Assembly: GCA_965222225.1 (NCBI GenBank)
Contig: CBDCTK010000002.1
Span: forward strand, 5,280,001 to 5,344,000
Length of the DNA: 64,000 bases
Reading direction: 5' to 3'
Source: Candidatus Poribacteria bacterium
Lineage (GTDB): Bacteria > Poribacteria > WGA-4E > JAJDTR01
Shown: positions 1 through 64,000 of the stretch, in pieces
Layout of the letters: the number at the start of each line of letters is the position of its first letter
Position numbering within the stretch: the first letter of the stretch is position 1
The notes under the pieces: generated by a model
Told to the model about the DNA's origin: nothing
Seen by the model: the letters and a program-made list of their open reading frames with translations, nothing else
Databases searched by the model: none
Position numbers and translations under genes: made by a program

Positions 1-1062
1 ATAGCGTGGGTGGATTCGGGCGGAATACTGCGAGTGGGTCCTCAGAGCGCAGGGGCTGACCCCGGTCCCGTCTGTTACGGCAAAGGTGGGCAAGAGCCGA
101 CCATCACGGACGCCAATTTAGTGTTGGGACGTTTAAATCCGAGCTACTTCTTGGGCGGCGAAATCGAGTTGGAGGTTGAGGCGGCCAGAAAAGCAGTCTA
201 CGAGAAGTGCGCGCAGCCATTGGGCATGGGAATTGTCGAAACCGCGCACGGCATCGTGGAAATTGCCAATGCCGCTATGACCAACGCGCTGCGCCTTGTT
301 TCGGTGCAACGGGGATATGACCCCAGAGATTTCGTCTTGGTGGCGTTTGGCGGGGCGGGGCCCGTGCATGCCAACCGATTGGCGATTGAAGTCCAGATAC
401 CGAAAACCATCATTCCAATGAGCCCCGGCACCACGTCAGCCATGGGATTGCTAGTCACCGACCTCAAACACGACTACTCTAAGACGCTCATCCAGCGTGT
501 TGACCAAGCGGACGCGGAAATGGTCGCGAAAATCTACCGCGAGTTGGAGGTGGATGGGCGGGCGAACCTTGAGCGCGAGGGAATGAATTCGGAGGAAATT
601 ACCTTCATGCACCAAGTTGACATGCGATATGTCGGGCAAAGTTACGAGCTCACCATCCCTCTACCTGACGGAAAATTGAGTGCGGCTGAAATTGAAGGTG
701 TTCTTTCCCGGTTCCATCGTGAACATCACCGGGCTTACGGCTACAGCGCATCGAACGAGCCGGTCGAGTTTGTAAATCTCCGTCTCTCCGCCATCGGAAC
801 AATCAACAAACCCCAACTACGCGAGATTGGCGCAGGCGACAGTCCTTTATCAGCCGCGCAGAAGGCTATCCGATCCGTGTATTTTGCTGAGCGTGAGTGT
901 TTCGTTGAATGTCCAATCTATGACCGCTACCGCCTCTCTGCCGGATTTGTGTTGGAAGGACCCGCTATCGTTGAGGAGATAGACGCCACCACGGTCATTC
1001 ACCCGGGATATCAGGCTCTGGTTGATGGGTTTGGCAACTTGATTCTGACTAAAACTTCCTAA
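1..1062 (+). CDS. Hydantoinase A / 5-oxoprolinase family protein, C-terminal part (N-terminus outside window)
   Basis: Motifs VGPQSAGADPGPVCYG, PTITDANLVLG, FGGAGPVHA, DMRYVGQSYEL and GPAIVEE..TTVI are typical of Hydantoinase_A. Confidence 0.93.
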   Translation: MAWVDSGGILRVGPQSAGADPGPVCYGKGGQEPTITDANLVLGRLNPSYFLGGEIELEVEAARKAVYEKCAQPLGMGIVETAHGIVEIANAAMTNALRLVSVQRGYDPRDFVLVAFGGAGPVHANRLAIEVQIPKTIIPMSPGTTSAMGLLVTDLKHDYSKTLIQRVDQADAEMVAKIYRELEVDGRANLEREGMNSEEITFMHQVDMRYVGQSYELTIPLPDGKLSAAEIEGVLSRFHREHHRAYGYSASNEPVEFVNLRLSAIGTINKPQLREIGAGDSPLSAAQKAIRSVYFAERECFVECPIYDRYRLSAGFVLEGPAIVEEIDATTVIHPGYQALVDGFGNLILTKTS

Positions 1063-1064
1063 CT

Positions 1065-1101
1065 TGTAGGCTGGGTTGAACACAGTGAAACCCAACCTAC
1101 A
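1065..1101 (+). repeat. GTAG-type REP-like palindrome
   Basis: TGTAGGCTGGGTTGAACACAGTGAAACCCAACCTACA, an imperfect hairpin just after the stop codon. Confidence 0.7.
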
Positions 1102-1213
1102 AGCGCTAATCTAGACATCTTCAGTTTCGACTGACACCGTAGGCAATAACAATCTTTATTCCCTAAATTGGTGTTACTCCTTCGTCTTTGTCCCTTTCTA
1201 TGAAGCAGGCAGG

Positions 1214-1348
1214 CCTCTAAAAGCCCCAGAGGGGCGGAAGGTGTATAGAAACGTCCAAACCTCACGCACTCAAGCCCCAGCGGGGCGACAGGAAATAGCA
1301 ACTTGAATGCCCAAGAATGGCTTTGTCACCTAATATTCAAACAGGATC
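1214..1348 (+). repeat. REP doublet / MITE remnant; empty homolog of 52963-53196
   Basis: CCTCTAAAAGCCCCAGAGGGGCGGAAGGTGTATAGAAACG...AAGCCCCAGCGGGGCGACAGG...AATGGCTTT...TTCAAACAGG aligns by eye with 52963-53196 once the cassettes are removed. Confidence 0.8.
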
Positions 1349-1357
1349 TGAGAATTC

Positions 1358-2116
1358 TTAATTTCTTAAAAAATCGTAGCGTCGAAAATACCCATTCTCA
1401 ATCGTCTCGTTTTCGGATGTTGTCTCGGCGCTTGCCCAATGACTCGCGTACCCACGCCGCCAGCGGTCCGATTCGTTACGATGGGACGTATGCAGCATCT
1501 TGCTATGGTGGAAAACCACCCCACCCTTCTTTACCTCCGCCAACACCTCTTTCGACAAGTCAATCAGGTCGGGTGGGGGCACCAAGTTATGCCAATGCTC
1601 CGAATCCGGCACCTCATGGGGTATTACCGGCCCCTTATGCGAGCCCTCGATATAGCGCAAACAACCGTTAGCTGCATCGGAATCGTCCATTGCTACCCAC
1701 ACGGTAATGACATGATCTGCCGGATGGCATTTGAAATAAAAGTTATCCTGATGGTACGGTTTGGCGGTGCCGAAGTGCGGCGGCTTCATAAAAACCTGAT
1801 CGCTGAACACCAGTGGTTCGACACCGATAAGATCTCTGATGATTACACGAAGCCGGGAGTCTAGCACGAAAGTTTGGAATGCGGCTCCCTTCTCGAACGG
1901 GTGATTGAGTTTGCGGGGCGCGATTCTACCATCTCCCGCGTAGTCGACGATGTGATGCGATGATTCACCTTGTTTAATCTCTTCGTCCGTCACCTCAAGT
2001 ACAAGTCGAGCGATCCGCTCTACTTCCTCAGGCGCGAACACCCCTTCGACGGCGACCCATCCCTTCTCCCAGTAGTGGCCATAAGTTTCTTGACTGATAT
2101 TCATGTCCGCCCCCAT
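1358..2116 (-). CDS. Phytanoyl-CoA dioxygenase (PhyH) family 2OG-Fe(II) oxygenase
   Basis: KPYHQD (HxD), NGCLRYIEGSH, HSKMLHTSHRNES..R. Confidence 0.92.
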   Translation of the reverse strand: MGADMNISQETYGHYWEKGWVAVEGVFAPEEVERIARLVLEVTDEEIKQGESSHHIVDYAGDGRIAPRKLNHPFEKGAAFQTFVLDSRLRVIIRDLIGVEPLVFSDQVFMKPPHFGTAKPYHQDNFYFKCHPADHVITVWVAMDDSDAANGCLRYIEGSHKGPVIPHEVPDSEHWHNLVPPPDLIDLSKEVLAEVKKGGVVFHHSKMLHTSHRNESDRWRRGYASHWASAETTSENETIENGYFRRYDFLRN

Positions 2117-2121
2117 TTACG

Positions 2122-3264
2122 TTAAACGTGCTGCCGATACACCCGTCCGCCTTTGACTACGGTGACGGGCACGAAACCCTGTCTACCGGTGCGCACCTCA
2201 CCACGCGAGTCTGCGAGCTGAAGTTCGCCCTCACGCAACTCGGATACCACGGCGTCCCCCCAAGCGCCAATCGCCAACGTCCCAATCTTATCGGGCATCA
2301 AGATTACCTCTGCCGGCACGGACGTGACCTTTGCAATGGCGTCATCAAGCCTGATGCCGAGATGGAGGAACTTGGTGACGACATTTGCCAGGTCATAAAC
2401 GGGACCCTTAACGTTGTAGGCGTGCAAATCCGAGGAAATGGTTTGTGGCTCAACACCTTGCACCATTGCACGCTCGGCAATATCCCACGAAAACGAGCCG
2501 GCGCCGTGACCAACATCAAATATCACGCCCCGCTCCATTGCTTCATGCACGGATCTCCGTACCTTCCCATCGTCATCCAAGATGCCGCACGCCCTATCAT
2601 GAAAACAGTGTGTCAGGACATCTCGTTCCTTCATGACAGCGAGAATGTCGTCAAGTGAATCGCACCATGCGTTTTGCGGGTGTATCATGATGGGCACCCC
2701 TGCCGCATCAGCCGCTTCGCGTGCCCGATACAGCGGCGTCAACCCCGACCGCTCACTGGCAATCTTGTTCCGAGTCAGCCGCGCCTTGACACCCAAGATG
2801 AGGTCGCGATGCTTCTCGATCATCTGGCACGCCTTGCTGACATTGGCGTATTCCGGCATCTCGAACTCGCCAATCTCCTCCGTCATCATCCCCTGCGACG
2901 AGACGTTGAGATAGGCGAAGACGCTCGTCTCACTTACCTCAATCACATACTTCCGAAAACCGGTGAAGTTATCAGCGCCCGCCGACCCGGCGTCAACGAC
3001 TGTGGTGGCGCCTTTTGCGAGGCAGGTGGGATCCGGTTCTATGCCGTAATGACCCACACCGTAGAATACATGAACGTGTAAATCAATCAACCCCGGCGTG
3101 ACAATCCGCTCGCTCGCATCCAGAACCTCGCGCGCCTCGCCCTTCGGCAGATCGTCACCGACGGCTGCAACGACGCCGTTGGCAAACGCCACGTCCCTCT
3201 TCGCGTGGACGCTTTGCGCGGAATCAACTAGCGTCCCGCCTTTGATGAGTAGGTCATAAGCCAT
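2122..3264 (-). CDS. Amidohydrolase / dihydroorotase-like metallohydrolase
   Basis: PGLIDLHVH, TTVVDAGSAG, FDVGHGAGSF, TISSDLH; start placed at MAYDLLIKGG after a GAGG RBS. Confidence 0.9.
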   Translation of the reverse strand: MAYDLLIKGGTLVDSAQSVHAKRDVAFANGVVAAVGDDLPKGEAREVLDASERIVTPGLIDLHVHVFYGVGHYGIEPDPTCLAKGATTVVDAGSAGADNFTGFRKYVIEVSETSVFAYLNVSSQGMMTEEIGEFEMPEYANVSKACQMIEKHRDLILGVKARLTRNKIASERSGLTPLYRAREAADAAGVPIMIHPQNAWCDSLDDILAVMKERDVLTHCFHDRACGILDDDGKVRRSVHEAMERGVIFDVGHGAGSFSWDIAERAMVQGVEPQTISSDLHAYNVKGPVYDLANVVTKFLHLGIRLDDAIAKVTSVPAEVILMPDKIGTLAIGAWGDAVVSELREGELQLADSRGEVRTGRQGFVPVTVVKGGRVYRQHV

Positions 3265-3608
3265 TGTTTGCCTCTGGATTCCTCCGGCAGGATAAACCAA
3301 TCTCGCTCGGGAGGAAACTCAATTTGGTGCGACAGATGCTGTTCATTTTCCTTGCGATTACTCTGGCGTAGATAAACTACACCCTCGCCATTATATGTGA
3401 AACCGAACATTCCGTCAATGACATTCTCTTGACGTGGCTGCACGATTGCCCTCATAGCTCCCAATATTTCGGTTGACGAAGACACGAAACACAGGTAAAA
3501 TAAAACGCTAGTTTTCTCCACATGGGTTATCGCTGCCCATAAGAAATCATCACTAAACAAATCTCGCTCGGTGAACAATACAGTACCATCTCAAGGAGAG
3601 CATTAGAC

Positions 3609-4283
3609 ATGCCGGACAACGCTACATTAAGGGAACGAATTCGCAACGGAGAAACCCTACAAGTTGGTGGCGCGCCCATGGATGCGACCAAAGACGAGCT
3701 TGCGGAAATCCTCAAGCAAGGCTCCTACGATATGATTGGGGTGTGTAGTCAACACGGCCCATTCGACGAAGAGAAGCTTTGGTCGTTCTGCAAAAATGCG
3801 CATGAACTGGGAATACCCGTTCAGCTACGTATCAAGCATCCCAAACACGCTTATCTCATCGGAAATTTGTGCGACTTGGGCCCCGCCGCCATTGTCATCC
3901 CGCAGGTTGATGAGGAGGCTGATGTCGATGACGCCATCCGCGCGTTTTACTACCCGCCGGTGGGGATCCGAAGTTTCCCGCCGCCTAACGGTTACGGCAG
4001 GGATAAGTATACCGGACGTGAGGATTATATTGAGTGGTGGAACGAGAACGGAATTCTAACTTTCCAGTTAGAATCGGTTGACGGTGTGGTTAACGCACGC
4101 AAACTTGCCAAGCCCGGCATCGCCATGCTGTATTTCGGCGCACAGGATTTGAGCATCAGTATCGCGACACATCCCAATTCACCGTTTTCAACTGTCGAGG
4201 AATGCAAGGCGTATGTACGGAAACAGATGGAGGGAACAGGTATTAAGGTTTCCAAAGCCGACGCCCCCGGCGGAGAGGTCTAA
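3609..4283 (+). CDS. HpcH/HpaI aldolase family protein
   Basis: QHGP, DLGPAAIVIPQV, YYPPVGIRS, QLES, FGAQDLS; AAGGAG RBS. Confidence 0.85.
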   Translation: MPDNATLRERIRNGETLQVGGAPMDATKDELAEILKQGSYDMIGVCSQHGPFDEEKLWSFCKNAHELGIPVQLRIKHPKHAYLIGNLCDLGPAAIVIPQVDEEADVDDAIRAFYYPPVGIRSFPPPNGYGRDKYTGREDYIEWWNENGILTFQLESVDGVVNARKLAKPGIAMLYFGAQDLSISIATHPNSPFSTVEECKAYVRKQMEGTGIKVSKADAPGGEV

Positions 4284-4342
4284 CGACGCTCCGTGTGTGA
4301 AGTGATTCGTGCGGACTCGATCAGCGGAAAAGGTAAATTTCT

Positions 4343-5194
4343 ATGTATAATCTCGATGGTAAAGTTGCACTGGTGACAGGCGCCGGTGGTGAACGTGGAA
4401 TTGGCCGCGCCATCGCGGTACGACTTGCGAAAGAGGGCGCCGATGTCATCGTCAACGACATCGTCAGTAATCCGTACGCGGATTGGGGCACAGCTTGGGA
4501 GGGGGCGCCCTCCGTCGTCCGCGAAATTGAAGAGATGGGGAGGAAATCTATCTGTATCTTGGCGGACGTTTCCAACGCGGGGCAGGTGGATGACATGGTG
4601 TCCCAAGCGGTTGGAGAACTCGGACGCATCGACATTCTTGTAACCAACGCCGGTTCTCGTCCGGGCCCGGATCGGGTGCCGGTGGTTGACCTGGAGGAGG
4701 AAGCTTGGGACACGGTTCATAACGTCAACCTCAAAGGCACATTTCTCTGTTGTCGAGCGGTTGCCCGCCACATGCTGGCGCGAGAGCCGGGAGGAAAGAT
4801 AATCACCATGGCGTCTGCGTCTGGGAAGCGCGGACACGCGCGTTTTGCCGCTTACTGTGCTGCCAAATTTGGGGTTGTCGGCTTTACCCAGGCGCTGGCA
4901 ATGGAATTGGCTTCACATCAAGTCAATGTCAATGCAATCTGTCCCGCCATTGTGGACACCGAGCGGTGGAGCTACATCGGAGCCGTGCTGTCGGGCGAGG
5001 ACATTACCGGCGAGGAGTTTCAGAAAACCGGACGCCATGCCGAGCAGATGCGAAGGAGTGGTTCGGGGATTCCTTGGGGGCGGGTTGCGGATGTCGACGA
5101 TGTCGCGCAGACCGCGGCATTCCTCGCTTCCGCCGAATCGGACTACCTAACGGGGCTCTCCATCAGCGTCGCAGGGGGCGCGGAGATGGATTGA
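4343..5194 (+). CDS. SDR family NAD(P)-dependent oxidoreductase
   Basis: TGAGGERGIG, NAG, YCAAK. Confidence 0.93.
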   Translation: MYNLDGKVALVTGAGGERGIGRAIAVRLAKEGADVIVNDIVSNPYADWGTAWEGAPSVVREIEEMGRKSICILADVSNAGQVDDMVSQAVGELGRIDILVTNAGSRPGPDRVPVVDLEEEAWDTVHNVNLKGTFLCCRAVARHMLAREPGGKIITMASASGKRGHARFAAYCAAKFGVVGFTQALAMELASHQVNVNAICPAIVDTERWSYIGAVLSGEDITGEEFQKTGRHAEQMRRSGSGIPWGRVADVDDVAQTAAFLASAESDYLTGLSISVAGGAEMD

Positions 5195-5225
5195 AATATT
5201 TGTTTATGCCGTTATCCTGTTCCAA

Positions 5226-5305
5226 AAGCGAGCGGATAGATCAACTGAGTGAATAGCGAAGGCGATAGAAGATCCGGATAAAAATCCCAGTGCGATAGAA
5301 ATTCC
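5226..5305 (+). repeat. Hypervariable GATCAA...ATCC cassette cluster (nested)
   Basis: Full copy at 5239-5275 inside an interrupted outer copy, plus an extra 3' remnant. Confidence 0.85.
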
Positions 5306-5626
5306 CTTGTCCCGCCGACTTTGCGCGGCGATAAGGCTTCTTACTCCGATCTATACAAGTGTCTTTACTTGACTCAAGCAATCAATGCATTATCGTTTTG
5401 GAGAAGCGGTATAACATACCGGAATAGCACGTTATGTGCGTTGTTTTCGATGGCATGAATAAAGACTGAGACACAGGTAAGCATTATTTGAAACTAAGTT
5501 TTGCGACAATACCGCTGCAAGGTGTGTGAACCCGCATTGCAGCGGTATTTCATTATATCCCTCACCACCTCGTATGATAATTGAATTGTGATTCACCGCA
5601 TCCGATTGAGACACTTGGAGAAGAAG

Positions 5627-6562
5627 ATGGAAACACACCGTTTTGAGCCGACCGTTTACTACACTGCTCTTGGCACATACGAACCCGTTCTCCGCATCGA
5701 AAGTGGTGATACCGTCGTAACCACGACCGTCGACAATAGCGGCCGTGATGCGGAAGATCAGGCAGTCACGCGAGGGGGAAATCCTCAGACGGGCCCATTT
5801 TATATTGAAGGCGCCGCGTACGGTGACACACTCGTTGTTCACTTCGATCGAGTCGTCCCCAACCGAAGAATTGGACGCACCGCAACCGTTATTGCGCCTA
5901 ATGTCCTGGATCCCTACTACGTCGCTGCCAACCTGCCAAAGAGCGGTGGCGCCGAATGGGAAATTGACGTAGATAAGTGGACGGCGACACTCATCTCCCC
6001 AAAGACAAGATTGGGTGAGTTTTGCCTTCCCCTTGAACCCATGGTGGGGTGTTTCGGTGTGGCAGCCCAAGACTGCCAAGCCATTTCAACCGCAACATCC
6101 GCGGAGCATGGAGGAAATATGGATTATCGTGGATTCTGCCAAGGCGCGACCGTATACCTCCCCGTGTTCGCCGAAGGGGCGCTTTTCTTTCTCGGCGACG
6201 GCCACGCTGTTCAGGGGGATGGCGAGATTGTTGGCACTGGTATTGAAGTCTCATTCGATGTCCAATTCACGGTCAATCTAATCAAAGGCAAGCACATTCA
6301 CTGGCCTCGAGGGGAGAATGAAGACTATATCTTTACCGCCGGGAACGCTCGTCCGCTAGATCAAGCCGTTCAACACGCAACCACCGAGATGGTTCGTTGG
6401 CTGATTGAACTCGGTCTGGAAGCCAACGAGCCGCATATCTTGCTCGGTCAATGTGTGGAATACGACGTGGGAAATGTGTTCGACCCTGCCTACACAATGA
6501 TTTGCAAGGTCAAGAAAAGCATCTTGCAAGATATTGGCCTCAACATTCAACCAGTGTTGTGA
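5627..6562 (+). CDS. Acetamidase/formamidase family protein
   Basis: NPQTGPFYIEGA, HGGNMD, GDGHAVQGDGEIVGTGIE; GGAG RBS before ATG 5627. Confidence 0.92.
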   Translation: METHRFEPTVYYTALGTYEPVLRIESGDTVVTTTVDNSGRDAEDQAVTRGGNPQTGPFYIEGAAYGDTLVVHFDRVVPNRRIGRTATVIAPNVLDPYYVAANLPKSGGAEWEIDVDKWTATLISPKTRLGEFCLPLEPMVGCFGVAAQDCQAISTATSAEHGGNMDYRGFCQGATVYLPVFAEGALFFLGDGHAVQGDGEIVGTGIEVSFDVQFTVNLIKGKHIHWPRGENEDYIFTAGNARPLDQAVQHATTEMVRWLIELGLEANEPHILLGQCVEYDVGNVFDPAYTMICKVKKSILQDIGLNIQPVL

Positions 6563-6610
6563 GAACCATTCACCGCGAGATCGAGTTAGTCGTCAGCACT
6601 CTAGTAGGGC

Positions 6611-6938
6611 GCGATAGAGATCCCCTGCACACCAGCCTTTGCCAAAACGACAGGAATACACTTCGTGACCCTCAAGTTAACTCAAGTTGCTACCTATTCC
6701 GGTAGGTTGGCCTTCCAGCCCGACCCACGATCAAACGAGCGAGTAGCGAGTAGCGAGTAGCGAGTGCGATAGAGATCTTCACAGGTTGTATGGCATAAGA
6801 AACCGCTAGATTTTGTACATTTGTAGGGTGGGCGCCGCCCAGCATTTCTTGTAGCGTGCGCACGACGATTAAATGAGCGAATAGCGAACAGGATTTCCTA
6901 TCGCCCTCCCTATCCGGTCGGTTGATCGATAGAAATCC
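6611..6938 (+). repeat. Intergenic mosaic of GTAG-REPs and hypervariable cassettes, including one inverted nested copy
   Basis: 3' fragment 6611-6623; copy 6729-6778; REP 6815-6841; outer copy 6867-6938 interrupted by a minus-strand copy 6891-6927. Confidence 0.85.
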
Positions 6939-7041
6939 CACCTGCCTTTGCCTTTCATTGTCTTAGTGGTTGATTGAAGGGATTCGGCATGCATTCGCAG
7001 TGGATTCTTGGGCGCAATGTGCACCAGATTTGGAGGTGAAT

Positions 7042-8466
7042 ATGATCGAACGTTGGGAAACTTATGAACTCACACTGGATGGACCACAGGGGGGTAATCC
7101 GTTCGTTGATGTTGAATTGACGGCGGAATTTAGACTCAATAACCGAGTTTTCAAGCCACACGGGTTTTACGACGGCGATGGGCTTTACAAAGTTCGATTC
7201 ATGCCAGATGAAGTTGGCGAATGGACTTACGCCACCACAAGTAACCGAGCCGAACTCAATGGAAAGACGGGGAGATTTACGTGCATTGGGCCATCCGAGG
7301 GAAATCACGGGCCTGTGAACGTCCATAACGATTTCTACTTTCGGTATGCCGACGGGACGCCGTATCATCAGTTTGGGACGACGTGCTACGCATGGACTCA
7401 TCAAGGCGACGCGATGGAGGAGCAGACACTCCAAACCCTCGCCGATGCACCGTTCAACAAACTGCGGATGTGCATCTTTCCGAAGGATTACGCCTACAAC
7501 GATAATGAGCCGGTTTATTATCCGTACGAGGGACAGCCGCTCACGGATTGGGATTTCACGCAATTCAACCCCGAGTTCTGGCGGCATTTTGAAGAGCGCG
7601 TCCGTGACCTTTTGCGCCTCGGTATCGAAGCAGATCTTATCCTGTTTCACACCTATGACCGGTGGAATTTCGAGAACATGGCCGCAAATAGCGATGATCG
7701 CTATATTCGTTACGCCGTCGCTCGGTTAGCGGCGTTCCGAAATGTGTGGTGGTCGTTGGCGAATGAATATGACATCATGCCTGCGAAAAAGGAATCTGAC
7801 TGGGACCGGTTTTTCCAGATTATCCGCGACCATGACCCCTATCAACGACTGCGTGGGATTCACAACTGTCGCCGCTGGTATGACCACAGCAAGCCGTGGG
7901 TGACGCACACGAGTCTTCAAACCGCCAATATGGCGCACGGTATCCGCTATCGCCGCCAATACAGGAAGCCGGTTATCTACGATGAGTGCCGCTACGAAGG
8001 AGATATTCCGCAGGGGTGGGGAAATATCTCCGCAAAGCAGATGGTACAGCACTTCTGGGCAGGCACTGTTTCCGGTTGCTATGTCGGTCATGGCGAGACT
8101 TACAAACATCCCGAAGATTTCCTATGGTGGGCAAAAGGTGGCGTGCTGCGCGGCGAAAGTCCCAAGCGAATTGCGTTCCTCAAATCGTTCATGGCGGAAG
8201 CTCCGGCGTTTGACGCGCTCGAACCGATTGGCGACGACAGTGGGCGATATGTTCTCGCCAAGCCGGGCGAATACTACCTCGTCTACGTAACCCAACCACA
8301 AACCCTTACGCTCGATCTGTCGGGGACTCGCCCATACAGAATTGATGGCGTGGACACATGGAACATGAAAGTCGAGCCGATCGGGACGGCACAGCCGGGG
8401 GAGTATAATCTTACTGCCTCTCACAGTGATTTTGCGTACCGCTTTACACCCTATGCGCCGGGTTAG
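7042..8466 (+). CDS. DUF5060 + DUF4038 (apiosidase-like) putative glycoside hydrolase
   Basis: GNPFVDVEL, GFYDGDGLYKVRFMPD, FGTTCYAW, WSLANEYD, DECRYEG; GGAGG RBS. Confidence 0.88.
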   Translation: MIERWETYELTLDGPQGGNPFVDVELTAEFRLNNRVFKPHGFYDGDGLYKVRFMPDEVGEWTYATTSNRAELNGKTGRFTCIGPSEGNHGPVNVHNDFYFRYADGTPYHQFGTTCYAWTHQGDAMEEQTLQTLADAPFNKLRMCIFPKDYAYNDNEPVYYPYEGQPLTDWDFTQFNPEFWRHFEERVRDLLRLGIEADLILFHTYDRWNFENMAANSDDRYIRYAVARLAAFRNVWWSLANEYDIMPAKKESDWDRFFQIIRDHDPYQRLRGIHNCRRWYDHSKPWVTHTSLQTANMAHGIRYRRQYRKPVIYDECRYEGDIPQGWGNISAKQMVQHFWAGTVSGCYVGHGETYKHPEDFLWWAKGGVLRGESPKRIAFLKSFMAEAPAFDALEPIGDDSGRYVLAKPGEYYLVYVTQPQTLTLDLSGTRPYRIDGVDTWNMKVEPIGTAQPGEYNLTASHSDFAYRFTPYAPG

Positions 8467-8766
8467 AGAGCCTGACCAAGCGGGGTCGACCAGCGAGCGT
8501 GCGTTCGTTGCTGTTTCACGCAAGAGGGGAAAACTGCGATTTAATGATTCGCAGATTGGCGTGGATAGACAGATCCACGCCATAACCGTACATATGCAGC
8601 GGATTTGGCAATCCACTGCGAGCGGTGATTGATTTAACTCACATTCTCCCGGTTTGCAACGTTCCGTATAAGCGGCAACTTGGGTTAACATTCAATCCAT
8701 AATATGTGTAAATGACTATAGATGCAATCCCTCAACTGCGTAAGCCCTAAAGGAATAAGACACCAC

Positions 8767-9585
8767 ATGATCAACTTACCAATTAACCCTGACGCGCGCC
8801 GATTGACCGAGGAAGAAAAGGAACAATTTCGCGCCTGGGGCTACATCAAGAACCTACCCGTTTTCGACAAACCTGCTATACCCGTGCTACAGCAACGCTT
8901 TAAGGAACTAGCCGCGATGTTGCCCGAAGATGTCCACATGAGTCGCGTGAATAATTGGCACAAGGCAAATCGGTATGTGTACAATTTGTGCCGAACCCCG
9001 ACAATCCTCGATTACGTTGAGGACCTGCTGGGCCCGAATTTCTTTCAGTGGGGAGCGCACTGCTTCGCAAAGTTCCCGCACGATGAGACGGTCGTCCCTT
9101 GGCATCAGGATTCACGCTATTGGCCATTGGAGCCGAAGATGACCGTGAGCGTGTGGCTTGCTCTATTCGACACGGACGAAACCAATGGCGCCATGCGCAT
9201 TGTACGGGGCAGCCACCTCTGGGAGCCTGTGGAGCACAACAGAGTAGCGAATGAAAACTACGTGCTCCATTTGGAGGCCGACCAAAAGGCAATCGATCAG
9301 GGCGAAGTGGTGACGCTGGACTTGAAAGCCGGCGAAATATCGCTGCACGACAACCGTCTACTGCACGGATCGGGTCCAAATAATTCGGATAGAATCCGAG
9401 CAGGTCAGACGATGCGATTCGCTCCGACCAACGTCAAATGCGACCTGAGCGCAGAAGGCTGGTCAACGTTTGAAAGCTATCTTGTGCGCGGCGTGGACGA
9501 ATACAACCATAACCCGGTTGGCAAAGTGCCGAGTTGGAATGGACACCCGGTCCGGGGTGGACAGGGTTCATCGGACTTCGCATAG
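8767..9585 (+). CDS. Phytanoyl-CoA dioxygenase (PhyH) family protein
   Basis: PWHQD, NGAMRIVRGSH, LLHGSGPNNSDRIR. Confidence 0.92.
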   Translation: MINLPINPDARRLTEEEKEQFRAWGYIKNLPVFDKPAIPVLQQRFKELAAMLPEDVHMSRVNNWHKANRYVYNLCRTPTILDYVEDLLGPNFFQWGAHCFAKFPHDETVVPWHQDSRYWPLEPKMTVSVWLALFDTDETNGAMRIVRGSHLWEPVEHNRVANENYVLHLEADQKAIDQGEVVTLDLKAGEISLHDNRLLHGSGPNNSDRIRAGQTMRFAPTNVKCDLSAEGWSTFESYLVRGVDEYNHNPVGKVPSWNGHPVRGGQGSSDFA

Positions 9586-9676
9586 TTTCTGCTATCGGGC
9601 ACATCTTGAACAATTCTCCGCCTTCAGTTATCTGAGGAGTTTATCTACAAAATATTTAGCATAGGGAGACGAAATT

Positions 9677-10756
9677 TTGGCTGAAACTCACAATTTTCAA
9701 GCAAGTTACCTTCACGCTGTTTCACGGCAGATATTCATGGCAGTCGAAACGCCGCGCCATATTGCCGAGACTGTTGCGGGCATCCTCGTCAACGCGAACC
9801 TCTCTGGACACGATTCGCACGGCGTGTTACGCATAACCTCGTATTTGGACATGATGGATAAGGACAGATTGCGTCCGAAGGTTGAGCCCGAAGTGGTCAA
9901 AGAAACCGACAACACCTTTGTCGTGAATGCCGGATTCGGATTCGGACACTACACCGCTCAGAAATCGATTGAGCTAGCCATTGACAAGGCAAAGCGTTTT
10001 AATATTGCCTGCGCCAGCCTCTATGATACCAGTCATATTGGACGATTGGGAGAATACGTCGAAGTAGCCGCACGCGCCGGATGCATCAGTATCGTTACCC
10101 TCGGCACCGGGCAGCGGGGCGCCTGGTCCGTCGTTCCTTTTGGCGGTGCAGTGGGAGGTTTGAGTACGAATCCGGTTGCTATCGGCTGCCCAACCGGTGA
10201 TGATTCACCGTTCGTTGCCGACATCGCCACCAGCGTGATTGCCGAAGGAAAGCTCCGTGTCGCCCGAAGTAAGGGGGAGAACGTGCCCGAAGGATATATT
10301 CTGGATAAGCACGGCAACCCGACTGTCAAAACAATGGACTTCTACGACGGCGGTTTTTTGCTGCCGTTCGGCGGTCACAAGGGCTATGCGCTATCATTGG
10401 TAACCTGCCTGCTGGGAGGATTGTCCGAAGAGTTCGACATTGAAAAAGGCAGAATGGGCGGCGTATTCATGCAGGTGATTAATGTCGAGGCTTTCACGCC
10501 TTTGGAAAAATATCAACAAGCTGTGCGGGCATTTCTCGACAACATGAAAGCGACGCCGCCGGCACCGGGTTTCAATGAAGTGCTGGTTCCGGGGGACTTT
10601 GAACATCGTTGCCGTGCTGAACGGCTGGTCAATGGCATTGATATTCCGGACACCATTCATCAGAAACTTCAGGAGCATGCGGCTGAGTTGAACATCTCTT
10701 TGGGCGGGGACATCGTTGAGCCGGGTGACATCGCGCGGTATCAGGTGAAGTCATAA
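9677..10756 (+). CDS. Ldh_2 family (malate/L-lactate/ureidoglycolate DH-like) oxidoreductase
   Basis: GHDSHG, SHIGRLGEY, STNPVAIG, DIATS, GGHKGYAL; TTG start with GGGAG RBS. Confidence 0.92.
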   Translation: MAETHNFQASYLHAVSRQIFMAVETPRHIAETVAGILVNANLSGHDSHGVLRITSYLDMMDKDRLRPKVEPEVVKETDNTFVVNAGFGFGHYTAQKSIELAIDKAKRFNIACASLYDTSHIGRLGEYVEVAARAGCISIVTLGTGQRGAWSVVPFGGAVGGLSTNPVAIGCPTGDDSPFVADIATSVIAEGKLRVARSKGENVPEGYILDKHGNPTVKTMDFYDGGFLLPFGGHKGYALSLVTCLLGGLSEEFDIEKGRMGGVFMQVINVEAFTPLEKYQQAVRAFLDNMKATPPAPGFNEVLVPGDFEHRCRAERLVNGIDIPDTIHQKLQEHAAELNISLGGDIVEPGDIARYQVKS

Positions 10757-10831
10757 TGTGGGTACATCCCCGAACAATCCGGTGAAAGATGGCGCATCGG
10801 AGACAGAGTTACGTCAAATAGGAAACAGATC

Positions 10832-11917
10832 TTGGTTGAAACGCATAACTTCACCGCAAGCCACCTTCATGCAATCACCCGGCAGATTTTCATGGGGGCA
10901 GGGGCGCCCCGCCATATCGCCGACAGCGTGGCAGGAGTCTTGGTCAATGCGAATCTTTCGGGACACGACTCGCACGGCGTCCTCCGTATCCCGCAGTACT
11001 TCGGTTGGATAGCCGACGGTTCCTTGCAGCCCGCTGCCGAGCCAAGGGTGGTGAAAGAGACGCCAAATTCGCTGCTGGTAGATGGAGGTCAAGGGTTTGG
11101 ACACTATGCCTCCCTAAAGACTATCCACATGGCAATCGAGAAAGCGCAGACCGGTAATGTGGCATGTGCCAACCTCGTTCACATGAGCCACATCGGGCGG
11201 TTGGGGGAATACGCGGAGGCCGCGGCGCGCGCGGGCTGCATCGGCATCATTACGTGCGGTGTCGGCCTTGGTTGTACGACCCCCACTCGCGTTGTGCCTT
11301 TCGGCGGGGCGATTGGCAAGCTAGACACAAATGCGATTGCCATCGGTGTTCCGACGGGCGCCGAGGCGCCGTTTATCGCCGATTTTGCGACAAGTGTCGT
11401 AGCTGAGGGAAAAGTTCGAGTCGCCCTCAGCAAAAATCTCGATCTCGCGGAAGGCTGCATCCTTGATAAATACGGCAACGCGACCGTTAAGCCCGCCGAC
11501 TTTTTCGACGGTGGCTGGTTACTCCCGCTCGGGAGGCACAAAGGCTACGCGCTTTCGTTAATAACGTGTCTCTTGGGAGGATTGTCACCTGACATTGACC
11601 TCGGAGTAGACGGCATGAACGGCGCGTTTATGCAGGTGATAAACGTTCAAGCCTTTACGCCATTAGAGGTCTATCAGCGGGCAGTACGCGCGTTCCTTGG
11701 TGGCATGAGGGAGACGCCCCCGGCACCTGGGTTTGATGAGGTGTTGGTACCTGGCGATCTGTCGCATCGCCGCCGCGTAGAGCGGCTAACCAACGGCATT
11801 GAGTTGCCGGAGACAACGCATCGACATATTCAAGACGCCGCCGCGCAATTGGGCGTCTCCTTGTCCGAAGATATCGTTGAGACGAAGGACATTGAGCAGT
11901 ATCAAGCGGTTTCATAA
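10832..11917 (+). CDS. Ldh_2 family oxidoreductase, tandem paralog
   Basis: Same motifs; colinear with 9677-10756 along its full length. Confidence 0.92.
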   Translation: MVETHNFTASHLHAITRQIFMGAGAPRHIADSVAGVLVNANLSGHDSHGVLRIPQYFGWIADGSLQPAAEPRVVKETPNSLLVDGGQGFGHYASLKTIHMAIEKAQTGNVACANLVHMSHIGRLGEYAEAAARAGCIGIITCGVGLGCTTPTRVVPFGGAIGKLDTNAIAIGVPTGAEAPFIADFATSVVAEGKVRVALSKNLDLAEGCILDKYGNATVKPADFFDGGWLLPLGRHKGYALSLITCLLGGLSPDIDLGVDGMNGAFMQVINVQAFTPLEVYQRAVRAFLGGMRETPPAPGFDEVLVPGDLSHRRRVERLTNGIELPETTHRHIQDAAAQLGVSLSEDIVETKDIEQYQAVS

Positions 11918-12169
11918 GAGAAAACTAACTTAGCTAAAGGGATTCACTAACATCGTCTAGTAGTGAATGCTTCGTTGTAAATGCATTTCTTAGGCGCCAA
12001 TCCATCTTAATCACATCACCGAAACGTACCTGCCAACAGGATGCTGATTCGACAAAGCGTTCTTGTTCCAACTCAATCCGGTCTGCGGTTTCCCTAGAGA
12101 TTGAGTTCTTTCCTCCGCAGACAGGTCAGTACGCGGCGCGCGATAGGAGATCGCACATGAGAGCCGGAG

Positions 12170-12487
12170 TTGCCGTTGGAGATTAGCGCCGTCATGCTGG
12201 TAACGGAATGGTGCCTCGCAACGCTGCAATACGAGATGTTCTGCGAGTACGAGCTGTGGGTTGATGAAAATGCGCCGTTTGACTACACGATGACCTTTGC
12301 CTACACAAATAGCGAAAAGACGTATGTCGGAATGGACGAGGAGTTGGCGCGAGACGAAAAAGGCGGTTGCGAGGTGGGTTCTTTCCCCTCACTGTGGGCG
12401 CACAATGTGCGTTCGCTGCATACCTCGCTTGCCGTTGGAATTGAGGGAATGATTAAAGACGGAATCGCATCACTTTTGGAGGATTGA
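12170..12487 (+). pseudogene. C-terminal fragment of a neutral/alkaline ceramidase-like hypothetical protein
   Basis: EMFCEYEL...FAYTN...YV...GGCE resembles the C-terminus of this family; no N-terminal part present. Confidence 0.45.
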
Positions 12488-12518
12488 GAGACAGTCCGAT
12501 AAAGAGGAGTTAGAAACC

Positions 12519-12764
12519 ATGGTACAGACAATGGCTGAGCATCTCATTGAACAAGGTGAAAAACGCGGTGAGACACGAGGTGAAACACGAGCGAAACAAG
12601 CAGCAGTCGTCAAACTGCTGCAGTTGAGATTTAATGAGGTTCCCGAATCCGTTACCAACCAGATTACCTTGATACAGGATTTCTCCCGTCTTGATGCGCC
12701 GTTTGAGAAAGCACTGGCTGCACGGACGCTGGATGAAATTGATTTGCAAAACCACGATGGCTAA
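12519..12764 (+). pseudogene. Rpn/YhgA-like (DUF4351-type) C-terminal fragment
   Basis: MVQTMAEHLIEQGEKRGETRGETR...LLQLRFNEVP...ARTLDEI. Confidence 0.7.
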
Positions 12765-12879
12765 GAACTTACGGAACAGGCTCTCAGCGTTAGCAGTTCC
12801 GGCAGTCAAGCATGGCGTTGTAATGGAACTCACGGTTGTCTTCACGGCAGAAGTCGATTAATCTTGATAAATTTCGAAA

Positions 12880-15800
12880 ATGGACATCATCCAGGAACTC
12901 AATGAGAAACAGGGACAGGCGGTAACCGATAAAGACGGCGCAATTTTGGTTGTGGCAGGTCCGGGCACGGGCAAAACAATGGTTATCACCCACAGAATCG
13001 CCCACCTCATCCACCACCACGGCGTGCCGCCGGAGCAAATCCTCGCTGTCACCTTTACCAATAAAGCCGCGCAAGAAATGCTCGACCGAATCAAGGATTT
13101 ACTCGGCACAACCCAGGGATTAGACGTTAAGATTCATACCTTCCACGCCTTCTGCGTTGGCTTGCTGCGAGAACACGCGCAGGAAATCGGGTTAAACAAG
13201 AACTTTACGATTTTCGATCAGGAGACACAGAATGAAGTCCTGATTGAATGCCTGCGAGAGTTGAAACTGAACCGACTCGACTACCCGCCCTGGCAGTTGC
13301 GCGACATCATCGGGGGGTATAAGGTGAAGTTGGAAAATCCGCTCGCTGCAGACGGTGAAATGCCCGAGATTCGTACAAGAGATGGCGACGTGATTGACGA
13401 CCCGTCCGCCATCCAAAATATCGTCGACCTAATCAAAGCATATCGGAGCAAACTCGCCGCCCATTCCGCCCTCGACTTTGATGATCTGCTCTCCAAGACT
13501 GTCGAAGTGCTTCAGAAAACACCCACCGTCCGTGCAAAATACCATCGCGACATCCGCTATATCCTAGTCGATGAATATCAGGACATCAATGCCGTCCAGT
13601 ATGAACTTCTGAAATTATTGTGCCGCGTACCCGAGCGTAATTTGATGGTAGTCGCCGATGAAAATCAGTCGATTTATAGTTGGCGTGGCTCCATGCCGGA
13701 ATACATAGAGAAATTCAAGACCGATTTCCAACCAACCGTCGTGGCATTGGAAGAGCACTATCGTTGTACCGAGAAAATTCTGCGGGCGGCACAGACGGTG
13801 ATTTCCAAGAATACCCGCCAGGAAAGGAGTACCCTGAAGACACATCGGGGCGCGGGGCACTCCCTTTTCCACTATACATTGGGTGATCCAAACGAAGAGG
13901 CGTCGCACATTGCCAGGCTCATCCGCCAACTCGTAAATGAACGGCACTACTCTTATGGAGATATCGCCATCTTTTACCGGACGCATCAGCTCGCGGAGGC
14001 GCTGGCGGATCGGTTATATTACGAGGGGATTCAGTTTCAGCGTGTCGGACGAGAAAACTCGTTCCAAGAGACACACGCACAAGATATTTCGTCCTATCTA
14101 AGTTTTATCCAGTGGCGCCTCCCGCGCGATCTTGAACGGGCGCTCAATTTTCCGCAACAGTTGATTGACGATCTTACGCTCGCGCGGCTCAAATGGTTGG
14201 CGCAGCGTGATAAACTGACGCTGGTTGAACTGCTCGAAAAGATTGAAAACTATCCGGAAGATGTTGGCCCCTTGACACGCCGGAACATCCGCCAGTTCCT
14301 CGGAGAAATTGATGCCTTTGCCGAAGAAATCAGAGGCGAAAAAATTGCCAAAGTTGTGTCGAAACTGTTTAATCTGCTTGAAAGCCGTCGCTCGTCCTAT
14401 CGCGATGAAGAGATTCGACAAATTGAAGAGTGGGACGAAATCCCATATCTCAGGGTGGCTGCGGACGCTTTGTACAGCGCGATACAGCGCGGTGAGTCGG
14501 TGCGAATCACGGCTACCAATGAGATTGATTCCTGCTGTGCCGCACACATCGTTCATCAGACAATGGAGCACTATCTTGACTGCGACGTTTGTATAGAATT
14601 TTTGCCCTTGGAGGACGAAATACCCGAAATCGACAACGATAGCATAAATGTAATGATTGGTCGGTTTTCGGCTTTGCCCGAGGCAACTGGAACAGTAATT
14701 CTCATCGCATCCGAGCCAGAGTACAGCGCGAATGTGATTCAGTTAGGACGAAACGAAGAGCCGGATAAAAATCCGGAAATTGCCAAGAGTGTCATCGCGC
14801 TGAAACTATGTCAGCGAGTGGTTGGCTACTTTGAAACCCCGAATTTCGCCGACATGATTGTCTACGACCTCGAAACCACCGACTACAATCACAGGCGGGC
14901 GGAGATTGTCGAAATCGCCGCCAAGCGGCTCAGCATTATCGGGAGTGAACTCGAACGATACCATCAATTGGTCAAACCCTCGCGCGCTATTCCCGCGTCG
15001 AGCACCCGCGTTCACGGTATCGACAACGAAACGGTCAAAAATGAACCGAGTATCGAAGCGGTGCTTCCAAGCTTTCTCAGTTTTATCCAAGACCGCATTC
15101 TCATCGGTCATAATGTAATTGAGTTTGACAATATGGTCTTGGAACGCGAACTCAGGCGATTGGATATCGGCTTATCAAACCCTTGCTACGATACCCTCGT
15201 CACCGCTCAACGGCTTTATCCGCGCGAGTCCTGTAAACTTGAGGCGCTTTCTGAAAAATTCGGTATTGAACACGATACCATGCACCGAGCGATTGAGGAC
15301 GTACAGGTGAACCACCGTGTGTTTGAGGAGCTAATCAAGGTTAATCTCCGCCATCGCGAGGTGCGCTCATTGACAGAGTTTTTGCCGTTTGTGGGAGTCG
15401 GGATCCTCGCAAGTCGGGCGGGGCGCTGGGAAACTGAAGGCTCTGAGAATGCCCTGAACGATGAACAACCGTCGGATGCCATAGGAGCCTTTCTTCAAGC
15501 ATCTGCACGATACGTGCAACACCATCGTCCTGAGGCGGGTAAGTTGTTGTCATCCATGGGATCTACGGAGATAGAGAAAATTGGAGAATTTTTTCAAACA
15601 CTCCGAAAAACCACGCTCCCGAATTTTCCGGAAGATGGAGATTGGGAAAATAGGCGGGCAAAATTCATGAACGGCGTTATACAATTCGAGAGGAATAGCC
15701 GTGAAAAGGAAATTTCTGGTTTCCTTGATTATCAAAAGTTAATCAATAGCGCCGACGAAACAGAGAGCGAAACCGACAAGATTACGTTGATGACCCTTCA

Positions 15801-16068
15801 TGCGGCAAAGGGAACAGAGTTTCGAGTGGTCATCGTGACAGGAATGGAAGAGGGAACGTTCCCCATTAGGCGCAAAGACCAGTCGTTGGCGGAAATTGAA
15901 GAAGAACGCCGATTGTTCTATGTCGGCATGACGCGAGCCAAGGATCGACTCTATCTCACCTCTGTTGTCCGTCGTCACGGCGATTTAGAACGCGTGCCCT
16001 CCATGTTCACTCGCGAAATTCCATCGAACCTTATCAATCGATGGTCGCCGCGCGGTTTGAGGCATTGA
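12880..16068 (+). CDS. UvrD/PcrA-family helicase with inserted degenerate RecJ-like segment and DEDDh exonuclease
   Basis: AGPGTGKT, DEYQD, LMTLHAAKGTEF, EERRLFYVGMTRA; internal VYDLETT / IGHNVIEFD / HRAIEDV. Confidence 0.92.
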   Translation: MDIIQELNEKQGQAVTDKDGAILVVAGPGTGKTMVITHRIAHLIHHHGVPPEQILAVTFTNKAAQEMLDRIKDLLGTTQGLDVKIHTFHAFCVGLLREHAQEIGLNKNFTIFDQETQNEVLIECLRELKLNRLDYPPWQLRDIIGGYKVKLENPLAADGEMPEIRTRDGDVIDDPSAIQNIVDLIKAYRSKLAAHSALDFDDLLSKTVEVLQKTPTVRAKYHRDIRYILVDEYQDINAVQYELLKLLCRVPERNLMVVADENQSIYSWRGSMPEYIEKFKTDFQPTVVALEEHYRCTEKILRAAQTVISKNTRQERSTLKTHRGAGHSLFHYTLGDPNEEASHIARLIRQLVNERHYSYGDIAIFYRTHQLAEALADRLYYEGIQFQRVGRENSFQETHAQDISSYLSFIQWRLPRDLERALNFPQQLIDDLTLARLKWLAQRDKLTLVELLEKIENYPEDVGPLTRRNIRQFLGEIDAFAEEIRGEKIAKVVSKLFNLLESRRSSYRDEEIRQIEEWDEIPYLRVAADALYSAIQRGESVRITATNEIDSCCAAHIVHQTMEHYLDCDVCIEFLPLEDEIPEIDNDSINVMIGRFSALPEATGTVILIASEPEYSANVIQLGRNEEPDKNPEIAKSVIALKLCQRVVGYFETPNFADMIVYDLETTDYNHRRAEIVEIAAKRLSIIGSELERYHQLVKPSRAIPASSTRVHGIDNETVKNEPSIEAVLPSFLSFIQDRILIGHNVIEFDNMVLERELRRLDIGLSNPCYDTLVTAQRLYPRESCKLEALSEKFGIEHDTMHRAIEDVQVNHRVFEELIKVNLRHREVRSLTEFLPFVGVGILASRAGRWETEGSENALNDEQPSDAIGAFLQASARYVQHHRPEAGKLLSSMGSTEIEKIGEFFQTLRKTTLPNFPEDGDWENRRAKFMNGVIQFERNSREKEISGFLDYQKLINSADETESETDKITLMTLHAAKGTEFRVVIVTGMEEGTFPIRRKDQSLAEIEEERRLFYVGMTRAKDRLYLTSVVRRHGDLERVPSMFTREIPSNLINRWSPRGLRH

Positions 16069-16127
16069 TTTACATCCAAACTGTCCTTGAGAGTATTCGC
16101 ACATAGGTATGTTATATTTCGCCACCT

Positions 16128-16200
16128 GTAGGAGCGATCTCCCGATCGCGACCTCCTGTTACGACAAAATTCAGGAATCGCGAGCAAAACTCGCTCCTAC
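16128..16200 (+). repeat. Inverted REP pair, GTAGGAGCGATCTCCCGATCGCGAC family
   Basis: GTAGGAGCGA...TCGCTCCTAC; related copies at 23663, 29464, 29650, 31044 and 59340. Confidence 0.85.
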
Positions 16201-16302
16201 TGAAAACGCACAGTGAACTGCAGTATTACAAACCGAAGTTTGTAAGTTTTATCTTCGGTTAGATTTACCAAACGTCTCAGCGTTTCACGCGGAAGAATCA
16301 GC

Positions 16303-17073
16303 ATGTTCGACTTACAGAACAGAGTTGCGTTCATCACCGGCGGAGCGCGTGGGATTGGACGCGGGTGCGCGCTTGAGATGGCAAAATGCGGCGCCGACAT
16401 CGTCATCTACGACAAGGGGAATCGGGAGGCGGCAGCGGAAACCGTCGAAATGATTCGCCAAGTTGGCGGAGAGGCGATTATTGTGGTTGGTGATGTTACT
16501 GATCGGAATGCTGTGGAGGCGGGCGTTCAACAAAGCATTGACCGTTTCGGCAAGATTGACATCCTCGTAAGCAACGCCGGAAGCAGTATCCGAAACCCAT
16601 TTCTGGAACTCTCCGCTGAGGACGCCGCTCAAACGATTAATGTTTGCATGTGGGGAGTGTTCCATTGCACTCAGATTGTTGCAAGGCACATGGTCGCGCG
16701 TGATGGAGGCGGAAAGATCCTAATCATCAGTTCCGTCCACGCCTTCATTCCGTTTGGGAATTCCGTTCCGTACAACACGGCGAAAGCGGGCATCATCAAC
16801 ATGGGAAACACAATAGCAACCGAGCTCGCACAACATCGCATCAACGTGAACGTCATTGAGCCCGGTTGGACGGACACACCCGGAGAACGGAACTATTCGA
16901 CCCGGGAGGAGCAGCGGGAAGGCGCGAAGAAATTACCTTGGGGACGGCTGGGAACGATTGAGGATATTGGGAAGTCGGCTGCGTTTCTGTGTTCGGACGC
17001 AGCCGACTACATCACCGGCGCCACGCTCCGCGTTGACGGCGGATACTGGTTGCCACGGTATCCGTCAGAGTAG
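16303..17073 (+). CDS. SDR family oxidoreductase
   Basis: TGGARGIG, NAG, YNTAK, VDGG. Confidence 0.93.
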   Translation: MFDLQNRVAFITGGARGIGRGCALEMAKCGADIVIYDKGNREAAAETVEMIRQVGGEAIIVVGDVTDRNAVEAGVQQSIDRFGKIDILVSNAGSSIRNPFLELSAEDAAQTINVCMWGVFHCTQIVARHMVARDGGGKILIISSVHAFIPFGNSVPYNTAKAGIINMGNTIATELAQHRINVNVIEPGWTDTPGERNYSTREEQREGAKKLPWGRLGTIEDIGKSAAFLCSDAADYITGATLRVDGGYWLPRYPSE

Positions 17074-17106
17074 AAGACCATAGGATAGGTTGTCGAGATA
17101 CTGCAC

Positions 17107-17182
17107 GATCAAGCGAGCGAATAGCGAGTGCGATAGAGATCCTAAGGCGATAGTAAATCCCTTAGTGAGGGCGATAGAAATC
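17107..17182 (+). repeat. Hypervariable cassette (consensus-like copy 17107-17142) plus two 3' remnants
   Basis: GATCAAGCGAGCGAATAGCGAGTGCGATAGAGATCC, then AAGGCGATAGTAAATCC and TAGTGAGGGCGATAGAAATC. Confidence 0.88.
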
Positions 17183-17234
17183 ACCTCATTGCGCGTCTCG
17201 AATCGGCTGTAACATTTGGATTTTTGAAATCGTA

Positions 17235-18281
17235 TTAAACCTCCGGTACCGGGACACGATAGGATTCGGCAATTTCTACCAAACGCTTCCAGGTTTTCTC
17301 TTCGATTGGAATCCCTTCCTTCATGCGTTGGGCGCGGCTATGCGCCTCAAATTCGCCGGGAACGTAGATTTCATCCACGCCGGGAAGCCTGTTCGAGGAT
17401 TTGACCCACTCAACCATATACTCTATCTCCTCGGTGTAGGTGTCGAGATCGATGAAATCCTGTATTTTCATGACAATCATCACAATTCCGCTCCCGCCGC
17501 GAGTTGGTTCGTCGCGGCTGCACCCCGCCCATGAGAGTCCACCGGCAATTGCATCAATCATGAATCCCAAACCAAAACCTTTATGCCCGAATTGGAAGCC
17601 CCCCAGCGGCATCACCGCCGTATCCTCTACCCTGTCATTAAACGCGCTCGGATCCGTAACCGGGTTACCCTCCGAATCAATCATCCAGCCCTCCGGCATC
17701 TCCTGGTCGCGTGCCGATTTGATGGCGATTTTGCCGCCAGCCACGACGCTAAGCGTCATATCAAGCATTAGCGGTTCACCGTGCTTGCGAGGGACGGCAA
17801 TCGCTATTGGATTGGGGGGCAACCGTCGTGAAGTTCCCCCGAACGGGTGCATGAAGCGGTTGCCGCCGTTGAGCAGGACGATACCAATCATCCCTTCCTC
17901 CGCAGCCTGAGGTGGGTAGGTTCCCATACGTCCGGCATGACCGCAGTTGTATAGCGCTACTGCTCCCAGCGTTCTCGATTTCGCCTTTTCGATGGCGAGA
18001 TCCATGGCTTTCTTCGCCGCCACCATGCCAAGCGCATCGTTGACATTGATAACGGCGCTGGCGGGGGTTTCACGGACAATTTCCATCCGCTCCTCCGACG
18101 GTCCCGCTTTCATCGTGTCTATGTAAAAATCGGTGCGCATCACGCCGTGCGAGTCGTGACCCATAAGATTGGAATCGCAGAGGTGATCGCTGACAATTCG
18201 CGCATCCTCCTCCACCGCGCCGACGTTGATATAGATGTTGTACACCATCTCCTTAAGTGCTGCGTATGGAACATGAACCAT
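17235..18281 (-). CDS. Ldh_2 family oxidoreductase (third paralog)
   Basis: GHDSHGV, GHAGRMG, PNPIAIA, GHKGFGL. Confidence 0.9.
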   Translation of the reverse strand: MVHVPYAALKEMVYNIYINVGAVEEDARIVSDHLCDSNLMGHDSHGVMRTDFYIDTMKAGPSEERMEIVRETPASAVINVNDALGMVAAKKAMDLAIEKAKSRTLGAVALYNCGHAGRMGTYPPQAAEEGMIGIVLLNGGNRFMHPFGGTSRRLPPNPIAIAVPRKHGEPLMLDMTLSVVAGGKIAIKSARDQEMPEGWMIDSEGNPVTDPSAFNDRVEDTAVMPLGGFQFGHKGFGLGFMIDAIAGGLSWAGCSRDEPTRGGSGIVMIVMKIQDFIDLDTYTEEIEYMVEWVKSSNRLPGVDEIYVPGEFEAHSRAQRMKEGIPIEEKTWKRLVEIAESYRVPVPEV

Positions 18282-18398
18282 AAAAATTTCTCCCTTCACA
18301 GTAGTAGGCATACTCCGTATGCCGTACTCCGCCTTCCTTGTAAAGTCCTAAAATAGGTTTACAGATTTTATTACGCATTACTCTTCACGTATTACCCC

Positions 18399-18584
18399 TT
18401 AAATTACCGGCACGATTTCTACGTCCGAACGTTTGGCGAACTGATCAACCGCACCGTTGAAAACACCTCTGCTGCCACGAACCAAATCCTCGCCGCGAGT
18501 CACGCTAAAGTTCTCATACGTCGTAGGATTGGGGTGAGACGAATTGGTTTCCTGAAAGTAGTGGGCAACAATGATTTTAGGCGT
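18399..18584 (-). pseudogene. N-terminal remnant of an M81 (MlrC) metallopeptidase
   Basis: Own translation PKIIVAHYFQETNSSHPNPTTYENF...VEIVPVI*; start codon reads ACG after AAGGAG. Confidence 0.6.
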
Positions 18585-18639
18585 GACGTTCTCCTTGATT
18601 CAGGTTCGGGTTCCTGATACCAATTTCATTCATCAACTG

Positions 18640-18853
18640 TGTTAACTCCAAGTTGATTTAGGGCTTCCTTCAAAAGAAGATTTTTCAGTCCATCGGACCC
18701 GTACGTTCTATCGAAAAACTACACCGCGTCCTTGTTTTCGTCCAATCCTCTGCCACTCAACACTTCCCACAGATCCGCCGCAAAGACCTCTTGGGTGAGT
18801 CTTCCTTCTAAAATATCACTGTGCGGCACAGCAATTGTGTGGAAGGGATTCAT
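18640..18853 (-). pseudogene. N-terminal remnant of a DUF499 ATP-binding protein
   Basis: Own translation MNPFHTIAVPHSDILEGRLTQEVFAADLWEVLSGRG, followed by stop codons. Confidence 0.7.
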
Positions 18854-19196
18854 TTGCGTAGCCCCTTAATCATCTGTTCAATCTTCAGCTTCAGAGCCGG
18901 CATATCTGATTGCACGATTTCCCAAACAATCTCAATATTGTGACATCGAAATATCCGTGAATGAGAATGTCTCTTAAGCCGGCAATTTTTCGCCACTCAA
19001 CACTTGGATACTCCTCTCGAAGGGACTCAGGCACCTGTTTGACAGCTTCACCAATGACTTCAATGTTTTGGATAATCGCGTCAAATCGCATCCGATCAGA
19101 TTCAAACTCCGTGCGAGTGATTCCCTGCATGTACGCTTGAATTCGATTGATTGCTTCTAAAACATCTTCAAGGTAAATCTCATAGTTTCGCGACAT
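18850..19196 (-). pseudogene. HepT/DUF86 HEPN ribonuclease toxin with C-terminal frameshift
   Basis: [25 protein letters not shown] (RX4HXY); the typical tail [17 protein letters not shown] continues in another frame after ~18940. Confidence 0.8.
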
Positions 19197-19503
19197 ATTC
19201 GACTTCTTTTTCGATGTGCGGTCTCAAACCCGGTTTGACAGAATTGGAAATCACCAGGTCAATCTTTTTTTCAAACAAATCTTCAAGGAATATACGTAGC
19301 CCCATGTAATTATCGAATGACAGTTTCTTAAATTCTACGAGCAGGTCAATGTCACTGTCCTCGCGGGCCGCACCATTGACATAAGAACCGAAGAGTCCAA
19401 GCCATTTCACACTGTATTCTTTCAGTGTACCTTGGTGCTTAAGAAGCGTCTGTTCAATTTCGTTTTTGGATAAGATGCTTGGCTTTATCTTTTCCGTTTC
19501 CAT
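19180..19503 (-). CDS. MNT nucleotidyltransferase antitoxin
   Basis: [22 protein letters not shown]; overlaps the HEPN gene. Confidence 0.9.
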
Positions 19504-19589
19504 CTCTGCTTTTCCGCGATTCTACCAGCCTAGCCTTCTTGCGCGTTGAGATAGTCAAATCTCCTCCACGGCGCGAGTCTGCGTCTACC

Positions 19590-21875
19590 CTAAGACGATT
19601 CGGTTTCTCCTTCCTCGAAAGCGCTGCGAATCTCTTTGAAAAGTGTAATGGCTTTACGTCGCCTATCGTTGGGTAAATCACTCGCATCCGTCATTTTGCT
19701 AAGCGCTCCGTGCACTCGGATAGCCAACGATTCCTTGGTGATTTCTATACCCTTGTCTTCCATAAATCGCTCGATTCCTTCCCAGATTACGCCTTCACCG
19801 CGTAAAGAAATCTCATTCACATTCGCAAGTGCTAGTTGCTTGCTGTAAGCATCCATAAGATCCTCTGCAAAAAAATCCTCCGAAAAGAGGTCTTCAATAG
19901 CGAAATTACCATTGGTTCCCACGGCGTCACCCAGTAACAGAGATTTGGTTTGATGAGTTTTATAAGGTGCGAGCCATGTTTTAACCAGTTTCACCTGAGC
20001 GCTTCGTCCTTCATCATCAGAATCGAACAAGGCGACCACCTTTAACCCCTGTCCGGTCATAAATGTGGCAATATTAACAGCCGCGAAGGAGCTTCCCCCG
20101 GGCGTGGTGAGTACATCCTCCGGCAAGCCCCCTTTCCCATCTTGTTGCAGCAAGTTAGATAATTTCGTCAGGATTCGATACTCATTGACCCCCTCTACGA
20201 CAAGATTGCGTTGGGCGACCACAAAACACTGTGAAGCGTTTATTCCTAAAGCTGCCTGAAATACGCGTTTTGCTTCTGGAGGGCTCTCGGTAAAGTCAGT
20301 CGTGACAACGGTGCCATTCTTCGTTTCCATCAACACTCGGATTCGGTCCGAATAGTTCAGATCAATCATAAAAGGAAGATGAGTCGTATAGAGAAGCGTA
20401 TTCCCCTCTGCATAGTGGTCAAGCCGGAGAAGTAGGTCTTTTTGGGCATCGGGATGAAGATGAAGTCCGGGTTCGTCAAGGAGAACGACACATCCTTCAA
20501 ACGATCCTTGACTTTCGTGCATCAACATGAGATCGAAGGGAAAAAACCACTGAAATCCTTTCGATCGCTCCTCCAGTCGAATGAGTGCCGGATCGTGATT
20601 GTCTTTTACAAAGGTGAAGAAATGCTGGCCGTCGGCGCGGTACTCAACTTCATATTGACGCTGACGAAGTCGATTCGAAATTTTACTCGTTAGCGTGGCG
20701 GTGCCATCGTCAAGATCGAATTGGCGTTGCTCGACATGGTCCGGATTGCCCTCTTCAAGATTAACCACCTCGTCTAAGCTCGACTTTGTACAAAAGTACA
20801 ATGGTTGGGTTGTACGGAAAGCCATACAACACCAAACCCGTAGGCGGGGCATCTTGCCCCGCCATGCAACACCGAAATTCGAGTGACACCCAACACATTA
20901 TCTGCATGATACTGGAAACCGCTACCGACTTTTTCAATGGTCTGCCAAAAAGCCGAGAGAATCAAAATCTCCTTCGCTTTTCGACAACACTTGATTATCG
21001 CTGCTTGTTATGTCTCTAAAATGTACAAAGTCGAGCTAAGTCGAGACCGGATAACGTAAGGAGAGCCAGAAATGTGTTATCTTCGTCTGTCAAACGATTT
21101 TGGTCGTGGCGAACTTTAATCTCATCCAGTTGAGCCGTGCCGCTAAATGCCCTGTAATCAGACATATAGACAAATGTGGGCAAATGATCTCTAACGTACT
21201 TGTGCGCTTTTGATCGAATGGTAGGCAATTGTTCAAGTGTCTGAACAAACTGCTTAAGGCTTTTACCGTAGCAATTGACGAACTTGCTCTCAATCTGCTT
21301 CAAAGGGGCCTCCGGCGATCGCACTTCGCGCAACAACGACTTGTGCTTCTGTACCAGTTTTGTCAACTCTGTCAATTGTCCCTCATGCGCCAGGCGTCTC
21401 GCGTCTTCAAGGCATTCACCGGCGCGATGTTTAATCGGTCACCGAGCCCTTCTGGAATCTCCGGCAGGGAATAGCAGGCTTTATCGACATCGCCCGGATG
21501 ATGTTCATCCGAGAGAAAATCTTCCTCAAATTCTACAGTTAATTCACCGGCATAATTTCGTGACACCTCCACACAATCCGGAATATCTTCGCACTCCGCC
21601 ATTCGACCGAGATCCGACTTCTCCCGATCTGAGAGTCTAAGCCTTACTCGACAAACCTCCTGTTTTTCGCTTCGCCCTTTTCGATGGGCACGCGGCCACT
21701 CCCGTTCCATCTGGTATGGGTCCGGATTGTACGGGTTGAGCTTATGGAGCGCCTTCAGAAGGGTAGTCTTGCCTGATTCGTTTTTGCCAACAAACACTGT
21801 TAGAGGATTCACCTCAATCCACCCGGAGTCAAGTATTCCTTTGTACATCTTTACACGAAAGGCAATCAAGTCCAT
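19590..21875 (-). pseudogene. OLD-like ABC-ATPase + TOPRIM nuclease, broken by a frameshift (~21430) and a MITE
   Basis: Walker A GKNESGKT, Walker B LLDEPGLHLHP, TOPRIM LVVEG and ALFDSD; three ORF pieces. Confidence 0.85.
20778..21036. mobile_element. 259-bp MITE with perfect 15-bp TIR and TAA target duplication
   Basis: TAA|GCTCGACTTTGTACA...TGTACAAAGTCGAGC|TAA; removing it restores the frame (GLDL-DEVVNL); internal REP GTAGGCGGGGCATCTTGCCCCGCC. Confidence 0.92.
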
Positions 21876-21942
21876 AAAAAAGTTCGAAATCTCCTATCTC
21901 GTTTCTTTAATAACCCATGTTGCTACCTATCCTGTAAATCGG

Positions 21943-22025
21943 GGTCAAGCGACTGAATAAGGAGTGCGATAGTAGATCCTGATAGAGATCCCAGTGCGAT
22001 AGCTAATCCAGCGCGATGAGTTCCC
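21943..22025 (+). repeat. Hypervariable cassette plus stacked 3' remnants
   Basis: GGTCAAGCGACTGAATAAGGAGTGCGATAGTAGATCC t GATAGAGATCC c AGTGCGATAGCTAATCC. Confidence 0.85.
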
Positions 22026-22294
22026 TTCTAACCCGATCCCTGAACGAAATCATGATATAAAAATTGCAATACAACCCTCGAAGGAACGTTTCCCACGATT
22101 TCCGATAGGTGACGACCTGAGCTCGGTACGAGTCATTTTATCATGGCGCCGTAGCGTAAACCAACTCCATCTTGGCTATAAGGTAATCATCTAACGATCG
22201 CAATGGATCTATTCACCATCCGGCCCGGACGCGCGACGAATAGCGCTTCTACGAACCGGCGGCGATGATCGCGCATGAATATCAACCGTGCCCG

Positions 22295-23320
22295 CTACGC
22301 ATTCCCTTTCCGATAAAAATCCTTAAACGCTTTAATGAGCGTGTAAATATCGTCTCTGCTGACATCCAAGTGAATTGTCAGGCGGATTGATGTGCCTCCT
22401 GATATCAGAATGCCTCTATTCTTCATAAATTCTGACAGTGCCGCTGAATCGGAATCGGTAACCCCAATATATACCATGTTCGTCTGCGTAGGCGGGTAAT
22501 TAACGATAACCTCGTCAATTTCATTGAGCCCGTCTGCCAAAAGGGCGGCGTTCACATGATCTTCCTCAAGCCTGTCAACCTGCTTCGTTAGTGCAAAAAT
22601 ACCCGCTGCCGCCAGTATCCCAGCTTGCCTCATACCGCCGCCGAGAACTTTACGCCAGCGGCGTGCCTCCTTTATTACATCGGTCGTCGCGCAGAGCACC
22701 GATCCGACAGGAGCGCCCAACCCCTTTGAAAGACAGAATGAGACGGAATCGAAATTGCACGCGATTTCATTGACGGGAACCCTCTGCTTCACGGCAGCGT
22801 TGAACACGCGAGCGCCGTCAAGATGGAGTTTCAGATTCCGCTCTTGTGTAAACTTTCGCGCCTTGCGAAGATAGTCGAGAGGTAGAGCAATCCCGGCCCG
22901 CGTGTTCTCCAGACACAATAACTTAGTTCGAGCGTAGTGGAAATTGTCGGGTTTGATGGCGTTATCAACCGCGTCCAAATCCAGCGTGCCGTCGGAATCG
23001 AAATCTAGAGGTTGCGGCTGGATGCTGCCCAACACCGCCGCGCCGCCTCCTTCTGCCTTGTAGGTGTGGGCATCCTGTCCGACGACGTATTCATCACCCC
23101 GCTGACAATGTGACATTATCCCCAATAAGTTACTCTGCGTGCCGCTGGTGGCGAATACGGCTGCTTCCATCCCCATGGTTTCCGCCGCGAGTTCCTCCAG
23201 ACGGTTGACCGTTGGATCTTCGCCAAGAACATCATCACCGAGTTCTGCGGCCGCTATCGCCGCGGTCATACCCTCTGTAGGTCTAGTGGCTGTATCACTC
23301 CTCAGATCAATGACTTTCAT
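22295..23320 (-). CDS. ltaE: Low-specificity L-threonine aldolase
   Basis: IDLRSDT, GDDVLGEDPT, SGTQSN, HLDGAR, CLSKGLGAPVGS, GGGMRQAG. Confidence 0.95.
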   Translation of the reverse strand: MKVIDLRSDTATRPTEGMTAAIAAAELGDDVLGEDPTVNRLEELAAETMGMEAAVFATSGTQSNLLGIMSHCQRGDEYVVGQDAHTYKAEGGGAAVLGSIQPQPLDFDSDGTLDLDAVDNAIKPDNFHYARTKLLCLENTRAGIALPLDYLRKARKFTQERNLKLHLDGARVFNAAVKQRVPVNEIACNFDSVSFCLSKGLGAPVGSVLCATTDVIKEARRWRKVLGGGMRQAGILAAAGIFALTKQVDRLEEDHVNAALLADGLNEIDEVIVNYPPTQTNMVYIGVTDSDSAALSEFMKNRGILISGGTSIRLTIHLDVSRDDIYTLIKAFKDFYRKGNA

Positions 23321-23490
23321 GATTTTCCTCAATGGTGTAGAACTTTGGCAATTGACGGTGCAAAGCCTGGTCGTTTGGAAATTCAACGCGAAGAACACAT
23401 CAATCGCTGCAGATCTTAATTATACCATTTCGCTTGAATAACAGTGCATATGATGCCTAAATTATATCATTCACTTTCTCCGTAAGCGGG

Positions 23491-23635
23491 GATCAAGCGA
23501 GCGATTAAGTGAGTGGACAATGAACGATCAAACGACTGAAAAAGGAGTGCGATAGTAGACCCTGATAGAGATCCTTTATGGAGTACGATAGTAAATCCCA
23601 CAAAGGACATGAATAGTGACTGCGATGGAGATTCC
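23491..23635 (+). repeat. Four-level nested cassette cluster
   Basis: Three GAT(C/T)AA starts and four ATCC-type ends that parse as nested insertions. Confidence 0.85.
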
Positions 23636-23929
23636 ATAGAAACACCGTTAGGCATGTCTTCTGTAGGGGCGATCTCGCAATCGCGACCTTCCCCGCTCCA
23701 GCGGAAATCAGGGGATTGTCAATCGCACCTTGAGATACTAGCGCGACGGCCTCATCACAGTGTTCTGAGAATCACGATGAGGTCTTCGTGTCTTGCACTC
23801 CCGGAGGAGTGCTATGTTAGTAGAAAGTAGGCCTTCCCTTCTCGCGCTCCAGCGGAGCGGCATGTATATCCTTCGATTGGCGAGCACGCAGGTTCGGTGT
23901 AATTGCTCCAACGATTCTCGGCTATGGGG

Positions 23930-23993
23930 GATCAATCGAGCGGTAAGTGACCGATCAACTGAGCGAACAGCGAAGGCGATAGAGATCCTATTC
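23930..23993 (+). repeat. Nested cassette pair
   Basis: Outer GATCAATCGAGCGGTAAGTGACC followed by a full copy at 23953-23988. Confidence 0.85.
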
Positions 23994-24133
23994 AGACAAT
24001 TACCGAAATACCCCTGCCTTATACCTCATTCTTTTAGGGAATAGACCACCAAGTTAAGAATTTTGCGACGGAAATCCCACCAATACTTGACGAACTCTCT
24101 TAAATTAATCCCTATGCCAACAATATTACCCCT

Positions 24134-25087
24134 CTATCTCTTTTTAATCAGCTTCTGGAACGACCGAAGTTCACGAGGTGGATCCATTTGACTTCCGTAG
24201 TCGCTCCAAGAAACCTCCGCAACGTAAATATCACCCTTCGAGTCAACTGCGATTCCGTGCGGCGAATAAAACCGTCCGGGTTCATCACCGTAAGATTGGT
24301 CGCTCAATTGTGACAAAATATTGCCCTTGAGATCCATGATGGTTACGCGAGGACCTAGGTTGGTGCCGATACGATTACTGCCAATTCCGCAGAAGTATTC
24401 TCCAACGTAAATCAGCGGTTCATCCTTCATGTCAATACAGATGCACGCCGCGCGCGACAAATTTACCCACTGCGTTTCGTATTTGCCGTTTGGGTCGAAC
24501 ACCTGTATTCGGTGATTCTCGCGATCCGCGATGTAGACCCAGCCGTCCTTGTCTACGACGATGTTGTGAACGATATTGAATTGTCCCGGCCCCGTGCCAG
24601 ATTCTCCCCAAGAAAACAGGTGTTTTCCATCCGGCGAAAATTTGTGCACCCGCGCATTCGCGTAACCGTCCGCGACATACAAACCCCCGTCGCGTGGATC
24701 AACTGCACTGTGCGTCGGCAAGTTAAACGGAATACCGCCCATTGCCGGTGAAGGCTTGTTCGCTTCTCCCAAGGTTAACAGCAGTTTTCCGTCGGGAGTA
24801 AACTTGCGAACCGTATGATCGCCATTGTCAACACAGTAGACCATGGCATCAGGTCCAATGGTTACCCCATGCGGATTTCCGAATATACCGTCGCCCCACG
24901 TCCGGAGGACATTCCCGTCAGGGTCTAGTACGACCATTGGGTGAGTGCCGCGATTGAAGACGTAAACGTTGTCTTTTTCGTCCACGGCGACAGCGGTAGC
25001 TTCTTTGTAGGTCCAGTTCTCTGGAAGATTGCCCCAATCCTCCCCGGACGTTTCATAGCCATAATCTTCGTTGCCTAGAGTAACCAT
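24134..25087 (-). CDS. NHL-repeat protein (peptidyl-alpha-hydroxyglycine alpha-amidating lyase family)
   Basis: Repeated PHG..VD..G..YVAD..N.R.. blades. Confidence 0.9.
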   Translation of the reverse strand: MVTLGNEDYGYETSGEDWGNLPENWTYKEATAVAVDEKDNVYVFNRGTHPMVVLDPDGNVLRTWGDGIFGNPHGVTIGPDAMVYCVDNGDHTVRKFTPDGKLLLTLGEANKPSPAMGGIPFNLPTHSAVDPRDGGLYVADGYANARVHKFSPDGKHLFSWGESGTGPGQFNIVHNIVVDKDGWVYIADRENHRIQVFDPNGKYETQWVNLSRAACICIDMKDEPLIYVGEYFCGIGSNRIGTNLGPRVTIMDLKGNILSQLSDQSYGDEPGRFYSPHGIAVDSKGDIYVAEVSWSDYGSQMDPPRELRSFQKLIKKR

Positions 25088-25159
25088 ATCTTTCCTCAAC
25101 TTTAAGATGTTCTATTGATCCCCATCTCGTATTGTGGACGGGGCTCAAGATGCGTTCAA

Positions 25160-25999
25160 TCAACCCGTTGCCGGGTGAGTGAGACCGAGAGTCTGACGCG
25201 CCTCGTCGGGCGTTGCGACTTCACGCTGCAACTGCTCCACCAAATTGGCGGCGACTTCAACCATCTCAGCATTGCTTTTGAGCAGTACCCCGCGACGCAG
25301 ATAGATGTTGTCCTCAAACCCGACGCGGATGTGACCGCCCAATAGGATACCCATCGTAATCATCGGCAACTGCGTTCGGCCAACCCCCAAAACGGACCAT
25401 TGTGCTTTTGGTGGCAACTGTTTTACCATAGCCAGTAGATGCTCCGGCGTGGCTTCAATCCCCCACCCGGCGCCCATGCACAGTTGGATAAATAACGGTT
25501 CATCAAACAATCCCTCATCAATCAACTGCTGCGCTTGCGCCATGTGACCCATATCAAACACTTCGATTTCGGGTTTGACGCCGTATTCCCGCATCCGCTT
25601 TGCCGCGGCGCGTCCCCACTCCGGCGGATTGAGAAACACGCCATCCCCAAAGTTCATTGACCCCACATCAAGTGAACACAACTCGGGTTTTAAGGTCACC
25701 GGCTCAAGGCGTTCTTCGATGATGTTTTTGCCCGGTATATTTCCGCCGCTCGTCGTGAGGTTGATTGCAATATCGCACCCCTCCCGAATTCGGTCGACCA
25801 CCTCTTTGAAGAGTTCAATCCTTGAGCACACGATGCCGGTCTCGGGATCACGAACATGGATGTGAGTAATCGCCGCCCCCGCTTTGCAACATTCGATGGC
25901 TGCCTCTGCGATCTCCTTTGGGGTGTACGGCACAGCCGGATTCTTGTCCTTCATGGGGCCTGAGCCGCACACTGCCACCGAGATAATAGTCTTCTCCAT
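25160..25999 (-). CDS. 3-keto-5-aminohexanoate cleavage enzyme (BKACE/DUF849)
   Basis: [32 protein letters not shown]. Confidence 0.93.
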
Positions 26000-26229
26000 A
26001 ATCTCTCACTTCCAATCAGATTGCAAAGATGGCCGAAGTCTACCCAAGCATCCACCGCACCGCCGGTGCTAAAGGCATAGGTTGCTTCCGATACTATACA
26101 CCTGACGCACCGCTAGAACCAAAGAGAGGGTATCCCCCAATCTTCCATCTTCCCAGTCTTCCACCCTTGCCCCGCCTTGGAAAGATTTGATTGACGCTAT
26201 TTATACACTGCAAATATAGAGAAATGGTA

Positions 26230-27081
26230 TTAATTCTTGACCATTCCGCCGTCAACATTCAAAGTTTGGCCCGTGATGTTCATCGCATCTTCGGAGACCA
26301 GAAACGTCACAGCGCGTCCGAGATCTTCTGCCATCTGCTCCCGTCGCATAGGAGTCGCACGGAACATGTCGGGGTATTTACCGTGGGCAATACCGACGAA
26401 CCATTCTCTGGAGTCTTGCCCCTGAAATTCTGGAATGTTCTCCACCATCCGTTTTGAGATGCCTTTCCACGCATCCGTATATACGATGCCGGGGCAAACG
26501 CAATTCACGTTGATGTTATGTGGTCCTAGTCGTTCCGCGAGCGTCTGGGTGTAGCTAATCAAACCCGCCTTCACCGCACAGTAGGCTGGCGGGACGAAAC
26601 GCTCCATGTTCTTGGCTGATGGCGTAAACCGACCAGCTATCGACGAGACGTTCACAATCTTCCCGCTGTTTTGTTCTATAAAATGTGGTGCGACAGCTTC
26701 ACACATCAGAACCGATGCCCTGAGGTTCTGTTCGTAGGTGCCATCCCACAGCGCTTCAACATTTGCGAGCGGTCCCGAGCCGACCACTTTTGGCGTTGCG
26801 CGTCCGCCGCCCACATTGTTAACAACGATGTCAATCTTGCCGCACGCGTCAAGCGTTTTCTGAACCACACGCAAGATTGTATCCGCTGTCGTAATGTCGC
26901 CCGGCATGGCAACGGCTTTGCGGCCGATTGCCCGCACCGCATCGGCAGTGCTGTTTGTTGTTTCTTCGCGGAAGGAACTCACGACGACATCAGCGCCTTC
27001 CTCGGCGAGACAAAGCGCAATGGCGCGGCCAATCCCCCGTCCCGCAGCGGTTACGATAGCTACTTTTCCTTCCAATTTCAT
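26230..27081 (-). CDS. SDR family oxidoreductase
   Basis: TAAGRGIG, NNVG, YCAVK. Confidence 0.92.
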   Translation of the reverse strand: MKLEGKVAIVTAAGRGIGRAIALCLAEEGADVVVSSFREETTNSTADAVRAIGRKAVAMPGDITTADTILRVVQKTLDACGKIDIVVNNVGGGRATPKVVGSGPLANVEALWDGTYEQNLRASVLMCEAVAPHFIEQNSGKIVNVSSIAGRFTPSAKNMERFVPPAYCAVKAGLISYTQTLAERLGPHNINVNCVCPGIVYTDAWKGISKRMVENIPEFQGQDSREWFVGIAHGKYPDMFRATPMRREQMAEDLGRAVTFLVSEDAMNITGQTLNVDGGMVKN

Positions 27082-27115
27082 GGCATACCTCTCTCGTTAC
27101 CAATCTTTGCTCGCC

Positions 27116-28234
27116 CTAAGCTGTCCCGGAAGATTCGAACACGACAAGCGATCTTGCCACATTTCCCTTTTCCAACGCGTCGAAACCCGTGTTAATCTCG
27201 GACAGTGGCAAACGCATGCTAATCATTTCGTCAAGTAGCAATCGCCCATCCATATACAGATTTGCCAATCGCGGAAAGTCCACTCGTGGACGGCTCATAC
27301 CGTAAGACGTGCGCACGATTTCACGTTCACCCATCAGGATATGGAACGGCAACGTGACCTCTTCCCCGAAAGGCGTCTTGCCGAGTAGGACAATCCTCGC
27401 GCCGGGGCGTGAGGCTTCGAGTGTCTGTCGAATCGAGATATTCTGACCAGCGGCTTCAATCGCATAATCGGCACCGCGCCCATCGGTTAGCTCGCGTACA
27501 AACGCGACGGGGTCATCTTGTGTAGCATCCACAACATGTGTCGCGCCGAATTTTCGAGCCCATTCCAATTTCAGGGGATTGACATCTACCCCCACGATAA
27601 TTGAGGCGCCGGAGATACGAGCTCCTTGCACGGCACTAAGTCCCACGGCGCCGCAACCACTCACCACGACGCTAGTCTCCGGTTTAATGCGGGCGGCATG
27701 AACGGCGCCCCCATATCCTGTCATAACCGCGCATCCAAGCAATGCCGCCCGGTCCAATGGAAAGTCCTTCCGCAACGGCACCGCTGCCTGCTCCGGGATG
27801 ACGTTATACTCCGCGTGTGACGACACAAGGCTGTAGTAATAGACCGGCTCCCCGTCAAGTGACATGCGCGTTGTCCCGTCGAATAGAACCCCCTTGCCAC
27901 CGGCGGACTTCGCCACCTCGCACAGAATAGGTTGACCGTGATCGCAGTAAAAACAGTGACCACAATTGGGGCTCCATGAACACGCCACGTGGTCGCCGAC
28001 TTTCACCCGCGTAACTCCCGGACCAACGGATTCAACCACACCTGCGCCTTCGTGACCAATTACGGCAGGTAGGTTCACCGGCTGGTAGCCGTGCATGGTC
28101 TCCCAGTCCGTGTGGCAAAGTCCGCTGGCGGCGATTTTCACGCGAACCTCGCCTGGACCCGGATCTGCAATTTCAAGCTCTTCAACTGAGAGCGTGCTAG
28201 GCGTTGAGTGCAGCACGGCGGCTTTCATTTTCAT
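27116..28234 (-). CDS. Zn-dependent alcohol dehydrogenase
   Basis: CHTD, GHEGAG, CGHCFYC......C, GCGAVG. Confidence 0.93.
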   Translation of the reverse strand: MKMKAAVLHSTPSTLSVEELEIADPGPGEVRVKIAASGLCHTDWETMHGYQPVNLPAVIGHEGAGVVESVGPGVTRVKVGDHVACSWSPNCGHCFYCDHGQPILCEVAKSAGGKGVLFDGTTRMSLDGEPVYYYSLVSSHAEYNVIPEQAAVPLRKDFPLDRAALLGCAVMTGYGGAVHAARIKPETSVVVSGCGAVGLSAVQGARISGASIIVGVDVNPLKLEWARKFGATHVVDATQDDPVAFVRELTDGRGADYAIEAAGQNISIRQTLEASRPGARIVLLGKTPFGEEVTLPFHILMGEREIVRTSYGMSRPRVDFPRLANLYMDGRLLLDEMISMRLPLSEINTGFDALEKGNVARSLVVFESSGTA

Positions 28235-28346
28235 GGTGGTCGTTCTCCTTATGTCGAAACGGGTAGCGTTTTGAGGTATTGGAGTTCGCTCACACCTTCA
28301 AATATCCTAATATGCTTCATCTTTCGGTAGCTATGTACCAGACGTA

Positions 28347-29237
28347 TTATTCAGCCGCGGACGGTGTCCACGATTTCAACTGCTTCCGCCAGACCCGATC
28401 TACCTCACCCCGAATCGCCTGTACATCCTCCCAGCGGTCTCCGAACACAGACAGGAAATAGCCTCCCGACCCCTGCTCCGGACAAACAAACATCTCCCTG
28501 CCCGGTTCAGCCGCTTGCATCCAACACTCAATGACCTGCTCGGCGAATTCTAGCCAATCCAGAAACTCCGGCGTGAACTTCCCACCTCGTCCAAGTGCGG
28601 GCACTTGGCAATGATGACCATTAAACGGTCGAAAATGGAACTGCTGCGCATACTGGATAAGGTCTGTCCGCTCCGCCAAGCGATCCCAGTAAGGCGGTGA
28701 AAGGTGTTTGATGACTGCCGGATGCGAGAAATCCCACGTCATTTTCAGTAGGCGGTTCTCCGCCTTTTCAAATCCCTCCGCCAGTGCATAAGCCTTCTCT
28801 GGGGTCTCGGTGCACGTGTCGCGGTGAACCTCAATGGCGACATCCATCTCCAACTCGTCTGCTGTCTCCATCACCCGTCGCGCTACAAACAGCGCACGTT
28901 CGGTTGGAGTGTCATGGTCGAGCAACTGCACATTCACGCATCGCGCGTTAGCATCTTTAATCGCCCTGAGCTTCGGACAAATCTCCTTTGCGTTTCCTAT
29001 ATCCACGGTGGCTGCGAAGAGAAGTCCGTGTTTTTCGACATGCTCGGCGGTGATATCAGGCACCCGTCCGCAAAATCCATCAAAGCCCGCCTTCTTGATC
29101 CGCTTAATTTTCTGGTCGATCGACCATTCTCCCTTCTTCCCGCCGTAGTCGGTCAACGTCCAAAGGGTAGCCATGTGCTGAATCTTCGGCCGATTGATTT
29201 TCTTTAAATCATCGTTTTTCCCGTTATCCTTAGCCAT
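28347..29237 (-). CDS. Xylose isomerase-like TIM-barrel protein
   Basis: EVHRDT, WDFSH, HFRPF and CPE metal-ligand pattern; AAGGAG RBS. Confidence 0.75.
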   Translation of the reverse strand: MAKDNGKNDDLKKINRPKIQHMATLWTLTDYGGKKGEWSIDQKIKRIKKAGFDGFCGRVPDITAEHVEKHGLLFAATVDIGNAKEICPKLRAIKDANARCVNVQLLDHDTPTERALFVARRVMETADELEMDVAIEVHRDTCTETPEKAYALAEGFEKAENRLLKMTWDFSHPAVIKHLSPPYWDRLAERTDLIQYAQQFHFRPFNGHHCQVPALGRGGKFTPEFLDWLEFAEQVIECWMQAAEPGREMFVCPEQGSGGYFLSVFGDRWEDVQAIRGEVDRVWRKQLKSWTPSAAE

Positions 29238-29574
29238 CAATCTCTCCTTAAGTGTATGGAACCTTTCAATGCCTCGTAACTGCGACTGAGCTATTCGTAT
29301 CTATCGTTGCCCACGTTGGAAAATTCGACTTCAAAAATTATAACATCTTTCCGAAAAGTTAAGAATAAAAATCGACAGATGCCATAAAGCCATCCACCTG
29401 CTAGAGGTTTGGGAATCTTCAATCATCAAATCGACAATGGAATCTTCACAGATGCAGGTCCCTGTAGGAACGATCTCGCGGTCACGACAATTTAATTGCA
29501 GGTGTACAAGCAGAATGGGCACCTGCAACTTCGGCCACGTTAATAAACCGCCGAAAATATCCGCTGTTAATAGC

Positions 29575-29720
29575 TATACCATTTCGTTCGAATAACAGTG
29601 GATAGAGCGAAATAACTATTTCGTTAGGACTTATGCGATGGAGCATCCGGTAGGAGCGATCTCCGAATCGCGACTTTAATTCACGCCATTGATGCACTGT
29701 CATTTAGAGAATTGGTGTTA
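29575..29720. mobile_element. MITE-like element with imperfect TIRs and an internal REP
   Basis: Left TATACCATTTCGTTCGAATAACAGTGGAT (near copy at 23421-23449); right ATGCACTGTCATTTAGAGAATTGGTGTTA; REP at 29650-29674. Confidence 0.6.
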
Positions 29721-29916
29721 TCACTGTTTTTTCCTATTCCTATCTGGTATAATTTTCATAACTTGGGCACACTCCTTGATGCCCGATGAATCGGGCTACT
29801 ATAGGCTGGAGCGCGTAAGTCCTAGACCGCTCAAGATATAGTAGAAATAGCATTTGCCACTATAACTGAAATAGAGATTTACAATTCGTAGCTAGACCCA
29901 CAGGAAAACGAAAAGC

Positions 29917-31008
29917 ATGAAAGCGACAATTGCAGTATTGGAAGGCGACGGAATCGGTCCCGAAATCATGGCAGAAGGTCTCAAGGTCCTTGATGCCATA
30001 GCAGCGCGATACAACCACGATTTTGAATATAAACGATGCGCGTTCGGTGCCGCTGCGTATTTCACCACGGGATCGGCATTTCCGGACCAAACCCGTGAAG
30101 TATGTGATGAGGCAGATACCATCATCAAGGGGCCCGTTGGGATTGCCGTTCGAGAAATGAACCGAATTCCTACCGAGGAACGACCTGAGTTGGCGGTATT
30201 GGAATTGCGAGAACGATACACGACCTTCGCCAATTATCGCCCCGTAAAACTACCGTCATCTTTGGCTAGCTTCTCGCCACTGCGTGAGGATCGTTTGGGA
30301 GCAGGCATCGACATTCTCATGATCCGAGAACTCACGGGGGATATATACTTCGGTAAAAAGCGGGAGGGAAAGGACACCGGAATGCAATTTGCCCAAGACG
30401 ATTGTGTCTACACGGAGGAGCAGATTCGGCGTGTTGCAACGACTGCCTTTGAAGAGGCGCGGGCTCGGAACGTGCAGCTCACCAACGTTGATAAAGCGAA
30501 TATACTTGCCACCTCAAGGTTCTGGCGCGCAATTGTGGAGGAAACCGCCCGCTCATTTCGGGAGGTGCCGCTTCAGCACGTGTTGGTGGACAATGCAGCC
30601 TACCAACTCGTCATCGATCCGACACAGTTCAACGGCGTGATGTTACTTGGCAATATGAACGGTGACATTTTGAGCGATGAAGCGGGAGGAATCATCGGAT
30701 CCCTCGGACTTATGCCATCAGCCTGCGTGGGCCCTGAGAAAGTTTTCGTGGAACCCGTGCACGGTGCGGCACCGGACATTGCGGGTACGGGACAAGCTAA
30801 TCCTTATTCGATGATTGGCAGCGCCGCCCTGATGCTTGAAAAAGGACTTGGGCTAAACGAGGAATCTAATCTGATCTGGGACTGCCTATTTGGTGTTTTT
30901 GAACAAGGCTATGTTACGGCCGAGCTTGCCGCGGCGGTGAAACGGGGAACGGTACTTTCTACGTCGGAGTTTGGGGATCGCGTAGCAAGCGCGATACAAA
31001 CGGCTTAA
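29917..31008 (+). CDS. leuB: 3-isopropylmalate dehydrogenase
   Basis: GDGIGPEI, FANYRP, RELTGDIYFG, VDKANIL, GDILSDEA, EPVHGAAPDIAG. Confidence 0.9.
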   Translation: MKATIAVLEGDGIGPEIMAEGLKVLDAIAARYNHDFEYKRCAFGAAAYFTTGSAFPDQTREVCDEADTIIKGPVGIAVREMNRIPTEERPELAVLELRERYTTFANYRPVKLPSSLASFSPLREDRLGAGIDILMIRELTGDIYFGKKREGKDTGMQFAQDDCVYTEEQIRRVATTAFEEARARNVQLTNVDKANILATSRFWRAIVEETARSFREVPLQHVLVDNAAYQLVIDPTQFNGVMLLGNMNGDILSDEAGGIIGSLGLMPSACVGPEKVFVEPVHGAAPDIAGTGQANPYSMIGSAALMLEKGLGLNEESNLIWDCLFGVFEQGYVTAELAAAVKRGTVLSTSEFGDRVASAIQTA

Positions 31009-31131
31009 GTTCTGCGGTTTGACAAATCACTTGGCGTTCTTCGGTGGAGCGATCTCCGAATCGCGACTTCAATTCCTCCCAGTGATTCAGAGCAACTGCC
31101 ACTTGAATCTCCACGGTTCAACCGACAAATG

Positions 31132-31977
31132 TTATCGCTTAGTCGCTAATTCACGTTTTAGCCGTTTGGCGTTCTCAATCTTAACCTCGAATTGTCGTAA
31201 ATCACTAGCCTTTTCAAGAAAGAGATTCAGATACAATTGGGTCATGGACGCATTGCCCTCCTCCTTGTACAACTGACTGAGCCGGTAATAGACCTCCGGA
31301 TCCGTCGAGTCGAGCGACAACGCCTTTTCATACGTGCGAATCGCTTGATTCAATCGTCCCGAATCTTGAAACGCTTCGCCCAAGCTAACATGCGCATCCG
31401 CGTCGCTTTGATCTAGGCTGATTGTCCTCTCGTAATTCTCGATAGCAACCTCAAACTCTCCCCGCGCGTGCTGAGCCACCGCCAAATTATAATAGGCATC
31501 TTGGAATTCCGGGTCAATTTCGATTGCCCCACGATAGGCTTTGACCGCTTCTTCAAATTCGCCCTCACTGTCGTAAGCGTATCCCAAATTGTTATAGAAC
31601 ACTGGATTGTCCGGCTCCACCCGAATCGCCTCCCGGAACGCTTTAGTCGCCTCATCATTTAGCCGCAAACTTAGGTATACCAATCCAAGGTGGTTATGAG
31701 TTTTCGCGTTCTCGTCATCAAGGCTCACCGCCGTCCGGAATGCCTCAATCGCTTTATCGTGCTCGCCCAGATCATGGTAGGTTTTCCCGAGTTGAAAGTG
31801 TCCCTCCGCGTCCTCCGGCGTTAAACCCATTCCCATTCTAAGTTTGAACGCTTCGCGTTTAAGTTGCTCTTGCCGTTGCGTGGCTTCATCGGGAGGCTGG
31901 CAACCTGAGAATATGAGCCAGGCGCTGAGCATAATACGAATCGAGGTGTGTAGTCGACTGAACGATGGCGAACGCAT
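31132..31977 (-). CDS. TPR-repeat putative lipoprotein
   Basis: Lipobox-like FSGC; about six TPR repeats. Confidence 0.85.
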   Translation of the reverse strand: MRSPSFSRLHTSIRIMLSAWLIFSGCQPPDEATQRQEQLKREAFKLRMGMGLTPEDAEGHFQLGKTYHDLGEHDKAIEAFRTAVSLDDENAKTHNHLGLVYLSLRLNDEATKAFREAIRVEPDNPVFYNNLGYAYDSEGEFEEAVKAYRGAIEIDPEFQDAYYNLAVAQHARGEFEVAIENYERTISLDQSDADAHVSLGEAFQDSGRLNQAIRTYEKALSLDSTDPEVYYRLSQLYKEEGNASMTQLYLNLFLEKASDLRQFEVKIENAKRLKRELATKR

Positions 31978-32143
31978 GGTGGCTATCTCATTGGTGACAA
32001 CGGAGTGGATGGACTGTGGTAAAATTTTAGTAGGAACAGATAAGTTGGCGAGAACTCGAACTTCTCAATCCGTGGATTTGAGGATTGGCAGAGCCTTGAT
32101 AAATTCGCAAAAAGCAGAGACGTCACCCGCTATTGGCGGGGTA

Positions 32144-32713
32144 TTACGGCAACCGGCGGAACACATCGCTCAACGGTTTTCGAGGCGAATTTCCAATCAC
32201 CGCTGGATAACCCGTATAGAAAAAGCCAATGATGTATTCGCGTGCACTATCAATACCGAGCAAACGATACGTGTTCGGCTCCATCGTAATCTTTCCCGTA
32301 CTCCACTGCATACCGATGCCCATCTCCCAGGCGACGAGCTGGACGCTCATCATCGCACAGCACGCAGCCGCATAATCCTCTCGACGCTGTTGTTCGTCAC
32401 CGTCCTGAATGCAGGAAACCGCGATGATAGTGGGCTTTGACATCAGTTTTTGAAAACCGGCTTCACCAATCTTCTCCTTGTTCTCTGCACTCACGTGATC
32501 TGCCGCTTTCTCTATTTGAATCTCTCGATACCGTTCTGCGAGGGTCAGTTTTGTTTCTTCGCCGACGACCGTGAATCGCCAAGGTTCGGTAAGTTTGTGA
32601 TTGGGTGCGAAGATCCCGAAACCCAAGATTTTCTCGATAACATCATTGGGTATTGGATCCGGCTTGAACTTAAAAATCGTGCGACGCGACATAACTGTCT
32701 CTGAAACTGTCAT
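32144..32713 (-). CDS. Nitroreductase family protein
   Basis: SRRTIFKF, APNHKLTEPWRF, GIGMQWST. Confidence 0.9.
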   Translation of the reverse strand: MTVSETVMSRRTIFKFKPDPIPNDVIEKILGFGIFAPNHKLTEPWRFTVVGEETKLTLAERYREIQIEKAADHVSAENKEKIGEAGFQKLMSKPTIIAVSCIQDGDEQQRREDYAAACCAMMSVQLVAWEMGIGMQWSTGKITMEPNTYRLLGIDSAREYIIGFFYTGYPAVIGNSPRKPLSDVFRRLP

Positions 32714-32797
32714 GGTCAGATAGCCTCCAACTAAAATGTGCACTATTGCGGATGTTCAATCCTGAAACGTCTGCTAAATTCTAATTCTTAATCTTTA

Positions 32798-33595
32798 TCA
32801 AACCCAACCAATTAACCTCAAATATCCTTTCCACATCCCCTCTCCCCAAAAGAGGTCCAACACCGCCGCAATCGCCAAAAATGGTCCATAAGGAATCGGA
32901 TGCTGTCGATTGCGCTCGGTAAATAGGATTAGCAGTACCCCTACGATTGAGCCAATAAGTGCGGATAAAACGACCACAATCAACAGGTGCGGCCACGCGC
33001 CCAGAAACAGCCCAATCAGTGCCATCAACTTGATGTCTCCGCCGCCCATGGCTTCCTTGCGCAAGATCGCCTTTCCTAGGGTTCCTATTAACAACAGAAT
33101 CCCACCACCTGCAACCGTCCCGATTAGATGTTCAAGAAGGTAATACCAATCCTGTTGTTGCACGGATATGGCGACGGTTATCCCTAGGCCTAGCAAGAGT
33201 CCGATGGCGACAATGGCATCGGGGATGATGTACCATCGCGCGTCAATCCATGAAACCGCTATGAGCAGCGCAACGAAAAGACACCCATGAACGAAGTCTA
33301 GCGTTAAGCCGAACCGATAATACATAAACAGAAACAACCCGCCCGTAATCAATTCGACGAACGGGTATGCAATCGAAATTCGGGTTCCGCAATCCCGGCA
33401 TCGCCCGTGCAGGAGGATATAACTTAGGACGGGAATGTTATCGTAGAATCTTATCGTAGCCTGACATTTTGGACAAATCGACCATCGGGGAGAGTTTATG
33501 GTAAGCCCGTCGCGTGGGATACGGTAGATGCAGACATTCAGGAAACTGCCGATCAGCAAACCAAGCACGAAGATTAAGAACGGTGCTACTTCCAC
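32798..33595 (-). CDS. pilD: Prepilin peptidase
   Basis: GSFLNVCIYRIP, two CxxC motifs, MGGGDIKL, IPYGPFL. Confidence 0.95.
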   Translation of the reverse strand: MEVAPFLIFVLGLLIGSFLNVCIYRIPRDGLTINSPRWSICPKCQATIRFYDNIPVLSYILLHGRCRDCGTRISIAYPFVELITGGLFLFMYYRFGLTLDFVHGCLFVALLIAVSWIDARWYIIPDAIVAIGLLLGLGITVAISVQQQDWYYLLEHLIGTVAGGGILLLIGTLGKAILRKEAMGGGDIKLMALIGLFLGAWPHLLIVVVLSALIGSIVGVLLILFTERNRQHPIPYGPFLAIAAVLDLFWGEGMWKGYLRLIGWV

Positions 33596-34047
33596 CAGTA
33601 CTTGGCTCCTTCCTCTGGGTCCTTATGATACACACGGCTAATCTCCGCAACGCCTCCGTGTTTGTATTTTTCCGGTACGCGGGGATGGTCTGCAAAAACA
33701 CACACCTTGTATATATCCGGCAAGAGTTGATAGCTCCCTCCCCACGGTGTTTGGGGAAGGTCTTCAAGGTAACTTCCCTTCCAGCCTTCAAGTCCGGGGT
33801 TGGTAACCAGATCTTCCAGCCTCATGGGATATGTGTTGGTATGCCTGTGAAATTTCTTAATGACTCCGGCAATCATGTCCACGTCGTTGTCGGCAGACAA
33901 AACTTTTCGGTCATATTCTAGATACGGTGGCAACGAAAGGGCGGCGATAAGAATGACTAGCGCGACCAAAATGAGTAGCTGTACTAGTGTCATGCCGGCT
34001 GCACAAGATCCGAATCTGCTTTTTGCGTTATTCAGAGTATGGTTCAT
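33586..34047 (-). CDS. Type IV pilin / GspG-like pseudopilin
   Basis: G|MTLVQLL hydrophobic N-terminus; YP..LEDLV..PG...WKGSYL...PWG..Y. Confidence 0.8.
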   Translation of the reverse strand: MNHTLNNAKSRFGSCAAGMTLVQLLILVALVILIAALSLPPYLEYDRKVLSADNDVDMIAGVIKKFHRHTNTYPMRLEDLVTNPGLEGWKGSYLEDLPQTPWGGSYQLLPDIYKVCVFADHPRVPEKYKHGGVAEISRVYHKDPEEGAKYWWK

Positions 34048-35453
34048 CAGTATGGTTCATCATCTGGACGTTTGATGTTGTATTTGGCGAGTTTTTTGTA
34101 GAAATTACTTCTCTCTATTTTCAATTGTTCCGCAGTTTGTTTCACATTCCAGCGGTTAGCCTCGAGCGCTTGGAGAACGAAACTCTTCTCGGCTTCATCG
34201 ACCAACTTTTGTAGTGAGCCGTTTGATTGCGGTTGAAGACTGATGGACGTTGCGTCAATCTCTATTACAGCCTCATGTGCAACTGGGAGGACAGCGGCGA
34301 CATCGTCGGCGATGATGGTTTCACGAGGTACCATGATGAGCAAGCGTTCGACGATGTTCTTCAACTCCCGAATATTGCCCGGCCAGTCGTACGATTGCAT
34401 GACGCGAATTGCCGAAGGGTCGATTGTCTTGATCGAACGCGCATTATCCCGATGAAATCGCTCGACGAAGTGTTGTACCAATAGCGGTAAATCATCCTGC
34501 CGATTCTGTAATGGCGGTACGGAGATAGGCACCACATTTAAGCGATAGTAAAGGTCCTGCCGAAAGCTTCCATTCTCAATCTCTTTATCCAAGGCTTTGT
34601 TGGTCGCTGCGATAACTCTTACGTCAACATGCAGCGTTTGGCTGCCGCCGAGACGCTGAATTTCACCATACTCAAGCACTCGCAATACTTTCGCCTGCGC
34701 CTTCAGGCTCATATCCCCGATTTCGTCGAGAAACAGCGTGCCGCCATCTGCCAGTTCAAATTTGCCGCGGCGCTGGTGCGCTGCCCCGGTGAATGCGCCC
34801 CGTTCGTGTCCGAATAACTCACTTTCAATGAGTTCGTCTGGGAGAGCGGCGCAATTCAGTGGAATGAATGGCTTTCGGTTTCGTTGACTCTGCTGATGGA
34901 TAGCATCGGCGACGAGTTGTTTGCCCGTGCCGTTTTCTCCTGTGATGAGTACGCTCAAGTCACTTGACGCCACCTGCCTAATTTGTGTTCGGAGTTGCTG
35001 TATAGCGCCCCCTGTCCCAATCATCTCATCCTTGACGCCAATCTGAGATTTAAGAACTTCGTTCTCCCGAGATAGGCGTAATAGTTCTAGAAAAGGATTA
35101 ACAGTGTGAAGGATCTCGGATACAGTTTTGGGCTTGACGAGGTAATTCCTTGCGCCAAGTTCCATTGCTTTAACCGCGGTTTCAATGTCCTGTTGCGCGG
35201 ACATCATTACCACATTCAAATCCGGCTGGGTTTTTCTCAGATTCGTTAATGTCTCTATGCCATTCATTCCGCCCGGCATGATTATGTCAAGCAGCACAAG
35301 GTCTACGGCTTTTGAGGCGCAGATTTCCACTGCTTTCTCTCCGCTTGAAGCCGTTAGCGCTGTATAGCCTTCGAGTTTTAGACCTTGCGAGACCGATGCC
35401 AAGGCGTTTTTTTCGTCGTCTACAATTAGAATCGTACCCTTCGTTGATGCCAT
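34047..35453 (-). CDS. Sigma-54-dependent response regulator (NtrC/NtrX family)
   Basis: Receiver IVDDE / LLDI; GENGTGK; GAFTGA; Fis-type HTH. Confidence 0.95.
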   Translation of the reverse strand: MASTKGTILIVDDEKNALASVSQGLKLEGYTALTASSGEKAVEICASKAVDLVLLDIIMPGGMNGIETLTNLRKTQPDLNVVMMSAQQDIETAVKAMELGARNYLVKPKTVSEILHTVNPFLELLRLSRENEVLKSQIGVKDEMIGTGGAIQQLRTQIRQVASSDLSVLITGENGTGKQLVADAIHQQSQRNRKPFIPLNCAALPDELIESELFGHERGAFTGAAHQRRGKFELADGGTLFLDEIGDMSLKAQAKVLRVLEYGEIQRLGGSQTLHVDVRVIAATNKALDKEIENGSFRQDLYYRLNVVPISVPPLQNRQDDLPLLVQHFVERFHRDNARSIKTIDPSAIRVMQSYDWPGNIRELKNIVERLLIMVPRETIIADDVAAVLPVAHEAVIEIDATSISLQPQSNGSLQKLVDEAEKSFVLQALEANRWNVKQTAEQLKIERSNFYKKLAKYNIKRPDDEPY

Positions 35454-35634
35454 GTGCGAATACCTCAGAAAAACTCCTTACTGACTACGCAATTCAGATT
35501 GTAGGGAATAAAGATCGTTTCAGCAAATCATCATTTTTGCTTTTTGCGTAAATCCTGTTCATGTGTTTTTGCAGAATCGCACCAAAAATCATCTTGGATA
35601 TAACCTCACACTTGGAACCTTATTCGCTATAAGG

Positions 35635-35808
35635 GTACATTTGTAGGGTGGGCACTGCCCACCCTTTCTCGTAGAGACCCCGTAGTGACCGATCAGCTGA
35701 GATCAACCGAACGATCAACTGAGTGGATAACGAAGGCGATAGTAAATCCTACAGTGGGGGATCAAGTGAGTGGACAACGAACGCGATAGCTAATCCCGAT
35801 AGAGATCC
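35635..35808 (+). repeat. GTAG-REP followed by a doubly nested cassette cluster
   Basis: REP GTACATTTGTAGGGTGGGCACTGCCCAC; cassettes at 35691, 35701, 35713-35749 and 35760-35796. Confidence 0.87.
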
Positions 35809-36001
35809 TTCTCCTGATTGCGAATTTTTGTGGTATCGGCAATCATCAAATCGCCGATTTACTCTTTTAGCAGGGAATCTTCAAGGAGTGGCAACACAAA
35901 AAAACATGGGGCAGACTTCCCTTACACGCACCGAAATTGCTATGCCATATATTTTCAAGCATACCCCTTTTTTCATTAACGGCAAAAATCGCCATCGCCA
36001 C

Positions 36002-37987
36002 CTATCCCTCCTTAAGTTCCCGCTTCAGTTCGGAAATCTGATCTCGCAGCGCCGCTGCCTGCTCAAACTCTAGCCCGGCGGCAGCCTTTTGCATCTGAGA
36101 AGTCAATTGAGTAAGCAACGCTTGGATTTCTTCGGCGCCAACATCCGCCAATGTTGGGACAGCATCAGTTGTTTCTGATTCATCAGGTTTGTCCGTTAAC
36201 TTGGTAATGAGGTCATGGATAGTTTTGTCAATCGTGGTTGGCGTGATGCCGTGTTCCTCGTTATACGCCATCTGAATCTCGCGCCGTCGGTTGGTTTCAT
36301 CAATCGCGTTCCGGATGGCATCCGTGGCTTCATCGGCATACAGCAGCACCTCTCCATCCACGTTCCGAGCGGCGCGCCCCGCAGTTTGAATGAGCGATGT
36401 TTCCGATCGAAGGAAACCCGCGCGATCCGCGTCAAGAATCGCGACAAGCGACACCTCGGGGAGATCCAAACCTTCCCGCAAGAGATTAATTCCCACGATT
36501 ACATTGAAAATACCTTCTCGAAGTTCGCGTAAAATCTGCACGCGTTCAAACGTTTCGACCTCCGAGTGAAGGTAATTTGCCTTAATCCCAGCCTCCGCAA
36601 GATAATCCGTAAGGTCTTCCGCCATGCGTTTGGTGAGTGTTGTCACAATTACGCGCTGATTCTGGGCAACACGTGCGTTGATTACACCAATCAAATGATC
36701 AATCTGCCCTTCTACCGGGTGGACGACAATCTGCGGATCTATTAAGCCCGTTGGACGAATAATCTGTTCAACCACCTGATTGCTGCTGTGCAATTCGTGT
36801 TTTCCGGGTGTGGCTGAAACGAAAATAGCTTGATTGATATAAGAGTCCAACTCTTCAAAGCGCAGCGGACGATTGTCCAGTGCAGAAGGGAGGCGAAAGC
36901 CGTAATCTACGAGGGTTTCCTTACGTGAACGGTCGCCGCGATACATTCCACGTAACTGTGGCACCGTCACATGAGATTCGTCAATGAACATTAGGTAATC
37001 ATCAGCGAAGTAGTCAATCAGACAGTACGGTGGTTGACCCGGTTCTAGACCGGAGAGGTGACGCGAGTAATTTTCGATGCCGGAACAGTAGCCGACTTCA
37101 CGCAGCATCTCAAGATCAAAGCGTGCGCGTTGCTCAATTCGCTGTGCTTCCAGCAGCTTGTTGTTTGCGACAAAGTAGTCAATTCGTTCCTGAAGTTCTG
37201 TTTCGATGTTCACCAATGCTTCGTCAAAGAGTTCCGCGTCCGTCATAAAGTGTTTGGCGGGAAAGATTTCAACGGCGTCATGTGCCGATAATATCTCCCC
37301 TGTCAGTGTATCAATCTCAGTCAGTCGATCCACCTCATCCCCGAAAAGTTCGATTCGGTAAGCAGTGTTCGCATAAGCCGGGAACACCTCAATAACGTCG
37401 CCACGGGCACGGAAATTACCCTGCAAAAATTCGACATCGTTACGCTCATACTGAATAGTGACCAGTGCCCGCAAGAGTTTCTGACGCTTAATCACCTCTC
37501 CCACTTTAACCTCAACCTTATGAAGATCGTACTCCTTCGGCGATCCGATTCCGTAGATACAGGACACGCTGGCGACAATAATGACGTCACGGCGGGAGAG
37601 CAACGACGCCGTCGAGGCGAGCCTCAGGCGGTTAATTTCTTCGTTAATCTGGATATCTTTTTCGATATAGGTATCAGTGGAAGGGATATAGGCTTCCGGC
37701 TGGTAGTAGTTGTAGTAGCTGACGAAGTAATGCACCGCGTTATTGGGAAAGAAATCTCGAAACTCGCTGTACAACTGCGCCGCAAGAGTTTTGTTCGGGG
37801 AGATGACTATCGTTGGACGCTGCATCTCGGCAATTACGTGCGCCATAGTAAAGGTCTTTCCTGAACCTGTGACCCCAAGCAGTGTCTGTAATCGGTCCCC
37901 GTTTTTCAAACCTTTGGTAAGTTGACGAATTCCCTCTGGTTGATCGCCTTGAGGCTCGTAGTCTGAAATTAACTTGAACTCTTGCAT
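36002..37987 (-). CDS. uvrB: Excinuclease ABC subunit B
   Basis: [34 protein letters not shown]-terminal UVR domain. Confidence 0.98.
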
Positions 37988-38030
37988 GGTGTTTCTTGCC
38001 GGGACGTATGATAGCTCCTATGGACATTGT

Positions 38031-39068
38031 TTACGGTATATCGGATGGACTTAGACAAATCTTGCCGAAATTTTCACGCGCTTCCATTATTCGGTGTGCT
38101 TCGGCGGCTTGGTGCAGAGGCAACACGCGGTCGATTATTGGATGCAACTTTCCCTGCTCCGCGAGACGAATAATCGTGCGTAATTCCGAGGTCGTACCCA
38201 ACGCCGATCCCATAAGTGTCAACTGCTTCTGATACATCTTGCGAATGTCGATTTCACCAATGTTGCCGGTCGTTACACCGCACGAAACGAGTCGCCCCTT
38301 TTTGGCAAGACACGCGATGCTCTTGTCCCACGTCGCCGCTCCAACATGCTCAAATACGACATCAACGCCGCGGTTGCCCGTTTCTTCACGGATAGTCTCG
38401 CTGAAATCTGCCTCCGCGTAATTGATTGTAAAATCGGCGCCCAGTTGTTGCGCGCGTTGCAGTTTCTCGTCGGTGCTTGCGGTCGCAAAAACACGCGCGC
38501 CGCACAACTTGGCAATTTGTAGCCCGGCGCTGCCGACGCCGCTGCCTGCTGATAAAATCAGCACGTCCTCTCCGGGACGAACCCCGGCACGGGCCACTAG
38601 CATGTGCCACGCCGTGAGGTACGCCATCGGCATCGCAGCCGCTTCATAGTAGGAAAGATGGGGGGAGAGTAACGTTGCATTCTCGGCGGGAGCTTTGACG
38701 TATTCGGCGTACCCGCCGTTGGTTTGGAACCCAAGGAGAATCTGCGAGTCACATAAATTCTCATCGCCGTTGAGGCAGTCAACGCACTGACCGCACGGAA
38801 TGCAAGGCGATAAAACAACGCTATCCCCGACAGCTACATTATGCACCTCGGCGCCGACCTCAACCACCTCACCGGCGATATCGGAACCCAGAATATGCGG
38901 GAAAGGTTGCACCTCCGGGCGATCGCGACGTGCACGAATATCAAGGTGGTTGACGGCGCAAGCGCAGACTTTTACCACGATTTCCGACGCAGCGATAGTC
39001 GGATCCGGCACTTCCTCATAACGCAACTTACCGATTCCGCCCTGCTCGTGGAAAACGACTGCTTTCAT
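38031..39068 (-). CDS. Zn-binding dehydrogenase (quinone oxidoreductase-like MDR)
   Basis: NHLD, CGQCVDC, SAGSGVG, FGKI. Confidence 0.92.
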   Translation of the reverse strand: MKAVVFHEQGGIGKLRYEEVPDPTIAASEIVVKVCACAVNHLDIRARRDRPEVQPFPHILGSDIAGEVVEVGAEVHNVAVGDSVVLSPCIPCGQCVDCLNGDENLCDSQILLGFQTNGGYAEYVKAPAENATLLSPHLSYYEAAAMPMAYLTAWHMLVARAGVRPGEDVLILSAGSGVGSAGLQIAKLCGARVFATASTDEKLQRAQQLGADFTINYAEADFSETIREETGNRGVDVVFEHVGAATWDKSIACLAKKGRLVSCGVTTGNIGEIDIRKMYQKQLTLMGSALGTTSELRTIIRLAEQGKLHPIIDRVLPLHQAAEAHRIMEARENFGKICLSPSDIP

Positions 39069-39087
39069 GAAGGCCCTTCGCTATGCA

Positions 39088-39426
39088 TCACCCGCTAATC
39101 GCCGCCGCGACAATTAACCCGAGTGCAATCAATAACCCGGCGACTGCCACTCCAGCCGCAGTGTTATTGTCTTCGGCAATCTCGTGATTCAGGTGATAGG
39201 GCGTAACGGCGTCGAATATCTTGTATCCAACTAACAAGACGACTAGACCGACGACGCTGAATACGATGCTTTCGATAACTAAGCCTACGAGAACCTTTAT
39301 GTCAAGCATAGCTGTGCTTCCGGCAGCGGCGACATCGTCGGCACGAGCATGTGTCGCAAGTATTGCCGCAGAAACAATCCAAATAATCGTTAGACAGAAA
39401 GTGATGCGGACGATTTTCTTAGCCAT
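39088..39426 (-). CDS. DUF350 membrane protein
   Basis: KIFDAVTPYHLNHEIAEDNNTAAG. Confidence 0.85.
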   Translation of the reverse strand: MAKKIVRITFCLTIIWIVSAAILATHARADDVAAAGSTAMLDIKVLVGLVIESIVFSVVGLVVLLVGYKIFDAVTPYHLNHEIAEDNNTAAGVAVAGLLIALGLIVAAAISG

Positions 39427-39485
39427 TGGTATCTCCTTATTTGTGGTATGTGAAGTTAGCGCCTAATGAACCATTAAAGAACGAA

Positions 39486-42400
39486 TCACGCTTCCGACTC
39501 CGGGGTTTCGGCTGCTGCTTCATCGTGAGGGCTGCTAGACGAAGTCGCGTCTTCGGCAACTTGTTCTTGCGCCTCCGTGTCTACCTTGGAAGTCTCTTCT
39601 TCTGGAGATGGTACAACCTCAAAGGTTATCTCGTTTTCCACATGTTTGCATTTAACGAAAACGATATCTTTCTCCTGCCGATAAAGCCAGCCGGATTCAG
39701 CCGCTTCCAAATCTTCTACGCAGGGCAGATCCTGACCGAGGGCTCTCACCGCGCTTGGAATACTACCATACCCCGTGATGATAGTGTGGCTTGTTTCATT
39801 GTGTACATAACACAGTTTGAAATCCAACTTTCCGTTGCTGCCCTTGTCGCTGGTTTCTATCTGGGCTCCGCTGCTTAAGTGGATACGCCCGTTCTCATGA
39901 CGTATGATTGACGTGGAGATGTCCGGATCCTGCCCACGCAAAGTGTATAGGTTTGCCATAATGCTACCAGGGTTGATATGCGGTGGGCGTCCCTCTGTAC
40001 AGAATTCATGAAGACTGTCTGGGTATGTTCCTCTGAATTCGCCCTCCGTCCATTGCTGGTGCATACCGCTATGCGTAATGCCTTCGGCAATACCCGTCCA
40101 ATCACATCGCTGGCTATGGCGTGCAAGATGCTGCAAATGGTACGCGAAAACAAGACCACTCCGTTGTGATGCAACCCCAAACCACGCGCGAGTATCGAAG
40201 GTTGTTCCGAATATGGGAACGGAGGCGAAACGCATGGCGGGACGATCCGGCAGATTCCAGTGATAAATGAAAGCCAGCCCGGCTTTTGCCCAATATTCTG
40301 CACATGCAATATGGCGCTTATCATCGGTTATCGTGTAGGCTTCAACATACGCGCCGACAGCATTGGCTGCGGCAAGGAGATTCGGAGTCTTCGGCGGACA
40401 ATCCGACGCTTGAGCGCCGCGCGGAATTTTAAACCGGTCCATGCCCTTTAGCGCCTTTAATCCGGCGTTCAATGAGTTCTCATTCCCCGAGATTCTGGCG
40501 TGCTTTAATAGGATGAAGGCGCAATGCGCACAAATTCCTAGAACTGTGTCGTTGTCTCCTCCGAGTTCTTTCGCGCTTTCAGTTATGGGGCGGTAACGCC
40601 AACGTCCATCATCCTCCTGCGTCTCAATTAAATTCTGGGTTGTTTCTTTAAGGCGTTCTAAGCCCGCTTCGATGTTGCCGAAGTAAAACGGTAGTTCCCA
40701 GTTTAAGCTTTGGCGCTTCACTGCAGCGATCGGCCCTCCTGCCCTCGATTCGCGAACCGTGTTTCCCGCGATGGCAAGGGCGTGTTGCTTCACATCATCG
40801 TTTCGCGTTGCAAGATAGTCGTACCATAGCAGCGTTGCAATCCCTGGGAGGTTCGCTGCCGCCGAATCAACAGTTTGCTGAGGTTCACCGGTATTTTCAT
40901 TCCTCGCCTCCCGCATAATCCCGTCTCGTGAGAGCGCAAGCTGCTCCTCGTGATTCCGCAGAGATTCAAGTGGTTCAGGCGCGCCGTACGTATCGGTCCA
41001 ATGCGAGACAGCATCGGAAATAGAGGCGTTGCCGTCAATAATAATGTGTGCACTAATCGTAAGTTGTCGGTTTGCCTCCAACGTGTACGGCGTAGATGCC
41101 TCTAAGCAATTTTCCTCAACCCAGTCACCCGGTGCCGGAAGAAACAACCCCATCAGATGATTCTGATGCTTTTCATGCCAATTCGGCGAGGCAAAAACAG
41201 CGGATAGCATCGTGTGTTCGCCATCCCAAGTTTCCAATGGGTCCCATGCCAAACCAACCAGCGTTTTCTTGTACTCAACCGCCATCAGAGGAACGGTAAT
41301 CTTATAGGGATGTGGAACGAGACGGTTATTATATGGCGGTGCCGCATCTCGCGTATTTGAGGAAGGTTCATCTGTTCCTAAGAACTCCAGTCCGGGAAAA
41401 AGGGCTGCACTTTTGCCCTCCCCGTAACTACGATCGCCTGCGTGAAGCATCGGGCCATTAAAAGCGAGAATCTCCCGCCGAGCGCTGGTTGAAAGGCAGT
41501 ATTCCGTGCGCACGCGTTTGTCATCCTCGGTCAACGAAAAACGGGCCTCAAAACACCAATTCACACCGTCGGCATCCTGTTGTTCGCCAGCGAGGATAAC
41601 AGTTGACTCCCCAAAGCTATTTCCCGCGAGACGATAGATTGTGGGTATAATACGGAGTTGTTCGGTTTCGTTCTTTGAATTTCGATACCGAATCGTTGTC
41701 ATCGCATGACTTGTGGCAACTTGACGATAGCTCCCGTGTTTGGCGGCAAAAAGCGTGAAATACTCAAACCCGCGTGTACCTTGAACGAAAAGAAGTCGCA
41801 CGTGCTTGTTCCCAATCACTACATGTTCTTGGAGGTTGTATGTGTGTAATTCCGGAACTATCTGAGAAGGGACCTTCGGTGACGCCGGCTGAATTTCAAT
41901 AAAGGTTTCAAGCGTTTGCCGTACCTCGCCCATTGGCGTTTTGTACTTCAGCAAGATGGAAATCTGAGTTGCGGACTCGCGTGAAAATCTGCGGAGATTC
42001 CATACTAATTTGGTTTCGTCGCCGGCATCTAGCGTCTTAATCGGATAGACATGCCGCCCGCGGCGTAGCTTCACCTGGTTAATTGCCACACTCGTTTGAT
42101 TTGCGGGGGAGAGAGCAACCGTTCCCGTGTTACGGAGTGTGCACTGCACCTCAAAATCTTCACTCACGGTAACAATTGCCGTGTTGAGTCCTAAACTTGA
42201 TACCTCTAATTTGGGCAATTCTGTATACAGTGCCACACTGAACTCTTGGGAAGAGAGTTCGGTTGAAAACCCTCTCCTTTGAGTCTCGACAACCATGCGT
42301 TGACCGATTTCGTCGGCAATCTTGGATACAGGTGTTGGTGATTCGTAAGCAAACTCCATGGCGGATATTTTGCCGTTTGGTCCATCGGTTGATTCGTGGA

Positions 42401-43808
42401 CATGAATGCCATCCTCTCCAATCTGCTTCATATCATTGAAACTTCCGATGATGATTCCCTTTATGGCAGTTGGCTCTGTCTTGCTCTTTTCAACGGCGGA
42501 CGATGTACGGGTAAGCTTGAGGATCCGCGGATTGCCCCACAGTGCCGAATTGTTCCCGTCATCTCGACTTTCATCACACGCGGCTAGGAAGGTAACCTGA
42601 ATCTCTCTGCCGGCATGTTTCGAGACATCCATTGCGTGTTCGTTCCATTTGGGTTCGGTGGCAATTCCCTCAAAATGCCGCTCACCCGAGATTTCAATCG
42701 CGAATCGAACACCGCGTGATTTTGTCGATGGGTCGTCAGAATCAATTCCGTCCCGTAGTCCGGTACTAAAATGCAAAATTAGCGTATCTCCGGACTCTAC
42801 TTGAGGCAACGAAAGCTGATATTCGATTCGCGCAACATCCTCCTCTCGCGGCTGCTGAACTATTGCGGGCTTTGCCACGCCGCCTGCGCTATGTTGGCTA
42901 TGCGCTAAAGCCTGATCAGCGCCTTGGGCTGGACTGCTACTAGAAGCATCCGCAAAGTTGTAGATTTCGTCAATGATGCCGAATCCAAGCGGAGTTTCAA
43001 TACTGTCGGAAAAGGTCTTCTGTTCCATAGCTACGGGCTCCGACTGATCGGTTGCTGTCACCCCTGTTTCCACAGGCGATTCCGCCGCCATTGGAATGTT
43101 CGTTTCTGAAGTTTGGCTATCTATCTCTGGAACCTGGTCCGGTTGCGCGTCGGTGACATGTGAAGATGCCGCCTCATCGGCCTCAAATGACTCCGGTGCA
43201 ACGGGATTGGTCGTTTCTGACGCTTGACTGGGTATTTCGGGGGCGTCACTATCTGTTGCTACATCAGCCGGCGGCGTCTCATCGTGGTCCACCACTGCTT
43301 CATCGGTGTTTGTTGCAATATCGTCCGGAGCGTCGGCTGCCTCGTTTGCCAACTCACCGGTGATATCCGTCTCGAATTCGCTTGAAGGTAGAACGTCTTC
43401 GGCCGCCGCGTCAAGACTGTCATCTGATACATCGCGCGTCTCTAATTCAACTGAGGCTATATCTGTTGCGAAGATGCCTGCCTGTCCAACCTCAGCCGTT
43501 GCGTCTGATGCTTCTAGTTCTGTCTCGCTAGTTTCGTCGGCTACAATAGGCAATGGATTAGCGACATCAAAACGTTCCGACTGTTCATTTGCTACCTCCA
43601 AAAATCCCTCCGGTGCTTCAGCAGTCTCATTACCTAAATCTACTCTACCGTAATCGCCTGAAGTAGGATTGATTTCTTCCGCGTTTTCTGATTGGACCTG
43701 CGGTTGTTCCAATTGATTATCTTGTGCCGGTTCGTTAGTTGTGTTGTGTTGATCGTCCTCTGTTGGCTGCGTAACTAGCGATAACAACAGTTGAAAAACA
43801 GTAAGCAT
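39486..43808 (-). CDS. Large hypothetical protein: acidic disordered N-terminus, CBM/CARDB-like domains, putative (alpha/alpha)-barrel C-terminus
   Basis: 1440-aa ORF; E/D/T/A-rich first ~270 aa; ALWGNPRI; LRNTGT; TQEDDGRW; GTYPDS. Confidence 0.75.
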   Translation of the reverse strand: MLTVFQLLLSLVTQPTEDDQHNTTNEPAQDNQLEQPQVQSENAEEINPTSGDYGRVDLGNETAEAPEGFLEVANEQSERFDVANPLPIVADETSETELEASDATAEVGQAGIFATDIASVELETRDVSDDSLDAAAEDVLPSSEFETDITGELANEAADAPDDIATNTDEAVVDHDETPPADVATDSDAPEIPSQASETTNPVAPESFEADEAASSHVTDAQPDQVPEIDSQTSETNIPMAAESPVETGVTATDQSEPVAMEQKTFSDSIETPLGFGIIDEIYNFADASSSSPAQGADQALAHSQHSAGGVAKPAIVQQPREEDVARIEYQLSLPQVESGDTLILHFSTGLRDGIDSDDPSTKSRGVRFAIEISGERHFEGIATEPKWNEHAMDVSKHAGREIQVTFLAACDESRDDGNNSALWGNPRILKLTRTSSAVEKSKTEPTAIKGIIIGSFNDMKQIGEDGIHVHESTDGPNGKISAMEFAYESPTPVSKIADEIGQRMVVETQRRGFSTELSSQEFSVALYTELPKLEVSSLGLNTAIVTVSEDFEVQCTLRNTGTVALSPANQTSVAINQVKLRRGRHVYPIKTLDAGDETKLVWNLRRFSRESATQISILLKYKTPMGEVRQTLETFIEIQPASPKVPSQIVPELHTYNLQEHVVIGNKHVRLLFVQGTRGFEYFTLFAAKHGSYRQVATSHAMTTIRYRNSKNETEQLRIIPTIYRLAGNSFGESTVILAGEQQDADGVNWCFEARFSLTEDDKRVRTEYCLSTSARREILAFNGPMLHAGDRSYGEGKSAALFPGLEFLGTDEPSSNTRDAAPPYNNRLVPHPYKITVPLMAVEYKKTLVGLAWDPLETWDGEHTMLSAVFASPNWHEKHQNHLMGLFLPAPGDWVEENCLEASTPYTLEANRQLTISAHIIIDGNASISDAVSHWTDTYGAPEPLESLRNHEEQLALSRDGIMREARNENTGEPQQTVDSAAANLPGIATLLWYDYLATRNDDVKQHALAIAGNTVRESRAGGPIAAVKRQSLNWELPFYFGNIEAGLERLKETTQNLIETQEDDGRWRYRPITESAKELGGDNDTVLGICAHCAFILLKHARISGNENSLNAGLKALKGMDRFKIPRGAQASDCPPKTPNLLAAANAVGAYVEAYTITDDKRHIACAEYWAKAGLAFIYHWNLPDRPAMRFASVPIFGTTFDTRAWFGVASQRSGLVFAYHLQHLARHSQRCDWTGIAEGITHSGMHQQWTEGEFRGTYPDSLHEFCTEGRPPHINPGSIMANLYTLRGQDPDISTSIIRHENGRIHLSSGAQIETSDKGSNGKLDFKLCYVHNETSHTIITGYGSIPSAVRALGQDLPCVEDLEAAESGWLYRQEKDIVFVKCKHVENEITFEVVPSPEEETSKVDTEAQEQVAEDATSSSSPHDEAAAETPESEA

Positions 43809-44044
43809 TCAAATTCTCCATTACTCACAGCCTAATCGGCATGTTACTTGACAAAGTACCTTCTCGTCCCCTGTAGCCCGATCTGGTGCAGATTGGCGTG
43901 GAGCATTATGGCTGCAATTAAGAATATCGTCAGGCATTATTATATCATAGATTGTACGGAGATTAAAAGGAAAGAAATCGAAATCTCTAGCCTTTGACCT
44001 GAAGTGGAATGCAAAAGATACATTGCTAGAAGGGTTATTGACAT

Positions 44045-44083
44045 AAAAAAGCCCCAAGACTATTCGTGTCATTGCCTTGGGGC
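44045..44083 (-). terminator. Rho-independent terminator of moeB
   Basis: GCCCCAAG...CTTGGGGC stem followed by a T6 run on the minus strand. Confidence 0.65.
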
Positions 44084-44118
44084 ATTTGTGATATCGCCGT
44101 TCCGTACTAAAGAAAATT

Positions 44119-44925
44119 CTACCAATGCACCTGGCAAAACTCCTCGTAGTCAATCAGCTCATGGATTGTTGGGTTTTCACCACAGACCGGACACTGAGAA
44201 TCTGCGCGCAGTTTCATTTTCTTGAAGTCCATTCCCAACGCGCTGAACAACAGCAGATGACCAATAAGTGGTTCCCCAATATCAAGTATAACCTTGATAG
44301 TTTCGATGGCTTGCGCAGTTCCCACAATTCCCGGCAAAGCGCCGAACACCCCTGTCTCCTGGCAACTCGGCGCCATCCCCGGAGGTGGCGGTGACGGATA
44401 GAGGCAGCGATAACACGGCCCCTTGCCCGGGTAGAAAATAGTGACCTGACCCTCAAATTGGAAAATACTGCCGTGGACATTCGGTTTGCCCAGCATCACA
44501 CAAGAATCGTTGATCAGATAGCGGGTTGGAAAGTTGTCACATCCGTCAACCACCACATCATATTGACCGATAATACCAAGCGCGTTCTTCGATGAGAGAC
44601 GCTCCCTGTGTTCAACCACGTTCACATCCGGATTCATCTCGACTATGGTTTCCTTGGCAGACTCGGTCTTCGGCCGACCAATGTCACTCATTCCATGGAG
44701 AATTTGACGTTGGAGGTTGCTTAAGTCGACAACATCGTGGTCCATGATGCCCAACGTTCCGATGCCGGCAGCCGCCAGATAAAGCCCCGCGGGTGAGCCA
44801 AGCCCGCCCGCGCCGATGAGAAGCACCCTCGACTCAAGCAACTTGGTTTGTCCCATCCCGCCGACTTCTTTGAGAATGATGTGCCGGCTATAGCGTTCAA
44901 TCTGTTCGTTATTGAAATTATACAT
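44119..44925 (-). CDS. moeB: MoeB/ThiF family sulfur-carrier adenylyltransferase
   Basis: RYSRH, GAGGLG, SNLQRQ, DNFPTRY, CYRC, CPVC. Confidence 0.9.
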   Translation of the reverse strand: MYNFNNEQIERYSRHIILKEVGGMGQTKLLESRVLLIGAGGLGSPAGLYLAAAGIGTLGIMDHDVVDLSNLQRQILHGMSDIGRPKTESAKETIVEMNPDVNVVEHRERLSSKNALGIIGQYDVVVDGCDNFPTRYLINDSCVMLGKPNVHGSIFQFEGQVTIFYPGKGPCYRCLYPSPPPPGMAPSCQETGVFGALPGIVGTAQAIETIKVILDIGEPLIGHLLLFSALGMDFKKMKLRADSQCPVCGENPTIHELIDYEEFCQVHW

Positions 44926-44956
44926 CTGACGCTCTCCCCGTTCGATTGAATTGACT

Positions 44957-45538
44957 CTAATGATTTTCCAAGTTTGTCAGCAACTCCGAAATCTCACTGT
45001 TTGAACTCGCGGAAATGTGAATTGCAAATCGTTTACGCACATCTTCAGATGGGCAATCAAGCGTAAAATTGGCATCTCCGTACATCTGTTCAAGTACAGG
45101 AGCCAATTCTAACTTGATTGCTTCAAACATCTCTGGCGTGTTGGGGGCGATATGCCGGCTGTTAATCATGAACAGGATTTCTCCGCTGGTAAAACGTACT
45201 TCGTTCTCCAGTTCTTCGGCGTTCTCCAATCGTTGACACCTGGTAAGCGTTTCGACGAACGCTCGGCGAATCTTCTCGCGATTCTCACCTTCAATCTTGT
45301 GCTTCCGGTTGTAGAGAAAGCCGTGCCGATTCATCGCGTTATCAATGCTATAGTTGGCACTTTTAGAAATCAGCAACACGCCGGGACCGGAAGAAGTGTG
45401 AGAATAGTCGGCGTAGTTCAGGTAGTCACCCTGATCCGCTTCCTCCATCCATCGGTTGAAGACCTTAATGAAATTCTGATAATTGATATGACTGTCCGCC
45501 GTGGCGAAAACCTTGATGTTGATCTGTTGTAAGTCCAT
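44957..45538 (-). CDS. Hypothetical protein (ADYSH..GPGVLL motif)
   Basis: ORF directly upstream of and codirectional with moeB; start placed at MDLQQINIK. Confidence 0.7.
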   Translation of the reverse strand: MDLQQINIKVFATADSHINYQNFIKVFNRWMEEADQGDYLNYADYSHTSSGPGVLLISKSANYSIDNAMNRHGFLYNRKHKIEGENREKIRRAFVETLTRCQRLENAEELENEVRFTSGEILFMINSRHIAPNTPEMFEAIKLELAPVLEQMYGDANFTLDCPSEDVRKRFAIHISASSNSEISELLTNLENH

Positions 45539-45776
45539 ACGAATTATAACCGTAAATTCCCTTTTCTGTAAATAATTCTGACCCGCGTTTGGCATGTGAT
45601 GAGACAAACAAACCCACCGAGTCAAGATTGCGGTCAAAGATATGGCCAGTGAAGCCAAGTAGTGCTTGCTTTCATCCTCGTGACCAATTGACAGCCTCTG
45701 GCACTTTCTGGATCGTCCTTCCCCACAATTCCGTTCGCCGATAAACCGAAGGTTCTTAAATTGCAAAGTTGGCGGG

Positions 45777-46013
45777 TTAGACAGTGCTCAACAATTCATC
45801 GACATTCCTGCCGATAGTCGAGGGAGGGAGCGCTTTGTTTTCGTGATGAGCTATTGCCAGCCACTCATCAACAATTTCGCATAGCTCCCGATAAACTTCC
45901 ACTTCATCATTGCCGTGACAATACGGCCCGATAATCCCAGGACAGCATCCGATAAAACACTGGTCTTCTTCAGACCATTCAACAATCTTGATGTACCTCG
46001 CGCTGCTAGTCAT
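45777..46013 (-). CDS. HicB-like antitoxin
   Basis: YIKIVEWSEEDQCFIG..PG.....HG...EV. Confidence 0.75.
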   Translation of the reverse strand: MTSSARYIKIVEWSEEDQCFIGCCPGIIGPYCHGNDEVEVYRELCEIVDEWLAIAHHENKALPPSTIGRNVDELLSTV

Positions 46014-46111
46014 CTTGATGTCTTTTGAAGGCCCCAAATGTAGATGTCCGGGTTTGTCGAAAGGCACAACTCCGTTGCCACCCTGATATAATTCAGACTC
46101 AGAGTGCCGCG

Positions 46112-46366
46112 TCACCTGTTCTTGTCTTCGCTAAAGCCGTCTATTATCCAGTATATAATCTTCGCTATCGCTCTTGGAATAAGAAAGAAGACGATGCTGC
46201 TTGTTACTCCAATGAGAATGCAGAATACAGTCTCCATATCTGACAAATCACCTAGGTTGCCGATTAACGCACCAGACATCCAGAAAACCGGAAACACGGC
46301 TAAGGCGACTGAGCAAGTTAACACGATTCTTCTAACACCGTCAGATCGAGGTTGCTTGGTATTCAT
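46112..46366 (-). CDS. Small membrane protein
   Basis: Two TM segments; AGGAGG RBS; resembles the N-terminus of the upstream ORF. Confidence 0.6.
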   Translation of the reverse strand: MNTKQPRSDGVRRIVLTCSVALAVFPVFWMSGALIGNLGDLSDMETVFCILIGVTSSIVFFLIPRAIAKIIYWIIDGFSEDKNR

Positions 46367-46505
46367 AGTAAACCTCCTAAGCGTCAGCAAAAAACTGCCT
46401 CTTGCGAGAGCAAGAGAGAACAGATCTGGAGTGCCCAAAAAGTCCATGTTGGGTTAAGACAAGGTGACACAAATATTGACCTTCTCCCAATCTCAAGTTT
46501 TCAGT

Positions 46506-47348
46506 TCAATCTTTTACAGGGGTTTCAACTTTCAGCTTGACGCCAAGTTCGGATGCAATCGTCTCAAGAAGTCGTTTCTTTTCCGCTGTGGTAGTGTTAT
46601 GGATCATTATGTAATACCGACCAGACTTGCGTTGCTTCTCGTGCGACTGAGAAGTTGATATGAGAGAAAAACGCCCCACATTATTTCCAAGGTTCCTCAC
46701 TCGCTCGATCCCCAGCTTCTCTATTGTTTCAACGAAGGTATCTGATGCGGCTCGACGGTCAATCCGTTCTCCATCTTCCATAGTGACGACAAGGCGAGTC
46801 GGTAGTTTTCTACCCGTAGACGTTGCTGTCGGCTCGCTCACTGGCTGGCTTGTCGGAGCGGACGCTTCCTTCGGTTGATTCGGTTGAAACTCAGATCTCT
46901 GCAAGCTTTTCAGGAATTCCAATACTTGTGCCCGAGTTGGTTTGTGACCCTGCAAACTCTTTGCCTTCTCCGCTACTAGGTTGAGCAGTAGGTCATCCGC
47001 ATCCTGCACCAATTTACTCCATGCCTCTGGTAATCCTGTTTCAATCTGGCTCTGACTGGGCACGGATTGAAAATCGTCTTTGGCTACCCGCATTGCCTGC
47101 ATTTCTCGAATCGCTTCACTCGTCGGCGAACCGCCTTTCATCCAAAATACAACTTTGGCTAAAACTCTCGGCATAAGATAAGGAATAACCGCGAGGACGA
47201 CGACACAACCTACCGAGAAGGCGTCAAGTGCCTCGGGTCTTTTACTCAAGTTCCACCCGGCGATGGCTAACCAACAGAGGACTAGCAACACTGAGCAGGT
47301 AGAAACAAACCGACTAACACCTTGAGATTGACGTTGGCTGGTTCTCAA
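46506..47348 (-). CDS. Hypothetical membrane-anchored protein; C-terminal part resembles tails of type I restriction-associated proteins
   Basis: Two N-terminal TM segments, then DDLLLNLVAEKA and LVVTMEDGERI...TFVETIEKLG. Confidence 0.6.
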   Translation of the reverse strand: MRTSQRQSQGVSRFVSTCSVLLVLCWLAIAGWNLSKRPEALDAFSVGCVVVLAVIPYLMPRVLAKVVFWMKGGSPTSEAIREMQAMRVAKDDFQSVPSQSQIETGLPEAWSKLVQDADDLLLNLVAEKAKSLQGHKPTRAQVLEFLKSLQRSEFQPNQPKEASAPTSQPVSEPTATSTGRKLPTRLVVTMEDGERIDRRAASDTFVETIEKLGIERVRNLGNNVGRFSLISTSQSHEKQRKSGRYYIMIHNTTTAEKKRLLETIASELGVKLKVETPVKD

Positions 47349-47477
47349 TGTGACATCTCCTGATCATGAGAAATTCTGCCATGAAAGACAGCGCCGAAAT
47401 GAGCTGGATATATGAATTGTCACAAACGATTAATCAGACCTCGCTCAATCAATACGTACTCCCGCACAGTCTCGGGA

Positions 47478-47717
47478 TCAGTCACTCTCTTTTTCTGTCG
47501 TTGGCAACGAAGTGATAATAGCCCGCAGCACATGATTGACGGCTTCGGTGGTTTTGAATACAGCGGCGACATCCGCATCAAGGCAGACCATCAACTGGTC
47601 TTGTCTAAGCTTACCCGCGAAGCGGTTAGGTTTTGCTTTATTATAGTCGAACGAATACTCATCCTGCATCTCATCTGAGGTGCTATTGACCCGATTAACC
47701 GATTTGATGTTCTTCAT
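47478..47717 (-). CDS. BrnA-like antitoxin
   Basis: DEMQDEYSFDYNKAKPNRFA, LDADVAAVF, VNHVLR. Confidence 0.8.
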   Translation of the reverse strand: MKNIKSVNRVNSTSDEMQDEYSFDYNKAKPNRFAGKLRQDQLMVCLDADVAAVFKTTEAVNHVLRAIITSLPTTEKESD

Positions 47718-47982
47718 AATCTTGACGTTCTCTCCTTGTTGCTTTTCGTGCACTAATAATTCGGATAACATTATCACGCTCGGTGAAGCATACCAAGAGT
47801 AAACGGTTCATGTCAGAGTGACCAATAATAATTTCCCTAGATTCCTCATCCGAGTGCTTTGCATCACCAAAAATCGCGGCAATTGGGCCACAGAATACGG
47901 TGGCAGCTTCTTCAAAACTCACACCGTGCTTTGCTGTGTTACCATTAGCTTTATCAACATTCCATTCAAAGCACCAAGTCAT
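47695..47982 (-). CDS. BrnT family toxin
   Basis: FEWNVDK...KHGVSFEEA, RIISARKAT. Confidence 0.92.
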   Translation of the reverse strand: MTWCFEWNVDKANGNTAKHGVSFEEAATVFCGPIAAIFGDAKHSDEESREIIIGHSDMNRLLLVCFTERDNVIRIISARKATRRERQDYEEHQIG

Positions 47983-48172
47983 AAGATTAGTATCTAGTCG
48001 TCAATTAGTCGGAACTGATTTCTCAATCAATAAATACTCGCAATCCACTGATGATGTTACATGGAGGCTAACGTTCGACTCAACCGGAACCTATATTCAA
48101 GGTTGAAAACGTAATCTTGAGCCCATGTTGCTCTTGGGATTTACGCCTTCGTGATAGTTAGACATCCAGAAA

Positions 48173-49381
48173 TCAATCAGTTGGAAATTCTTCGATTTTA
48201 TCAATGGTGTAACTTGAGGGCGGAGACCAGATTCGACGTGCATCCTCAAGGTCTGTTTCTGTATAGTTTTCTTTAATCTCGTCTGCTCCAATTACGATTG
48301 CGCTCGACAATCCCAGTAAGCGCGACGGAAAAGTAATTGACACTTGGAATCCGAAGCCGTAAACTCCAAAGTCAAACAAGTTCCAATGAACTTCACTAAT
48401 CAGTTTTAGCCTGACGAACCTTTCTAAATTATCCTGTATTTGTCTTGGGCTCAACTTTGCAAAATAAAAAACCAACCAATTGCTCGTAGACGGATTACAA
48501 ATTGCGAACCGCCGGAATGGTTTGCCACGTATAAAGGACTCCTGGACCTTTTCAATTTTTTCACCCAAATAAGCTCTTTCTCTCCGCGTCATTGAACCAA
48601 GTTCCCACGCGAAATACAACCCCAAAGGGCATTCATCGTGTGGCTTCCTTTGGTCAGTGAAGACATTCTCAAGTTTATCTAGCCACTGAGAATATTGATT
48701 GTGAGCATTGCGTGCTGCAATTTGTTCAACCATGGAGACTCTGTATGTTTCCAGAAAGGATTGGGAATCAAAATCGATCGGCGAGTTTGAGAATCGATTA
48801 GATTGGCTTTTGTAATATCCTAAGGTCTCAAGTTCCTTATTAAGCGGAATGTCAGAGACCTTTAGGTATTCAAACCGATCCTTCAAGTAGTAGCAAAAAT
48901 CAGGAACGGTGTCTATCTCTTCTGTCATTTCAAATAGGGCATTGCCGGAGAAAACATGTATGGGTATTTCCTGATTGTAGATTTCCTTAGTCGTTTGTGA
49001 CGGTAGAAGGGCAATATCCCCATCATGAATCAAAACTATTATTCCAACCACCTCCGAAACGCCTTCGCAGTCAAGTTGGGTATGATAGTATGAATTGTGC
49101 AGGAATATTTGTTCCCTTGCTTTGATTCGCCCGTAATTTTTCTTGATTTGTACTAAGGCTTCTCGAATCCGTGATTCTGCCCAAGATTCAACCGGAACTT
49201 TGCTTCGATCTCGAGTTTTGACTTCAATTAGGAACACCGTCCTATTCATCCAGACGAGCACATCTGCAACTTCAGCGTTTGACTTTGTCTTGGGATTGGG
49301 AAAGGAAAAAACCTTTGAGAAATGCTTATCAAAGAATTTTGCGACAAGCTTTTCGCCAACTGTTCCGTTATTATCGTCCAT
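48173..49381 (-). CDS. NERD-like PD-(D/E)XK nuclease-domain protein, low GC
   Basis: GE...EVADVLV....FLIEVK....Q. Confidence 0.7.
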   Translation of the reverse strand: MDDNNGTVGEKLVAKFFDKHFSKVFSFPNPKTKSNAEVADVLVWMNRTVFLIEVKTRDRSKVPVESWAESRIREALVQIKKNYGRIKAREQIFLHNSYYHTQLDCEGVSEVVGIIVLIHDGDIALLPSQTTKEIYNQEIPIHVFSGNALFEMTEEIDTVPDFCYYLKDRFEYLKVSDIPLNKELETLGYYKSQSNRFSNSPIDFDSQSFLETYRVSMVEQIAARNAHNQYSQWLDKLENVFTDQRKPHDECPLGLYFAWELGSMTRRERAYLGEKIEKVQESFIRGKPFRRFAICNPSTSNWLVFYFAKLSPRQIQDNLERFVRLKLISEVHWNLFDFGVYGFGFQVSITFPSRLLGLSSAIVIGADEIKENYTETDLEDARRIWSPPSSYTIDKIEEFPTD

Positions 49382-49429
49382 AGTATGAATCTTCGAGAAA
49401 CCGGATTCTCAGGGATAAATCATTCTATT

Positions 49430-49558
49430 TTAATTTTTTCTAACAATAAACGCCGACGACTGGTTAGGATCCCTGTACCCATCTAGTTGAGTCGGAGCAA
49501 ATTTATCACGGAGACGCTTGAGGTCCCTTGCGAAACTGCTTCTGAACTCAACTTTCAA
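49430..49558 (-). pseudogene. Truncated RelE/ParE toxin
   Basis: Own translation MKVEFRSSFARDLKRLRDK, then similarity is lost; the TTG start overlaps the stop of the upstream ORF. Confidence 0.7.
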
Positions 49559-49785
49559 GATTTACTTTCTAAGATTTGGAAGACTTGATTTATGTCTACA
49601 ATCTCAGTGTTTTCCTCTTCTTTGATTGAGTTCACCAGAGCGATGTCTTCAAGAACCTCGGAAAAAACATCATACAGCAAGGCTCTTTGCTCCTGTAATA
49701 ATTCAGCGAATGCTTGTTTAATCACTTCCTTGAGTTGATTCTCGTCATCAATTACTTGTTGCATCGCACACTCATGATTTTCCAA
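49555..49785 (-). CDS. Small acidic protein, probable antitoxin
   Basis: LKEVIKQAFAELL...EVLEDIALVNSIKE; coupled to the RelE remnant. Confidence 0.7.
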   Translation of the reverse strand: MENHECAMQQVIDDENQLKEVIKQAFAELLQEQRALLYDVFSEVLEDIALVNSIKEEENTEIVDINQVFQILESKS

Positions 49786-49829
49786 AAAATAAAGCGTGAC
49801 GAACCCAGCTTCAGTCCACCACGCTTTAT
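49784..49829 (-). terminator. Rho-independent terminator
   Basis: ATAAAGCGTG...CACGCTTTAT stem followed by a T run on the minus strand. Confidence 0.6.
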
Positions 49830-49849
49830 CTTGACGACACCTGACTCTA

Positions 49850-52303
49850 TTATTCGACCTTGCGAATCACGAGACGGTAGTGTTGCCCAATCTTCTTCGT
49901 GTCTGTAATCTCGTGACCATCATTCGTTAGGCTTTTGGGCACGTTTTCAATCGGTTCGCCATCATCAATGGTGATTTCCAGAAGTTGACCGACATCCATC
50001 GTTTCCAAACGGATTTTCGCTCGCACGTAGTTGAATGGACACGCCACACCTTTCAGGTCAAGGCTGTCCACAATTTCCTCAACTGCTTCAACTTTCGACG
50101 GAGCGTCCGGGATACGTGCGGGGCTTGCCTCGCGCCGTTTCCGCTCGCCTCGACTTTGTTGCTGCTCCTCTTCCTGACGAATCTGCATACGATTATAGAC
50201 GTTGTGCGCTTCCTCGATAAAGAGCGTCGCCTCCTCAACCCGCTGATGTGTCAATTCGGCGTTGAGATTATCCGTTCCCTCCTCAACGGCTTTGAAGATG
50301 TGTGCGCCAAAACCGGCAAAGACAATTCGCGGCTCGAAAAACCGGTTCCGAAATTCCGAAACCGTTGTTTCATCGTCAACGTATTGCAAACCTTCTGTCG
50401 TCAGCAAACCATCGGCAGCCCGAATCATTCCTTCAAAGGCGCGTGTAGCAGATTCGACGAACTCCTCTCGTTCGAGCAGCAGCCCGGCTTCATAAAGCAG
50501 ACGATCGGCTTCCTCAAGTTTGAACGAAACTAGCCCAACTAACTTCCCTGCACATTCACCAACACCGGTCTTCAGCTGGAACTCCTTCGTATCACCGGTG
50601 TCAACGTAGTAACTCGGGTCCTCCTCGTAGGTCGGAATCTTGTCGTACTTCAAGAGGACTTTCTTGATTTCAGCTTTCCCCAACCGCCCAATGAAAGCGG
50701 TGAAGGTTTCGTCCTCACCTCGCTCGTCAAGATACCTATCCGTCATTTCCTTGATAAACTCGGGGATATACTTTCCGTGAATCTTGCCGTTGGGAAGTCC
50801 ATAAGAGCCTGCATTATCAACGGCATGACCACCCAAGAGCACCTGATAATACGGCGCGATGTGGTCCCCAAATCGCCGAGATGAGCCAAAGAAACCGATG
50901 TTGGCGATGTGGTGTTGGCCGCACGAGTTTGGGCAACCGCTAATCTTGATTCGCAGGTCGTCGAGTTCAGATTTCACGCCGGTCTGGATGAAATGGTCTC
51001 TCAGGTGTGCTGCCAAACCGCGAGAAGACGACACTCCTAATTTGCAAGAATCGGTGCCCGGGCAAGCCGTAATATCAACCGTAGATTCCGCACCCGGATC
51101 GCCCAAACCGACGGCTTTCAATTCACGATAGAGTGCGGGAAGGTCGGTCATCGTGACCCAACGCAGCACAAGATTCTGCTCTACAGTCGTGCGAACCGTC
51201 TCCTTCACATATCGACGGGCAATGTCCGCCAGCGCCCGCGTTTGGTCGGCGGTGATGTCTCCCAGCGGAAGTGTGACAGTGACGAATGCATAACCAAGCT
51301 GACGCTGTGAACGAACGTTTGAGGCGTACCACTCCTCGAATCCTTCCGGCTTTGTGACTCCGTTCAGTTGCGTCGGCGGCTTCAGCGGCTCTTCGTCATA
51401 CGCATTGAGATTTTCAAGATAACTTGTCCATGCGGGGTCATGTCGCAGTTTCTCACGTTCTTCAAGCACCAAGTGTCGGAACTCGTCAATCCCAAGTTTC
51501 CCGACAACGAACTTCATCCGTGCTTTGTTGCGGTTTTTCCGCTCGCCAAGCCGAGTAAATACTTTGGCAATCGCCTGTGAAATCGGGAGCAACTCCTCCT
51601 CCGGTAAAAACTCATCGAAAACCTTTGCCTGATGGGGTACCGCACCAAGACCGCCGCCAACGAGAAGTTTGAACCCTCGTTTTGGTTTGCCATCGACCTC
51701 TTTCATAACCGCAACTGCCCCGATGTCGTGCATGTATCCCAAACCACAGGCATGTTCATGGCAACCGGAGAACGCAATCTTAAATTTCCGTCCGAAATCT
51801 TGGGCATCGGGGTGACCCAACATAAACGCGGAGAGTGCCTGCGAATGCGGAGTCACGTCAAACGCCTCATCATGGCATACACCGGAAAGCGGACAAGCTG
51901 TTACATTTCGAACCGCATTCCCGCACGCTTCCTTTGTGGTAATGCCGACAGACGCGAGCCGTCGCATCAACTCCGGCGCGTGATTGATGTCAACGTAGTG
52001 ATATTGCACATCTTGGCGCGTAGTAATGTGGATAATATTGTCCGACATCTCCTCGGCGATATCAGCGAGCATCTCAAGTTGCGCCGCATTCAATCCGCCG
52101 AACGGAATCTTCACACGAATCATTTGTGATTGATTGTCGCGTTGTCCGTATACTCCGTGACGCAATCTGAACTCGGTGAAAAGTTCCTCCGGCACGTCGC
52201 CATCTTGGAAGCGATTAAGCTGTGTTTCAAAAATCTCAATCGCGCGGCCAACGTCCTCGGGAATCGTGTCTATGTTATAAGGTATTGCCGCTCCCGTCGC
52301 CAT
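49850..52303 (-). CDS. Siroheme/4Fe-4S sulfite (nitrite) reductase with C-terminal HEPN-like and TusA domains
   Basis: GVYGQR, TTRQDVQ, RKFKIAFSGC, ACPGTDSC, SGCPNSC; C-terminal LDLKGVACPFN. Confidence 0.92.
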   Translation of the reverse strand: MATGAAIPYNIDTIPEDVGRAIEIFETQLNRFQDGDVPEELFTEFRLRHGVYGQRDNQSQMIRVKIPFGGLNAAQLEMLADIAEEMSDNIIHITTRQDVQYHYVDINHAPELMRRLASVGITTKEACGNAVRNVTACPLSGVCHDEAFDVTPHSQALSAFMLGHPDAQDFGRKFKIAFSGCHEHACGLGYMHDIGAVAVMKEVDGKPKRGFKLLVGGGLGAVPHQAKVFDEFLPEEELLPISQAIAKVFTRLGERKNRNKARMKFVVGKLGIDEFRHLVLEEREKLRHDPAWTSYLENLNAYDEEPLKPPTQLNGVTKPEGFEEWYASNVRSQRQLGYAFVTVTLPLGDITADQTRALADIARRYVKETVRTTVEQNLVLRWVTMTDLPALYRELKAVGLGDPGAESTVDITACPGTDSCKLGVSSSRGLAAHLRDHFIQTGVKSELDDLRIKISGCPNSCGQHHIANIGFFGSSRRFGDHIAPYYQVLLGGHAVDNAGSYGLPNGKIHGKYIPEFIKEMTDRYLDERGEDETFTAFIGRLGKAEIKKVLLKYDKIPTYEEDPSYYVDTGDTKEFQLKTGVGECAGKLVGLVSFKLEEADRLLYEAGLLLEREEFVESATRAFEGMIRAADGLLTTEGLQYVDDETTVSEFRNRFFEPRIVFAGFGAHIFKAVEEGTDNLNAELTHQRVEEATLFIEEAHNVYNRMQIRQEEEQQQSRGERKRREASPARIPDAPSKVEAVEEIVDSLDLKGVACPFNYVRAKIRLETMDVGQLLEITIDDGEPIENVPKSLTNDGHEITDTKKIGQHYRLVIRKVE

Positions 52304-52539
52304 TTCTTTCTCCTTAGTTTTTTGCGGTAATGATGGAAAGAGAAACTGTCCTCTGCAAATCTCAAAATTGGATTGTGCAAGCCTGCCGATAAAAGATTGA
52401 AGGTGACCAATGTAGTCGGATTTACGTATAAAATTTTAGACCAATTTGATTATATTTAGATCGGCTATAGTATAATACAATTTAGAGTAGCAAATCAAAC
52501 TTTATTTGGTCTGCAGGACAATCGCCCCAGACCCTAGAA

Positions 52540-52604
52540 GATTAACCGACCGGATAGCGAATGCGACAATACTTCCATAGAGATCTCAGTGCGATAGCAA
52601 CCCC
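52540..52604 (+). repeat. Hypervariable cassette plus 3' remnants
   Basis: GATTAACCGACCGGATAGCGAATGCGACAATACTTCC ATAGAGATCT cAGTGCGATAGCAACCC. Confidence 0.8.
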
Positions 52605-52916
52605 GATGACCAAGCCGTCGATTGTCCCTAATTATCTTGTCATTCAATCGTTGCTCCTTTCTTCAACTAAGTCAGTGGAAATCAAGAAAGGTAATCCTAC
52701 AAAATTTACGCACCGACCTACGTCAAGAAAAGATGAACTTCGCATGGGGGAGGCAGATGTATTGAAAACACGAAAGTCACAGCAATGGGCAGGACAAGGT
52801 TTAAGGTTTGATGGCGTGCAAACCATCAGCAACTGTTCAGAATTGGTTCGCGCACATTGTTTTATTCTTGAATAACCGCTGACATCCTATCGACAAATAA
52901 ATCGTCGTAACCCTAA

Positions 52917-53196
52917 GAGCCTGTTTGAAAAGTACATTTGTAGGGTGCGCACTGCGCACCAACCTCTAAAAGCCCCAGAGTGGGATCAAGGGAGCGAATA
53001 GCGACTGCGATAGAGATCCATGAAGGTGTATAGAAACGCCAAAACCCCGTGCACCTAAGCCCCAGCGGGGATCAAACGAACGGATAGTGAGTGCGATAGC
53101 AATCCCATAGGTACGTAGCAGGCAACAATTAAGACATGGAAGAACTTCCCACAAATGACCAAAAATGGCTTTCCTATCGATTATTCAAACAGGTTC
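52917..53196. mobile_element. 280-bp MITE (13-bp TIR, TAA duplication) carrying REPs and two cassettes
   Basis: TAA|GAGCCTGTTTGAA...TTCAAACAGGTTC|TAA; cassettes at 52984-53019 and 53070-53105. Confidence 0.85.
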
Positions 53197-53248
53197 TAAA
53201 CGAAGACCGGGGGAATGGATGCAGAGAATTGCAACTCGCCTCAATTCC

Positions 53249-54010
53249 CTACCATGTTGCGAAGTCCCTGAGAAATAAGACTACCTCTGCTGTAATGGCG
53301 TTCAGTAAAGATTCGCCCTTTTCCGCAGTCGCGTGTTGAGGTCCTCCCATTGCGCCGGTTGGTGTCCAAGTATTCATCCGTTTGGCGACATTGACTCGCC
53401 CGCCCTGTTCGCTATGGAAGAACGGCGAGTCCACTAGAGGGGGGCTTGACGTGACTCTGTCCATCCGCATAATCTCGCCGTGCAACGATAACATCATGGA
53501 GGTCTCGTATTCGCAGGCGTGTGATAACTGTTTCGTCTGCATGCCGTGGTTTTCCGCCGCCATGACGGGCGATGCGACTGACCAATAGGACGCCAGTGCC
53601 ATCCAGAGATTGTTGTACACTTCGGATTCGGTAGACAACTCCGTAATCGCCTGTGTGCCTGGAATGACATTGCCGCCGTGACCGTTCAGGAAGAAAATCC
53701 GTTGAAATCCCGCTTTGCTAATAGAACGTACGATGTTCTTAATGATTAATGTATAAACATGATTGGGAACGCTCGTCGTTCCGGGCAAATCAAGATGATG
53801 ATCTGATGCGCCAAGCCACAGCGTCGGTAGAAAGTACGTCTGCTCACGAAGCTCTTGTTCGACACGTTCGGCGACCACGGTGACCAAATACGTGTCCGTT
53901 AGGAGCGGGGAATGGTGGCCGTGCTGCTCCATTGAACCAAGCGGAACCACAACAACTTTATTCTTGTCCGCTTGCTCAATATCCACCCAACAACCATCAC
54001 CATATTTCAC
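53249..54010 (-). CDS. Creatininase family protein
   Basis: GSMEQHGHH.PL.TD, NGHGGN, HACEYETS. Confidence 0.93.
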   Translation of the reverse strand: MKYGDGCWVDIEQADKNKVVVVPLGSMEQHGHHSPLLTDTYLVTVVAERVEQELREQTYFLPTLWLGASDHHLDLPGTTSVPNHVYTLIIKNIVRSISKAGFQRIFFLNGHGGNVIPGTQAITELSTESEVYNNLWMALASYWSVASPVMAAENHGMQTKQLSHACEYETSMMLSLHGEIMRMDRVTSSPPLVDSPFFHSEQGGRVNVAKRMNTWTPTGAMGGPQHATAEKGESLLNAITAEVVLFLRDFATW

Positions 54011-54077
54011 AGTATCTTTCCTCCTCGCCCACGTTCGAGGGCGCGATTAAATTTCATCGTGTGTCGCAACACGCATT

Positions 54078-55883
54078 TCATTCTGTATCATCTTCACCGT
54101 AAATGGCGTTAATTTCACCGCTGAAGTGATCGAGAATAACTTGACGCTTCAGTTTAAGAGTGGGCGTCATCTCATCCTCTTCTTGTGTAAATTCTCGACT
54201 TAGCACGGCGAACATTCTAGGGCGTTCAAAGTCTGCAAAGTCTACCACGAGCCGATTGATTTCTCCTCGGATGAGTTGTCGAACTTCCTTGGTTTCAACC
54301 AGCGTCGCATTATTCCCCGTATCCAAGCCTTGCTCTTTCCCGTATTCTCCGAGTGCGTCGAAATTCGGGACAACCAGCGCGGCAACGCTTTTCTGTCCAT
54401 CCCCGATTAACATAACCTGACTGATATAATCGCTTTGTACAAGTTGGCTTTCAATCGGTTGCGGTGCGACATTTTTCCCGTTGGACAACACGAGAATGTT
54501 CTTCTTTCGGTCTGTAATCTTCAGAAATCCGCCTTCATCAAACAGACCAATGTCTCCGGTGCGGAACCAGCCATCGGGGCCAATTGCCTCTGACGTATCC
54601 TCGGGTCGATTGTAATATCCTTTCATGATATGTGGTCCCCTAGATAGGATTTCGCCATCTTCGGCAATTTTGACTTCAACACCGGGAATGGGTTTGCCAA
54701 CGGTGCCAAATTTCCAAGCGTTTGGGCAATTTACGGAAATCACCGGCGAGGTTTCAGTCAAGCCATATCCTTCAAGAATCAGAATACCAGCCGCATGGAA
54801 GAATTCTGCAATGGATTGGGGCAAGGCGGCGCCACCCGACACAAAAAATCGCAATCGTCCGCCTACTCTGGCTAGAATTTTCCCGAAAACCAATTTGTTT
54901 GCAAGTCCCATTTTCAGCTTCAATAGGAAAGACGGTTCCTTGTGCGCCTGTATAGCCTGACTCACCTTTTTGCCGGTTTCTACCCCCCAGCCGAATATCT
55001 TCTGTTTAACGGGCGAGCCCTCTTTCACTGCACGAAGAATCCGCTCATGCATCGTCTCATAGAGACGAGGAACACTCGCCATAACAGTAGGACGTACCTC
55101 CCCCAAGTTTTTAGCGACCGTAAACGGGCTTTCCGCATAGGCAATGGTCGAGCCACAAGTAAGTGGCAAATAATGTCCTGCCATTCGCTCAAACACGTGT
55201 GATAGAGGTAAAAATGACAGAAGTACATCCTCTTGGCTAATGCCTATAAGCTCAACACAGGCGCTGGCATTGAACATGAAGTTGTGATGGGTAAGCATTG
55301 CCCCTTTTGGATCGCCGGTTGTCCCTGAAGTATAAATGATTGTGACAAGATCGTCGGCGTTTGCCGCTTCGCTTGCTTCTTGGTAAATTTGAGTTCCATT
55401 CTCGACCTTCTTGCCGAGGTCGCACACTTCCTCAAAGCTCAAATCTTGACCATCTGTGTCCGACTTTGTGGCGTCAAAAACAATGACTCGCTCAAGATGT
55501 GATACGTTCTCTCGGAATGCCTCAATCTTTTTCAACTGGTTTTCATTTGATACACATACGATTTTGGCTCCTGAATCTTTCACTATATACTCTACTTGGG
55601 CGGGTGTCAGCGTTGGAAACATGGGTACATTCACGCCGCCCGCAGCAATAATCGCCAAGTCTGTAATTGCCCATTCTGGACGGTTCTCGGACAATAATAC
55701 AACGCGGTCACCTCGTTCCATACCAAGCTCGACGAGTCCTAAAGCGAAGTTTTCCACACGCTCTCCGAGTTCGGCGTAGGAGATAGCTTGATAACTACCG
55801 TCAATCTTGCTAGAGAGTGCCGCTTTCGATCCGTAATGACGAATCGAATTCGCAAGCATTTCATTAATGGTCATTTTATCCAT
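54078..55883 (-). CDS. Long-chain fatty acid--CoA ligase
   Basis: YTSGTTGDPKG, EGYGLTET, FRTGD, TPTLKLKR. Confidence 0.95.
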   Translation of the reverse strand: MDKMTINEMLANSIRHYGSKAALSSKIDGSYQAISYAELGERVENFALGLVELGMERGDRVVLLSENRPEWAITDLAIIAAGGVNVPMFPTLTPAQVEYIVKDSGAKIVCVSNENQLKKIEAFRENVSHLERVIVFDATKSDTDGQDLSFEEVCDLGKKVENGTQIYQEASEAANADDLVTIIYTSGTTGDPKGAMLTHHNFMFNASACVELIGISQEDVLLSFLPLSHVFERMAGHYLPLTCGSTIAYAESPFTVAKNLGEVRPTVMASVPRLYETMHERILRAVKEGSPVKQKIFGWGVETGKKVSQAIQAHKEPSFLLKLKMGLANKLVFGKILARVGGRLRFFVSGGAALPQSIAEFFHAAGILILEGYGLTETSPVISVNCPNAWKFGTVGKPIPGVEVKIAEDGEILSRGPHIMKGYYNRPEDTSEAIGPDGWFRTGDIGLFDEGGFLKITDRKKNILVLSNGKNVAPQPIESQLVQSDYISQVMLIGDGQKSVAALVVPNFDALGEYGKEQGLDTGNNATLVETKEVRQLIRGEINRLVVDFADFERPRMFAVLSREFTQEEDEMTPTLKLKRQVILDHFSGEINAIYGEDDTE

Positions 55884-56059
55884 AATTTTATCCTTGCATT
55901 CTAGACTGGACGTTAGGAATCTGGAGCTTATTAGTGGTTTTCGTTACTCAAGAAAATGAGATGGATTTATGTGAAAATGCGTTCAATTGCGTTCAATACA
56001 GATAGCTTATTCTAAAAAAATGGGACCGTAAATGCCGTTTGAATTCCAAAGCGCGATTG

Positions 56060-56890
56060 TTAGCGGCTAACCCGCTTACGTCTTCCCGCAACATGCGATG
56101 CTGGGACGCCTACCTCCTCCACAGGACTGGAAGACCTCCGTGCAGTTCCATAAATAATCCAACTACCAACGATTGCCAATGCAATACTAATTAGTTGTGC
56201 TGTCGTCAACCCGGCGATGACACGCTCACTCGCCCGCCAGAACTCGGCAATGAAACGTTCAACTCCCGCCGCTACAAGTCCCGCGCCCACCAGCCACCCG
56301 GCTATCCCCTCTTTCTTTTTACGGATTGACCATAGTAGTGCAAAACCGACGAGCGACAATCCAAATTCATACAGGGGCGTTGGGTGAACGGGCACGTTTA
56401 TGGGAACCGTGCCTCTTGGAAATGGCATTGCCCAAGGCAAATCCGATGGCGGACCATAGTCACCATCCCCAGAGAGGAAACATCCGATTCGTCCAATGCC
56501 ATATCCGAGTAAAAGTAGAGGAGCAAGAGCGTCAAGCGTTGGCAAGAGAGGGTCGGAAGATCGATGTATGACCCAGATCGCGGCTGCAAACCCTCCAATT
56601 AGACCACCATACCACACAAGCCCGCTGTTTGAGAACAATTCTCTTAATGAAAGGCTGCCATCTTGCAGGGATGAATAAAGTTTTGCGCCAATGATACCGC
56701 CTAAAGCGCCCCATAAAATAATAGATGAGGCAAGCCTAGGCTCAAGTCCTTTTCGTTTGAACTCGCGTTGCCCCATATACATACAAGTAAGGAAGGCAAG
56801 CGCCATCATCAACCCATAACTGTGTACCGCTATAGGTAGGTGGATCGGGCCAAGGTGTAGGGTTGGTAACTCAAATATGGTTGGATACAT
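56060..56890 (-). CDS. lgt: Prolipoprotein diacylglyceryl transferase
   Basis: MYP, SYG, YGGLIGG, GRIGC, HPTPLYE, RFIAEFWR. Confidence 0.93.
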   Translation of the reverse strand: MYPTIFELPTLHLGPIHLPIAVHSYGLMMALAFLTCMYMGQREFKRKGLEPRLASSIILWGALGGIIGAKLYSSLQDGSLSLRELFSNSGLVWYGGLIGGFAAAIWVIHRSSDPLLPTLDALAPLLLLGYGIGRIGCFLSGDGDYGPPSDLPWAMPFPRGTVPINVPVHPTPLYEFGLSLVGFALLWSIRKKKEGIAGWLVGAGLVAAGVERFIAEFWRASERVIAGLTTAQLISIALAIVGSWIIYGTARRSSSPVEEVGVPASHVAGRRKRVSR

Positions 56891-57240
56891 GATTCATCAC
56901 GAAAAAGAGAGATGGTTGTCTCATTCACCCGCAGCAACATCTTTTAAAGGTAGGCAAAACATCCAAAGCACAACCGAAACTGTGTGCTAAAATCCTAATA
57001 TCCACCCAAACCGCTACTGCGCCATTAGAATATTCGACCCCCTAAAAAATGTCAAGCAGAATCTCGCTCCTAATTCGTCTGTTTTTTTTGAAAAAGGCTT
57101 TGCAAACTTTTCTGAAATGTGCTATACTTGGCGCATCCAACTTCCGAGAGACGCTAGGAGCGTTATACCGCAAGGGTTTTCCTCTGTTTTGTAGTATTCT
57201 CTGCAACGTGCCTCAGGTATTGGAAAGGGTAGCAGCATTT

Positions 57241-58113
57241 ATGACTCGACGGGAACTCTGGTTGGCGCTTGCATCGGTTGAAGGCATCGGCCCGATTCGA
57301 ATTAATCGGCTCTTGGCTCGCTTTGGAAGCGTGGAAAAAGTTTTTGATGCCGAATGCTCGGAAATCGCTTGTCTTCCGCTTTTCAATCCGGTTTTAGCGT
57401 CGCGTGTTTTGGAAACTCGAGAGCGCCTCGGTAAATTTCGACGCCAAATGGAGTGGCTCAAGAGTCAAGGCGTTGAGGTTTTGTGCTTGGAAGATGCAAA
57501 TTACCCTGATAAGTTGAGGGTCATTTCCAACGCTCCGCCAATTCTTTATAAAAAAGGTAAATTGACGGGAGTCAGTCGGAAGGCTATAGCAATCGTTGGT
57601 TCGACTCAGCCGACACAGATGGGCATTCTGACAACCTTGGAGTTGTCGAAGTCTCTCGCTCAGGCAGGTTTCACGGTTGTTAGTGGCTTTGCCAAGGGGA
57701 TTGACACTTCTGCCCATTTTGGCGCGCTTTCGGTGGGTGGAAAGACCGTGGGGGTGTTTGGTGGGGATCTTTTTTCGATATACCCCACAGAAAATCGACC
57801 GCTTGCAGCGCAAGTTTGTAAAAGTGGCATGCTCCTGTCTGAACATCCGTTTGATAAGCGGCCCACACCCGCAAATCTAATTCTACGTAACCGAATTATC
57901 AGTGGGCTGTCAATTGCGACAATTGTAGTTGAAGCCAGAGAAAACGGCGGCGCGGTGCGCACGGCAGGCTATGCCCTCGAACAAGGACGTGCGGTTTTCG
58001 CTTACGACTGGCAAAAAAGTCATCGCTTGAGCGAGGGCCCTCGCCATCTTCTTCAACGAGGGGCAATACCAATCACTCTTGGACGGCTGAGGATATTCAG
58101 AATCGTCTATTAA
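57241..58113 (+). CDS. dprA: DNA-processing protein DprA (possible frameshift near the 3' end)
   Basis: GIGP, YP..L......PP.LY.KG, VVSGFAKGID, RNRIISGLS, VVEA. Confidence 0.9.
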   Translation: MTRRELWLALASVEGIGPIRINRLLARFGSVEKVFDAECSEIACLPLFNPVLASRVLETRERLGKFRRQMEWLKSQGVEVLCLEDANYPDKLRVISNAPPILYKKGKLTGVSRKAIAIVGSTQPTQMGILTTLELSKSLAQAGFTVVSGFAKGIDTSAHFGALSVGGKTVGVFGGDLFSIYPTENRPLAAQVCKSGMLLSEHPFDKRPTPANLILRNRIISGLSIATIVVEARENGGAVRTAGYALEQGRAVFAYDWQKSHRLSEGPRHLLQRGAIPITLGRLRIFRIVY

Positions 58114-58508
58114 ATCCGGAACTGTTCACGGAGCAACCGAGGAATAGTTCTCTAGTTGAGCAAATGGAACTGTTTTAGGAGGTGTTTTTGAAGACTTAAG
58201 AACTTCGGTAGGCAAAAAATTTGGAAAAATGTGCAGGTTTTTCTTTACAACAATCGGAAATTCTGGTAGACTATAATCTACCTTGCACGAATTAAGTCAA
58301 AAACATGCGGATGCTTGGTTGATTGAAAGCATTACAACACTTGGCATGTTCTTGAGGTTTGACATTGGCGCTGCTGCTAACGGGATTGAAAATCTATTGA
58401 ATACTTCACCCTTCGGGCACATATGCCGATTTTGATTGCGAGGACTGATTTAGGCTGTCTAGCTAAACCTAGATGTTTTTATACGCAAATTAAAAAGGAG
58501 TAGAAATA

Positions 58509-59147
58509 ATGCACAAGCTCTTTCGAACCTTAGCTTTGGTAATGACTGCGATGTTGGTTTCCTACGTAGTTGGATGCGGTGGTGGTGAGACGGAACCGGA
58601 TGGTCCTGCGTCGGCTACGACCGTTACGGCTGATCCACCGAGTGGATCTACGGTTCCGTCAAATGCCGTAATCAAGCTTACCCTCGATCAGGCGGTTGAT
58701 GCTGTTGCAGGCGCAACGGGCTCAGGGAAAAACTGGGAGGTTGCGGCGGCCGGTAACTTGAGCGTGACTTGGACCAACAAGGATGGATCTGCTGGAGGAC
58801 CTGAGACCTTCACCTACACGCTTCAAGCTCCGGATAATGATGCGCCGAAGATTACCGGCGGCACGGTAACCAATGGAGCTAAAGATGTTGATCCCGGACC
58901 TATAAATGCGGATAAGATTCAAATCACGTTCGATGAGGATGTTACCGGTACAGCCGAATTGAACTTTGAGGACAATACATCTGCTGGTTGGCAAGGGGCG
59001 GTTACGGGCATGAATGCCGAACTTACCCCTGTTGCAGGGAAGGAACTCGCCAACTCGGTGACCTATGTAGTCGTGCTCAACGTTAGCGATAAGGCAGGGA
59101 ATAAGGCTGCGTTCATGGTCGAGTTTACTACCAAGGCAAAAGAATAG
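58509..59147 (+). CDS. Lipoprotein with Ig-like (Big_5-type) domains
   Basis: Lipobox VVGC; D..APK, ITFDEDV, VSDKAGN....FTT; AAGGAG RBS. Confidence 0.85.
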   Translation: MHKLFRTLALVMTAMLVSYVVGCGGGETEPDGPASATTVTADPPSGSTVPSNAVIKLTLDQAVDAVAGATGSGKNWEVAAAGNLSVTWTNKDGSAGGPETFTYTLQAPDNDAPKITGGTVTNGAKDVDPGPINADKIQITFDEDVTGTAELNFEDNTSAGWQGAVTGMNAELTPVAGKELANSVTYVVVLNVSDKAGNKAAFMVEFTTKAKE

Positions 59148-59184
59148 GTGTTTTAGCCACCCGGTTCGTTGAAATGCTGTTTTC

Positions 59185-59219
59185 AAGGCAACACGTTATA
59201 GAACGTGTTGCCTTTTTTT
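59185..59219 (+). terminator. Rho-independent terminator
   Basis: AAGGCAACACGTT-ATAG-AACGTGTTGCCTT followed by a T run. Confidence 0.9.
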
Positions 59220-59255
59220 GTTCCATTTTCAAGAGAAAGCTGCACATTCTGAGGC

Positions 59256-59474
59256 TATAGTCATGTCCATTCATGTGTACCCATATTAATGAGAGAAATT
59301 AGCGACTTGATTGTTGAAGATTGTTACGACAAACTTACTGTAGGAGCGATCTCCCGATCGCGACCGCCTGTCGCTAGGAAAGCTCGCTCCTACAGAAGAC
59401 GCGCAATAAATTGCACTACGATGAATCAAACTGCATAAATCCTATATGTGTAATTCTCAGTTGTAATGACTATA
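59256..59474. mobile_element. MITE-like element with an internal inverted REP pair
   Basis: TATAGTCAT...ATGACTATA ends; REP pair at 59340-59393; a similar right end occurs at ~8703-8720. Confidence 0.55.
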
Positions 59475-59679
59475 ATTGTAGGGGACGGCCCCCCCCATGG
59501 TTGTAAAGGACAACCATGACTGTGCCGAGGCGGCGGCGTGCAATCTTCTCGGAGACCGATTGGGAGGTATCTGTTGCGAGAGGATGAACTCAGGGAAGGA
59601 TTCCGGCTAAGGGAGGAAATCGGCGATTTGATGATCGCGCAGATTCCACACAGAAACAGGGGTGATTTTATCCGCTAGT

Positions 59680-59759
59680 GATTAACTGAGCGAATAGATC
59701 AAACGACTGAACAAGGAGTGTGATAGAGATTCCGAGGCGATAGCAATCCCATAGATATC
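59680..59759 (+). repeat. Nested cassette pair
   Basis: Outer GATTAACTGAGCGAATA | inner copy 59697-59733 | GAGGCGATAGCAATCC. Confidence 0.87.
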
Positions 59760-59813
59760 GGTAAAACCCAACTATCTACCATCGATAACGTAGGGACATG
59801 TGCTCAATCGAAT

Positions 59814-60461
59814 TTAAATCAGATGTAGCCAATCATGCAATAGAAAATCAACGCGCTGAATCAAGAGCGAAACACGCCCCATTACGGTATTGCCAAAAGC
59901 TGAGCCGAATCCGACCATGAGGAAGATAATCCCCACCTTTGAGATTCCACCAACAGCGCCCCGATGTTCAATTGAGAAGAAGAAGTATGTCAGCGTACAG
60001 ATTACGCCGACAAGCATCAAGATTACGCCGAAAATCTCAAAAGGCCCCAGAGCTCCGGCATGAATCTGCCCGAACGGCGTTAATGTGCCGTGCACCTGGC
60101 GGAAGATGCTAGTTTCCATAACATTGGGGATGGCTTGTCCTGAACTGATTCCGATAAGAATGGCGATCGGATATCGGATTAACCAACTGTACTTCGGAAC
60201 AAGACGAGCAAAGAACAGTAGGCCAATGGCAATCGGAATGAGTTTGAGAAGTCCCATGAATTCACGTTTCGTGACAGCTTCCCAGAACGGATCCCATGCA
60301 AACGGGATTAATCCTTGATGGATTGAGAACACAATTCCGTAGCCGACCGAGAGTCCTACAAAGAGATGTTCGGCGAAACGGTAAAATGGATTGTCACGAT
60401 AAAGAAAACTATAAATGCACAGCGTAAAAAATGCAGCGACCCAAATTCCAAGGACTTCCAC
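59814..60461 (-). CDS. Integral membrane protein of the DUF6754 operon
   Basis: YSFLYRDNPFYRFAEH, FGNTVMGR; about six TM segments; GGAGG RBS. Confidence 0.85.
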   Translation of the reverse strand: MEVLGIWVAAFFTLCIYSFLYRDNPFYRFAEHLFVGLSVGYGIVFSIHQGLIPFAWDPFWEAVTKREFMGLLKLIPIAIGLLFFARLVPKYSWLIRYPIAILIGISSGQAIPNVMETSIFRQVHGTLTPFGQIHAGALGPFEIFGVILMLVGVICTLTYFFFSIEHRGAVGGISKVGIIFLMVGFGSAFGNTVMGRVSLLIQRVDFLLHDWLHLI

Positions 60462-60473
60462 CTCGTAAACCTC

Positions 60474-61289
60474 CTATTGCGTCCTGCGTCGTTGGATAAA
60501 GAAGGCAACATTTCCTATAATGACCAAGGCGAAAACCAGCAGATGAACAAACGATTGGACACTCATTCCCGCCGTTGCTTTTTCAGGCGTGTCAATTAAC
60601 GTTTCATATTCGGCTGCACCCAAAAGCCCGGGCATCAACCCGACCAACTGCCCTGTTTGTATGTAGGGGTATAGCTCGGACACCATAACTCCTGTTACTC
60701 CAGCCGCTACTTGTTGTTTGTACTTGGCGTTCGTATAAGTAATCCATGCAACCGGCGTCGCCGACGAAGCCAAATCGAGGACCAGTGCAATTTGGTCATA
60801 ATTCTTTACTTCCTGCATCATCGGAATCTCCGACAACGGCTTTCCTTGATAATCAGCGCCAAAAACGCTGTCAATCGCTGACCCCATTCCGAGGATGACT
60901 TGTGTGCCGCCGGGCCGAAAACCGAGAAATACATAATCCTCTCCATCCACCGCTTCCATCTCCGCCGCGGTATTGCCCATGACCTTGTCCCCCAACCTGG
61001 CCCCAACGTTAAATAGTGTCATACCAATGATTCTAACATTTTTCCTGAAACAGTGCCGCAAAACCGCAGTCGCCATTGGTTCCAGCTCCGCGAGCGATGA
61101 AGGCCCATAATTGAACGCCATGAGAATTGTGGATTCGGCCGGCAGTTCATCTATATAGTCATATATGCTACGAGTAGGCTGCGAGACAGTAATGGGAAAA
61201 CTGACTCTCAAGAATGAAGGAATGATCACTGCTAACGCCACAAAGATAAAAATAATGCGCCGGTCAATCCCCATCAATATTTCTAGCAC
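60474..61289 (-). CDS. Membrane-anchored hypothetical protein of the DUF6754 operon
   Basis: DRRIIF, ELEPM, GLLGAAEYE; N- and C-terminal TM segments. Confidence 0.85.
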   Translation of the reverse strand: MLEILMGIDRRIIFIFVALAVIIPSFLRVSFPITVSQPTRSIYDYIDELPAESTILMAFNYGPSSLAELEPMATAVLRHCFRKNVRIIGMTLFNVGARLGDKVMGNTAAEMEAVDGEDYVFLGFRPGGTQVILGMGSAIDSVFGADYQGKPLSEIPMMQEVKNYDQIALVLDLASSATPVAWITYTNAKYKQQVAAGVTGVMVSELYPYIQTGQLVGLMPGLLGAAEYETLIDTPEKATAGMSVQSFVHLLVFALVIIGNVAFFIQRRRTQ

Positions 61290-61293
61290 GGCT

Positions 61294-61977
61294 TCAATCC
61301 CCTCCTCCTAGATAGGAGCGCTCGATTCCAAAGATAATCCGTATAGACTGAGAAATCACGCCAAGGCTTACGCCAAGAATTATTCCCCGTCGAGATGAGA
61401 GATTTGGATTATCCAAGATCCACTGTCTCGCCGTTGATGGGAAATAATCTCCTATAGGTATTGTCTTGATTACAGGTATCTTCTCGATCCAGACAGGAAT
61501 TGTCTTGTTCCAGATAAGATCGCCGATGGGAGCGTTGCCAATCATCACAATAAGCGCGGCGACAAGGAGAAGCGTAGCTTCAAGCGTGCGGGCGCGGAAA
61601 GCGCGGTACGAAGCTGATGCGATGAAAAATGCAAGCAGGGAAAACATCGTTGCTTCCATCGGCACTTGAACATTGTCGAAAAGCCATTCGAATACTTTGT
61701 CCTTGGGGCCATTGGGAAGTCCGAAAGCAACCATCACGATTATTCCGATGAAAACCAAGTAGCTATACTGCCAATGCTCAACACGCCGTTTTATTCGTAT
61801 CAAATGGTTATGTACAAGTGTAACTACGCCAATGACAAGTGCGAATGGACCGATAATCAGTGACCAGTTAATGATTTCTGCTCGCAGTCCTTCGGAAAAA
61901 GGGTGCGGACTAAACTCGACGAGCATCATCACAATGCCGAATAGGAAACACAGGATTAGCGGAACTTGTCGTCTCAT
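61294..61977 (-). CDS. Integral membrane protein of the DUF6754 operon
   Basis: TMFSLLAFFIASASYRAFRAR, GIERSYLG. Confidence 0.85.
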   Translation of the reverse strand: MRRQVPLILCFLFGIVMMLVEFSPHPFSEGLRAEIINWSLIIGPFALVIGVVTLVHNHLIRIKRRVEHWQYSYLVFIGIIVMVAFGLPNGPKDKVFEWLFDNVQVPMEATMFSLLAFFIASASYRAFRARTLEATLLLVAALIVMIGNAPIGDLIWNKTIPVWIEKIPVIKTIPIGDYFPSTARQWILDNPNLSSRRGIILGVSLGVISQSIRIIFGIERSYLGGGD

Positions 61978-62004
61978 AATACCTCAACGTGGTCAAATGT
62001 CCAA

Positions 62005-62934
62005 CTACTGAACTCCTCGAAAGAACGTAGACATCCAGGTGATTCCTGCCAGTTCCAAAATTACACCAAGGATAATGCCAGCGAACAGTATAATCTTCCC
62101 ATAATCTTGCCCTTTCAAACTGCCGAGCAACATGGGTTCGCGAGACAAATAGGCGCTCGCTGCGTAAAGCTCTTCGCCAATTAACGTATAGTCGCATGCT
62201 GTGATGAAAAATGGCAACTGTGAATCCGAGTCGCTTCCTGCTATCTGAATTGCGCCCACAGAATTTCCCGTCTCGGCAAGAATCAGTGATTCAGCATAGA
62301 AAGTGCCCTGCATAAACACGGCTGCTGGCTTCTCTCGCACCATCATTCCGTCTACCGCTGCCGCATAAGCGAATTGGCTCTCTGTGACAAAGAAAATGTT
62401 GTCTTCACTGTACGCATCAGGGCGCCCTTCACCAAGATAAGCGGCCTTCACCATCTCGCGAACAACATTCATTACAATCGGATCATTACACGGCACGCGA
62501 AGCGGCGTTTCGTAATCAGCCGTTTTTCTTGCAACTTGACTGAGAATGTTCATGCTCGCAATAGTTGCAACGTCACCGATGCCGCCTAATCCTAGGATGT
62601 ACAGTATTGGACGCCCCATTTCTGTTGATCTGCCAATGGCCTCGTCCACGGCCTCCAAACCGGCGATACGGCGAATAAAAATGTCGCCGCCGCCTCGCGC
62701 GTGATAGATAGAGTAGATGACAGCGACCGAGAAAAGGACAACCGATACAAAAATCCCGGTTTTTTCCACATCAAACCATTTCTGGAAGAACTGGAGTACC
62801 CATTTTAGAAAAAGCCATTGAAACCATTGGGTTCCTGTTGCTGCGGCTGTTTCTTGGGCGAACGCAAGATTGCCGCTGCAGCCAAGAATAACCACCAGAA
62901 GAACCAAAAGCGGTATCATTTTTTTTAAAATCAT
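62005..62934 (-). CDS. DUF6754 domain protein
   Basis: IRRIAGLEAVDEAIGRSTEMGRP, FYAESLILAETG, DYTLIGEELYAASAYL. Confidence 0.85.
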   Translation of the reverse strand: MILKKMIPLLVLLVVILGCSGNLAFAQETAAATGTQWFQWLFLKWVLQFFQKWFDVEKTGIFVSVVLFSVAVIYSIYHARGGGDIFIRRIAGLEAVDEAIGRSTEMGRPILYILGLGGIGDVATIASMNILSQVARKTADYETPLRVPCNDPIVMNVVREMVKAAYLGEGRPDAYSEDNIFFVTESQFAYAAAVDGMMVREKPAAVFMQGTFYAESLILAETGNSVGAIQIAGSDSDSQLPFFITACDYTLIGEELYAASAYLSREPMLLGSLKGQDYGKIILFAGIILGVILELAGITWMSTFFRGVQ

Positions 62935-63063
62935 TAAGAAGTTGTATCCTTTCACCTGCTCCAAACCGGGGGACAACCTATCACACCCTACATGATAATA
63001 CAAGGGAAAATAACCTGATAACTTTTATTTCTACGGGCGTTCTATTGCGTCAGAATGCGTGTC

Positions 63064-63621
63064 TCACCAGCGCATTGCCGCCTCGCGGTAGAGAAGGATT
63101 TGCTGCATATTTCGCGGAATGGTTAGCTGGATCGATTTACGCTTTCGATTGGCATCCTTTAGGATAATCGGTGTGCGAATCATATTGGTCATGGTTACCA
63201 GCTTTGATTGATAGAAAACCCAGAAGCGTTGTTCGGTGTAAGGATTGATGATATATTCCGAACCTGAAAACCGTTCGTGCTTTGGGTATTCTAGGGGAAT
63301 TGTCTTATCGTGTCCTTCTAAGAACAACTCGGACGGGGGCTCTTTCGGAGAGTAGCCACTCAATTTACAATTTCTTAAGCGAATCGGCATTCCGGATTTG
63401 TTAGTCAGATGGAGGGATACGACAATCGCCAACCTGTGGTTATCGTCGCGGTTGATAAACCATGTATCATCTTCGATGTTCTCGACAGTAAGTCCCGGAA
63501 TCTGCCGCTGACGATGATAAACTATGGCTAACACAACAAAACCCGCAAGCCCGGTCAGTGTCCACACCCCTGCCGATGTCGACAGGAATTGCTGCAACTC
63601 CTTCAATAGTTCCTGTAGCAC
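63064..63621 (-). CDS. Hypothetical single-TM protein
   Basis: AAGGAG RBS before GTG; N-terminal TM segment and beta-rich domain. Confidence 0.7.
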   Translation of the reverse strand: MLQELLKELQQFLSTSAGVWTLTGLAGFVVLAIVYHRQRQIPGLTVENIEDDTWFINRDDNHRLAIVVSLHLTNKSGMPIRLRNCKLSGYSPKEPPSELFLEGHDKTIPLEYPKHERFSGSEYIINPYTEQRFWVFYQSKLVTMTNMIRTPIILKDANRKRKSIQLTIPRNMQQILLYREAAMRW

Positions 63622-64000
63622 ATGCTCTCCTTTGTGCGAAAATCTGGGCACAATTATGTCATAGAAACCATGAAGGCGCAAGGAAATTCATCTTGCGCAC
63701 TGCCATCGTATATGATATTATCTTGCGTTCGTGCATTCGCTGTAGCCGTCAACAAAACCAAACGCAAAGATGTTTTGAACTGTAGCAGAATTGCAACCGA
63801 GCGGTTTCAAAAAGACTGCACAAACTCCTTCCATTTGCACTGTTGCCCGAGTTTTGAGTGCGCCATAGTTTAGCTGGCACAGTGTTTGCGCTCCGGTGAT
63901 TGGTTTTGATTGAAGTTAAATTCACAAAAACCTGAACCGTACATGTTCTGGAAGGAGACGAATTCATGTTTGTGCAAACACATCATACTTTCCCGGTAGT

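Follow-up and report, generated by a model that had tools for sequence, protein, structure and literature searches.

In the parts of Quentin et al. 2018 (PMC6006769) that deal with them, REPs are short (21-65 nt) intergenic hairpins present in hundreds of copies, which form mosaic clusters with other motifs; a Y1 HUH enzyme is thought to handle them as single-stranded DNA, recognising the hairpin shape together with a short fixed tag. The rules given there place a GTAG or GTGG tag 0-2 nt 5' of the hairpin, whose basal stem has 7-20 fully paired nucleotides and whose loop has 2-5 nt. On IS200/IS605 elements, the relevant section of the same source (PMC6006769) states that TnpA recognises imperfect single-stranded subterminal hairpins plus fixed adjacent nucleotides, and that these elements have neither terminal inverted repeats nor target duplications and show an orientation linked to replication. 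Rickettsia palindromic elements, as outlined in the portion of PMC3733652 that covers them, are small palindromic repeats that may sit in frame inside open reading frames (ORFs).

The window analysed here, a 64-kb stretch (64,000 nt) at 5.28-5.34 Mb of a 5.7-Mb Poribacteria genome, holds a dispersed unit of ~36 nt, hereafter unit B, whose core consists in order of GATCAA, a six-step stem and GCGATAG; in the host genus, ATCC follows after a spacer of 2-3 nt. Like REPs, unit B has hundreds of mostly intergenic copies. However, it has no GTAG or GTGG tag 5' of its hairpin, its stem has 2+2 pairs around a G.A tandem with a 5-nt loop (against 7-20 full pairs in REPs), the Y1 genes examined appear to have other repeats as their own flanking ones, and its neighbours are mostly direct rather than the fixed-spacing inverted doublets of REPINs. 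In typical REP families the stem sequence is far less diverse. Unlike a MITE, unit B has no terminal inverted repeats or target-site duplication (a ~290-nt composite described below does have inverted ends), and unlike a CRISPR it is dispersed, with irregular spacing and no repeat-spacer array. A sequence-only reading of the window had already placed the unit outside the REP, MITE and CRISPR definitions, for want of terminal inverted repeats, a strong hairpin, target duplication and a repeat-spacer layout, and we agree: it departs from the formal criteria of all three.

Unit B is a single ~36-nt hairpin, unlike IS200/IS605 elements and their enzyme-less derivatives, in which the two ends (LE, RE) are distinct and the target tetranucleotide is defined. 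Integron attC sites are folded single strands recognised by structure, so that their stems covary and a few unpaired bases are fixed; they measure 57-141 nt and are found in cassette arrays beside an integrase gene. Unit B resembles them in stem covariation but not in its dispersal. The small dispersed repeats SDR4-6 of Nostocaceae (21-27 nt) are reportedly mobile-looking, enzyme-less and inserted in other short repeats, and are said to show nesting and hairpin potential. Unit B is nested in other repeats and has no enzyme of its own; phylum, sequence and size differ, unit B being longer. As with Rickettsia palindromic elements, a few copies lie in frame mid-ORF in long ORFs, one of them common to three paralogues, yet the unit is overwhelmingly intergenic (773/831 copies outside crude ORFs). 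A diversity-generating retroelement was considered and rejected, as the changes in unit B are compensatory pairs and RVT_1 was found in only 6/14 repeat-rich genomes.

The window contains 25 occurrences of the heptamer GCGATAG, where 7.24 (sd 2.49) would be expected, and none of 100 shuffles reached 25. The regular expression of the sequence-only reading matches 10 places (9 on the plus strand, 1 on the minus strand), and a covariance model, R1, built from 143 copies (8 from the window and 135 from other Poribacteria records), yields 16 matches at E<=1, 12 of these at E<=1e-4. A loose pattern finds 865 copies in the genome. The motif is real, far above chance and dispersed, as had been claimed. 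Twelve of the 13 copies listed at the time are matched at E<=1e-4, while the one at 52540 is degenerate (E 0.43). Coordinates are presented in Table 1.

Table 1. Copies of unit B and associated repeats in the 64-kb window.
Position	Strand	Feature	Evidence
5230, 6727, 6885(-), 17098, 21934, 23517		First six matches, 52-nt frames	R1, E<=1e-4
23944, 35704, 35756, 52975, 53061, 59688		Other six matches, 52-nt frames	R1, E<=1e-4
1210..1345	+	Paralogue of the ~290-nt composite without B, outside 5226-59759; both GCCCC..GGGGCG sites empty	
5239..5275	+	Full B, GATCAA-CTGAGT-GAATA-GCGAAG-GCGATAG-AAGATCC	regex; R1 53.8 bits, E 9e-9
6729..6778	+	B; stem-loop region expanded internally by the heptamer AGCGAGT (x4.7)	TRF; R1 32.9 bits, E 9.5e-5
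6891..6927	-	Full B; sole strong minus-strand copy in the window	regex; R1 52.5 bits
17107..17142	+	Full B	R1 62.1 bits
17147-17184	+	Two B 3'-fragments (GCGATAG-NNN-ATC), after the preceding copy	
21943..21979	+	B, GGTCAA variant; GATAG..ATCC fragments after it, up to 22009	regex; R1 44.6 bits
23526..23561	+	B; 5' halves of further units before it (23491-23525)	regex; R1 50.6 bits
23601-23641	+	Degenerate B; it and further fragments follow the preceding copy	R1 22.3 bits
23953..23988	+	B; degenerate unit without GCGATAG before it (23931-23952)	regex; R1 56.3 bits
35701..35796	+	Array of nested/concatenated units: 5' half at 35701-35712, then two full B, 35713-35749 and 35760-35796	R1 57.0, 43.4 bits
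52540..52603	+	Degenerate B and GCGATAG fragment	R1 14 bits, E 0.43
52911..53204	+	~290-nt MITE-like composite, ends CCTGTTTGAA / TTCAAACAGG	
52984-53019, 53070-53105	+	B copies splitting composite hairpins	R1 60.5, 61.7 bits
59697..59733	+	B, GTGATAG replacing GCGATAG; then GCGATAGCAATCC fragment (59737-59749)	R1 43.8 bits

The window copies lie between long ORFs, and no two are identical over their full length. Genome-wide there are exceptions to both: 58/831 copies lie inside crude ORFs, and among 669 copies there are 524 distinct 36-mers, the commonest of which occurs 24 times. The logo of 833 genome copies did bear out the claim that the named slots hold most of the variation, the flanks being invariant.

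These "hypervariable slots" 1-4 (2 nt each) pair with one another, forming four base pairs that covary and flank a tandem G.A/A.G. The stem consists of two Watson-Crick or G.T pairs, the tandem, and a further two pairs, and is capped by a GRATA pentaloop. At every pair position, 3-4 types of pair are seen among the 865 genome copies, of which 715 keep 4/4 pairs, 107 keep 3/4 and 43 keep fewer. In the covariation test on the 143 aligned copies, the helix is paired in 96% of cells (27-44% for slid-helix controls), double changes are found at all four pairs (92, 51, 56 and 52 sequences), and 0/500 shuffles match the observed covariation. Unit B is a clear natural example of a repeat family that structure, not sequence, holds together. 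G.T is frequent (209 at pair 1 and 112 at pair 4) and A.C is rare; G.T and G.A being strand-specific, one strand, on which the 5' flank of the hairpin reads GATCAA (..CTATCGC on the other), folds as a single strand. The statement that the unit has no strong hairpin is correct in terms of computed nearest-neighbour energy (DNA folds of -0.2 to -3.1 kcal/mol with z of -1.1 to +1.8 for 16 strands; RNA z-scores of -0.13 to -1.02), yet it overlooks the covarying pairs; the weakness by energy explains why the hairpin was missed. An extra ATC/GAT helix is possible, but it is invariant.

Inserted copies are hosted by GTAG-type REPs, by the ~290-nt MITE-like composite and by other copies of unit B, and GCGATAG lies within 70 nt at 93/366 GTAGGGTG seeds. 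In the composite at 52911..53204, a single GTAG hairpin lies at 52940-52960, and a copy of unit B splits each of the two GCCCC..GGGG hairpins; this composite and the one at 1210..1345 form an empty/filled pair inside the window. Species differ as well: 5/9 other same-genus genomes lack, at the orthologous site, the whole ~140-nt insert that holds the 17107 copy, the 52540..52603 copy is missing from the orthologous spacer in 8/8 such genomes compared, and repeat content at 35701..35796, where a GTAG hairpin (35643-35663) lies just upstream, differs in the five other genomes examined. No target-site duplication was seen in empty/filled pairs. The insertion boundaries are ragged: 3' of the G, one or two bases of the target have often been altered or lost. 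In 17 cases unit B lies in the loop of another unit B, whose outer halves pair 4/4 across the insert in 13.

Presence and absence at paralogous and orthologous sites upholds the earlier view of a dispersed, probably mobile family, and we hold the hairpin and the mobility with high confidence. The fuller reading, that this structure-defined small dispersed repeat is a non-autonomous mini-element moved as single-stranded DNA, is probable. The unit would be cut and pasted in that form and would in most cases insert immediately 3' of a G, within or beside the hairpins of other repeats. An enzyme acting in trans would read the hairpin shape and the fixed flanks, not the stem sequence, so that only pairing-competent copies would keep multiplying; both the covariation of the slots and the existence of some 60 stem sub-families would follow from this.

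Part of the copy number is due to amplification of composites carrying unit B, and the unit might be nothing but a passive passenger, with few origins, spread via amplified REPs and the composite and through local slippage or duplication in arrays. Two window copies do lie in the composite, which has 152 related BLAST segments in the genome; 21/55 copies of the AGGAAT/ATGACT stem class occupy one and the same REP loop, and 8/22 of another class the same composite site. Neighbouring copies are mostly direct and 35-99 nt apart, with irregular spacing (212 direct and 66 inverted pairs within 600 nt, the inverted spacing not being fixed), and one window copy has a heptamer expansion. However, the composite site GGGGCGACAGGT is empty in 5/53 copies; in the others it is filled, either by units whose stems differ or by nests of two to three units. 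Most stem classes have many different left flanks, nearly all distinct (one 31-copy class has at most two copies per flank among the six commonest shown), and, although at least 355/667 copies abut another repeat, 312/667 are in no recognised repeat context. Orthologous RAYT flanks are told apart by unit B alone (~35 nt), the hairpin being empty in genome G002 and filled in G005, G001 and G000. These observations make a passenger unlikely.

Roles in transcript stability, termination or nucleoid organisation have been proposed for REPs, and unit B could similarly be a protein-binding RNA or DNA hairpin under host selection for such functions. The strong structural covariation with G.U-type pairs and tandem G.A fits this, as do the three-helix hairpin that RNA parameters give in common for 5/8 copies, the invariant flanks and a core kept across two genera. 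Yet no orientation preference relative to flanking genes is seen (270 co-oriented, 247 anti-oriented, 98 convergent, 154 divergent), density is equal in all intergenic classes at ~0.62-0.67 copies per kb, some copies sit inside others, and content turns over between species at 3/3 orthologous intergenic regions examined. Rfam gave no match at gathering score in the window, and none at E<=1 in 5200-7000. The search of related genomes proposed earlier found 280-761 strict matches per genome in 10/10 genomes of the host genus and 111-126 in 4/4 genomes of a second genus from another family, the only two with high copy numbers. Five further genomes have at most 13, on few, mostly short contigs among those listed; the remaining 157 of the 176 genomes surveyed have no strict match, the motif was not found in sister genera, and a reversed-pattern control matched in no genome. 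Host function is accordingly improbable as an explanation.

For the mini-element reading, the most likely enzyme class is that of the Y1 HUH transposases (RAYT/IS200-like), of which the genome encodes several. Its five PF01797 matches all lie at 2.56-3.73 Mb, in agreement with the earlier statement that the acting enzyme is not encoded in the window. In the suggested test of RAYT/Y1 co-occurrence, each of the 14 repeat-rich genomes has at least one PF01797 match (the family as a whole occurs in 25/31 genomes), but the best Y1 match does not track unit B: 3/3 genomes of a genus without the unit have the protein, and 2/4 genomes of the second B-rich genus gave no match to it at E<=1e-5. This protein resembles ISDra2/IS608 TnpA (NCBIfam IS200, 65.8 bits), and the hairpin that belongs to its gene has CGACAG after it (CGATAG in the other genus), which resembles the GCGATAG of unit B. 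At least four REP-RAYT pairs are present in the genome, and three carry the GTAG tag; the own repeats of the Y1 types are GTAG-tagged hairpins in 3/4 and an untagged GCCCC..GGGGC hairpin for the L005 type. The L005 gene has unit B on either side, nested in those hairpins at sites that are empty in other species. No cognate enzyme emerged, each Y1 gene examined being flanked by its own different repeat with any nearby unit B only nested or adjacent; among 13 genes flanked by inverted units, the best-match RAYT is the only transposase-like one. A Y1 enzyme as the mover is put forward tentatively, through an inferred link, at somewhat less than even chances.

With replication direction inferred from patchy GC skew alone, the motif strand of unit B lies on the negative-skew strand in 564/831 copies (68%), as does the GTAG strand of the commonest REP in 73%, against 48-55% for control hexamers. 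This skew-linked bias is common to unit B and the GTAG REPs of the genome. The active strand of IS608 has a reported bias to the lagging-strand template, and the folding strand of unit B shows the opposite one.

Poribacteria are uncultivated sponge symbionts, and a literature search, supplements being outside its scope, found no publication on their intergenic repeats. Unit B is present at hundreds of sites in each genome and makes intergenic DNA turn over rapidly between species, and its copies are a ready-made mutational scan of what the putative enzyme needs. If this enzyme were identified, four Watson-Crick pairs and a G.A tandem would be shown to suffice for a single-stranded transposition substrate, and unit B would show how one mini-element lives inside others.

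It is also conceivable, though we rate it a long shot, that the mover is an unrecognised enzyme, or a Y1 enzyme in a new role, which reads the tandem-G.A mini-hairpin with the stem as an address. Particular stem classes would then select particular targets. In the 17 nested cases, the inner copy is of the CTGAG[T/C]..[A/G]CGAAG class in 15 (background ~16%) and the outer copy has an AC/GT inner stem in 16 (background ~11%). If true, unit B would be a programmable, hairpin-guided single-stranded DNA insertion system parasitising other repeats.

The sequence-only reading had instead proposed error-prone synthesis, of reverse-transcriptase or primase-polymerase type, from a master template, a process that would randomise five slots. 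The fixed scaffold suits this proposal, as does the wide range of slot contents, with 211 stem quadruplets in 865 copies. Nevertheless, the slot changes are compensatory, not random, and stem combinations are lineage-structured and shared between genomes: 67/108 allowed combinations are in use, so that 41 are empty where independence would predict 4.7, and 116/135 copies from other genomes have stems common to this one, the allowed-stem space being small. The reverse-transcriptase check also turned out negative, with no RVT_1 match at E<=1e-5 in 8/14 repeat-rich genomes, and no template/variable-region pair or adenine-specific pattern was seen for unit B; we therefore regard this proposal as very improbable.

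An assembly or library artefact, for which no supporting point was found, has a negligible probability, as unit B is embedded in unique flanks, is not found in most genomes of the phylum, and is carried by independent assemblies from different methods and isolates (long-read chromosomes, SPAdes and MEGAHIT contigs). Unit B itself breaks short-read assemblies, as seen from the many matches at contig ends.

B, the dispersed unit of about 36 nt, is a real, abundant and structurally constrained family. The window contains 25 occurrences of its heptamer GCGATAG where 7.24 are expected, and 0 of 100 shuffles reach that count. The regular expression proposed by the sequence-only reading has 10 matches in the window and 489 in the whole genome (G000; 5.70 Mb, 50% G+C, two contigs, the window being C2:5280001-5344000), where a looser pattern, NNGANN-5nt-NNGANN-GCGATAG, yields 865. 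A covariance model was built from an alignment of 143 copies (eight window copies plus 135 taken from other records) and was run against the window without filters. It returned 16 matches at E<=1; at E<=1e-4 there are twelve, 11 on the plus strand and one on the minus strand. These twelve correspond to twelve of the 13 copies originally listed, so the claim of a dispersed repeat family stands, and the list itself holds except for the copy at 52540, which is degenerate (E = 0.43). In the logo of 833 copies, information has dropped to the background level by about 9 nt on the 5' side of GATCAA and by about 7 nt past GCGATAG.

The layout of the unit is GATCAA-[ab]-GA-[cd]-GRATA-[d'c']-GA-[b'a']-GCGATAG, in which the four two-nucleotide slots previously described as hypervariable are the two sides of a stem: slot 1 complements slot 4, and slot 2 complements slot 3. 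Counting Watson-Crick and G.T pairs, all four stem pairs are present in 715 of the 865 G000 copies, three in 107, two in 29, one in 13 and none in a single copy. At each pair position, three or four kinds of pair are well represented: pair 1, to take one, is CG in 236 copies, GT in 209, AT in 189 and GC in 178. In the 143-copy alignment, which consists mostly of copies from genomes other than G000, the helix is 96% paired and both sides have changed at all four pairs (in 92, 51, 56 and 52 sequences). The observed covariation values were reached by 0 of 500 shuffles, and sliding the partner by one to three columns as a control lowers pairing to 27-44%. The loop-closing pair is pyrimidine-purine without exception. 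Given that G.T pairs are common in the stem, that A.C pairs are rare, and that the central GA/GA is TC/TC on the opposite strand, the strand that folds, in single-stranded form, is the motif strand.

By nearest-neighbour energies, the hairpin is predicted to be weak. The 16 strands folded as DNA had energies between -0.2 and -3.1 kcal/mol and z between -1.1 and +1.8, and RNA folds gave the expected hairpin with an ATC/GAT helix extension in five of eight copies, at z of only -0.13 to -1.02. The earlier statement that there is no strong hairpin is thus right as regards energy, but not as regards the slots, which pair; because they pair in a hairpin that is energetically weak, the sequence-only reading saw both hypervariable slots and no strong hairpin. 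The ATC/GAT stretch, a possible third helix, is nearly invariant, with wobble variants only. An outer helix, GGGATC/GATCCC, has 68% of its cells paired in the alignment with almost no covariation; it is unsupported and is not claimed. As a separate observation, the copy at 6729 holds a heptamer array, (AGCGAGT)x4.7, at 6738-6769, which looks like slippage and would have arisen there because the stem halves are, through G.T pairing, direct repeats.

The 865 copies contain 211 stem quadruplets, the commonest occurring 57 times. Combinations of the common pair types occur in 67 of 108 cases, and the 41 that are empty compare with 4.7 expected under pair independence, which indicates that stems are lineages rather than free combinations and rules out free combinatorial diversification. 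Most stem lineages are found at many different flanks, and 116 of the 135 copies from other genomes share a quadruplet with G000, in a space of quadruplets that is small. The suggestion of a diversifying system is therefore unsupported, as the stem pairs are lineage-structured and compensatory. The proposed co-occurrence with reverse transcriptases fares no better, given that RVT_1 was found in only six of the 14 B-rich genomes, and a 5'-truncation bias, the signature of a retro-type process, was rejected because 5' and 3' signatures are similar (1261 vs 1080).

The intergenic regions of the window are mosaics of repeats. The families accompanying B, among them the hairpin repeats labelled REP-1 to REP-3, are presented in the following table.

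Repeats other than B, with sequence, position in the window and abundance or size
Repeat	Sequence	Window coordinates	Remarks
REP-1	GTAGGGTG[C/G]GCACTGC[G/C]CACC		227 seeds in genome
REP-1 hairpins, classical GTAG-tagged	GTAGGGTG[C/G]GCnnnGC[G/C]CACC	6823-6843, 35643-35663, 52940-52960	
REP-2	GCCCCnnnGGGGCGACAGGTGTATAG		
REP-3	TGTAGGAGCGATCTC..GGTCGCGA		106 seeds
REP-3 (third repeat family), window copies	TGTAGG[A/G]GCGATCTC..TCGCGAC	16127-16169, 23662-23704, 59339-59381	106 seeds
MITE-like composite	inverted ends CCTGTTTGAA/TTCAAACAGG	52911-53204	about 290 nt

GCGATAG lies within 70 nt in 93 of 366 GTAGGGTG seeds, and B is placed there either after GGTG[C/G]G in the loop or after CACTGCG. The composite, which has 152 related segments in G000 and no match in the plasmid collection, contains a REP-1 and two REP-2 hairpins, with a B interrupting each REP-2. 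Among 53 copies of its 3' half, the REP-2 site is empty (GGGGCGACAGGT) in five, and the others hold B with differing stems, or two to three nested B; an empty paralogue lies inside the window itself, at about 1210-1345. B also sits in the loop of another B in 17 cases, in 13 of which the two halves of the outer copy still form 4/4 pairs with the insert between them, and such insertions explain the copies first described as interrupted or partial. Sorted by context, 667 copies comprise 190 that come immediately after half of a different B, 39 with a GTAG immediately before them and 11 that come after GA..GC; REP-2-like sites hold 54, REP-1 loops 42 and the REP-1 3' arm 19, and 312 lie elsewhere. 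The usual junction is immediately 3' of a G, (A/T)G(C/G)G^ATCAA, and one or two bases 3' of the insert are often changed. No duplication was seen in comparisons of empty and filled sites, and GATC, ATC and GCG were ruled out as target-site duplications since they are missing from empty sites.

Within the window's genus, orthologous sequence was compared for three intergenic regions. At 52304-53248, G000 alone has the degenerate B and the composite; eight other species were compared. At 17074-17234, the spacers of five other genomes, six in all, are about 45 nt long and B-less, and G000 and three other genomes each carry their own, different B-containing insert. At 35454-36001, repeat content differs in all five other genomes.

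A scan of 185,579 species genomes returned at least 101 stretches among the matches listed, and all of these are titled Candidatus Poribacteria MAGs. B-carrying Poribacteria records comprise long-read chromosomes, SPAdes contigs and MEGAHIT contigs. Among the 176 genomes of the phylum examined, strict matches number 280-761 in all ten genomes of the window's genus, 111-126 in all four genomes of one genus of another family, and 1-13 in five further genomes, where they lie on few contigs, mostly short where lengths were seen; the strict pattern has no match in 157 of the 176, and the reversed-pattern control has none in any. The copies in otherwise B-free genomes are concentrated on a small number of contigs, several of which are short, and these low-copy occurrences may be binning errors, i.e., mis-binned contigs from a B-rich relative. 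Low-copy contigs include C72, C83, C91 and C116 of genome G057, C362 and C61 of G146, and C38 and C42 of G010. Given that alignment rows from the second B-rich genus have TCTT.. instead of the ATCC tail, the conserved core is GATCAA-hairpin-GCGATAG.

With respect to flanking genes in G000, 270 copies are co-oriented, 247 anti-oriented, 98 convergent and 154 divergent, counts that depend on crude gene calls, and density computed from class lengths is about 0.62-0.67 per kb in each intergenic class. On this orientation and even density, a transcript-level role was rejected. B was also seen in frame, reading ..RSSEGTASAIEIP.., within three paralogous ORFs on contig C2 of G000 (3738163-3738306, 2910518-2910657 and 3939945-3940087), many other same-genus paralogues of which align only downstream of B; B also lies mid-ORF in ORFs 2419, 769, 639 and 531 aa long.

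The motif strand is on the strand of negative local GC skew in 564 of 831 copies (68%), and in 67% of the 315 copies that lack the most frequent REP-type left contexts, a preceding GG or GC. The GTAG strand of the genome's commonest REP, the GTAG-tagged REP-1, shares this bias and is on the negative-skew strand in 73% of cases, against 48-55% for control hexamers; the GC skew of the chromosome is patchy, and the replication direction read from it is a putative one. On contig C2, the skew flips sign many times along 5.6 Mb with no two-arm pattern, which points to numerous inversions or to an unusual layout of replication.

G000 has five Y1_Tnp (PF01797) matches, none of them in the window. The best is a 157-aa ORF scoring 65.8 bits on NCBIfam IS200, above the cut-off, and 30.6 bits on REP_Tyr_transpos, under the cut-off of 80; it is similar to the TnpA of ISDra2 and IS608 (PDB). 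This gene has B on both sides in inverted orientation, which made B a candidate for the cognate repeat of this RAYT, yet that candidacy was overturned by the gene's orthologues: at 14 orthologous loci, the gene's own flanking repeat is REP-2, with a stem covarying between lineages, and B is nested in those flanks in some species only. In the 3' flank, one species has an uninterrupted REP-2 hairpin, and in three others this hairpin holds a B of about 35 nt. Each of the other Y1 genes has GTAG hairpins of its own at its flanks, and a decayed Y1 fragment between inverted B (locus L009) was discarded because its intact homologues likewise carry their own. Of 47 doubly B-flanked genes, 13 have the inverted configuration, and these were rejected as enzyme candidates since the single transposase-like one is the already known RAYT. 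The best Y1 protein is present in all three genomes of a B-free genus and was not found in two of the four genomes of the second B-rich genus, and of 31 genomes 25 have PF01797, among them every one of the B-rich 14. Given these flanks, this lack of tracking and this breadth, it is plausible only by analogy that a Y1 enzyme moves B.

The third repeat family flanks the Y1 gene of locus L007 (G000:C2:3088937-3089269), a gene with an internal TAG. One genus has at least four different RAYT-like Y1 genes (loci L005, L007 and L008 of G000 and homologues of L009), each paired with a hairpin repeat of its own; three of these repeats carry the GTAG tag and one does not. This REP/RAYT repertoire is unusually rich for one genome.

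The original view that B does not fit REP, MITE or CRISPR definitions was borne out. The REP rules of PMC6006769 comprise a GTAG or GTGG tag, a 7-20 paired stem and association with tnpA-REP; B lacks the tag and the long stem, and by these rules it is not a REP. Nor is it a REPIN, since neighbouring copies are mostly direct (212 pairs vs 66 inverted), and it belongs to neither MITEs, CRISPR arrays nor DGRs. A known RNA family was rejected, as an Rfam search of the window matched B to no family; the window has no tRNA or tmRNA. In the way it works, its nearest counterparts are REPs and the ends of IS200/IS605 elements, B being a single-stranded DNA hairpin with fixed adjacent bases and a strand bias, without TIR or duplication. 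In behaviour, B most resembles the small dispersed repeats of Nostocaceae, which were reportedly described by Elhai in 2008 and are taken up in PMC5861425. The literature search found no paper on Poribacteria intergenic repeats. The best reading is that B is a structure-defined, trans-mobilised, nested mini-element of the REP/SDR kind.

Two protein-coding regions of the window were also recorded. The 1440-aa ORF at 39486-43808 (minus strand) has no Pfam match at E<=0.001, and in the C-terminal domain of the UvrD-type helicase at 12880-16068 (plus strand), residues 660-815 form an inserted RNase_T exonuclease domain.

What the first reader, a model, noticed from the sequence alone, without database searches (positions are those of the whole stretch)
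6867..6938. Inverted cassette nested inside a forward cassette
Seen: GATTAA AT GA GC GAATA GC GA AC | a + GGATTTCCTATCGCCCTCCCTATCCGGTCGGTTGATC | GATAG AA ATCC. The insert is the reverse complement of GATCAA CC GA CC GGATA GG GA GG GCGATAG GAA ATCC t. It replaces the GC of GCGATAG, the same position used at 23526 and 35760. Slippage or tandem duplication cannot produce an inverted copy with different slot values, so this supports true integration and fixes both cassette ends.
Basis: seen in the sequence. Interest (0 to 1): 0.85.

Follow-up and report, generated by a model that had tools for sequence, protein, structure and literature searches.

The report
Tiny mobile hairpin repeat, self-nested
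A 36-37-base hairpin-forming repeat that litters this sponge-symbiont (Poribacteria) genome has inserted, upside down, into another copy of itself, which is good evidence that this very small, gene-less element really moves.

Summary
Window 6867-6938 holds a forward copy of a ~36-nt repeat. I call it HT: a head GATYAA-NN-GA-NN-GRATA-NN-GA-NN and a tail GCGATAG-N2-3-ATCC. It is split between head and tail by a complete inverted copy.

Slot 1 pairs with slot 4 and slot 2 with slot 3, with G-T wobbles, giving a top-strand hairpin with tandem G.A mismatches.

The chromosome carries ~1200 copies. Related genomes are all Candidatus Poribacteria; one genus carries 280-761 copies and a second ~110-126. 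No Rfam family matches.

The nested arrangement is not unique: 28 copies in this genome share the same geometry, and more occur in other MAGs.

Evidence for real integration:
- Filled and empty sites exist within and between genomes.
- One orthologous site across four genomes is empty, holds a simple HT, holds a direct nested HT, or holds an inverted nested HT.
- Neighbouring copies are as unlike as random pairs.
- Inner hairpins are more intact than outer ones.

Insertion is 3' of a G, usually G|C, without target duplication. Orientation follows GC skew, not gene direction.

The element works like a REP, SDR or IS200-type single-strand hairpin element, but no cognate transposase was found. 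I rate it a new variant of a known kind, of moderate interest.

The parts
6848..6866 (+). 5' part of a GTAG-type REP-like palindrome ('fam3', consensus GTAGGGTGCGCACTGCGCACCAGCC). It is split by the outer HT.
   Evidence: The genome holds 134 intact fam3 copies, and 36 + 96 copies where fam3 is followed by GATYAA. The window reads GTAGCGTGCGCACGAC|GATTAA. Paralogous empty and filled pairs exist at the same position (2929373, 4225121).
6867..6889 (+). Outer HT head (H1): GATTAA AT GA GC GAATA GC GA AC. The inner pair set GC/GC is intact. The outer set AT/AC has one A.C mismatch.
   Evidence: Pairing rule.
6890..6926 (-). Inner complete HT unit, inverted (37 nt). On the - strand it reads ATCAA CC GA CC GGATA GG GA GG GCGATAG GAA ATCCT. 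All 4 slot pairs are Watson-Crick. Its tail is 6891-6904 and its head is 6905-6927 (6927 is shared).
   Evidence: Identical 30-mers occur elsewhere in this genome and in another family's genomes.
6927..6938 (+). Outer HT tail (T1): CGATAGAAATCC. The leading G of GCGATAG is missing.
   Evidence: In 18 of 28 composites GATAG follows the inner head at once.
6939..6946 (+). 3' remainder of the split fam3 REP-like palindrome (CACCTGCC).
6729..6780 (+). Neighbouring HT copy whose hairpin arm is expanded into a heptamer array, (AGCGAGT)x4.7, then tail GCGATAGAGATC.
   Evidence: It is 14 nt shorter in all four other runs laid.
5239..5303 (+). HT copy with extra tail modules.
17107..17185 (+). HT copy followed by two further tail modules (H T T T). 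The whole block is absent at the syntenic place of relative G005.
23503..23560 (+). Direct nested or tandem pair: head, then head 2 nt later, then tail. This is the commonest direct geometry.
   Evidence: There are 103 such pairs in the genome.
35713..35810 (+). Two HT copies in direct orientation with extra tail modules.
52984..53104 (+). Two HT copies. The one at 53070 sits inside a REP_a hairpin (AAGCCCCAGCGGG|GATCAA...).

Best explanation
HT is a non-autonomous, very small (36-37 nt) mobile DNA repeat of some Candidatus Poribacteria lineages. At 6867-6938 one copy has integrated, in inverted orientation, into an older copy.

Shown:
- The unit is 5'-(G)ATCAA, then a hairpin NN-GA-NN[GRATA]NN-GA-NN, then GCGATAG-N2-3-ATCCY-3'.
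- The four variable dinucleotide slots are compensatory base pairs. G-T is tolerated and A-C is not, so only the purine-rich top strand is under selection to fold.
- Copies are present or absent at otherwise identical sites, within the genome and between species.
- Insertion is immediately 3' of a G, mostly G|C. There is no target duplication, and 0-2 nt of target are lost at the tail end. Sites are often inside G+C-rich palindromes (other REP families) and in HT itself at two fixed G's.
- An inverted insertion at the G|C between head and tail gives exactly the geometry seen here.
- Orientation follows local GC skew and not gene direction.

Inferred:
- Movement goes through single-stranded DNA, with the hairpin plus its conserved unpaired tails recognised by a protein supplied in trans. 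An HUH/Y1 enzyme of the IS200/RAYT kind is the best guess.
- The 3'-flank motif hairpin-G|CGAYAG is shared with the REP that flanks the genome's IS200-like Y1 gene, but no cognate gene was identified.
- The outer copy here is older: it has one broken pair and the inner copy has none.
For: Family and abundance:
- 1203 heads with up to 1 mismatch on the chromosome.

Hairpin:
- Mutual information is 1.56 bits (slot 1 with 4) and 1.55 bits (slot 2 with 3), against at most 0.45 for other slot pairs.
- 903 of 1203 copies have all 4 pairs standard or wobble, against a mean of 134.5 (max 159) in 200 shuffles.
- G:T reaches 21% and 14% at two pairs, against 4% and 1.6% for A:C.
- The dedicated tool, on 69 copies from the window and other MAGs, gives 92.8% paired against 60.5% shuffled (0 of 500 shuffles as high) and 23-58% when slid.
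- The same holds in 101 loci of other MAGs: 138 of 191 distinct copies against 25 in shuffles.

Mobility:
- 58 solo copies have paralogous empty sites.
- A hairpin repeat carries 0, 1 or 2 units in its loop.
- An orthologous site next to the Y1a gene is filled in G000, G001 and G005 and empty in G002, G009 and G004.
- A four-state orthologous series runs empty, simple, direct-nested, inverted-nested.

Nesting:
- Adjacent heads within 80 nt are direct 333 (gap +2: 103; gap -2: 47), convergent 55 (gap 19: 28) and divergent 8.
- Architectures predicted by insertion at the two G's are found: 'H 2 H 4 T 2 T' 6 times, 'H -2 H 4 T 6 T' 8 times, 'H 4 t 4 h 0 T' 10 times.
- Neighbours differ at 5.9 of 9 variable positions, against 5.3 for random pairs; 2 of 103 direct pairs are identical.
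- Inner hairpins are more intact than outer ones. Inverted: 22 of 27 against 12 of 27 with all 4 pairs, 13 to 2 among unequal pairs. Direct: 91 of 103 against 68 of 103, 30 to 7.

Polarity:
- 629 of 905 single-orientation clusters have the top strand on the G-poor strand (Fisher p 2e-32, but clusters are not independent).
- Flanking genes are co-directional 284 times and antisense 247 times. The skew effect persists within fixed gene context.
- A canonical GTAG-type REP family shows the same polarity, 99 of 134.

Distribution is patchy: 17 of 151 Poribacteria genomes. One genus is 9 of 9, a genus of another family is 4 of 4, and the largest family is 0 of 100.

The sequence is present in independent data sets.
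Against: - No transposase could be tied to HT. The IS200-type Y1a gene is flanked by a different REP, and the HT beside it is a secondary insertion.
- Y1a relatives occur in 64 of 100 genomes of the family that lacks HT, and were not found in 2 of 4 genomes of the second HT-bearing genus.
- Full-length relatives of the truncated, HT-flanked Y1e gene are not flanked by HT.
- The hairpin is thermodynamically weak under nearest-neighbour DNA parameters: -0.8 to -2.2 kcal/mol, z-scores +0.35 to +1.07. Folding would need a protein or non-canonical G.A stacking that the model handles poorly.
- If G-rich means leading strand, as the weak positive link between skew and gene strand suggests, the folding strand lies on the leading-strand template. 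That is opposite to what is described for IS608 and ISDra2 (abstract and passages of PMC6006769).
- Junctions are fuzzy by 0-2 nt.
- Composites use a restricted set of inner subfamilies and the rarer tail type. This also fits spread of a doublet.
- No origin or terminus was mapped, and the skew changes sign many times along the chromosome.
Confidence: 0.7

Rival explanations
1. The nested doublet (head, inverted unit, tail) is itself the unit that spreads, as REPINs do. On this view 6867-6938 is a copy of an existing doublet and not an integration that happened at this place.
For: - 28 copies share an identical geometry and junction: slot 4, then A, then GGATTTnCTATCGC.
- Inner heads come from few subfamilies. 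CC..GG and CT..AG types make up most of the 28, though each is 1-13% of all copies.
- The inner tail is nearly always the 3-nt-spacer type, the minority type genome-wide (16% of solo copies; 181 T3 against 350 T2).
- 72-nt matches of 80-90% identity to the whole doublet exist in this genome and in relatives.
Against: - Outer and inner slot sets combine freely; nearly every one of the 28 is a different combination.
- Outer heads look like a random draw of the family. They follow the skew rule 18 of 27 times, like the background 629 of 905.
- The outer copy sits in the same target sites as solo copies.
- An orthologous outer copy carries no insert, a direct insert or an inverted insert in different genomes.
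- Inner hairpins are more intact than outer ones.
- The CT..AG subfamily also carries the 3-nt-spacer tail when solo, 69 against 24. The inner unit is therefore an ordinary member of its subfamily.
Confidence: 0.13
2. HT is a structured RNA, either a small RNA or a cis-acting hairpin such as a terminator, stabiliser or protein-binding site. Its copies are kept by selection on RNA function, and the nested forms are by-products.
For: - Strong compensatory covariation with G-U-type wobbles on one strand.
- Tandem G.A pairs are common in RNA motifs (general knowledge).
- The region is present in contigs of two metatranscriptome libraries. The tool itself warns that this does not show transcription.
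Against: - Orientation is unrelated to flanking gene direction, 284 co-directional against 247 antisense, and follows GC skew within fixed gene context.
- No Rfam family matches at E up to 10 on the region.
- Copies are gained or lost between species and inserted inside other repeats.
- Distribution among close lineages is patchy: 0 of 100 genomes of a sister family.
- 129 of 905 clusters, or 172 of 1203 heads, lie inside crude ORF calls.
Confidence: 0.07
3. The inverted arrangement arose by recombination, gene conversion or template switching between separate copies on opposite strands, not by a transposition-like integration.
For: - Repeats this dense (about 1 per 5 kb, often clustered) give many substrates.
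- Synteny breaks coincide with repeat-rich spacers.
- A heptamer array inside a neighbouring copy varies in length between data sets, so slippage does act on these repeats.
Against: - Random recombination would not give one exact spacing (28 of 55 convergent pairs at 19 nt) nor almost no divergent pairs, 8.
- The join lies at the same G|C used by direct nested copies and by insertions into unrelated targets.
Confidence: 0.07
4. Assembly or amplification chimera at this site.
For: None found. No single independent contig spans 6860-6945.
Against: - Contigs of 4 runs from 4 studies cross the head/inverted-unit join from unique left flank.
- Contigs of 2 runs cross the inverted-unit/tail join into unique right flank.
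- One 74-nt record covers 6885-6958.
- 27 further copies of the same architecture exist in this genome, and others in other genomes.
Confidence: 0.01

Closest known systems
REP / BIME / REPIN sequences mobilised by RAYT (TnpA_REP) Y1 HUH enzymes
   Same: - Short (21-65 nt), very abundant, mostly intergenic hairpin repeats with conserved unpaired bases at the hairpin foot.
- Found solo, clustered and in mosaic arrays, with several families per genome.
- Thought to move as single-stranded DNA (passages of PMC6006769; discussion passage of PMC3116915).
- This genome has bona fide REP/RAYT sets. One is a Y1 gene flanked by inverted GCCCCAGCGGGGCGAYAGG repeats.
- HT shares that REP's hairpin-G|CGAYAG 3' flank.
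- HT also shares the skew polarity of a GTAG-type REP family.
   Different: - There is no 5' GT[AG]G guide; the 5' tail is GATCAA.
- The stem is 2+2 Watson-Crick pairs around tandem G.A, and its sequence varies freely: 398 slot combinations.
- No RAYT gene is flanked by HT in a REPtron arrangement.
- Doublets are nested, with one unit inside the other, not two adjacent inverted units with matching arms.
Small dispersed repeats (SDR4-6) of heterocyst-forming cyanobacteria (Elhai et al. 2008, Genome Res 18:1484). Recalled: the paper is not in the library. I saw only its citation in PMC3116915.
   Same: As I recall it:
- Very small repeats consisting of a stem-loop with variable, compensating stems and conserved unpaired tails.
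- Elements found inserted into one another and into other repeats, which was the argument for mobility.
- No transposase known.
   Different: - Different phylum and no evident sequence likeness (not tested).
- As recalled, SDRs are 21-27 nt; HT is 36-37 nt.
- Tandem G.A pairs, a separate iterated tail module and the GC-skew polarity are, to my recollection, not described for SDRs.
IS200/IS605 family and its gene-less derivatives (PATEs)
   Same: - Strand-specific hairpins.
- Insertion 3' of a short specific sequence without target duplication.
- Seamless presence/absence.
- Orientation linked to replication (abstract and background of PMC6006769).
- A Y1 gene of this genome scores as an IS200 equivalog: 65.8 bits against a cut-off of 55.
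   Different: - IS200/IS605 ends carry two subterminal hairpins and a tetra- or pentanucleotide target. HT has one hairpin and, as far as seen, only a G (G|C) requirement.
- The polarity relative to skew appears opposite (inference).
- The element is ten- to twenty-fold smaller.
Insertion sequences that target REP palindromes (IS1397, ISKpn1; Tobes and Pareja 2006). Seen only as reference-list entries in PMC3116915.
   Same: HT prefers to land inside other palindromic repeats. About 132 HT copies lie in the GTAG-type family, 24 in REP_a and 35 in a third hairpin repeat.
   Different: Those are full insertion sequences with their own transposase and target duplications. HT has neither.

Membership tests
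REP/RAYT (REPtron) system | Short (about 21-65 nt), high-copy, mainly extragenic repeat | tested here: met
   36-37 nt. 1203 heads on 5.64 Mb. 172 of 1203 lie inside crude ORF calls and the rest are intergenic.
REP/RAYT (REPtron) system | Imperfect palindrome able to form a hairpin | tested here: met
   Covariation of 4 pairs. The predicted DNA stability is weak.
REP/RAYT (REPtron) system | Conserved GT[AG]G guide tetranucleotide 5' of the hairpin foot | tested here: not met
   The 5' tail is GATCAA. ATAG/GATAG motifs lie in the loop and 3' of the hairpin instead.
REP/RAYT (REPtron) system | A cognate Y1 (RAYT) gene flanked by inverted copies of the same repeat | tested here: not met
   There are five Y1 loci in G000.
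- Y1a is flanked by REP_a in 14 loci of 13 genomes. The HT beside it is an insertion present in 3 and absent in 3 of 6 genus members.
- Y1c and Y1d have their own GTAG REPs.
- Y1b has none.
- Full-length Y1e relatives are unflanked.
REPIN (REP doublet forming a hairpin) | Two adjacent inverted REPs with matching arms that pair along their length | tested here: not met
   The doublets are nested (head, inverted tail+head, tail). The two heads differ at 5.9 of 9 variable positions, like random pairs.
IS200/IS605-derived miniature elements | Subterminal hairpins at both ends | tested here: not met
   There is one covarying hairpin per unit.
IS200/IS605-derived miniature elements | Insertion 3' of a fixed short target, with no target-site duplication | tested here: inconclusive
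   No duplication. Insertion is always 3' of a G, mostly G|C, with 0-2 nt lost. No longer fixed target was seen in the 45 of 58 filled/empty pairs that one search printed.
IS200/IS605-derived miniature elements | Orientation bias with respect to replication | tested here: inconclusive
   The bias with respect to GC skew is strong (629 of 905). Origin and terminus were not mapped, and the direction seems opposite to IS608.
Classical MITE | Terminal inverted repeats and target-site duplication | tested here: not met
   The ends are (G)ATCAA and ATCCY. No TIR and no TSD in filled/empty pairs.
Cyanobacterial SDR (recalled definition) | Stem-loop with variable compensating stem and conserved tails; elements nested in one another | tested here: met
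   This is a likeness in design only. Homology was not tested and the paper could not be read.
Any Rfam RNA family | Match to a curated covariance model | tested here: not met
   There was no match on 6700-6960 at E up to 10. The whole window at E up to 1 gave only an unrelated sub-threshold snoRNA hit at 51248.

The most novel reading that the evidence does not exclude
HT is an orphan hyper-parasite of REP/RAYT systems. On this reading it is a 36-37-nt, single-hairpin, single-stranded-DNA element with no gene of its own. It borrows a domesticated Y1 enzyme by mimicking only the enzyme's hairpin-G|CGAYAG site, and it preferentially integrates into the REPs of its host systems and into itself, on either strand of the same G|C. 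Its free stem sequence (398 variants) is then kept by selection at each round of copying. That would make it the smallest self-nesting mobile DNA with a defined structural rule, and a natural system for asking what the minimal substrate of an HUH transposase is.
Probability: 0.2. Interest if true: 0.75.

Novelty: new variant of a known kind. Interest (0 to 1): 0.55.

Why it matters
Very small gene-less repeats are common in bacterial genomes, but it is rarely clear whether they move, how, or what defines their ends.

This family offers unusually clean evidence:
- a structural rule (four compensating pairs around tandem G.A);
- exact nested geometries in both orientations;
- filled and empty sites within and between species;
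- a replication-linked polarity.

It also shows that long-read Poribacteria genomes are shaped by layers of repeats inserted into repeats. Here a GTAG-type REP contains an HT, which contains another HT. Such repeat-rich spacers coincide with breaks of gene order.

For annotation, the ~1200 copies should be masked as one repeat family and not read as cassettes, arrays or regulatory sites. For mechanism, the family gives a concrete 36-nt substrate to test with the genome's Y1 enzymes.

Tried and rejected
- REPtron idea. I first thought HT was the REP of the IS200-like Y1a gene, because HT copies flank that gene and the truncated Y1e. I rejected this. Across 14 loci the gene is flanked by another repeat (GCCCCAGCGGGGCGAYAGG), and the HT is a secondary insertion, absent in 3 of 6 genus members. 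Y1a relatives occur in 94 of 151 genomes, including 64 of 100 of a family without HT. Full-length Y1e relatives carry no HT within 1 kb in the g1 genomes examined. Y1 genes of the second HT-bearing genus gave only loose, inconsistent HT neighbourhoods.
- Syntenic comparison with the closest relative G005 (about 88% identity in genes). Spacers are too diverged for clean ends at this locus, and the two genes flanking 6867-6938 are not neighbours there.
- Thermodynamic folding gave no significant stability for single units or the doublet on either strand, so I rest the hairpin on covariation only.
- Rfam gave nothing.
- RNA-library contigs cover the region. Contigs cannot show transcription, strand or ends, so nothing is claimed from them.
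- My first tail pattern (3-nt spacer only) undercounted tails. It was redone with 2-3 nt.
- Replication. I did not map the origin or terminus. 'Leading' and 'lagging' are inferred from skew sign only.
- Literature. Five searches found no description of such repeats in Poribacteria in the held library: 'small dispersed repeat'+cyanobacteria, 'Poribacteria-1', Poribacteria+repeat+intergenic+palindromic, Poribacteria+'repetitive extragenic palindromic', and Poribacteria+'miniature inverted-repeat'. Subscription papers and supplements were not seen.
- The Elhai 2008 paper is not held and is cited from recall.
Full report
WHAT IS THERE.
- 6867-6889 is a forward head, GATTAA-AT-GA-GC-GAATA-GC-GA-AC.
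- 6890-6926 is the reverse complement of a complete unit, ATCAA-CC-GA-CC-GGATA-GG-GA-GG-GCGATAG-GAA-ATCCT.
- 6927-6938 is the forward tail, CGATAGAAATCC.

The head pattern with up to one mismatch occurs 15 times in the window, against 0.01 expected. A tail pattern occurs 12 times against 1.4 expected. Fourteen heads are on the + strand. The only one on the - strand is the inner copy of this finding.

THE FAMILY. I call the unit HT.
- The window is C2:5280001-5344000 of a 5.70-Mb assembly of two contigs.
- The chromosome has 702, 1203 and 1527 heads at 0, 1 and 2 mismatches. The 63-kb contig has 1, 3 and 4.
- Position weights give (G)ATCAA-NN-GA-NN-GRATA-NN-GA-NN-GCGATAG-(N2-3)-ATCC-Y.
- Among 151 genomes of the phylum, 17 have the exact pattern. 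All 9 of the window's genus have 280-761 matches. All 4 of one genus of another family have 111-126. One further genome has 13 and three have 1-2. None of 100 genomes of the largest family has any. The reversed control pattern gave 0 everywhere.
- Rfam has no matching family.

THE SLOTS ARE BASE PAIRS.
- Slot 1 covaries with slot 4 and slot 2 with slot 3: 1.56 and 1.55 bits of mutual information, against at most 0.45 for other slot pairs. The values are reverse complements.
- 903 of 1203 copies have all four pairs standard or wobble, against a mean of 134.5 (max 159) after shuffling partners.
- On 69 copies from the window and from other MAGs, 92.8% of cells pair, against 60.5% in shuffles (0 of 500 as high) and 23-58% when the partner is slid.
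- In 101 loci of other MAGs, 138 of 191 distinct copies pair fully, against 25 in shuffles.
- G:T is common (21% and 14% at two pairs) and A:C rare (4% and 1.6%). Only the purine-rich strand as written is under selection to fold.
- The invariant GA/GA between the paired slots would form tandem G.A. The G and A that close GRATA could form a further G.A around a three-base loop. Both are inferences.
- Nearest-neighbour DNA folding gives only -0.8 to -2.2 kcal/mol for single units, not better than shuffles. The hairpin therefore rests on covariation, and probably needs a protein.

DNA, NOT RNA. I used a crude ORF-based gene map of 4338 calls.
- 284 clusters are co-directional with both flanking genes and 247 are antisense to both.
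- By contrast, 629 of 905 single-orientation clusters have the top strand on the locally G-poor strand. This holds within fixed gene context. With both genes on +, the + to - counts are 64:91 where skew is positive and 116:32 where it is negative. With both genes on -, they are 32:63 and 92:41.
- Clusters are not independent, so the Fisher p of 2e-32 overstates the case.
- A canonical GTAG-type REP family of this genome shows the same polarity, 99 of 134. Another REP family shows none.
- Skew changes sign many times along the chromosome, and I did not map the origin. Which replication strand is meant is an inference.

IT MOVES.
- Within the genome, 58 solo copies have a paralogous empty site. 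A hairpin repeat, GCGGGGCAAGATGCCCCGC, carries 0, 1 or 2 units in its loop.
- Between species, directly downstream of an orthologous Y1 gene, G000, G001 and G005 read CACCTGT-GG(G)GATTTC...TTGAT-CCCC. G002, G009 and G004 read CACCTGTCG-CCCC.
- The HT block at 17107-17185 is missing at the syntenic place in G005.
- The filled/empty pairs show insertion immediately 3' of a G, mostly G|C, often in the 3' half of a G+C-rich palindrome. There is no target duplication, and 0-2 nt of target are lost at the tail end.

NESTING.
- Adjacent heads within 80 nt are direct 333 times, with sharp peaks at gap +2 (103) and -2 (47). They are convergent 55 times, of which 28 have a gap of exactly 19. They are divergent 8 times.
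- These are the geometries expected if a unit inserts 3' of the G that follows slot 4 (the G of GCGATAG) or 3' of the G that follows slot 3.
- The full predicted architectures are found: 'H 2 H 4 T 2 T' 6 times, 'H -2 H 4 T 6 T' 8 times, and for an inverted unit 'H 4 t 4 h 0 T' 10 times. The last group includes this site.
- Of the 28 convergent composites, 18 are followed at once by GATAG..., 4 by a one-mismatch form, and 6 are not.
- Neighbours are no more alike than random pairs: 5.9 against 5.3 differences at 9 variable positions. Only 2 of 103 direct pairs are identical. Local duplication does not explain them.
- Inner hairpins are more intact than outer ones. Inverted: 22 of 27 against 12 of 27 with all four pairs. 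Direct: 91 of 103 against 68 of 103. This is as expected if the inner unit is younger.
- Here too the inner copy has 4 of 4 pairs, and the outer has one A.C mismatch.

THE BEST SINGLE PIECE OF EVIDENCE is one site with the same left and right flanks in four genomes.
- A GTAG-type REP intact (empty).
- The REP with a simple HT.
- The same HT with a direct unit inserted after slot 3.
- The same HT with an inverted unit between slot 4 and CGATAG.

The last has the same architecture as 6867-6938.

THE LOCUS ITSELF. The outer HT lies inside a GTAG-type REP: GTAGCGTGCGCACGAC | HT | CACCTGCC. The genome holds 134 intact copies of consensus GTAGGGTGCGCACTGCGCACCAGCC, and 36 copies with an HT at this same position. 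The place is therefore three levels deep: a REP containing an HT, which contains an inverted HT.

Contigs of four other runs from four studies carry the same joins.
- 4 of 4 runs bridge the left flank to 6914-6927.
- 2 of 4 runs bridge 6904 to 7400.
- One record covers 6885-6958.
- None spans everything.

WHO MOVES IT. This is not settled.
- The genome has five Y1 (HUH) loci.
- Y1a, 157 aa, scores as an IS200 equivalog at 65.8 bits. In 14 loci it is flanked by inverted copies of a different repeat, AAGCCCCAGCGGGGCGAYAGGTGTATAG, which is a classical REPtron arrangement.
- HT often sits inside that repeat at GGGG|CGAYAGG. That is the same G|CGAYAG context as the nested site in HT itself. A shared enzyme is therefore conceivable.
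- Against this, Y1a relatives occur in 64 of 100 genomes of the HT-free family, and were not found in 2 of 4 genomes of the second HT genus.
- The other Y1 genes have their own REPs or none.
- Full-length relatives of the HT-flanked Y1e fragment are unflanked.

COMPARISON.
- In design and behaviour HT is closest to REP sequences (features taken from passages of PMC6006769 and PMC3116915) and, from recall, to the small dispersed repeats of cyanobacteria. It fails two defining REP features, the GT[AG]G guide and a cognate flanked RAYT.
- It also differs from REPINs (its doublets are nested, not adjacent), from IS200 derivatives (one hairpin, not two) and from MITEs (no TIR, no TSD).
- Five literature searches found no description of it.

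VERDICT.
It is one instance of a recurrent, rule-bound process.
- The mechanism (a single-stranded hairpin recognised in trans) is inferred and the enzyme is unknown.
- I rate it a new variant of a known kind, interest 0.55.

Noticed in passing
window 6738-6769: A heptamer array, (AGCGAGT)x4.7, sits inside the hairpin arm of the HT copy at 6729. All four other runs laid have it 14 nt (two units) shorter. Slippage therefore acts on these repeats as well as insertion.
   Followed up: partly
window 6805-6863: A separate ~59-nt repeat, (..TTTGTAGGGTGGGCGCCGCCCAGC..), has about 90% identical copies elsewhere in this genome and in genus relatives.
   Followed up: no
genome C2, e.g. 1527267; window 6848-6866 + 6939-6946: A canonical GTAG-type REP family (GTAGGGTGCGCACTGCGCACCAGCC) has 134 intact copies and about 132 interrupted by HT. 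It shows the same orientation bias to GC skew as HT, 99 of 134. No flanked RAYT was found for it.
   Followed up: partly
genome C2:3080255-3080728 and orthologues (L124-L137): An IS200-like Y1 gene sits in a classical REPtron, flanked by inverted GCCCCAGCGGGGCGAYAGGTGTATAG repeats. Relatives are present in 94 of 151 Poribacteria genomes, usually in 1-4 copies.
   Followed up: partly
genome C2:3560213-3560573: A 92-aa C-terminal remnant of a RAYT-like gene is boxed in by convergent HT copies. Full-length (about 190-225 aa) relatives in other genus members have no HT nearby.
   Followed up: partly
window 6946-8479: The DUF5060/apiosidase-like glycosidase gene lies elsewhere in relative G005 (C1:396402-397935), while the rest of the window is syntenic (C1:5220471-5285581). 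The break coincides with the repeat-rich spacer that holds the finding.
   Followed up: no
window 52911-53200, 20770-21040, 59268-59478: Larger composite repeats (about 285, 265 and 200 nt) have many 75-90% copies in G005. The first contains two HT units and REP_a pieces, a BIME-like mosaic.
   Followed up: no
window 17141-17185, 5268-5303, 21966-22010: Tail modules (GCGATAG-N2-3-ATCC) are repeated two or three times after one head, at spacings of 2, 6, 7 and 13 nt. Only some of these spacings are explained by nested insertion.
   Followed up: partly
window 12880-16068: A UvrD-type helicase of 1062 aa carries an RNase_T exonuclease domain inserted at residues 660-815.
   Followed up: no
window 39486-43808 (-): A 1440-aa open reading frame has no Pfam match at E up to 0.001.
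   Followed up: no
window 6865: A>G in all four other runs laid, one base before the outer head. These are probably strain differences.
   Followed up: no

Follow-up and report, generated by a model that had tools for sequence, protein, structure and literature searches.

The SDR1-8 repeats of Nostoc punctiforme and its relatives, reportedly described by Elhai et al. in 2008 (Genome Res 18:1484), are said to be non-coding, dispersed sequences of 21-27 nt. They are also said to form a hairpin with compensatory changes, and to be found nested, inside other repeats and beside tandem heptamers. To our knowledge, the movement of repeats that are too small to encode anything and lack transposon ends has been an open question since that description, and we know of no enzyme that moves such tiny elements. 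REPs are known targets of other mobile DNA. Members of the IS200/IS605 family insert without target duplication, carry two subterminal hairpins that are recognised during movement, and show a replication-linked orientation, their active strand being the lagging-strand template, which is the G-rich strand. As far as we know, no target bases are lost or substituted in Y1 transposition. The DHE and RPE of organelles, Rickettsia and giant viruses are tiny self-nesting modules of hairpin or palindromic sequence.

We analysed a window of 64,000 nucleotides of Candidatus Poribacteria DNA (assembly GCA_965222225.1, contig CBDCTK010000002.1, positions 5,280,001 to 5,344,000 of the forward strand). At 23491-23635 of this window, copies of a tiny non-coding mobile element of these sponge symbionts, 37-38 nt long and hereafter the cassette, are probably stacked on one another. 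This degree of confidence applies to the explanation as a whole, namely the mobile element, its insertion rule and its predicted single-stranded, replication-linked movement.

The closest analogue, compared by description and not by sequence, appears to be the Nostoc SDRs, which behave in the same way in kind. Both are tiny, non-coding and dispersed repeats without a known transposase. The compensatory hairpin and the self-nesting were both found for the cassette, as were residence inside other repeats, tandem heptamers and a short specific insertion motif; the heptamers take the form of a tandem expansion held by one cassette of the window. The cassette differs in its length (37-38 nt against 21-27 nt), in its host (Poribacteria against Nostocaceae) and in its distinctive frame, which is invariant except for four covarying dinucleotide slots. 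Its replacement of 2-3 bases and its link to GC skew were measured here, while the SDR side of the comparison is by description only. According to a passage in PMC5861425, SDR5 may insert into HIP1 and SDRs were not found outside Nostocaceae. A cyanobacterial origin of the sequence, considered at first, was dropped, as the HIP1 octamer was not enriched in the genome analysed here (120 sites) and every cassette locus listed in a scan across prokaryote species came from Candidatus Poribacteria.

The REP/BIME and REPIN-RAYT systems (Bertels and Rainey 2011, PMC3116915; Di Nocera et al. 2013, PMC3733652; PMC6006769) share with the cassette the character of short extragenic hairpin repeats present in hundreds of copies, in a genome with Y1/HUH proteins, and single-strand recognition is plausible for both. 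The cassette differs from REPs in having neither a GTAG/CGTC tag nor a long palindrome; it starts with GATCAA, ends with ATCC(C/T) and pairs over 2+2 bp. It is also not the repeat that flanks a RAYT-like gene but is inserted within that repeat, and it tracks none of the Y1 genes searched. In its behaviour, the cassette is a parasite of REPs and not itself one of them.

Likenesses to the IS200/IS605 family include the absence of target duplication, a short conserved left flank ((A/T)GC, at 81 unique sites), the hairpin and an orientation tied to the direction of replication. The cassette differs in that its only hairpin is central, where IS200/IS605 elements have two subterminal hairpins, in its loss of 2-3 target bases (in 87/92 nested junctions and most empty-site comparisons) and in a hairpin strand that lies on the opposite replication strand. 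A non-exhaustive search found no autonomous parent bounded by cassette ends. Unlike DDE-type MITEs, which combine terminal inverted repeats with a target-site duplication, the cassette shows no duplication at any class of junction; unlike the host of a target-primed retroelement, this genome yielded no reverse transcriptase of mobile-element type, its one RVT_1 match being AbiA-like. DHE and RPE resemble the cassette in inserting into repeats and into their own copies with base-exact edges, but they are unrelated in sequence and host and often lie in frame within genes, whereas only 52/710 cassettes lay mostly inside crude gene calls. A literature search with a 13-base cassette motif gave no occurrence, and nothing in print was found on repeats of this kind in Poribacteria, both searches covering articles without their supplements.

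The cassette array and its neighbourhood

The array (145 bases) lies inside a 735-base spacer between two minus-strand genes. It was read against a strict template that was derived from the whole genome, GATCAA-NN-GA-NN-GRATA-NN-GA-NN-GCGATAG-N2-3-ATCC(C/T), in which the four dinucleotide slots are referred to as s1 to s4. All of the features described below are on the plus strand. The original prediction held that four cassettes are nested inside one another. Every piece of that parse was recovered at its place with the fixed positions matching (18/19 in D), giving A5'[B5'[C]B3']A3' followed by a head-clipped D. A, B and C are nested, while D stands outside the nest.

On the left, the array adjoins the left arm of an ~80-nt host repeat (23417-23490), which ends in ...CCGTAAGCGGG. 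This repeat has many copies, with 85-94% identity, in the same genome and in genomes of the same genus; in other copies, the same segment is one arm of a hairpin (GCGGGG...CCCCGC), and this hairpin receives cassettes. A5' (23491-23502) covers template positions 1-12, that is, the head, s1 (GC), GA and s2 (GC), with 8/8 fixed positions, and stops before the loop, a break class (p=12) that was seen 16 times genome-wide. B5' (23503-23525) covers positions 1-23 with a GATTAA head variant and a complete hairpin (15/15 fixed), and stops before GCGATAG; this position (p=23) was the commonest break, followed by p=12. C (23526-23563) is the innermost copy and is uninterrupted, with the loop GAAAA, the tail TAG-ACCC and a trailing T. 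Its core (23526-23555) matched at 22/22 positions and its tail extends to 23563; the strict parser missed this copy because its ACCC tail deviates from ATCC.

Beyond C, the interrupted copies resume. B3' (23564-23575) restarts at GATAG-AG-ATCC(T), with 5/5 fixed positions, and has lost the GC of GCGATAG. Its junction class, p=23 with two bases lost, occurred 19 times in the same-strand parse of the genome. A3' (23576-23599, with its core at 23576-23591 and its tail to 23599) restarts at loop position 3 (TTA) and continues as TG-GA-GT-ACGATAG-TAA-ATCC(C), with 12/12 fixed positions; the first two loop bases are lost. B and A are each two template bases short when the C/T after ATCC is counted as a base of the inserted copy, which agrees with the prediction that each broken copy restarts 2-3 nt past its break.

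D (23600-23635) had been said to lack only its first bases. The first 2-3 bases are indeed missing, but D also departs from the template by an extra slot 2 base (with this allowed, 18/19 fixed positions match), by GATGG for GATAG and by an ATTCC tail. The head-clipped class was found elsewhere in five strict cases, in which GA is replaced and one or two filler C follow the first cassette; a cassette directly abutting a second cassette with an intact head was seen in 0/5. D was already resident when its left neighbour took the place of its first 2-3 bases. As D is clipped, and an intact abutting head was never found, the likely order of events is that D was resident, A replaced the start of D, B entered A and C entered B.

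Within the array, C pairs at 4/4 positions, all of them standard, and B at 4/4 with one G.T. The s1:s4 pairs are complete in D (2/2) and in A (2/2), and s2:s3 of A is unpaired (0/2, GC against TG). This makes the common origin of the two halves of A uncertain, and it counts against the mobile-element model in this window.

Downstream of D, 23636-23646 (ATAG-AA-ACACC) may be a tail remnant, as read from the sequence, and the right arm of the host hairpin is missing. A block of 60 bases (23564-23623), comprising B3', A3' and the 5' part of D, varies between strains. It is absent in related-strain contigs (one X1, one X16), in which 23563 is joined to 23624 between two similar tails, with 3 bases at the joint fitting either side. 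The same spacer holds a second small array (23930-23989), which consists of a 23-nt head-part and a complete cassette (23953-23989, found by the strict parse) and has no outer tail. In eight relatives, this spacer carries an extra gene of ~1.2 kb and no array. Contigs from RNA libraries span the array, and such contigs cannot show transcription, strand or ends.

Copy number, pairing and nesting across genomes

The genome (5.70 Mb, 50% G+C, 2 contigs, 94.9% complete) contains 619 uninterrupted simple copies under the strict template, with 5' ends as sharp as the 3' ends, and 724 loose matches. The core pattern was found 650 times and its reversed control pattern 0 times, which rules out a chance origin of the cassette pattern. 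Among the loose matches, the five-base loop is GAATA in 319/724 and GGATA in 207/724, and the frame shows 18 invariant columns across genomes. The search of 31 genomes of the order recovered 367-1011 core patterns per genome in nine other genomes of the same genus (g1), 123-150 in the four genomes of a genus from a different family (g4) and two copies in one further genome (g2); the pattern was absent from the 16 other genomes searched, so that g1, g2 and g4 are the only cassette-bearing genera among them. A scan with one genome per prokaryote species gave at least 80 cassette loci, and all of the matches listed were from Candidatus Poribacteria. By crude gene calls, 658/710 copies lie outside genes. 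A known RNA family was considered and dropped, as no Rfam family matched the whole window at the gathering score, or positions 23300-24100 at E up to 1.

Covariation among the four slots defines a small hairpin. Full pairing was observed for s1:s4 in 665/724 loose matches and for s2:s3 in 684/724, against 100-220/724 for other slot combinations. In 109 distinct copies from the window and other genomes, 95.9% of the pair cells were standard against 63.4% after shuffling, double-sided changes occupied 169 cells against 28.8, and all four pairs showed changes on both sides, while partner columns that were slid as a control paired at 24-59%. Wobble was tolerated on one strand: among 2476 pair cells, 251 were G.T/T.G and 28 were A.C/C.A, about nine to one. 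In the hairpin, a tandem GA/GA mismatch separates two stems of 2 bp each, and the loop is GRATA. Nearest-neighbour folding gave no stable hairpin on either strand (-0.4 to -3.1 kcal/mol), with energies no better than shuffles in 4/6 folds. A covarying hairpin of 2+2 bp that is unstable alone points to a protein reader.

Nesting was assessed by recursive excision, in which each complete cassette was marked, the template was matched across the mark and the procedure was repeated. The same-strand parse returned 619 simple cassettes, to which the second level added 85 and the third level 7 (92 nested ones); with opposite-strand inserts allowed, 97 were found in the second round and 8 in the third (105). 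Among the 92 junctions, 55 showed a net loss of 2 nt and 32 a net loss of 3 nt, the remainder having lost 0, 1, 1, 4 and 4. When any gap was allowed, 92/619 copies had flanks that rejoin, and 80/92 of these lacked 2-3 bases. Exchanging flanks among the same 92 loci in 500 trials gave a mean of 31.3 (sd 4.1, maximum 43). The proposed check, in which excision of the inner copy should rejoin the outer one with 2-3 nt missing more often than in controls, thus came out as predicted. A second set of Poribacteria records (102 loci, 815 kb) held 162 simple and 26 nested cassettes, and 25/26 of their junctions were 2-3 nt short with gaps of up to 8 permitted.

The two halves of a split outer copy also retain their pairing. 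The s2:s3 pairs were kept in 25/27 split copies against 13.4 with shuffled partners (maximum 21 in 2000 shuffles), and the s1:s4 pairs in 31/44 against 20.5 (maximum 28). Pairing of s1:s4 was more frequent in inner copies (80/85) than in outer ones (72/92, p=0.0025), which gives modest support to the outer copies being older than the inner ones; loop, head and tail features did not differ between inner and outer copies.

Breaks within the cassette fall at five places. The commonest lies ahead of GCGATAG (46 on the same strand, 13 on the opposite one), and others lie ahead of the loop (16), behind it (7 and 9) and at the 3' GA (11). Copies with s1=CT form a subfamily that accounts for 15/16 of the loop-site (p=12) nests, always in an outer copy with s2=AC, and for 15/76 elsewhere (p=3e-8). 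The idea that the slots encode the choice of target was rejected: 144 slot/flank dinucleotide tests of identity and complementarity revealed no simple code, with a maximal z of 4.0 and a best position that covered 79/568 events.

Insertion sites, strand bias and candidate enzymes

A paralogous empty site, defined by the same 12-base flanks without a cassette, was found for 190/663 copies. At 81 unique, clean-edged sites, the cassette stands in place of a single base in 12%, of two in 36% and of three in 32%. The replaced stretch begins with G in 93%, preceded by C (62%) or G (26%), and further left by G (54%) and then A or T (88%). Target duplication was observed at no junction class. The targets comprise at least five unrelated, REP-like hairpin repeats, several with a GTAG tag, and the cassette enters them within the loop, next to it or at the 3' foot. 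Behind a Y1 gene, G000, G001 and G005 carry a cassette at an orthologous site that is empty in G002, G004 and G009 as well as in the more distant G012 and G018. These comparisons show that, at (A/T)GC^G sites within hairpins or next to them, the cassette takes the place of 2-3 bases without target duplication.

The cassette lives almost entirely inside other repeats, 577/618 top-level copies having at least one repeated flank. The original prediction made the cassette its own preferred target. Self-insertion is frequent, as 105/724 cassettes lie inside another cassette while cassettes account for ~2% of the sequence not covered by crude gene calls (by arithmetic with a coding fraction of 0.785); the true target, however, is the short (A/T)GC^G site at hairpins, and unrelated REP-like repeats are hit too.

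The orientation of the copies follows GC skew. Plus-strand copies were found in C>G regions in 263 cases against 125, and minus-strand copies in G>C regions in 219 against 103, which places the G.T-tolerant hairpin strand on the C-rich strand in 482/710 copies. The effect persists within each class of flanking-gene direction, while gene direction itself had no effect (132 against 108 between two plus genes; 108 against 81 between two minus genes). With 577/618 copies in repeated DNA, both copy number and strand bias may partly come from the host repeats; the bias among the copies with unique flanks was 28 against 13 (n=41, 68%). Together with the one-strand wobble, this orientation suggests a single-stranded, replication-linked step.

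Each copy of the mobile unit has a fixed GATCAA head and a weak hairpin, followed by the invariant GCGATAG, a variable stretch of 2-3 bases and ATCC(C/T). New copies enter (A/T)GC^G and replace 2-3 bases there. The cassette itself offers several sites of this kind, on both sides of the loop, at the 3' GA, ahead of GCGATAG and in its own first bases. With these target sites inside the cassette, later copies land in earlier ones and produce both nests and clipped tandems. The moving or recognised form is predicted to be single-stranded and to be the GATCAA strand, its insertion would be coupled to replication, and the hairpin would be recognised by a protein encoded elsewhere. Arrays may later be trimmed by deletion between adjacent heads or tails.

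Among array modules, head-tail-tail was found 94 times against 34 for head-head-tail, a surplus of tails that is unexpected under simple nesting and counts against the mobile-element model. Deletion between neighbouring heads or tails, or 5'-truncated insertion, would explain it. Of the arrays with at least four modules, 103/245 were balanced and well nested; these counts are based on a specific head pattern (1406 hits, and 95 when reversed) and a loose tail pattern (4488, and 2926 when reversed). The idea that a locus records an ordered series of insertions is borne out in part. Split halves keep their pairing, as seen for s2:s3, and yet the record is incomplete, as both the loss of 60 bases in related strains and the excess of tails indicate.

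As for the enzyme, the genome holds five Y1_Tnp matches and no match to IS110-type or TnpB-type proteins. Its sole reverse transcriptase is an AbiA-like protein (RVT_1, 27.5 bits; PADLOC AbiA, 254.8 bits; in a 94.9%-complete genome). This inventory makes Y1/HUH the leading candidate class. A single-strand DNA enzyme of this class, with no particular gene singled out, is a possible mover, which we hold at clearly less than even weight within the best explanation. The hairpin strand lies mostly on the C-rich strand, which is the leading-strand template and thus opposite to the strand used by IS200/IS605; this counts against Y1/HUH, as does the loss of target bases, which such enzymes are not known to remove.

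Identification of the enzyme by co-occurrence failed, as none of the three Y1 proteins searched in the 31 genomes matches the distribution of the cassette. Y1_a also occurs in g3, g6 and g9 and was not found in 2/4 g4 genomes, while Y1_b occurs in 3/9 and Y1_d in 7/9 of the other g1 genomes (E<=1e-10), mostly as distant paralogues. The cassette was also rejected as the cognate repeat of a RAYT. Cassettes flank two Y1 genes, but at the Y1 gene with cassettes on both sides all relatives carry a different repeat (GCCCCAGNGGGGCGACAGGTG) in the flanks, in which the cassettes are only inserts. At 12 loci in G000 and its relatives, the Y1 gene is flanked by other hairpin repeats, mostly of the GCCCCAGNGGGGC type, and the cassettes at these loci are inserts within the flanking repeat in only some genomes.

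It is conceivable, if rather unlikely, that the process is a reaction unlike that of any described transposase: a replication-coupled, hairpin-read insertion of a single strand in which 2-3 target bases are substituted, with subfamilies that have different targets. CT-type copies entering the loop of AC-type copies would be an example of subfamily targeting under that reading.

Alternative readings and significance

A copy made through RNA is an unlikely alternative to the movement of the cassette as single-stranded DNA. A transcript of the GATCAA strand would be reverse-transcribed at a nick or a nascent DNA end, and a staggered second-strand step would remove 2-3 target bases. The wobble tolerated on one strand, which would be of the G.U type in RNA (251 against 28), is consistent with this route, as is the small target loss without duplication; R2 insertions show 2-bp deletions, a likeness that we count in its favour. 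The first replaced base, G in 93%, is also the first base of the cassette and resembles microhomology at a 5' junction, and surplus 3' tails would suit 5'-truncated copies. Endonuclease-free group II intron mobility is primed by nascent leading strands, and a sense strand on the leading-strand template fits such priming. Against these points, the sole reverse transcriptase of the 95%-complete genome is the AbiA-type defence enzyme (254.8 bits), the cassette has neither a promoter of its own nor an A-tail, and the 619 full copies have 5' ends as sharp as their 3' ends.

We consider it improbable that composites, either an outer copy with its inner one or a host repeat with its cassette, were copied as units, in which case a nest would be inherited and would hold no local order of events. 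The recurrence of the CT subfamily at p=12 (15/16 nests, always with an outer s2=AC, against 15/76 at other positions) means that a nest could also be inherited as a unit, and the repeated flanks of 577/618 copies fit such copying, as does one 30-nt core that was seen 40 times, by eye mostly at one position of one REP-like repeat. The combinations themselves argue for local insertion. All of the 92 outer and inner combinations were distinct over their full text, and at coarser resolution 89 were distinct with a maximal multiplicity of 4. The p=12 nests lie in unrelated flanks and their outer copies differ in s1:s4, loop and spacer; furthermore, members of that outer subfamily also occur without an insert (11 and 8 for the two commonest cores). 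The A/B/C combination of this window is not among the recurrent ones.

It is very improbable that the arrays arose with no insertion at all, through slippage during replication or unequal recombination between head and tail modules. Such an origin would account for the 60-base strain difference between two similar tails, the unbalanced head and tail counts in many arrays and the tandem heptamer expansion in one window cassette. Inner and outer copies that share slot values had been named in advance as the sign of slippage, and 0/92 pairs had equal s1 and s2, where 4.1% would be expected at random; the nests were therefore not made by local slippage. The fixed junction register of 2-3 nt, the empty sites in unrelated repeats and at one orthologous site, and the failure to find an intact head abutting a cassette (0/5) argue against it as well. 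Scarcely credible, finally, is a set of host-selected functional sites (protein-binding or RNA regulatory modules) spread by selection: the 18 invariant columns across genomes, a covarying hairpin that is too weak to fold unaided and so hints at a protein partner, and the 658/710 copies outside crude gene calls would suit it, but the copies are indifferent to the orientation of neighbouring genes, number from 2 to 1011 among related genomes with none in 16/31, interrupt each other and other repeats, and have no Rfam match at E up to 1.

With insertion of a mobile element as the preferred reading, the cassette family offers a clean data set on how such small repeats move. It combines an invariant frame with slot barcodes, base-exact edges and hundreds of filled and empty pairs, and the fixed junction rule and the replication-strand bias add to its value for this question. 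Copy numbers that range from 0 to ~1000 among related genomes make profiling by gene presence possible. In practice, assemblies of sponge symbionts from short reads are probably broken up by repeats of this type, which also mark differences at the level of strains. If the undescribed reaction with subfamily-specific targets were true, the cassette would be a hyper-parasite of REP/RAYT systems, with targeting that is encoded by the element itself.

Surroundings of the nested array

The nested cassettes at window 23491-23635 lie directly to the right of a host repeat of ~80 nt (window 23417-23490), which contains a promoter-like TTGAAT...TAAATT stretch and ends in a GTAG-type hairpin, a favoured cassette target. 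This host repeat has many copies genome-wide, and copies of 85-94% identity were present in all genomes of the genus. The spacer holding the array (window 23399-24133) was compared with the corresponding loci of eight relatives (L104-L111), all of which carried an extra reverse-strand gene of ~1.2 kb. In the genome of the window (G000), the spacer is without this gene and repeats occupy its place.

Unusual cassettes elsewhere in the window

At window 6729-6779, the heptamer AGCGAGT, in ~3.7 additional tandem copies, took the place of the centre of a cassette, with the head and the tail (GCGATAG-AG-ATCTT) remaining intact on either side of the expansion. This expanded cassette brings to mind the SDRs of cyanobacteria, which are reportedly associated with heptamers. 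Another array (window 21944-22030) consisted of a single complete cassette, whose head variant is one base short, with three or four tails and no heads stacked behind it. A REP-like hairpin (ATCGGG...CCCGAT) holds this array in its loop, and the array represents one case of the class of arrays with more tails than heads.

Cassette orientation and GC skew

Along the whole of G000 contig C2, the GC skew switched sign not once but many times, at intervals of roughly 0.5-1.5 Mb, and the orientation of the cassettes switched together with it. The repeated sign changes reflect either many inversions or assembly joins.

Reverse transcriptase and Y1/HUH genes

The sole RVT_1 match in the G000 genome was an AbiA-type defence reverse transcriptase of 670 aa on the minus strand (G000:C2:4499560-4501572; L118 514-2526), which scored 254.8 bits to PADLOC AbiA.

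A RAYT-like Y1/HUH gene of 157 aa (G000:C2:3080255-3080728; locus L113/L119) was flanked by the repeat GCCCCAGNGGGGCGACAGGTG in inverted orientation in G000 and most relatives, which is the classical REPIN-RAYT arrangement. Cassette insertions in these flanking repeats were observed in some genomes only. Another Y1_Tnp gene, containing an in-frame TAG (G000:C2:3088937-3089269; L115), was flanked by inverted copies of a different GTAG-tagged repeat (GTAGGAGCGATCTCC...GGTCGCGA), and one of these copies harboured two oppositely oriented cassettes, one nested within the other. A further Y1_Tnp protein of 247 aa (G000:C2:2563965-2564705; L131) was 99% identical to its counterpart in G005, a relative of the same genus (L132), whereas the flanking housekeeping DNA was only ~87-88% identical. 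This difference in identity suggests that the gene was recently transferred or is mobile.

Follow-up and report, generated by a model that had tools for sequence, protein, structure and literature searches.

The small dispersed repeats (SDR) of Nostocaceae, 21-27 nt in length, were reportedly described by Elhai et al. in 2008 (Genome Res 18:1484) and are thought to be mobile. One of them, SDR5, enters HIP1 between its third and fourth nucleotides (PMC4390886, in excerpt), and an excerpt of PMC5861425 states that SDR-like repeats are not found outside Nostocaceae. Stems of REP sequences contain G·T pairs, and GTAG-tagged repeats are recorded in the Planctomycetes/Verrucomicrobia superphylum (PMC3733652, in excerpt). 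The single-stranded DNA (ssDNA) transposons of the IS200/IS605 family depend on hairpins, are strand-specific and replication-linked, insert by a short motif and leave no target duplication, and IS608-type elements act on the lagging-strand template (PMC6006769, in excerpt). The same excerpt (Quentin et al. 2018, PMC6006769) describes 'REPtron-like' loci of class 3 and subclass 1.2 TnpA-Y1, in which atypical high-copy structures flank Y1 genes, mainly in Planctomycetes and Acidobacteria.

Here we describe a 37-mer repeat from a Candidatus Poribacteria genome, examined in a window of 64,000 nt, by which we mean the whole stretch of DNA analyzed (contig CBDCTK010000002.1, positions 5,280,001 to 5,344,000). 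Like the REP/REPIN (RAYT) systems, the 37-mer is short, high in copy number, mostly intergenic and non-coding, with a covarying stem that admits G·T; it coexists with GTAG-REPs and Y1 genes and has the same strand bias as the GTAG-REPs. Unlike REPs and REPINs, it carries neither a GTAG nor a CGTC tag, beginning instead with GATCAA and ending in a 3′ arm GCGATAG...ATCC; its stem is weak, 2+2 bp split by tandem G·A, and is bordered by long conserved single-stranded arms; it self-nests massively at defined internal positions, replacing 2-3 target bases; and no clear cognate flanking gene was found for it. It also differs from REPINs and BIMEs in that inverted doublets are not typical: 288 same-strand nests stand against 35 inverted ones, and these are insertions and not spaced doublets.

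With SDRs the 37-mer shares very small size, putative mobility and precise insertion at a set position within another short repeat, but at 37-38 nt it is longer, has a different sequence, replaces target bases and resides in a non-cyanobacterial genome. Identity with the cyanobacterial SDR/HIP1 system was rejected on the sigma-54 regulator and UvrB genes that flank the locus, on the PSD1 domains (two matches in the genome and none in 14 control genomes) and on HIP1, which is not enriched (120 copies versus 87 expected). Literature searches yielded no description of the 37-mer, the literature not being searchable by sequence. The 37-mer is a new variant among REP-like and very small mobile repeats, with unusually clean self-nesting.

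The nested stack at window positions 35635-35808

The stack occupies a 548-nt spacer between two minus-strand genes, namely the gene for a sigma-54-dependent response regulator (34047-35453) and uvrB (36002-37987). Every piece of it was assigned to the plus strand, and its units are antisense to both flanking genes. The first element is a GTAG-tagged REP hairpin (GTAGGGTGGGCACTGCCCACC), an uninterrupted copy of the REP1 family; the initial annotation, made from the letters of the DNA, had reported it upstream of the cluster at 35635-35663, and it does lie just upstream, where we place it at 35643-35664. Degenerate remnants follow at 35671-35690, resembling the tail of a unit (GTAGAGACCC) and the stretch from loop to stem of a host (C GTA GT GA CC), a weak assignment made from sequence alone; within them, position 35678 is T in three of the four runs compared, giving ...GAGATCC. 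A 5′ fragment of a further copy, corresponding to positions 1-10 with one mismatch (GATCAGCTGA, 35691-35700), abuts the host copy and has no 3′ remainder after 35808.

From 35701 to 35808, pieces of a host copy alternate with inserts. Host positions 1-12, GATCAA CC GA AC (GATCAACCGAAC, 35701-35712), end in a junction of the k=12 class and lead into insert 1, a full 37-nt unit (GATCAACTGAGTGGATAACGAAGGCGATAGTAAATCC, 35713-35750) with slots CT/GT...AC/AG and TAA, no mismatch to the consensus and a terminal T at 35750. Host positions 15-23, ACA GT GG GG (ACAGTGGGG, 35751-35759), precede insert 2, likewise a full 37-nt unit (GATCAAGTGAGTGGACAACGAACGCGATAGCTAATCC, 35760-35797), with slots GT/GT...AC/AC and CTA and a terminal C at 35797; host positions 26-36, GATAG AG ATCC (GATAGAGATCC, 35798-35808), of the 2-nt-slot type, close the stack. 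A repeat finder reports the inserts without their pyrimidines (35713-35749 and 35760-35796) as direct copies of 37 nt each that are 86% identical, and the slot values first read for them (CT,GT,AC,AG,TAA and GT,GT,AC,AC,CTA) match the sequence exactly.

When rejoined, the three flanking pieces give a 36-nt third family member minus positions 13-14 and 24-25. Both of its slot pairs are complementary, CC (7-8) with GG and AC (11-12) with GT, and it departs from the invariant positions once (A21 to G). Insert 1 stands in place of the loop bases GG (host positions 13-14), and insert 2 in place of GC (host positions 24-25), where the host hairpin has its 3′ foot. The likeness is not due to chance: searching the window with the 37-nt consensus at up to three mismatches gave three matches, versus none in 100 dinucleotide shuffles; another family member, with two mismatches, lies at 5239-5275 on the plus strand.

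The proposal that a single host copy took two insertions, at separate internal positions, is borne out both by this exact reconstruction and by public run X8, in which one contig runs from 35713 to 35751 across a lone G and retains insert 2. The allele without insert 1 has the consensus loop GGACA (...GAAC-GG-ACAGTGGGG, then insert 2). Run X8 contains two strains at about equal depth, and the evidence for the empty allele is a single short contig with a depth of 14.9 and 35 nt on its shorter side. Because the strain without insert 1 has insert 2, insert 1 is the younger and represents a separate event. Comparison of the two alleles indicates that insert 1 replaced GG, or one G if its first G is counted as shared. 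A joint from 35674 to 35713 in RNA run X4, and backward joints in runs X3 and X14, were set aside as probably arising from other repeat copies. Gaps between the contigs of the runs fall at the repeats and are uninformative.

A second double-hit locus is found at G000:C2:4243020-4243125, G000:C2 being the 5.6-Mb contig of this genome. There a CC/AC host carries a CT-type loop insert and another unit at position 23, and the locus is 83% identical to the stack at 35701-35808, with a different second insert.

Sequence, hairpin and spread of the family

The family consensus reads GATCAA nn GA nn G[GA]A[TC]A nn GA nn GCGATAG n(2-3) ATCC, then a pyrimidine, and units measure 37-38 nt with that terminal pyrimidine included (36-nt members with a 2-nt slot exist). 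A strict 37-nt pattern with up to four mismatches finds 231 copies in the genome, a relaxed pattern 951, and a pattern requiring the exact invariant positions 650, the reversed-pattern control for the last giving 0. Exact-invariant copies number 367-1011 per genome in 10 of 10 genomes of the genus, and 123-150 copies are present in all four genomes of a second genus, g4; one genome of genus g6 has 16 copies, six other genomes have 1-4 each, and across the phylum any match occurs in 21 of 176 genomes. On the main contig, 822 of the 948 copies fall outside crude ORF calls. No Rfam family matched the unit at E values up to 1, and metagenome contigs scanned with a 25-nt flank pattern gave no match.

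A single covarying hairpin spans positions 7-23 of each unit, built from 2+2 covarying Watson-Crick pairs around a tandem G·A/A·G and closed by a 5-nt loop. Counted on 599 distinct sequences, positions 7-23 are paired in 541 (shuffled mean 310), 8-22 in 534 (334), 11-19 in 558 (290) and 12-18 in 559 (469), with three or four pair types at each covarying position pair, and the tandem G·A/A·G at 9·21 and 10·20 is almost invariant. G·T far exceeds A·C across the covarying pairs (~291 versus ~64), which indicates that the hairpin is selected on the top strand, that is, the strand as written. Nearest-neighbor DNA folding of single units did no better than shuffles: minimum free energies are -1.0 and -0.6 kcal/mol, and 113 and 172 of 200 shuffles, respectively, fold at least as well.

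Junctions in nested copies, other repeats and empty sites

A copy was scored as nested when it is directly preceded by the 5′ portion of another copy, as is the case for 288 of 951. The last host position before the insert is 23 in 110 of them (the class of insert 2, and the commonest), 19 in 44, 12 in 43, 17 in 37, 18 in 20, 10 in 19 and another position in 15. Nest sites thus lie mainly just after variable dinucleotides, where the initial proposal had placed both inserts of this locus. That proposal also called for nested junctions to be collected genome-wide and held that the host loses bases without target duplication. In the 162 nests whose host 3′ part is recognizable, the host is shorter by a net 1 nt in 78 and by 2 nt in 55, keeps its length in 4 and shows scattered values in 25, giving a loss of 1 or 2 nt in 133, and no target duplication was found at the nested junctions examined genome-wide. 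The 2-nt host loss read from this locus is correct for it; across the genome, the replaced stretch always starts at a G and spans 2 or 3 nt, the first G of the element taking the place of a target G and the replaced bases being GC, GCG, GCA, GA or GR. Among position-23 nests, inserts with a 3-nt slot yield unit+Y+GATAG in 26 copies versus Y+ATAG in 1, and inserts with a 2-nt slot yield unit+Y+ATAG in 38 copies. Of the 951 copies, 606 are followed by C, 285 by T, 38 by A and 22 by G, hence 891 by a pyrimidine; this pyrimidine after ATCC had been taken to be added at insertion, but since it also follows 619 of 663 non-nested copies, it is the last base of the element itself.

Inverted-orientation nests follow the same general rule, with unit+T in place of GC, and 33 of the 35 lie at the palindromic GC site. 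The 288 nested copies represent 265 distinct host/insert combinations, indicating that nests are mostly separate or old events; some composites have themselves been amplified whole, such as one present in 24 identical copies inside REP1, so that instances outnumber insertion events. Hairpin repeats are the favored targets, hit at their 3′ foot (G|CGAYAG), in the loop or at the ends of the stem; they comprise the family's own copies, GTAG-REPs and a further hairpin repeat, REP-P. For loop insertions, CT-type inserts pair with AC-type hosts in 30 of 43 hosts.

Upstream flanks of units are S-rich and nothing more specific. No guide-target covariation was found between the flank and the unit slots (mutual information ≤0.11 overall), and guide-target base pairing was rejected on this weak signal. 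Pure insertion at G^C without loss was rejected because a T follows the unit in 17 of the 30 direct nests at the GC site and in 26 of the 28 inverted ones, and also because the loop allele has GG versus unit+T. The empty sites fit neither a 3-nt duplication of ATC in the target nor a unit that is circularly permuted, with its cut at G24^C25. At several loci of the 5.6-Mb contig, units inside a 'TAATCCGCGATTCAGACAAT' repeat are flanked by direct repeats of 7-8 nt, CGTAATCC or CTTAATC, which resemble a target duplication and depart from the general rule.

The junction rule extends beyond self-nesting, to GTAG-REPs, to a second hairpin repeat with empty copies and to congeners. The genome contains 414 GTAGGGTG sites of REP1; of 366 GTAGGGTG[CG] sites, 188 are empty-like and 178 otherwise, many of the latter with a 37-mer. 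The empty REP1 apex, GTAGGGTGC-GCAC-TGCGCACC, is present in 58 exact copies, and its filled counterpart, longer by a net 34 nt, is GTAGGGTGC-[36 nt]-CC or AC-TGCGCACC; at a second REP1 site, CACTGC-GC-ACCAGC becomes CACTGC-[unit]-T-ACCAGC. REP-P, a hairpin AAGCCCCAGnGGGG-CGACAGG (CCCCnnnGGGG-CGACAGG) located in a ~300-nt MITE-like element and elsewhere, shows GGG-GCG-ACAGG when empty and GGG-[unit]-C or T-ACAGG, or -CG/-TG-ACAGG, when filled. Identical unit sequences are found in different target classes. In congener G001, one insert type, whose copies are at most a few bases apart, occurs in many different hosts, and exact position-23 nests number 93 in G001 and 38 in congener G005 and occur once in one of three g4 genomes. 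With nesting both in itself and in repeats that have empty copies, every junction can be read to the base, and we are confident that the 37-mer is a real mobile element with this junction rule.

The ~300-nt MITE-like element occurs at 47 places on the 5.6-Mb contig (for example C2:2138609 and C2:5333115, the latter at ~53115 of the window). It is bounded by terminal inverted repeats (TAAGAGCCTGTTTGAA...TTCAAACAGGCTCTTA) and contains one GTAG-REP along with two REP-P hairpins, and most of its copies differ in which of these hairpins hold a 37-mer.

An exact empty site for the stack was not found in congeners, in which the orthologous spacer is too diverged: between the sigma-54 regulator and uvrB it measures 110-401 nt in nine congeners versus 555 nt here, and its content of REPs and 37-mers differs in all nine, while the flanking genes are 83-88% identical. 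These comparisons bear on the view that the repeats are a functional structured RNA or a protein-binding array grown by local duplication, and not mobile DNA. Covarying pairs would then reflect a selected structure, and the clustering of copies in intergenic regions would fit; against this, the orthologous spacer is different in every congener, identical units stand in unrelated contexts, empty and filled alleles and sites exist, and the units have neither a preferred orientation to genes nor an Rfam match. We consider this view largely refuted and its truth highly improbable.

Strand bias, candidate enzymes and mechanism

Unit orientation is unrelated to that of the flanking genes (285 co-directional, 262 anti-directional) and is strongly associated with local GC skew, with 130 plus and 277 minus units where skew is positive and 324 plus and 129 minus where it is negative (Fisher p ~1e-31; p ~9e-20 after collapsing clusters). 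Uninterrupted GTAG-REPs show an orientation bias in the same direction (p ~1e-9). This skew-linked orientation points to an asymmetry that acts on DNA and is linked to replication. The leading strand is typically the G-rich one; if this holds here, the structured top strand would lie on the leading-strand template in ~70% of copies. The strand bias could, however, come from differential loss instead of from the insertion mechanism.

The sign of GC skew, taken in 200-kb bins, flips about ten times over the length of the 5.6-Mb contig, and the orientation of 37-mers and GTAG-REPs tracks each change. The sign changes suggest many past inversions or an unusual replication history.

The same orientation data weigh on retro-insertion, in which an RNA copy would be reverse-transcribed into nicked targets, the terminal pyrimidine and the lost bases resulting from priming and template jumps. 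The unit has G·U-tolerant stems, a tandem G·A and a GNRNA-like pentaloop, which are typical RNA motifs; the 3′ junction is variable; and contigs from an RNA library (run X4) cover the region, with DNA carry-over possible. Yet RNA-mediated movement sits poorly with an orientation indifferent to neighboring genes and tied to GC skew, with units that are antisense to both genes at the stack and with the lack of an Rfam match, and we judge it quite improbable.

Five matches to PF01797 (Y1_Tnp) are present in the genome, and matches occur in 25 of 31 relatives, including relatives that lack the 37-mer. The best match is a 157-aa protein that scores above the NCBIfam IS200 cut-off and has the motifs DHIH and Y---Q--HH, the latter being the signature of subclass-1.2 TnpA-Y1 (PMC6006769, in excerpt). 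Its gene (G000:C2:3080372-3080716) is flanked by inverted REP-P hairpins, one empty and one filled by a 37-mer, in a REPtron-like layout. The hairpins lie at G000:C2:3080209-3080400 and 3080750-3080790 (locus L017, 810-1390), and REP-P-flanked Y1 layouts also occur in genera g6 and g4 (loci L030, L031, L021 and L027). The excerpted account describes subclass 1.2 as generally without such flanking structures and as mostly cyanobacterial or from Bacteroidetes (PMC6006769). The locus is like REPtron-like loci in pairing a protein with subclass-1.2 motifs with inverted flanking hairpins, and unlike them in that the flanking hairpin is REP-P, which the 37-mer only invades; REP-P is a possible counterpart of the published 'CnGA-foot' structures (PMC6006769).

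Across the genus, units lie within 175 nt of ~10 of 13 subclass-1.2 genes, versus 645 of 4333 genes in general, because REP-P hairpins flank those genes and the 37-mer invades the hairpins. In genus g6 the same Y1 gene occurs with REP-P flanks and without 37-mers, class-2 RAYT-like genes are flanked by GTAG-REPs, and no Y1 gene specifically tied to the 37-mer was found in the genome and its relatives. REP-P and the unit nevertheless share a hairpin and a GCGAYAG foot, which is also the main target, and on this basis a subclass-1.2 enzyme would be the best guess. As a separate observation, the C-terminal half of a class-2 RAYT-like gene, with the motif YIKNNP and without the N-terminal part, is present at G000:C2:3560213-3560573 (L033, 914-1274), bracketed by two inward-facing 37-mers, as though a deletion associated with the repeats had truncated it.

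We propose that the unit moves as single-stranded DNA at replication forks, where a host HUH/Y1 enzyme of the IS200/RAYT superfamily would cut and join it in the manner of a REP, and that it may be a parasite of the genome's other REP families. The likeness to IS200/IS605 elements lies in the strand-specific hairpin, the skew-linked orientation, the lack of target duplication and insertion beside a short motif. Those elements differ, however, in having two different hairpin ends as opposed to one hairpin, in inserting 3′ of a fixed tetranucleotide without target loss, whereas the 37-mer mostly costs its host 1 or 2 nt net, and in acting on the lagging-strand template, a strand preference apparently opposite to that seen here. 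The loss of 2-3 target nt and the single hairpin in place of two ends stand against a Y1 enzyme, and no IS200/IS605 or RAYT reaction is known in which target bases are deleted. We hold the ssDNA/Y1 mechanism for the unit only tentatively.

Template switching offers a route with no dedicated enzyme: in the course of replication or repair, a DNA polymerase would jump at hairpins, copy a unit located elsewhere and return 2-3 nt downstream. Several features of the family would follow from it, namely target bases that are replaced and not duplicated, junctions at hairpin feet and loops, orientation that follows GC skew and not transcription, and a somewhat variable 3′ junction (Y, or Y plus G). It accounts less readily for a 5′ junction that is exact at the first base of the unit in hundreds of cases with microhomology of at most 1-2 nt, for whole units with defined ends in many unrelated targets, and for conserved single-stranded arms (GATCAA, GCGATAG, ATCC) that look like protein recognition sites, and we regard it as unlikely.

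Returning to ssDNA movement, a bolder form of the proposal is a minimal 'hyperparasitic' ssDNA element that colonizes REP families and its own copies by two-cut replacement, in which an orphan enzyme of the Y1 HUH type, such as the subclass-1.2 protein, would swap a G plus 1-2 nt of a folded hairpin's loop or foot for the unit. We put this forward as a speculation, somewhat doubtful in its full form; two-cut replacement, if true, would have no described counterpart in the integration chemistry of IS200/IS605 or RAYT systems. Taken as a whole, the locus is best read, with moderate confidence, as a nested stack of a very small non-autonomous mobile element that would move as ssDNA.

The multiplication of REP-like repeats is largely inferred, and clean before-and-after sites are rare; the 37-mer family provides hundreds of them. 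It shows that fewer than 40 nt are enough for an element to have precise ends, to prefer a certain target structure and to replace target bases reproducibly. The family also supplies defined oligonucleotide substrates with which Y1 HUH enzymes that are still poorly understood (subclass 1.2 and RAYT-like) could be probed, in a small phylum that has received little study. Within the genus, 37-mer activity explains the hypervariable intergenic regions and the breaks of short-read assemblies that occur there.
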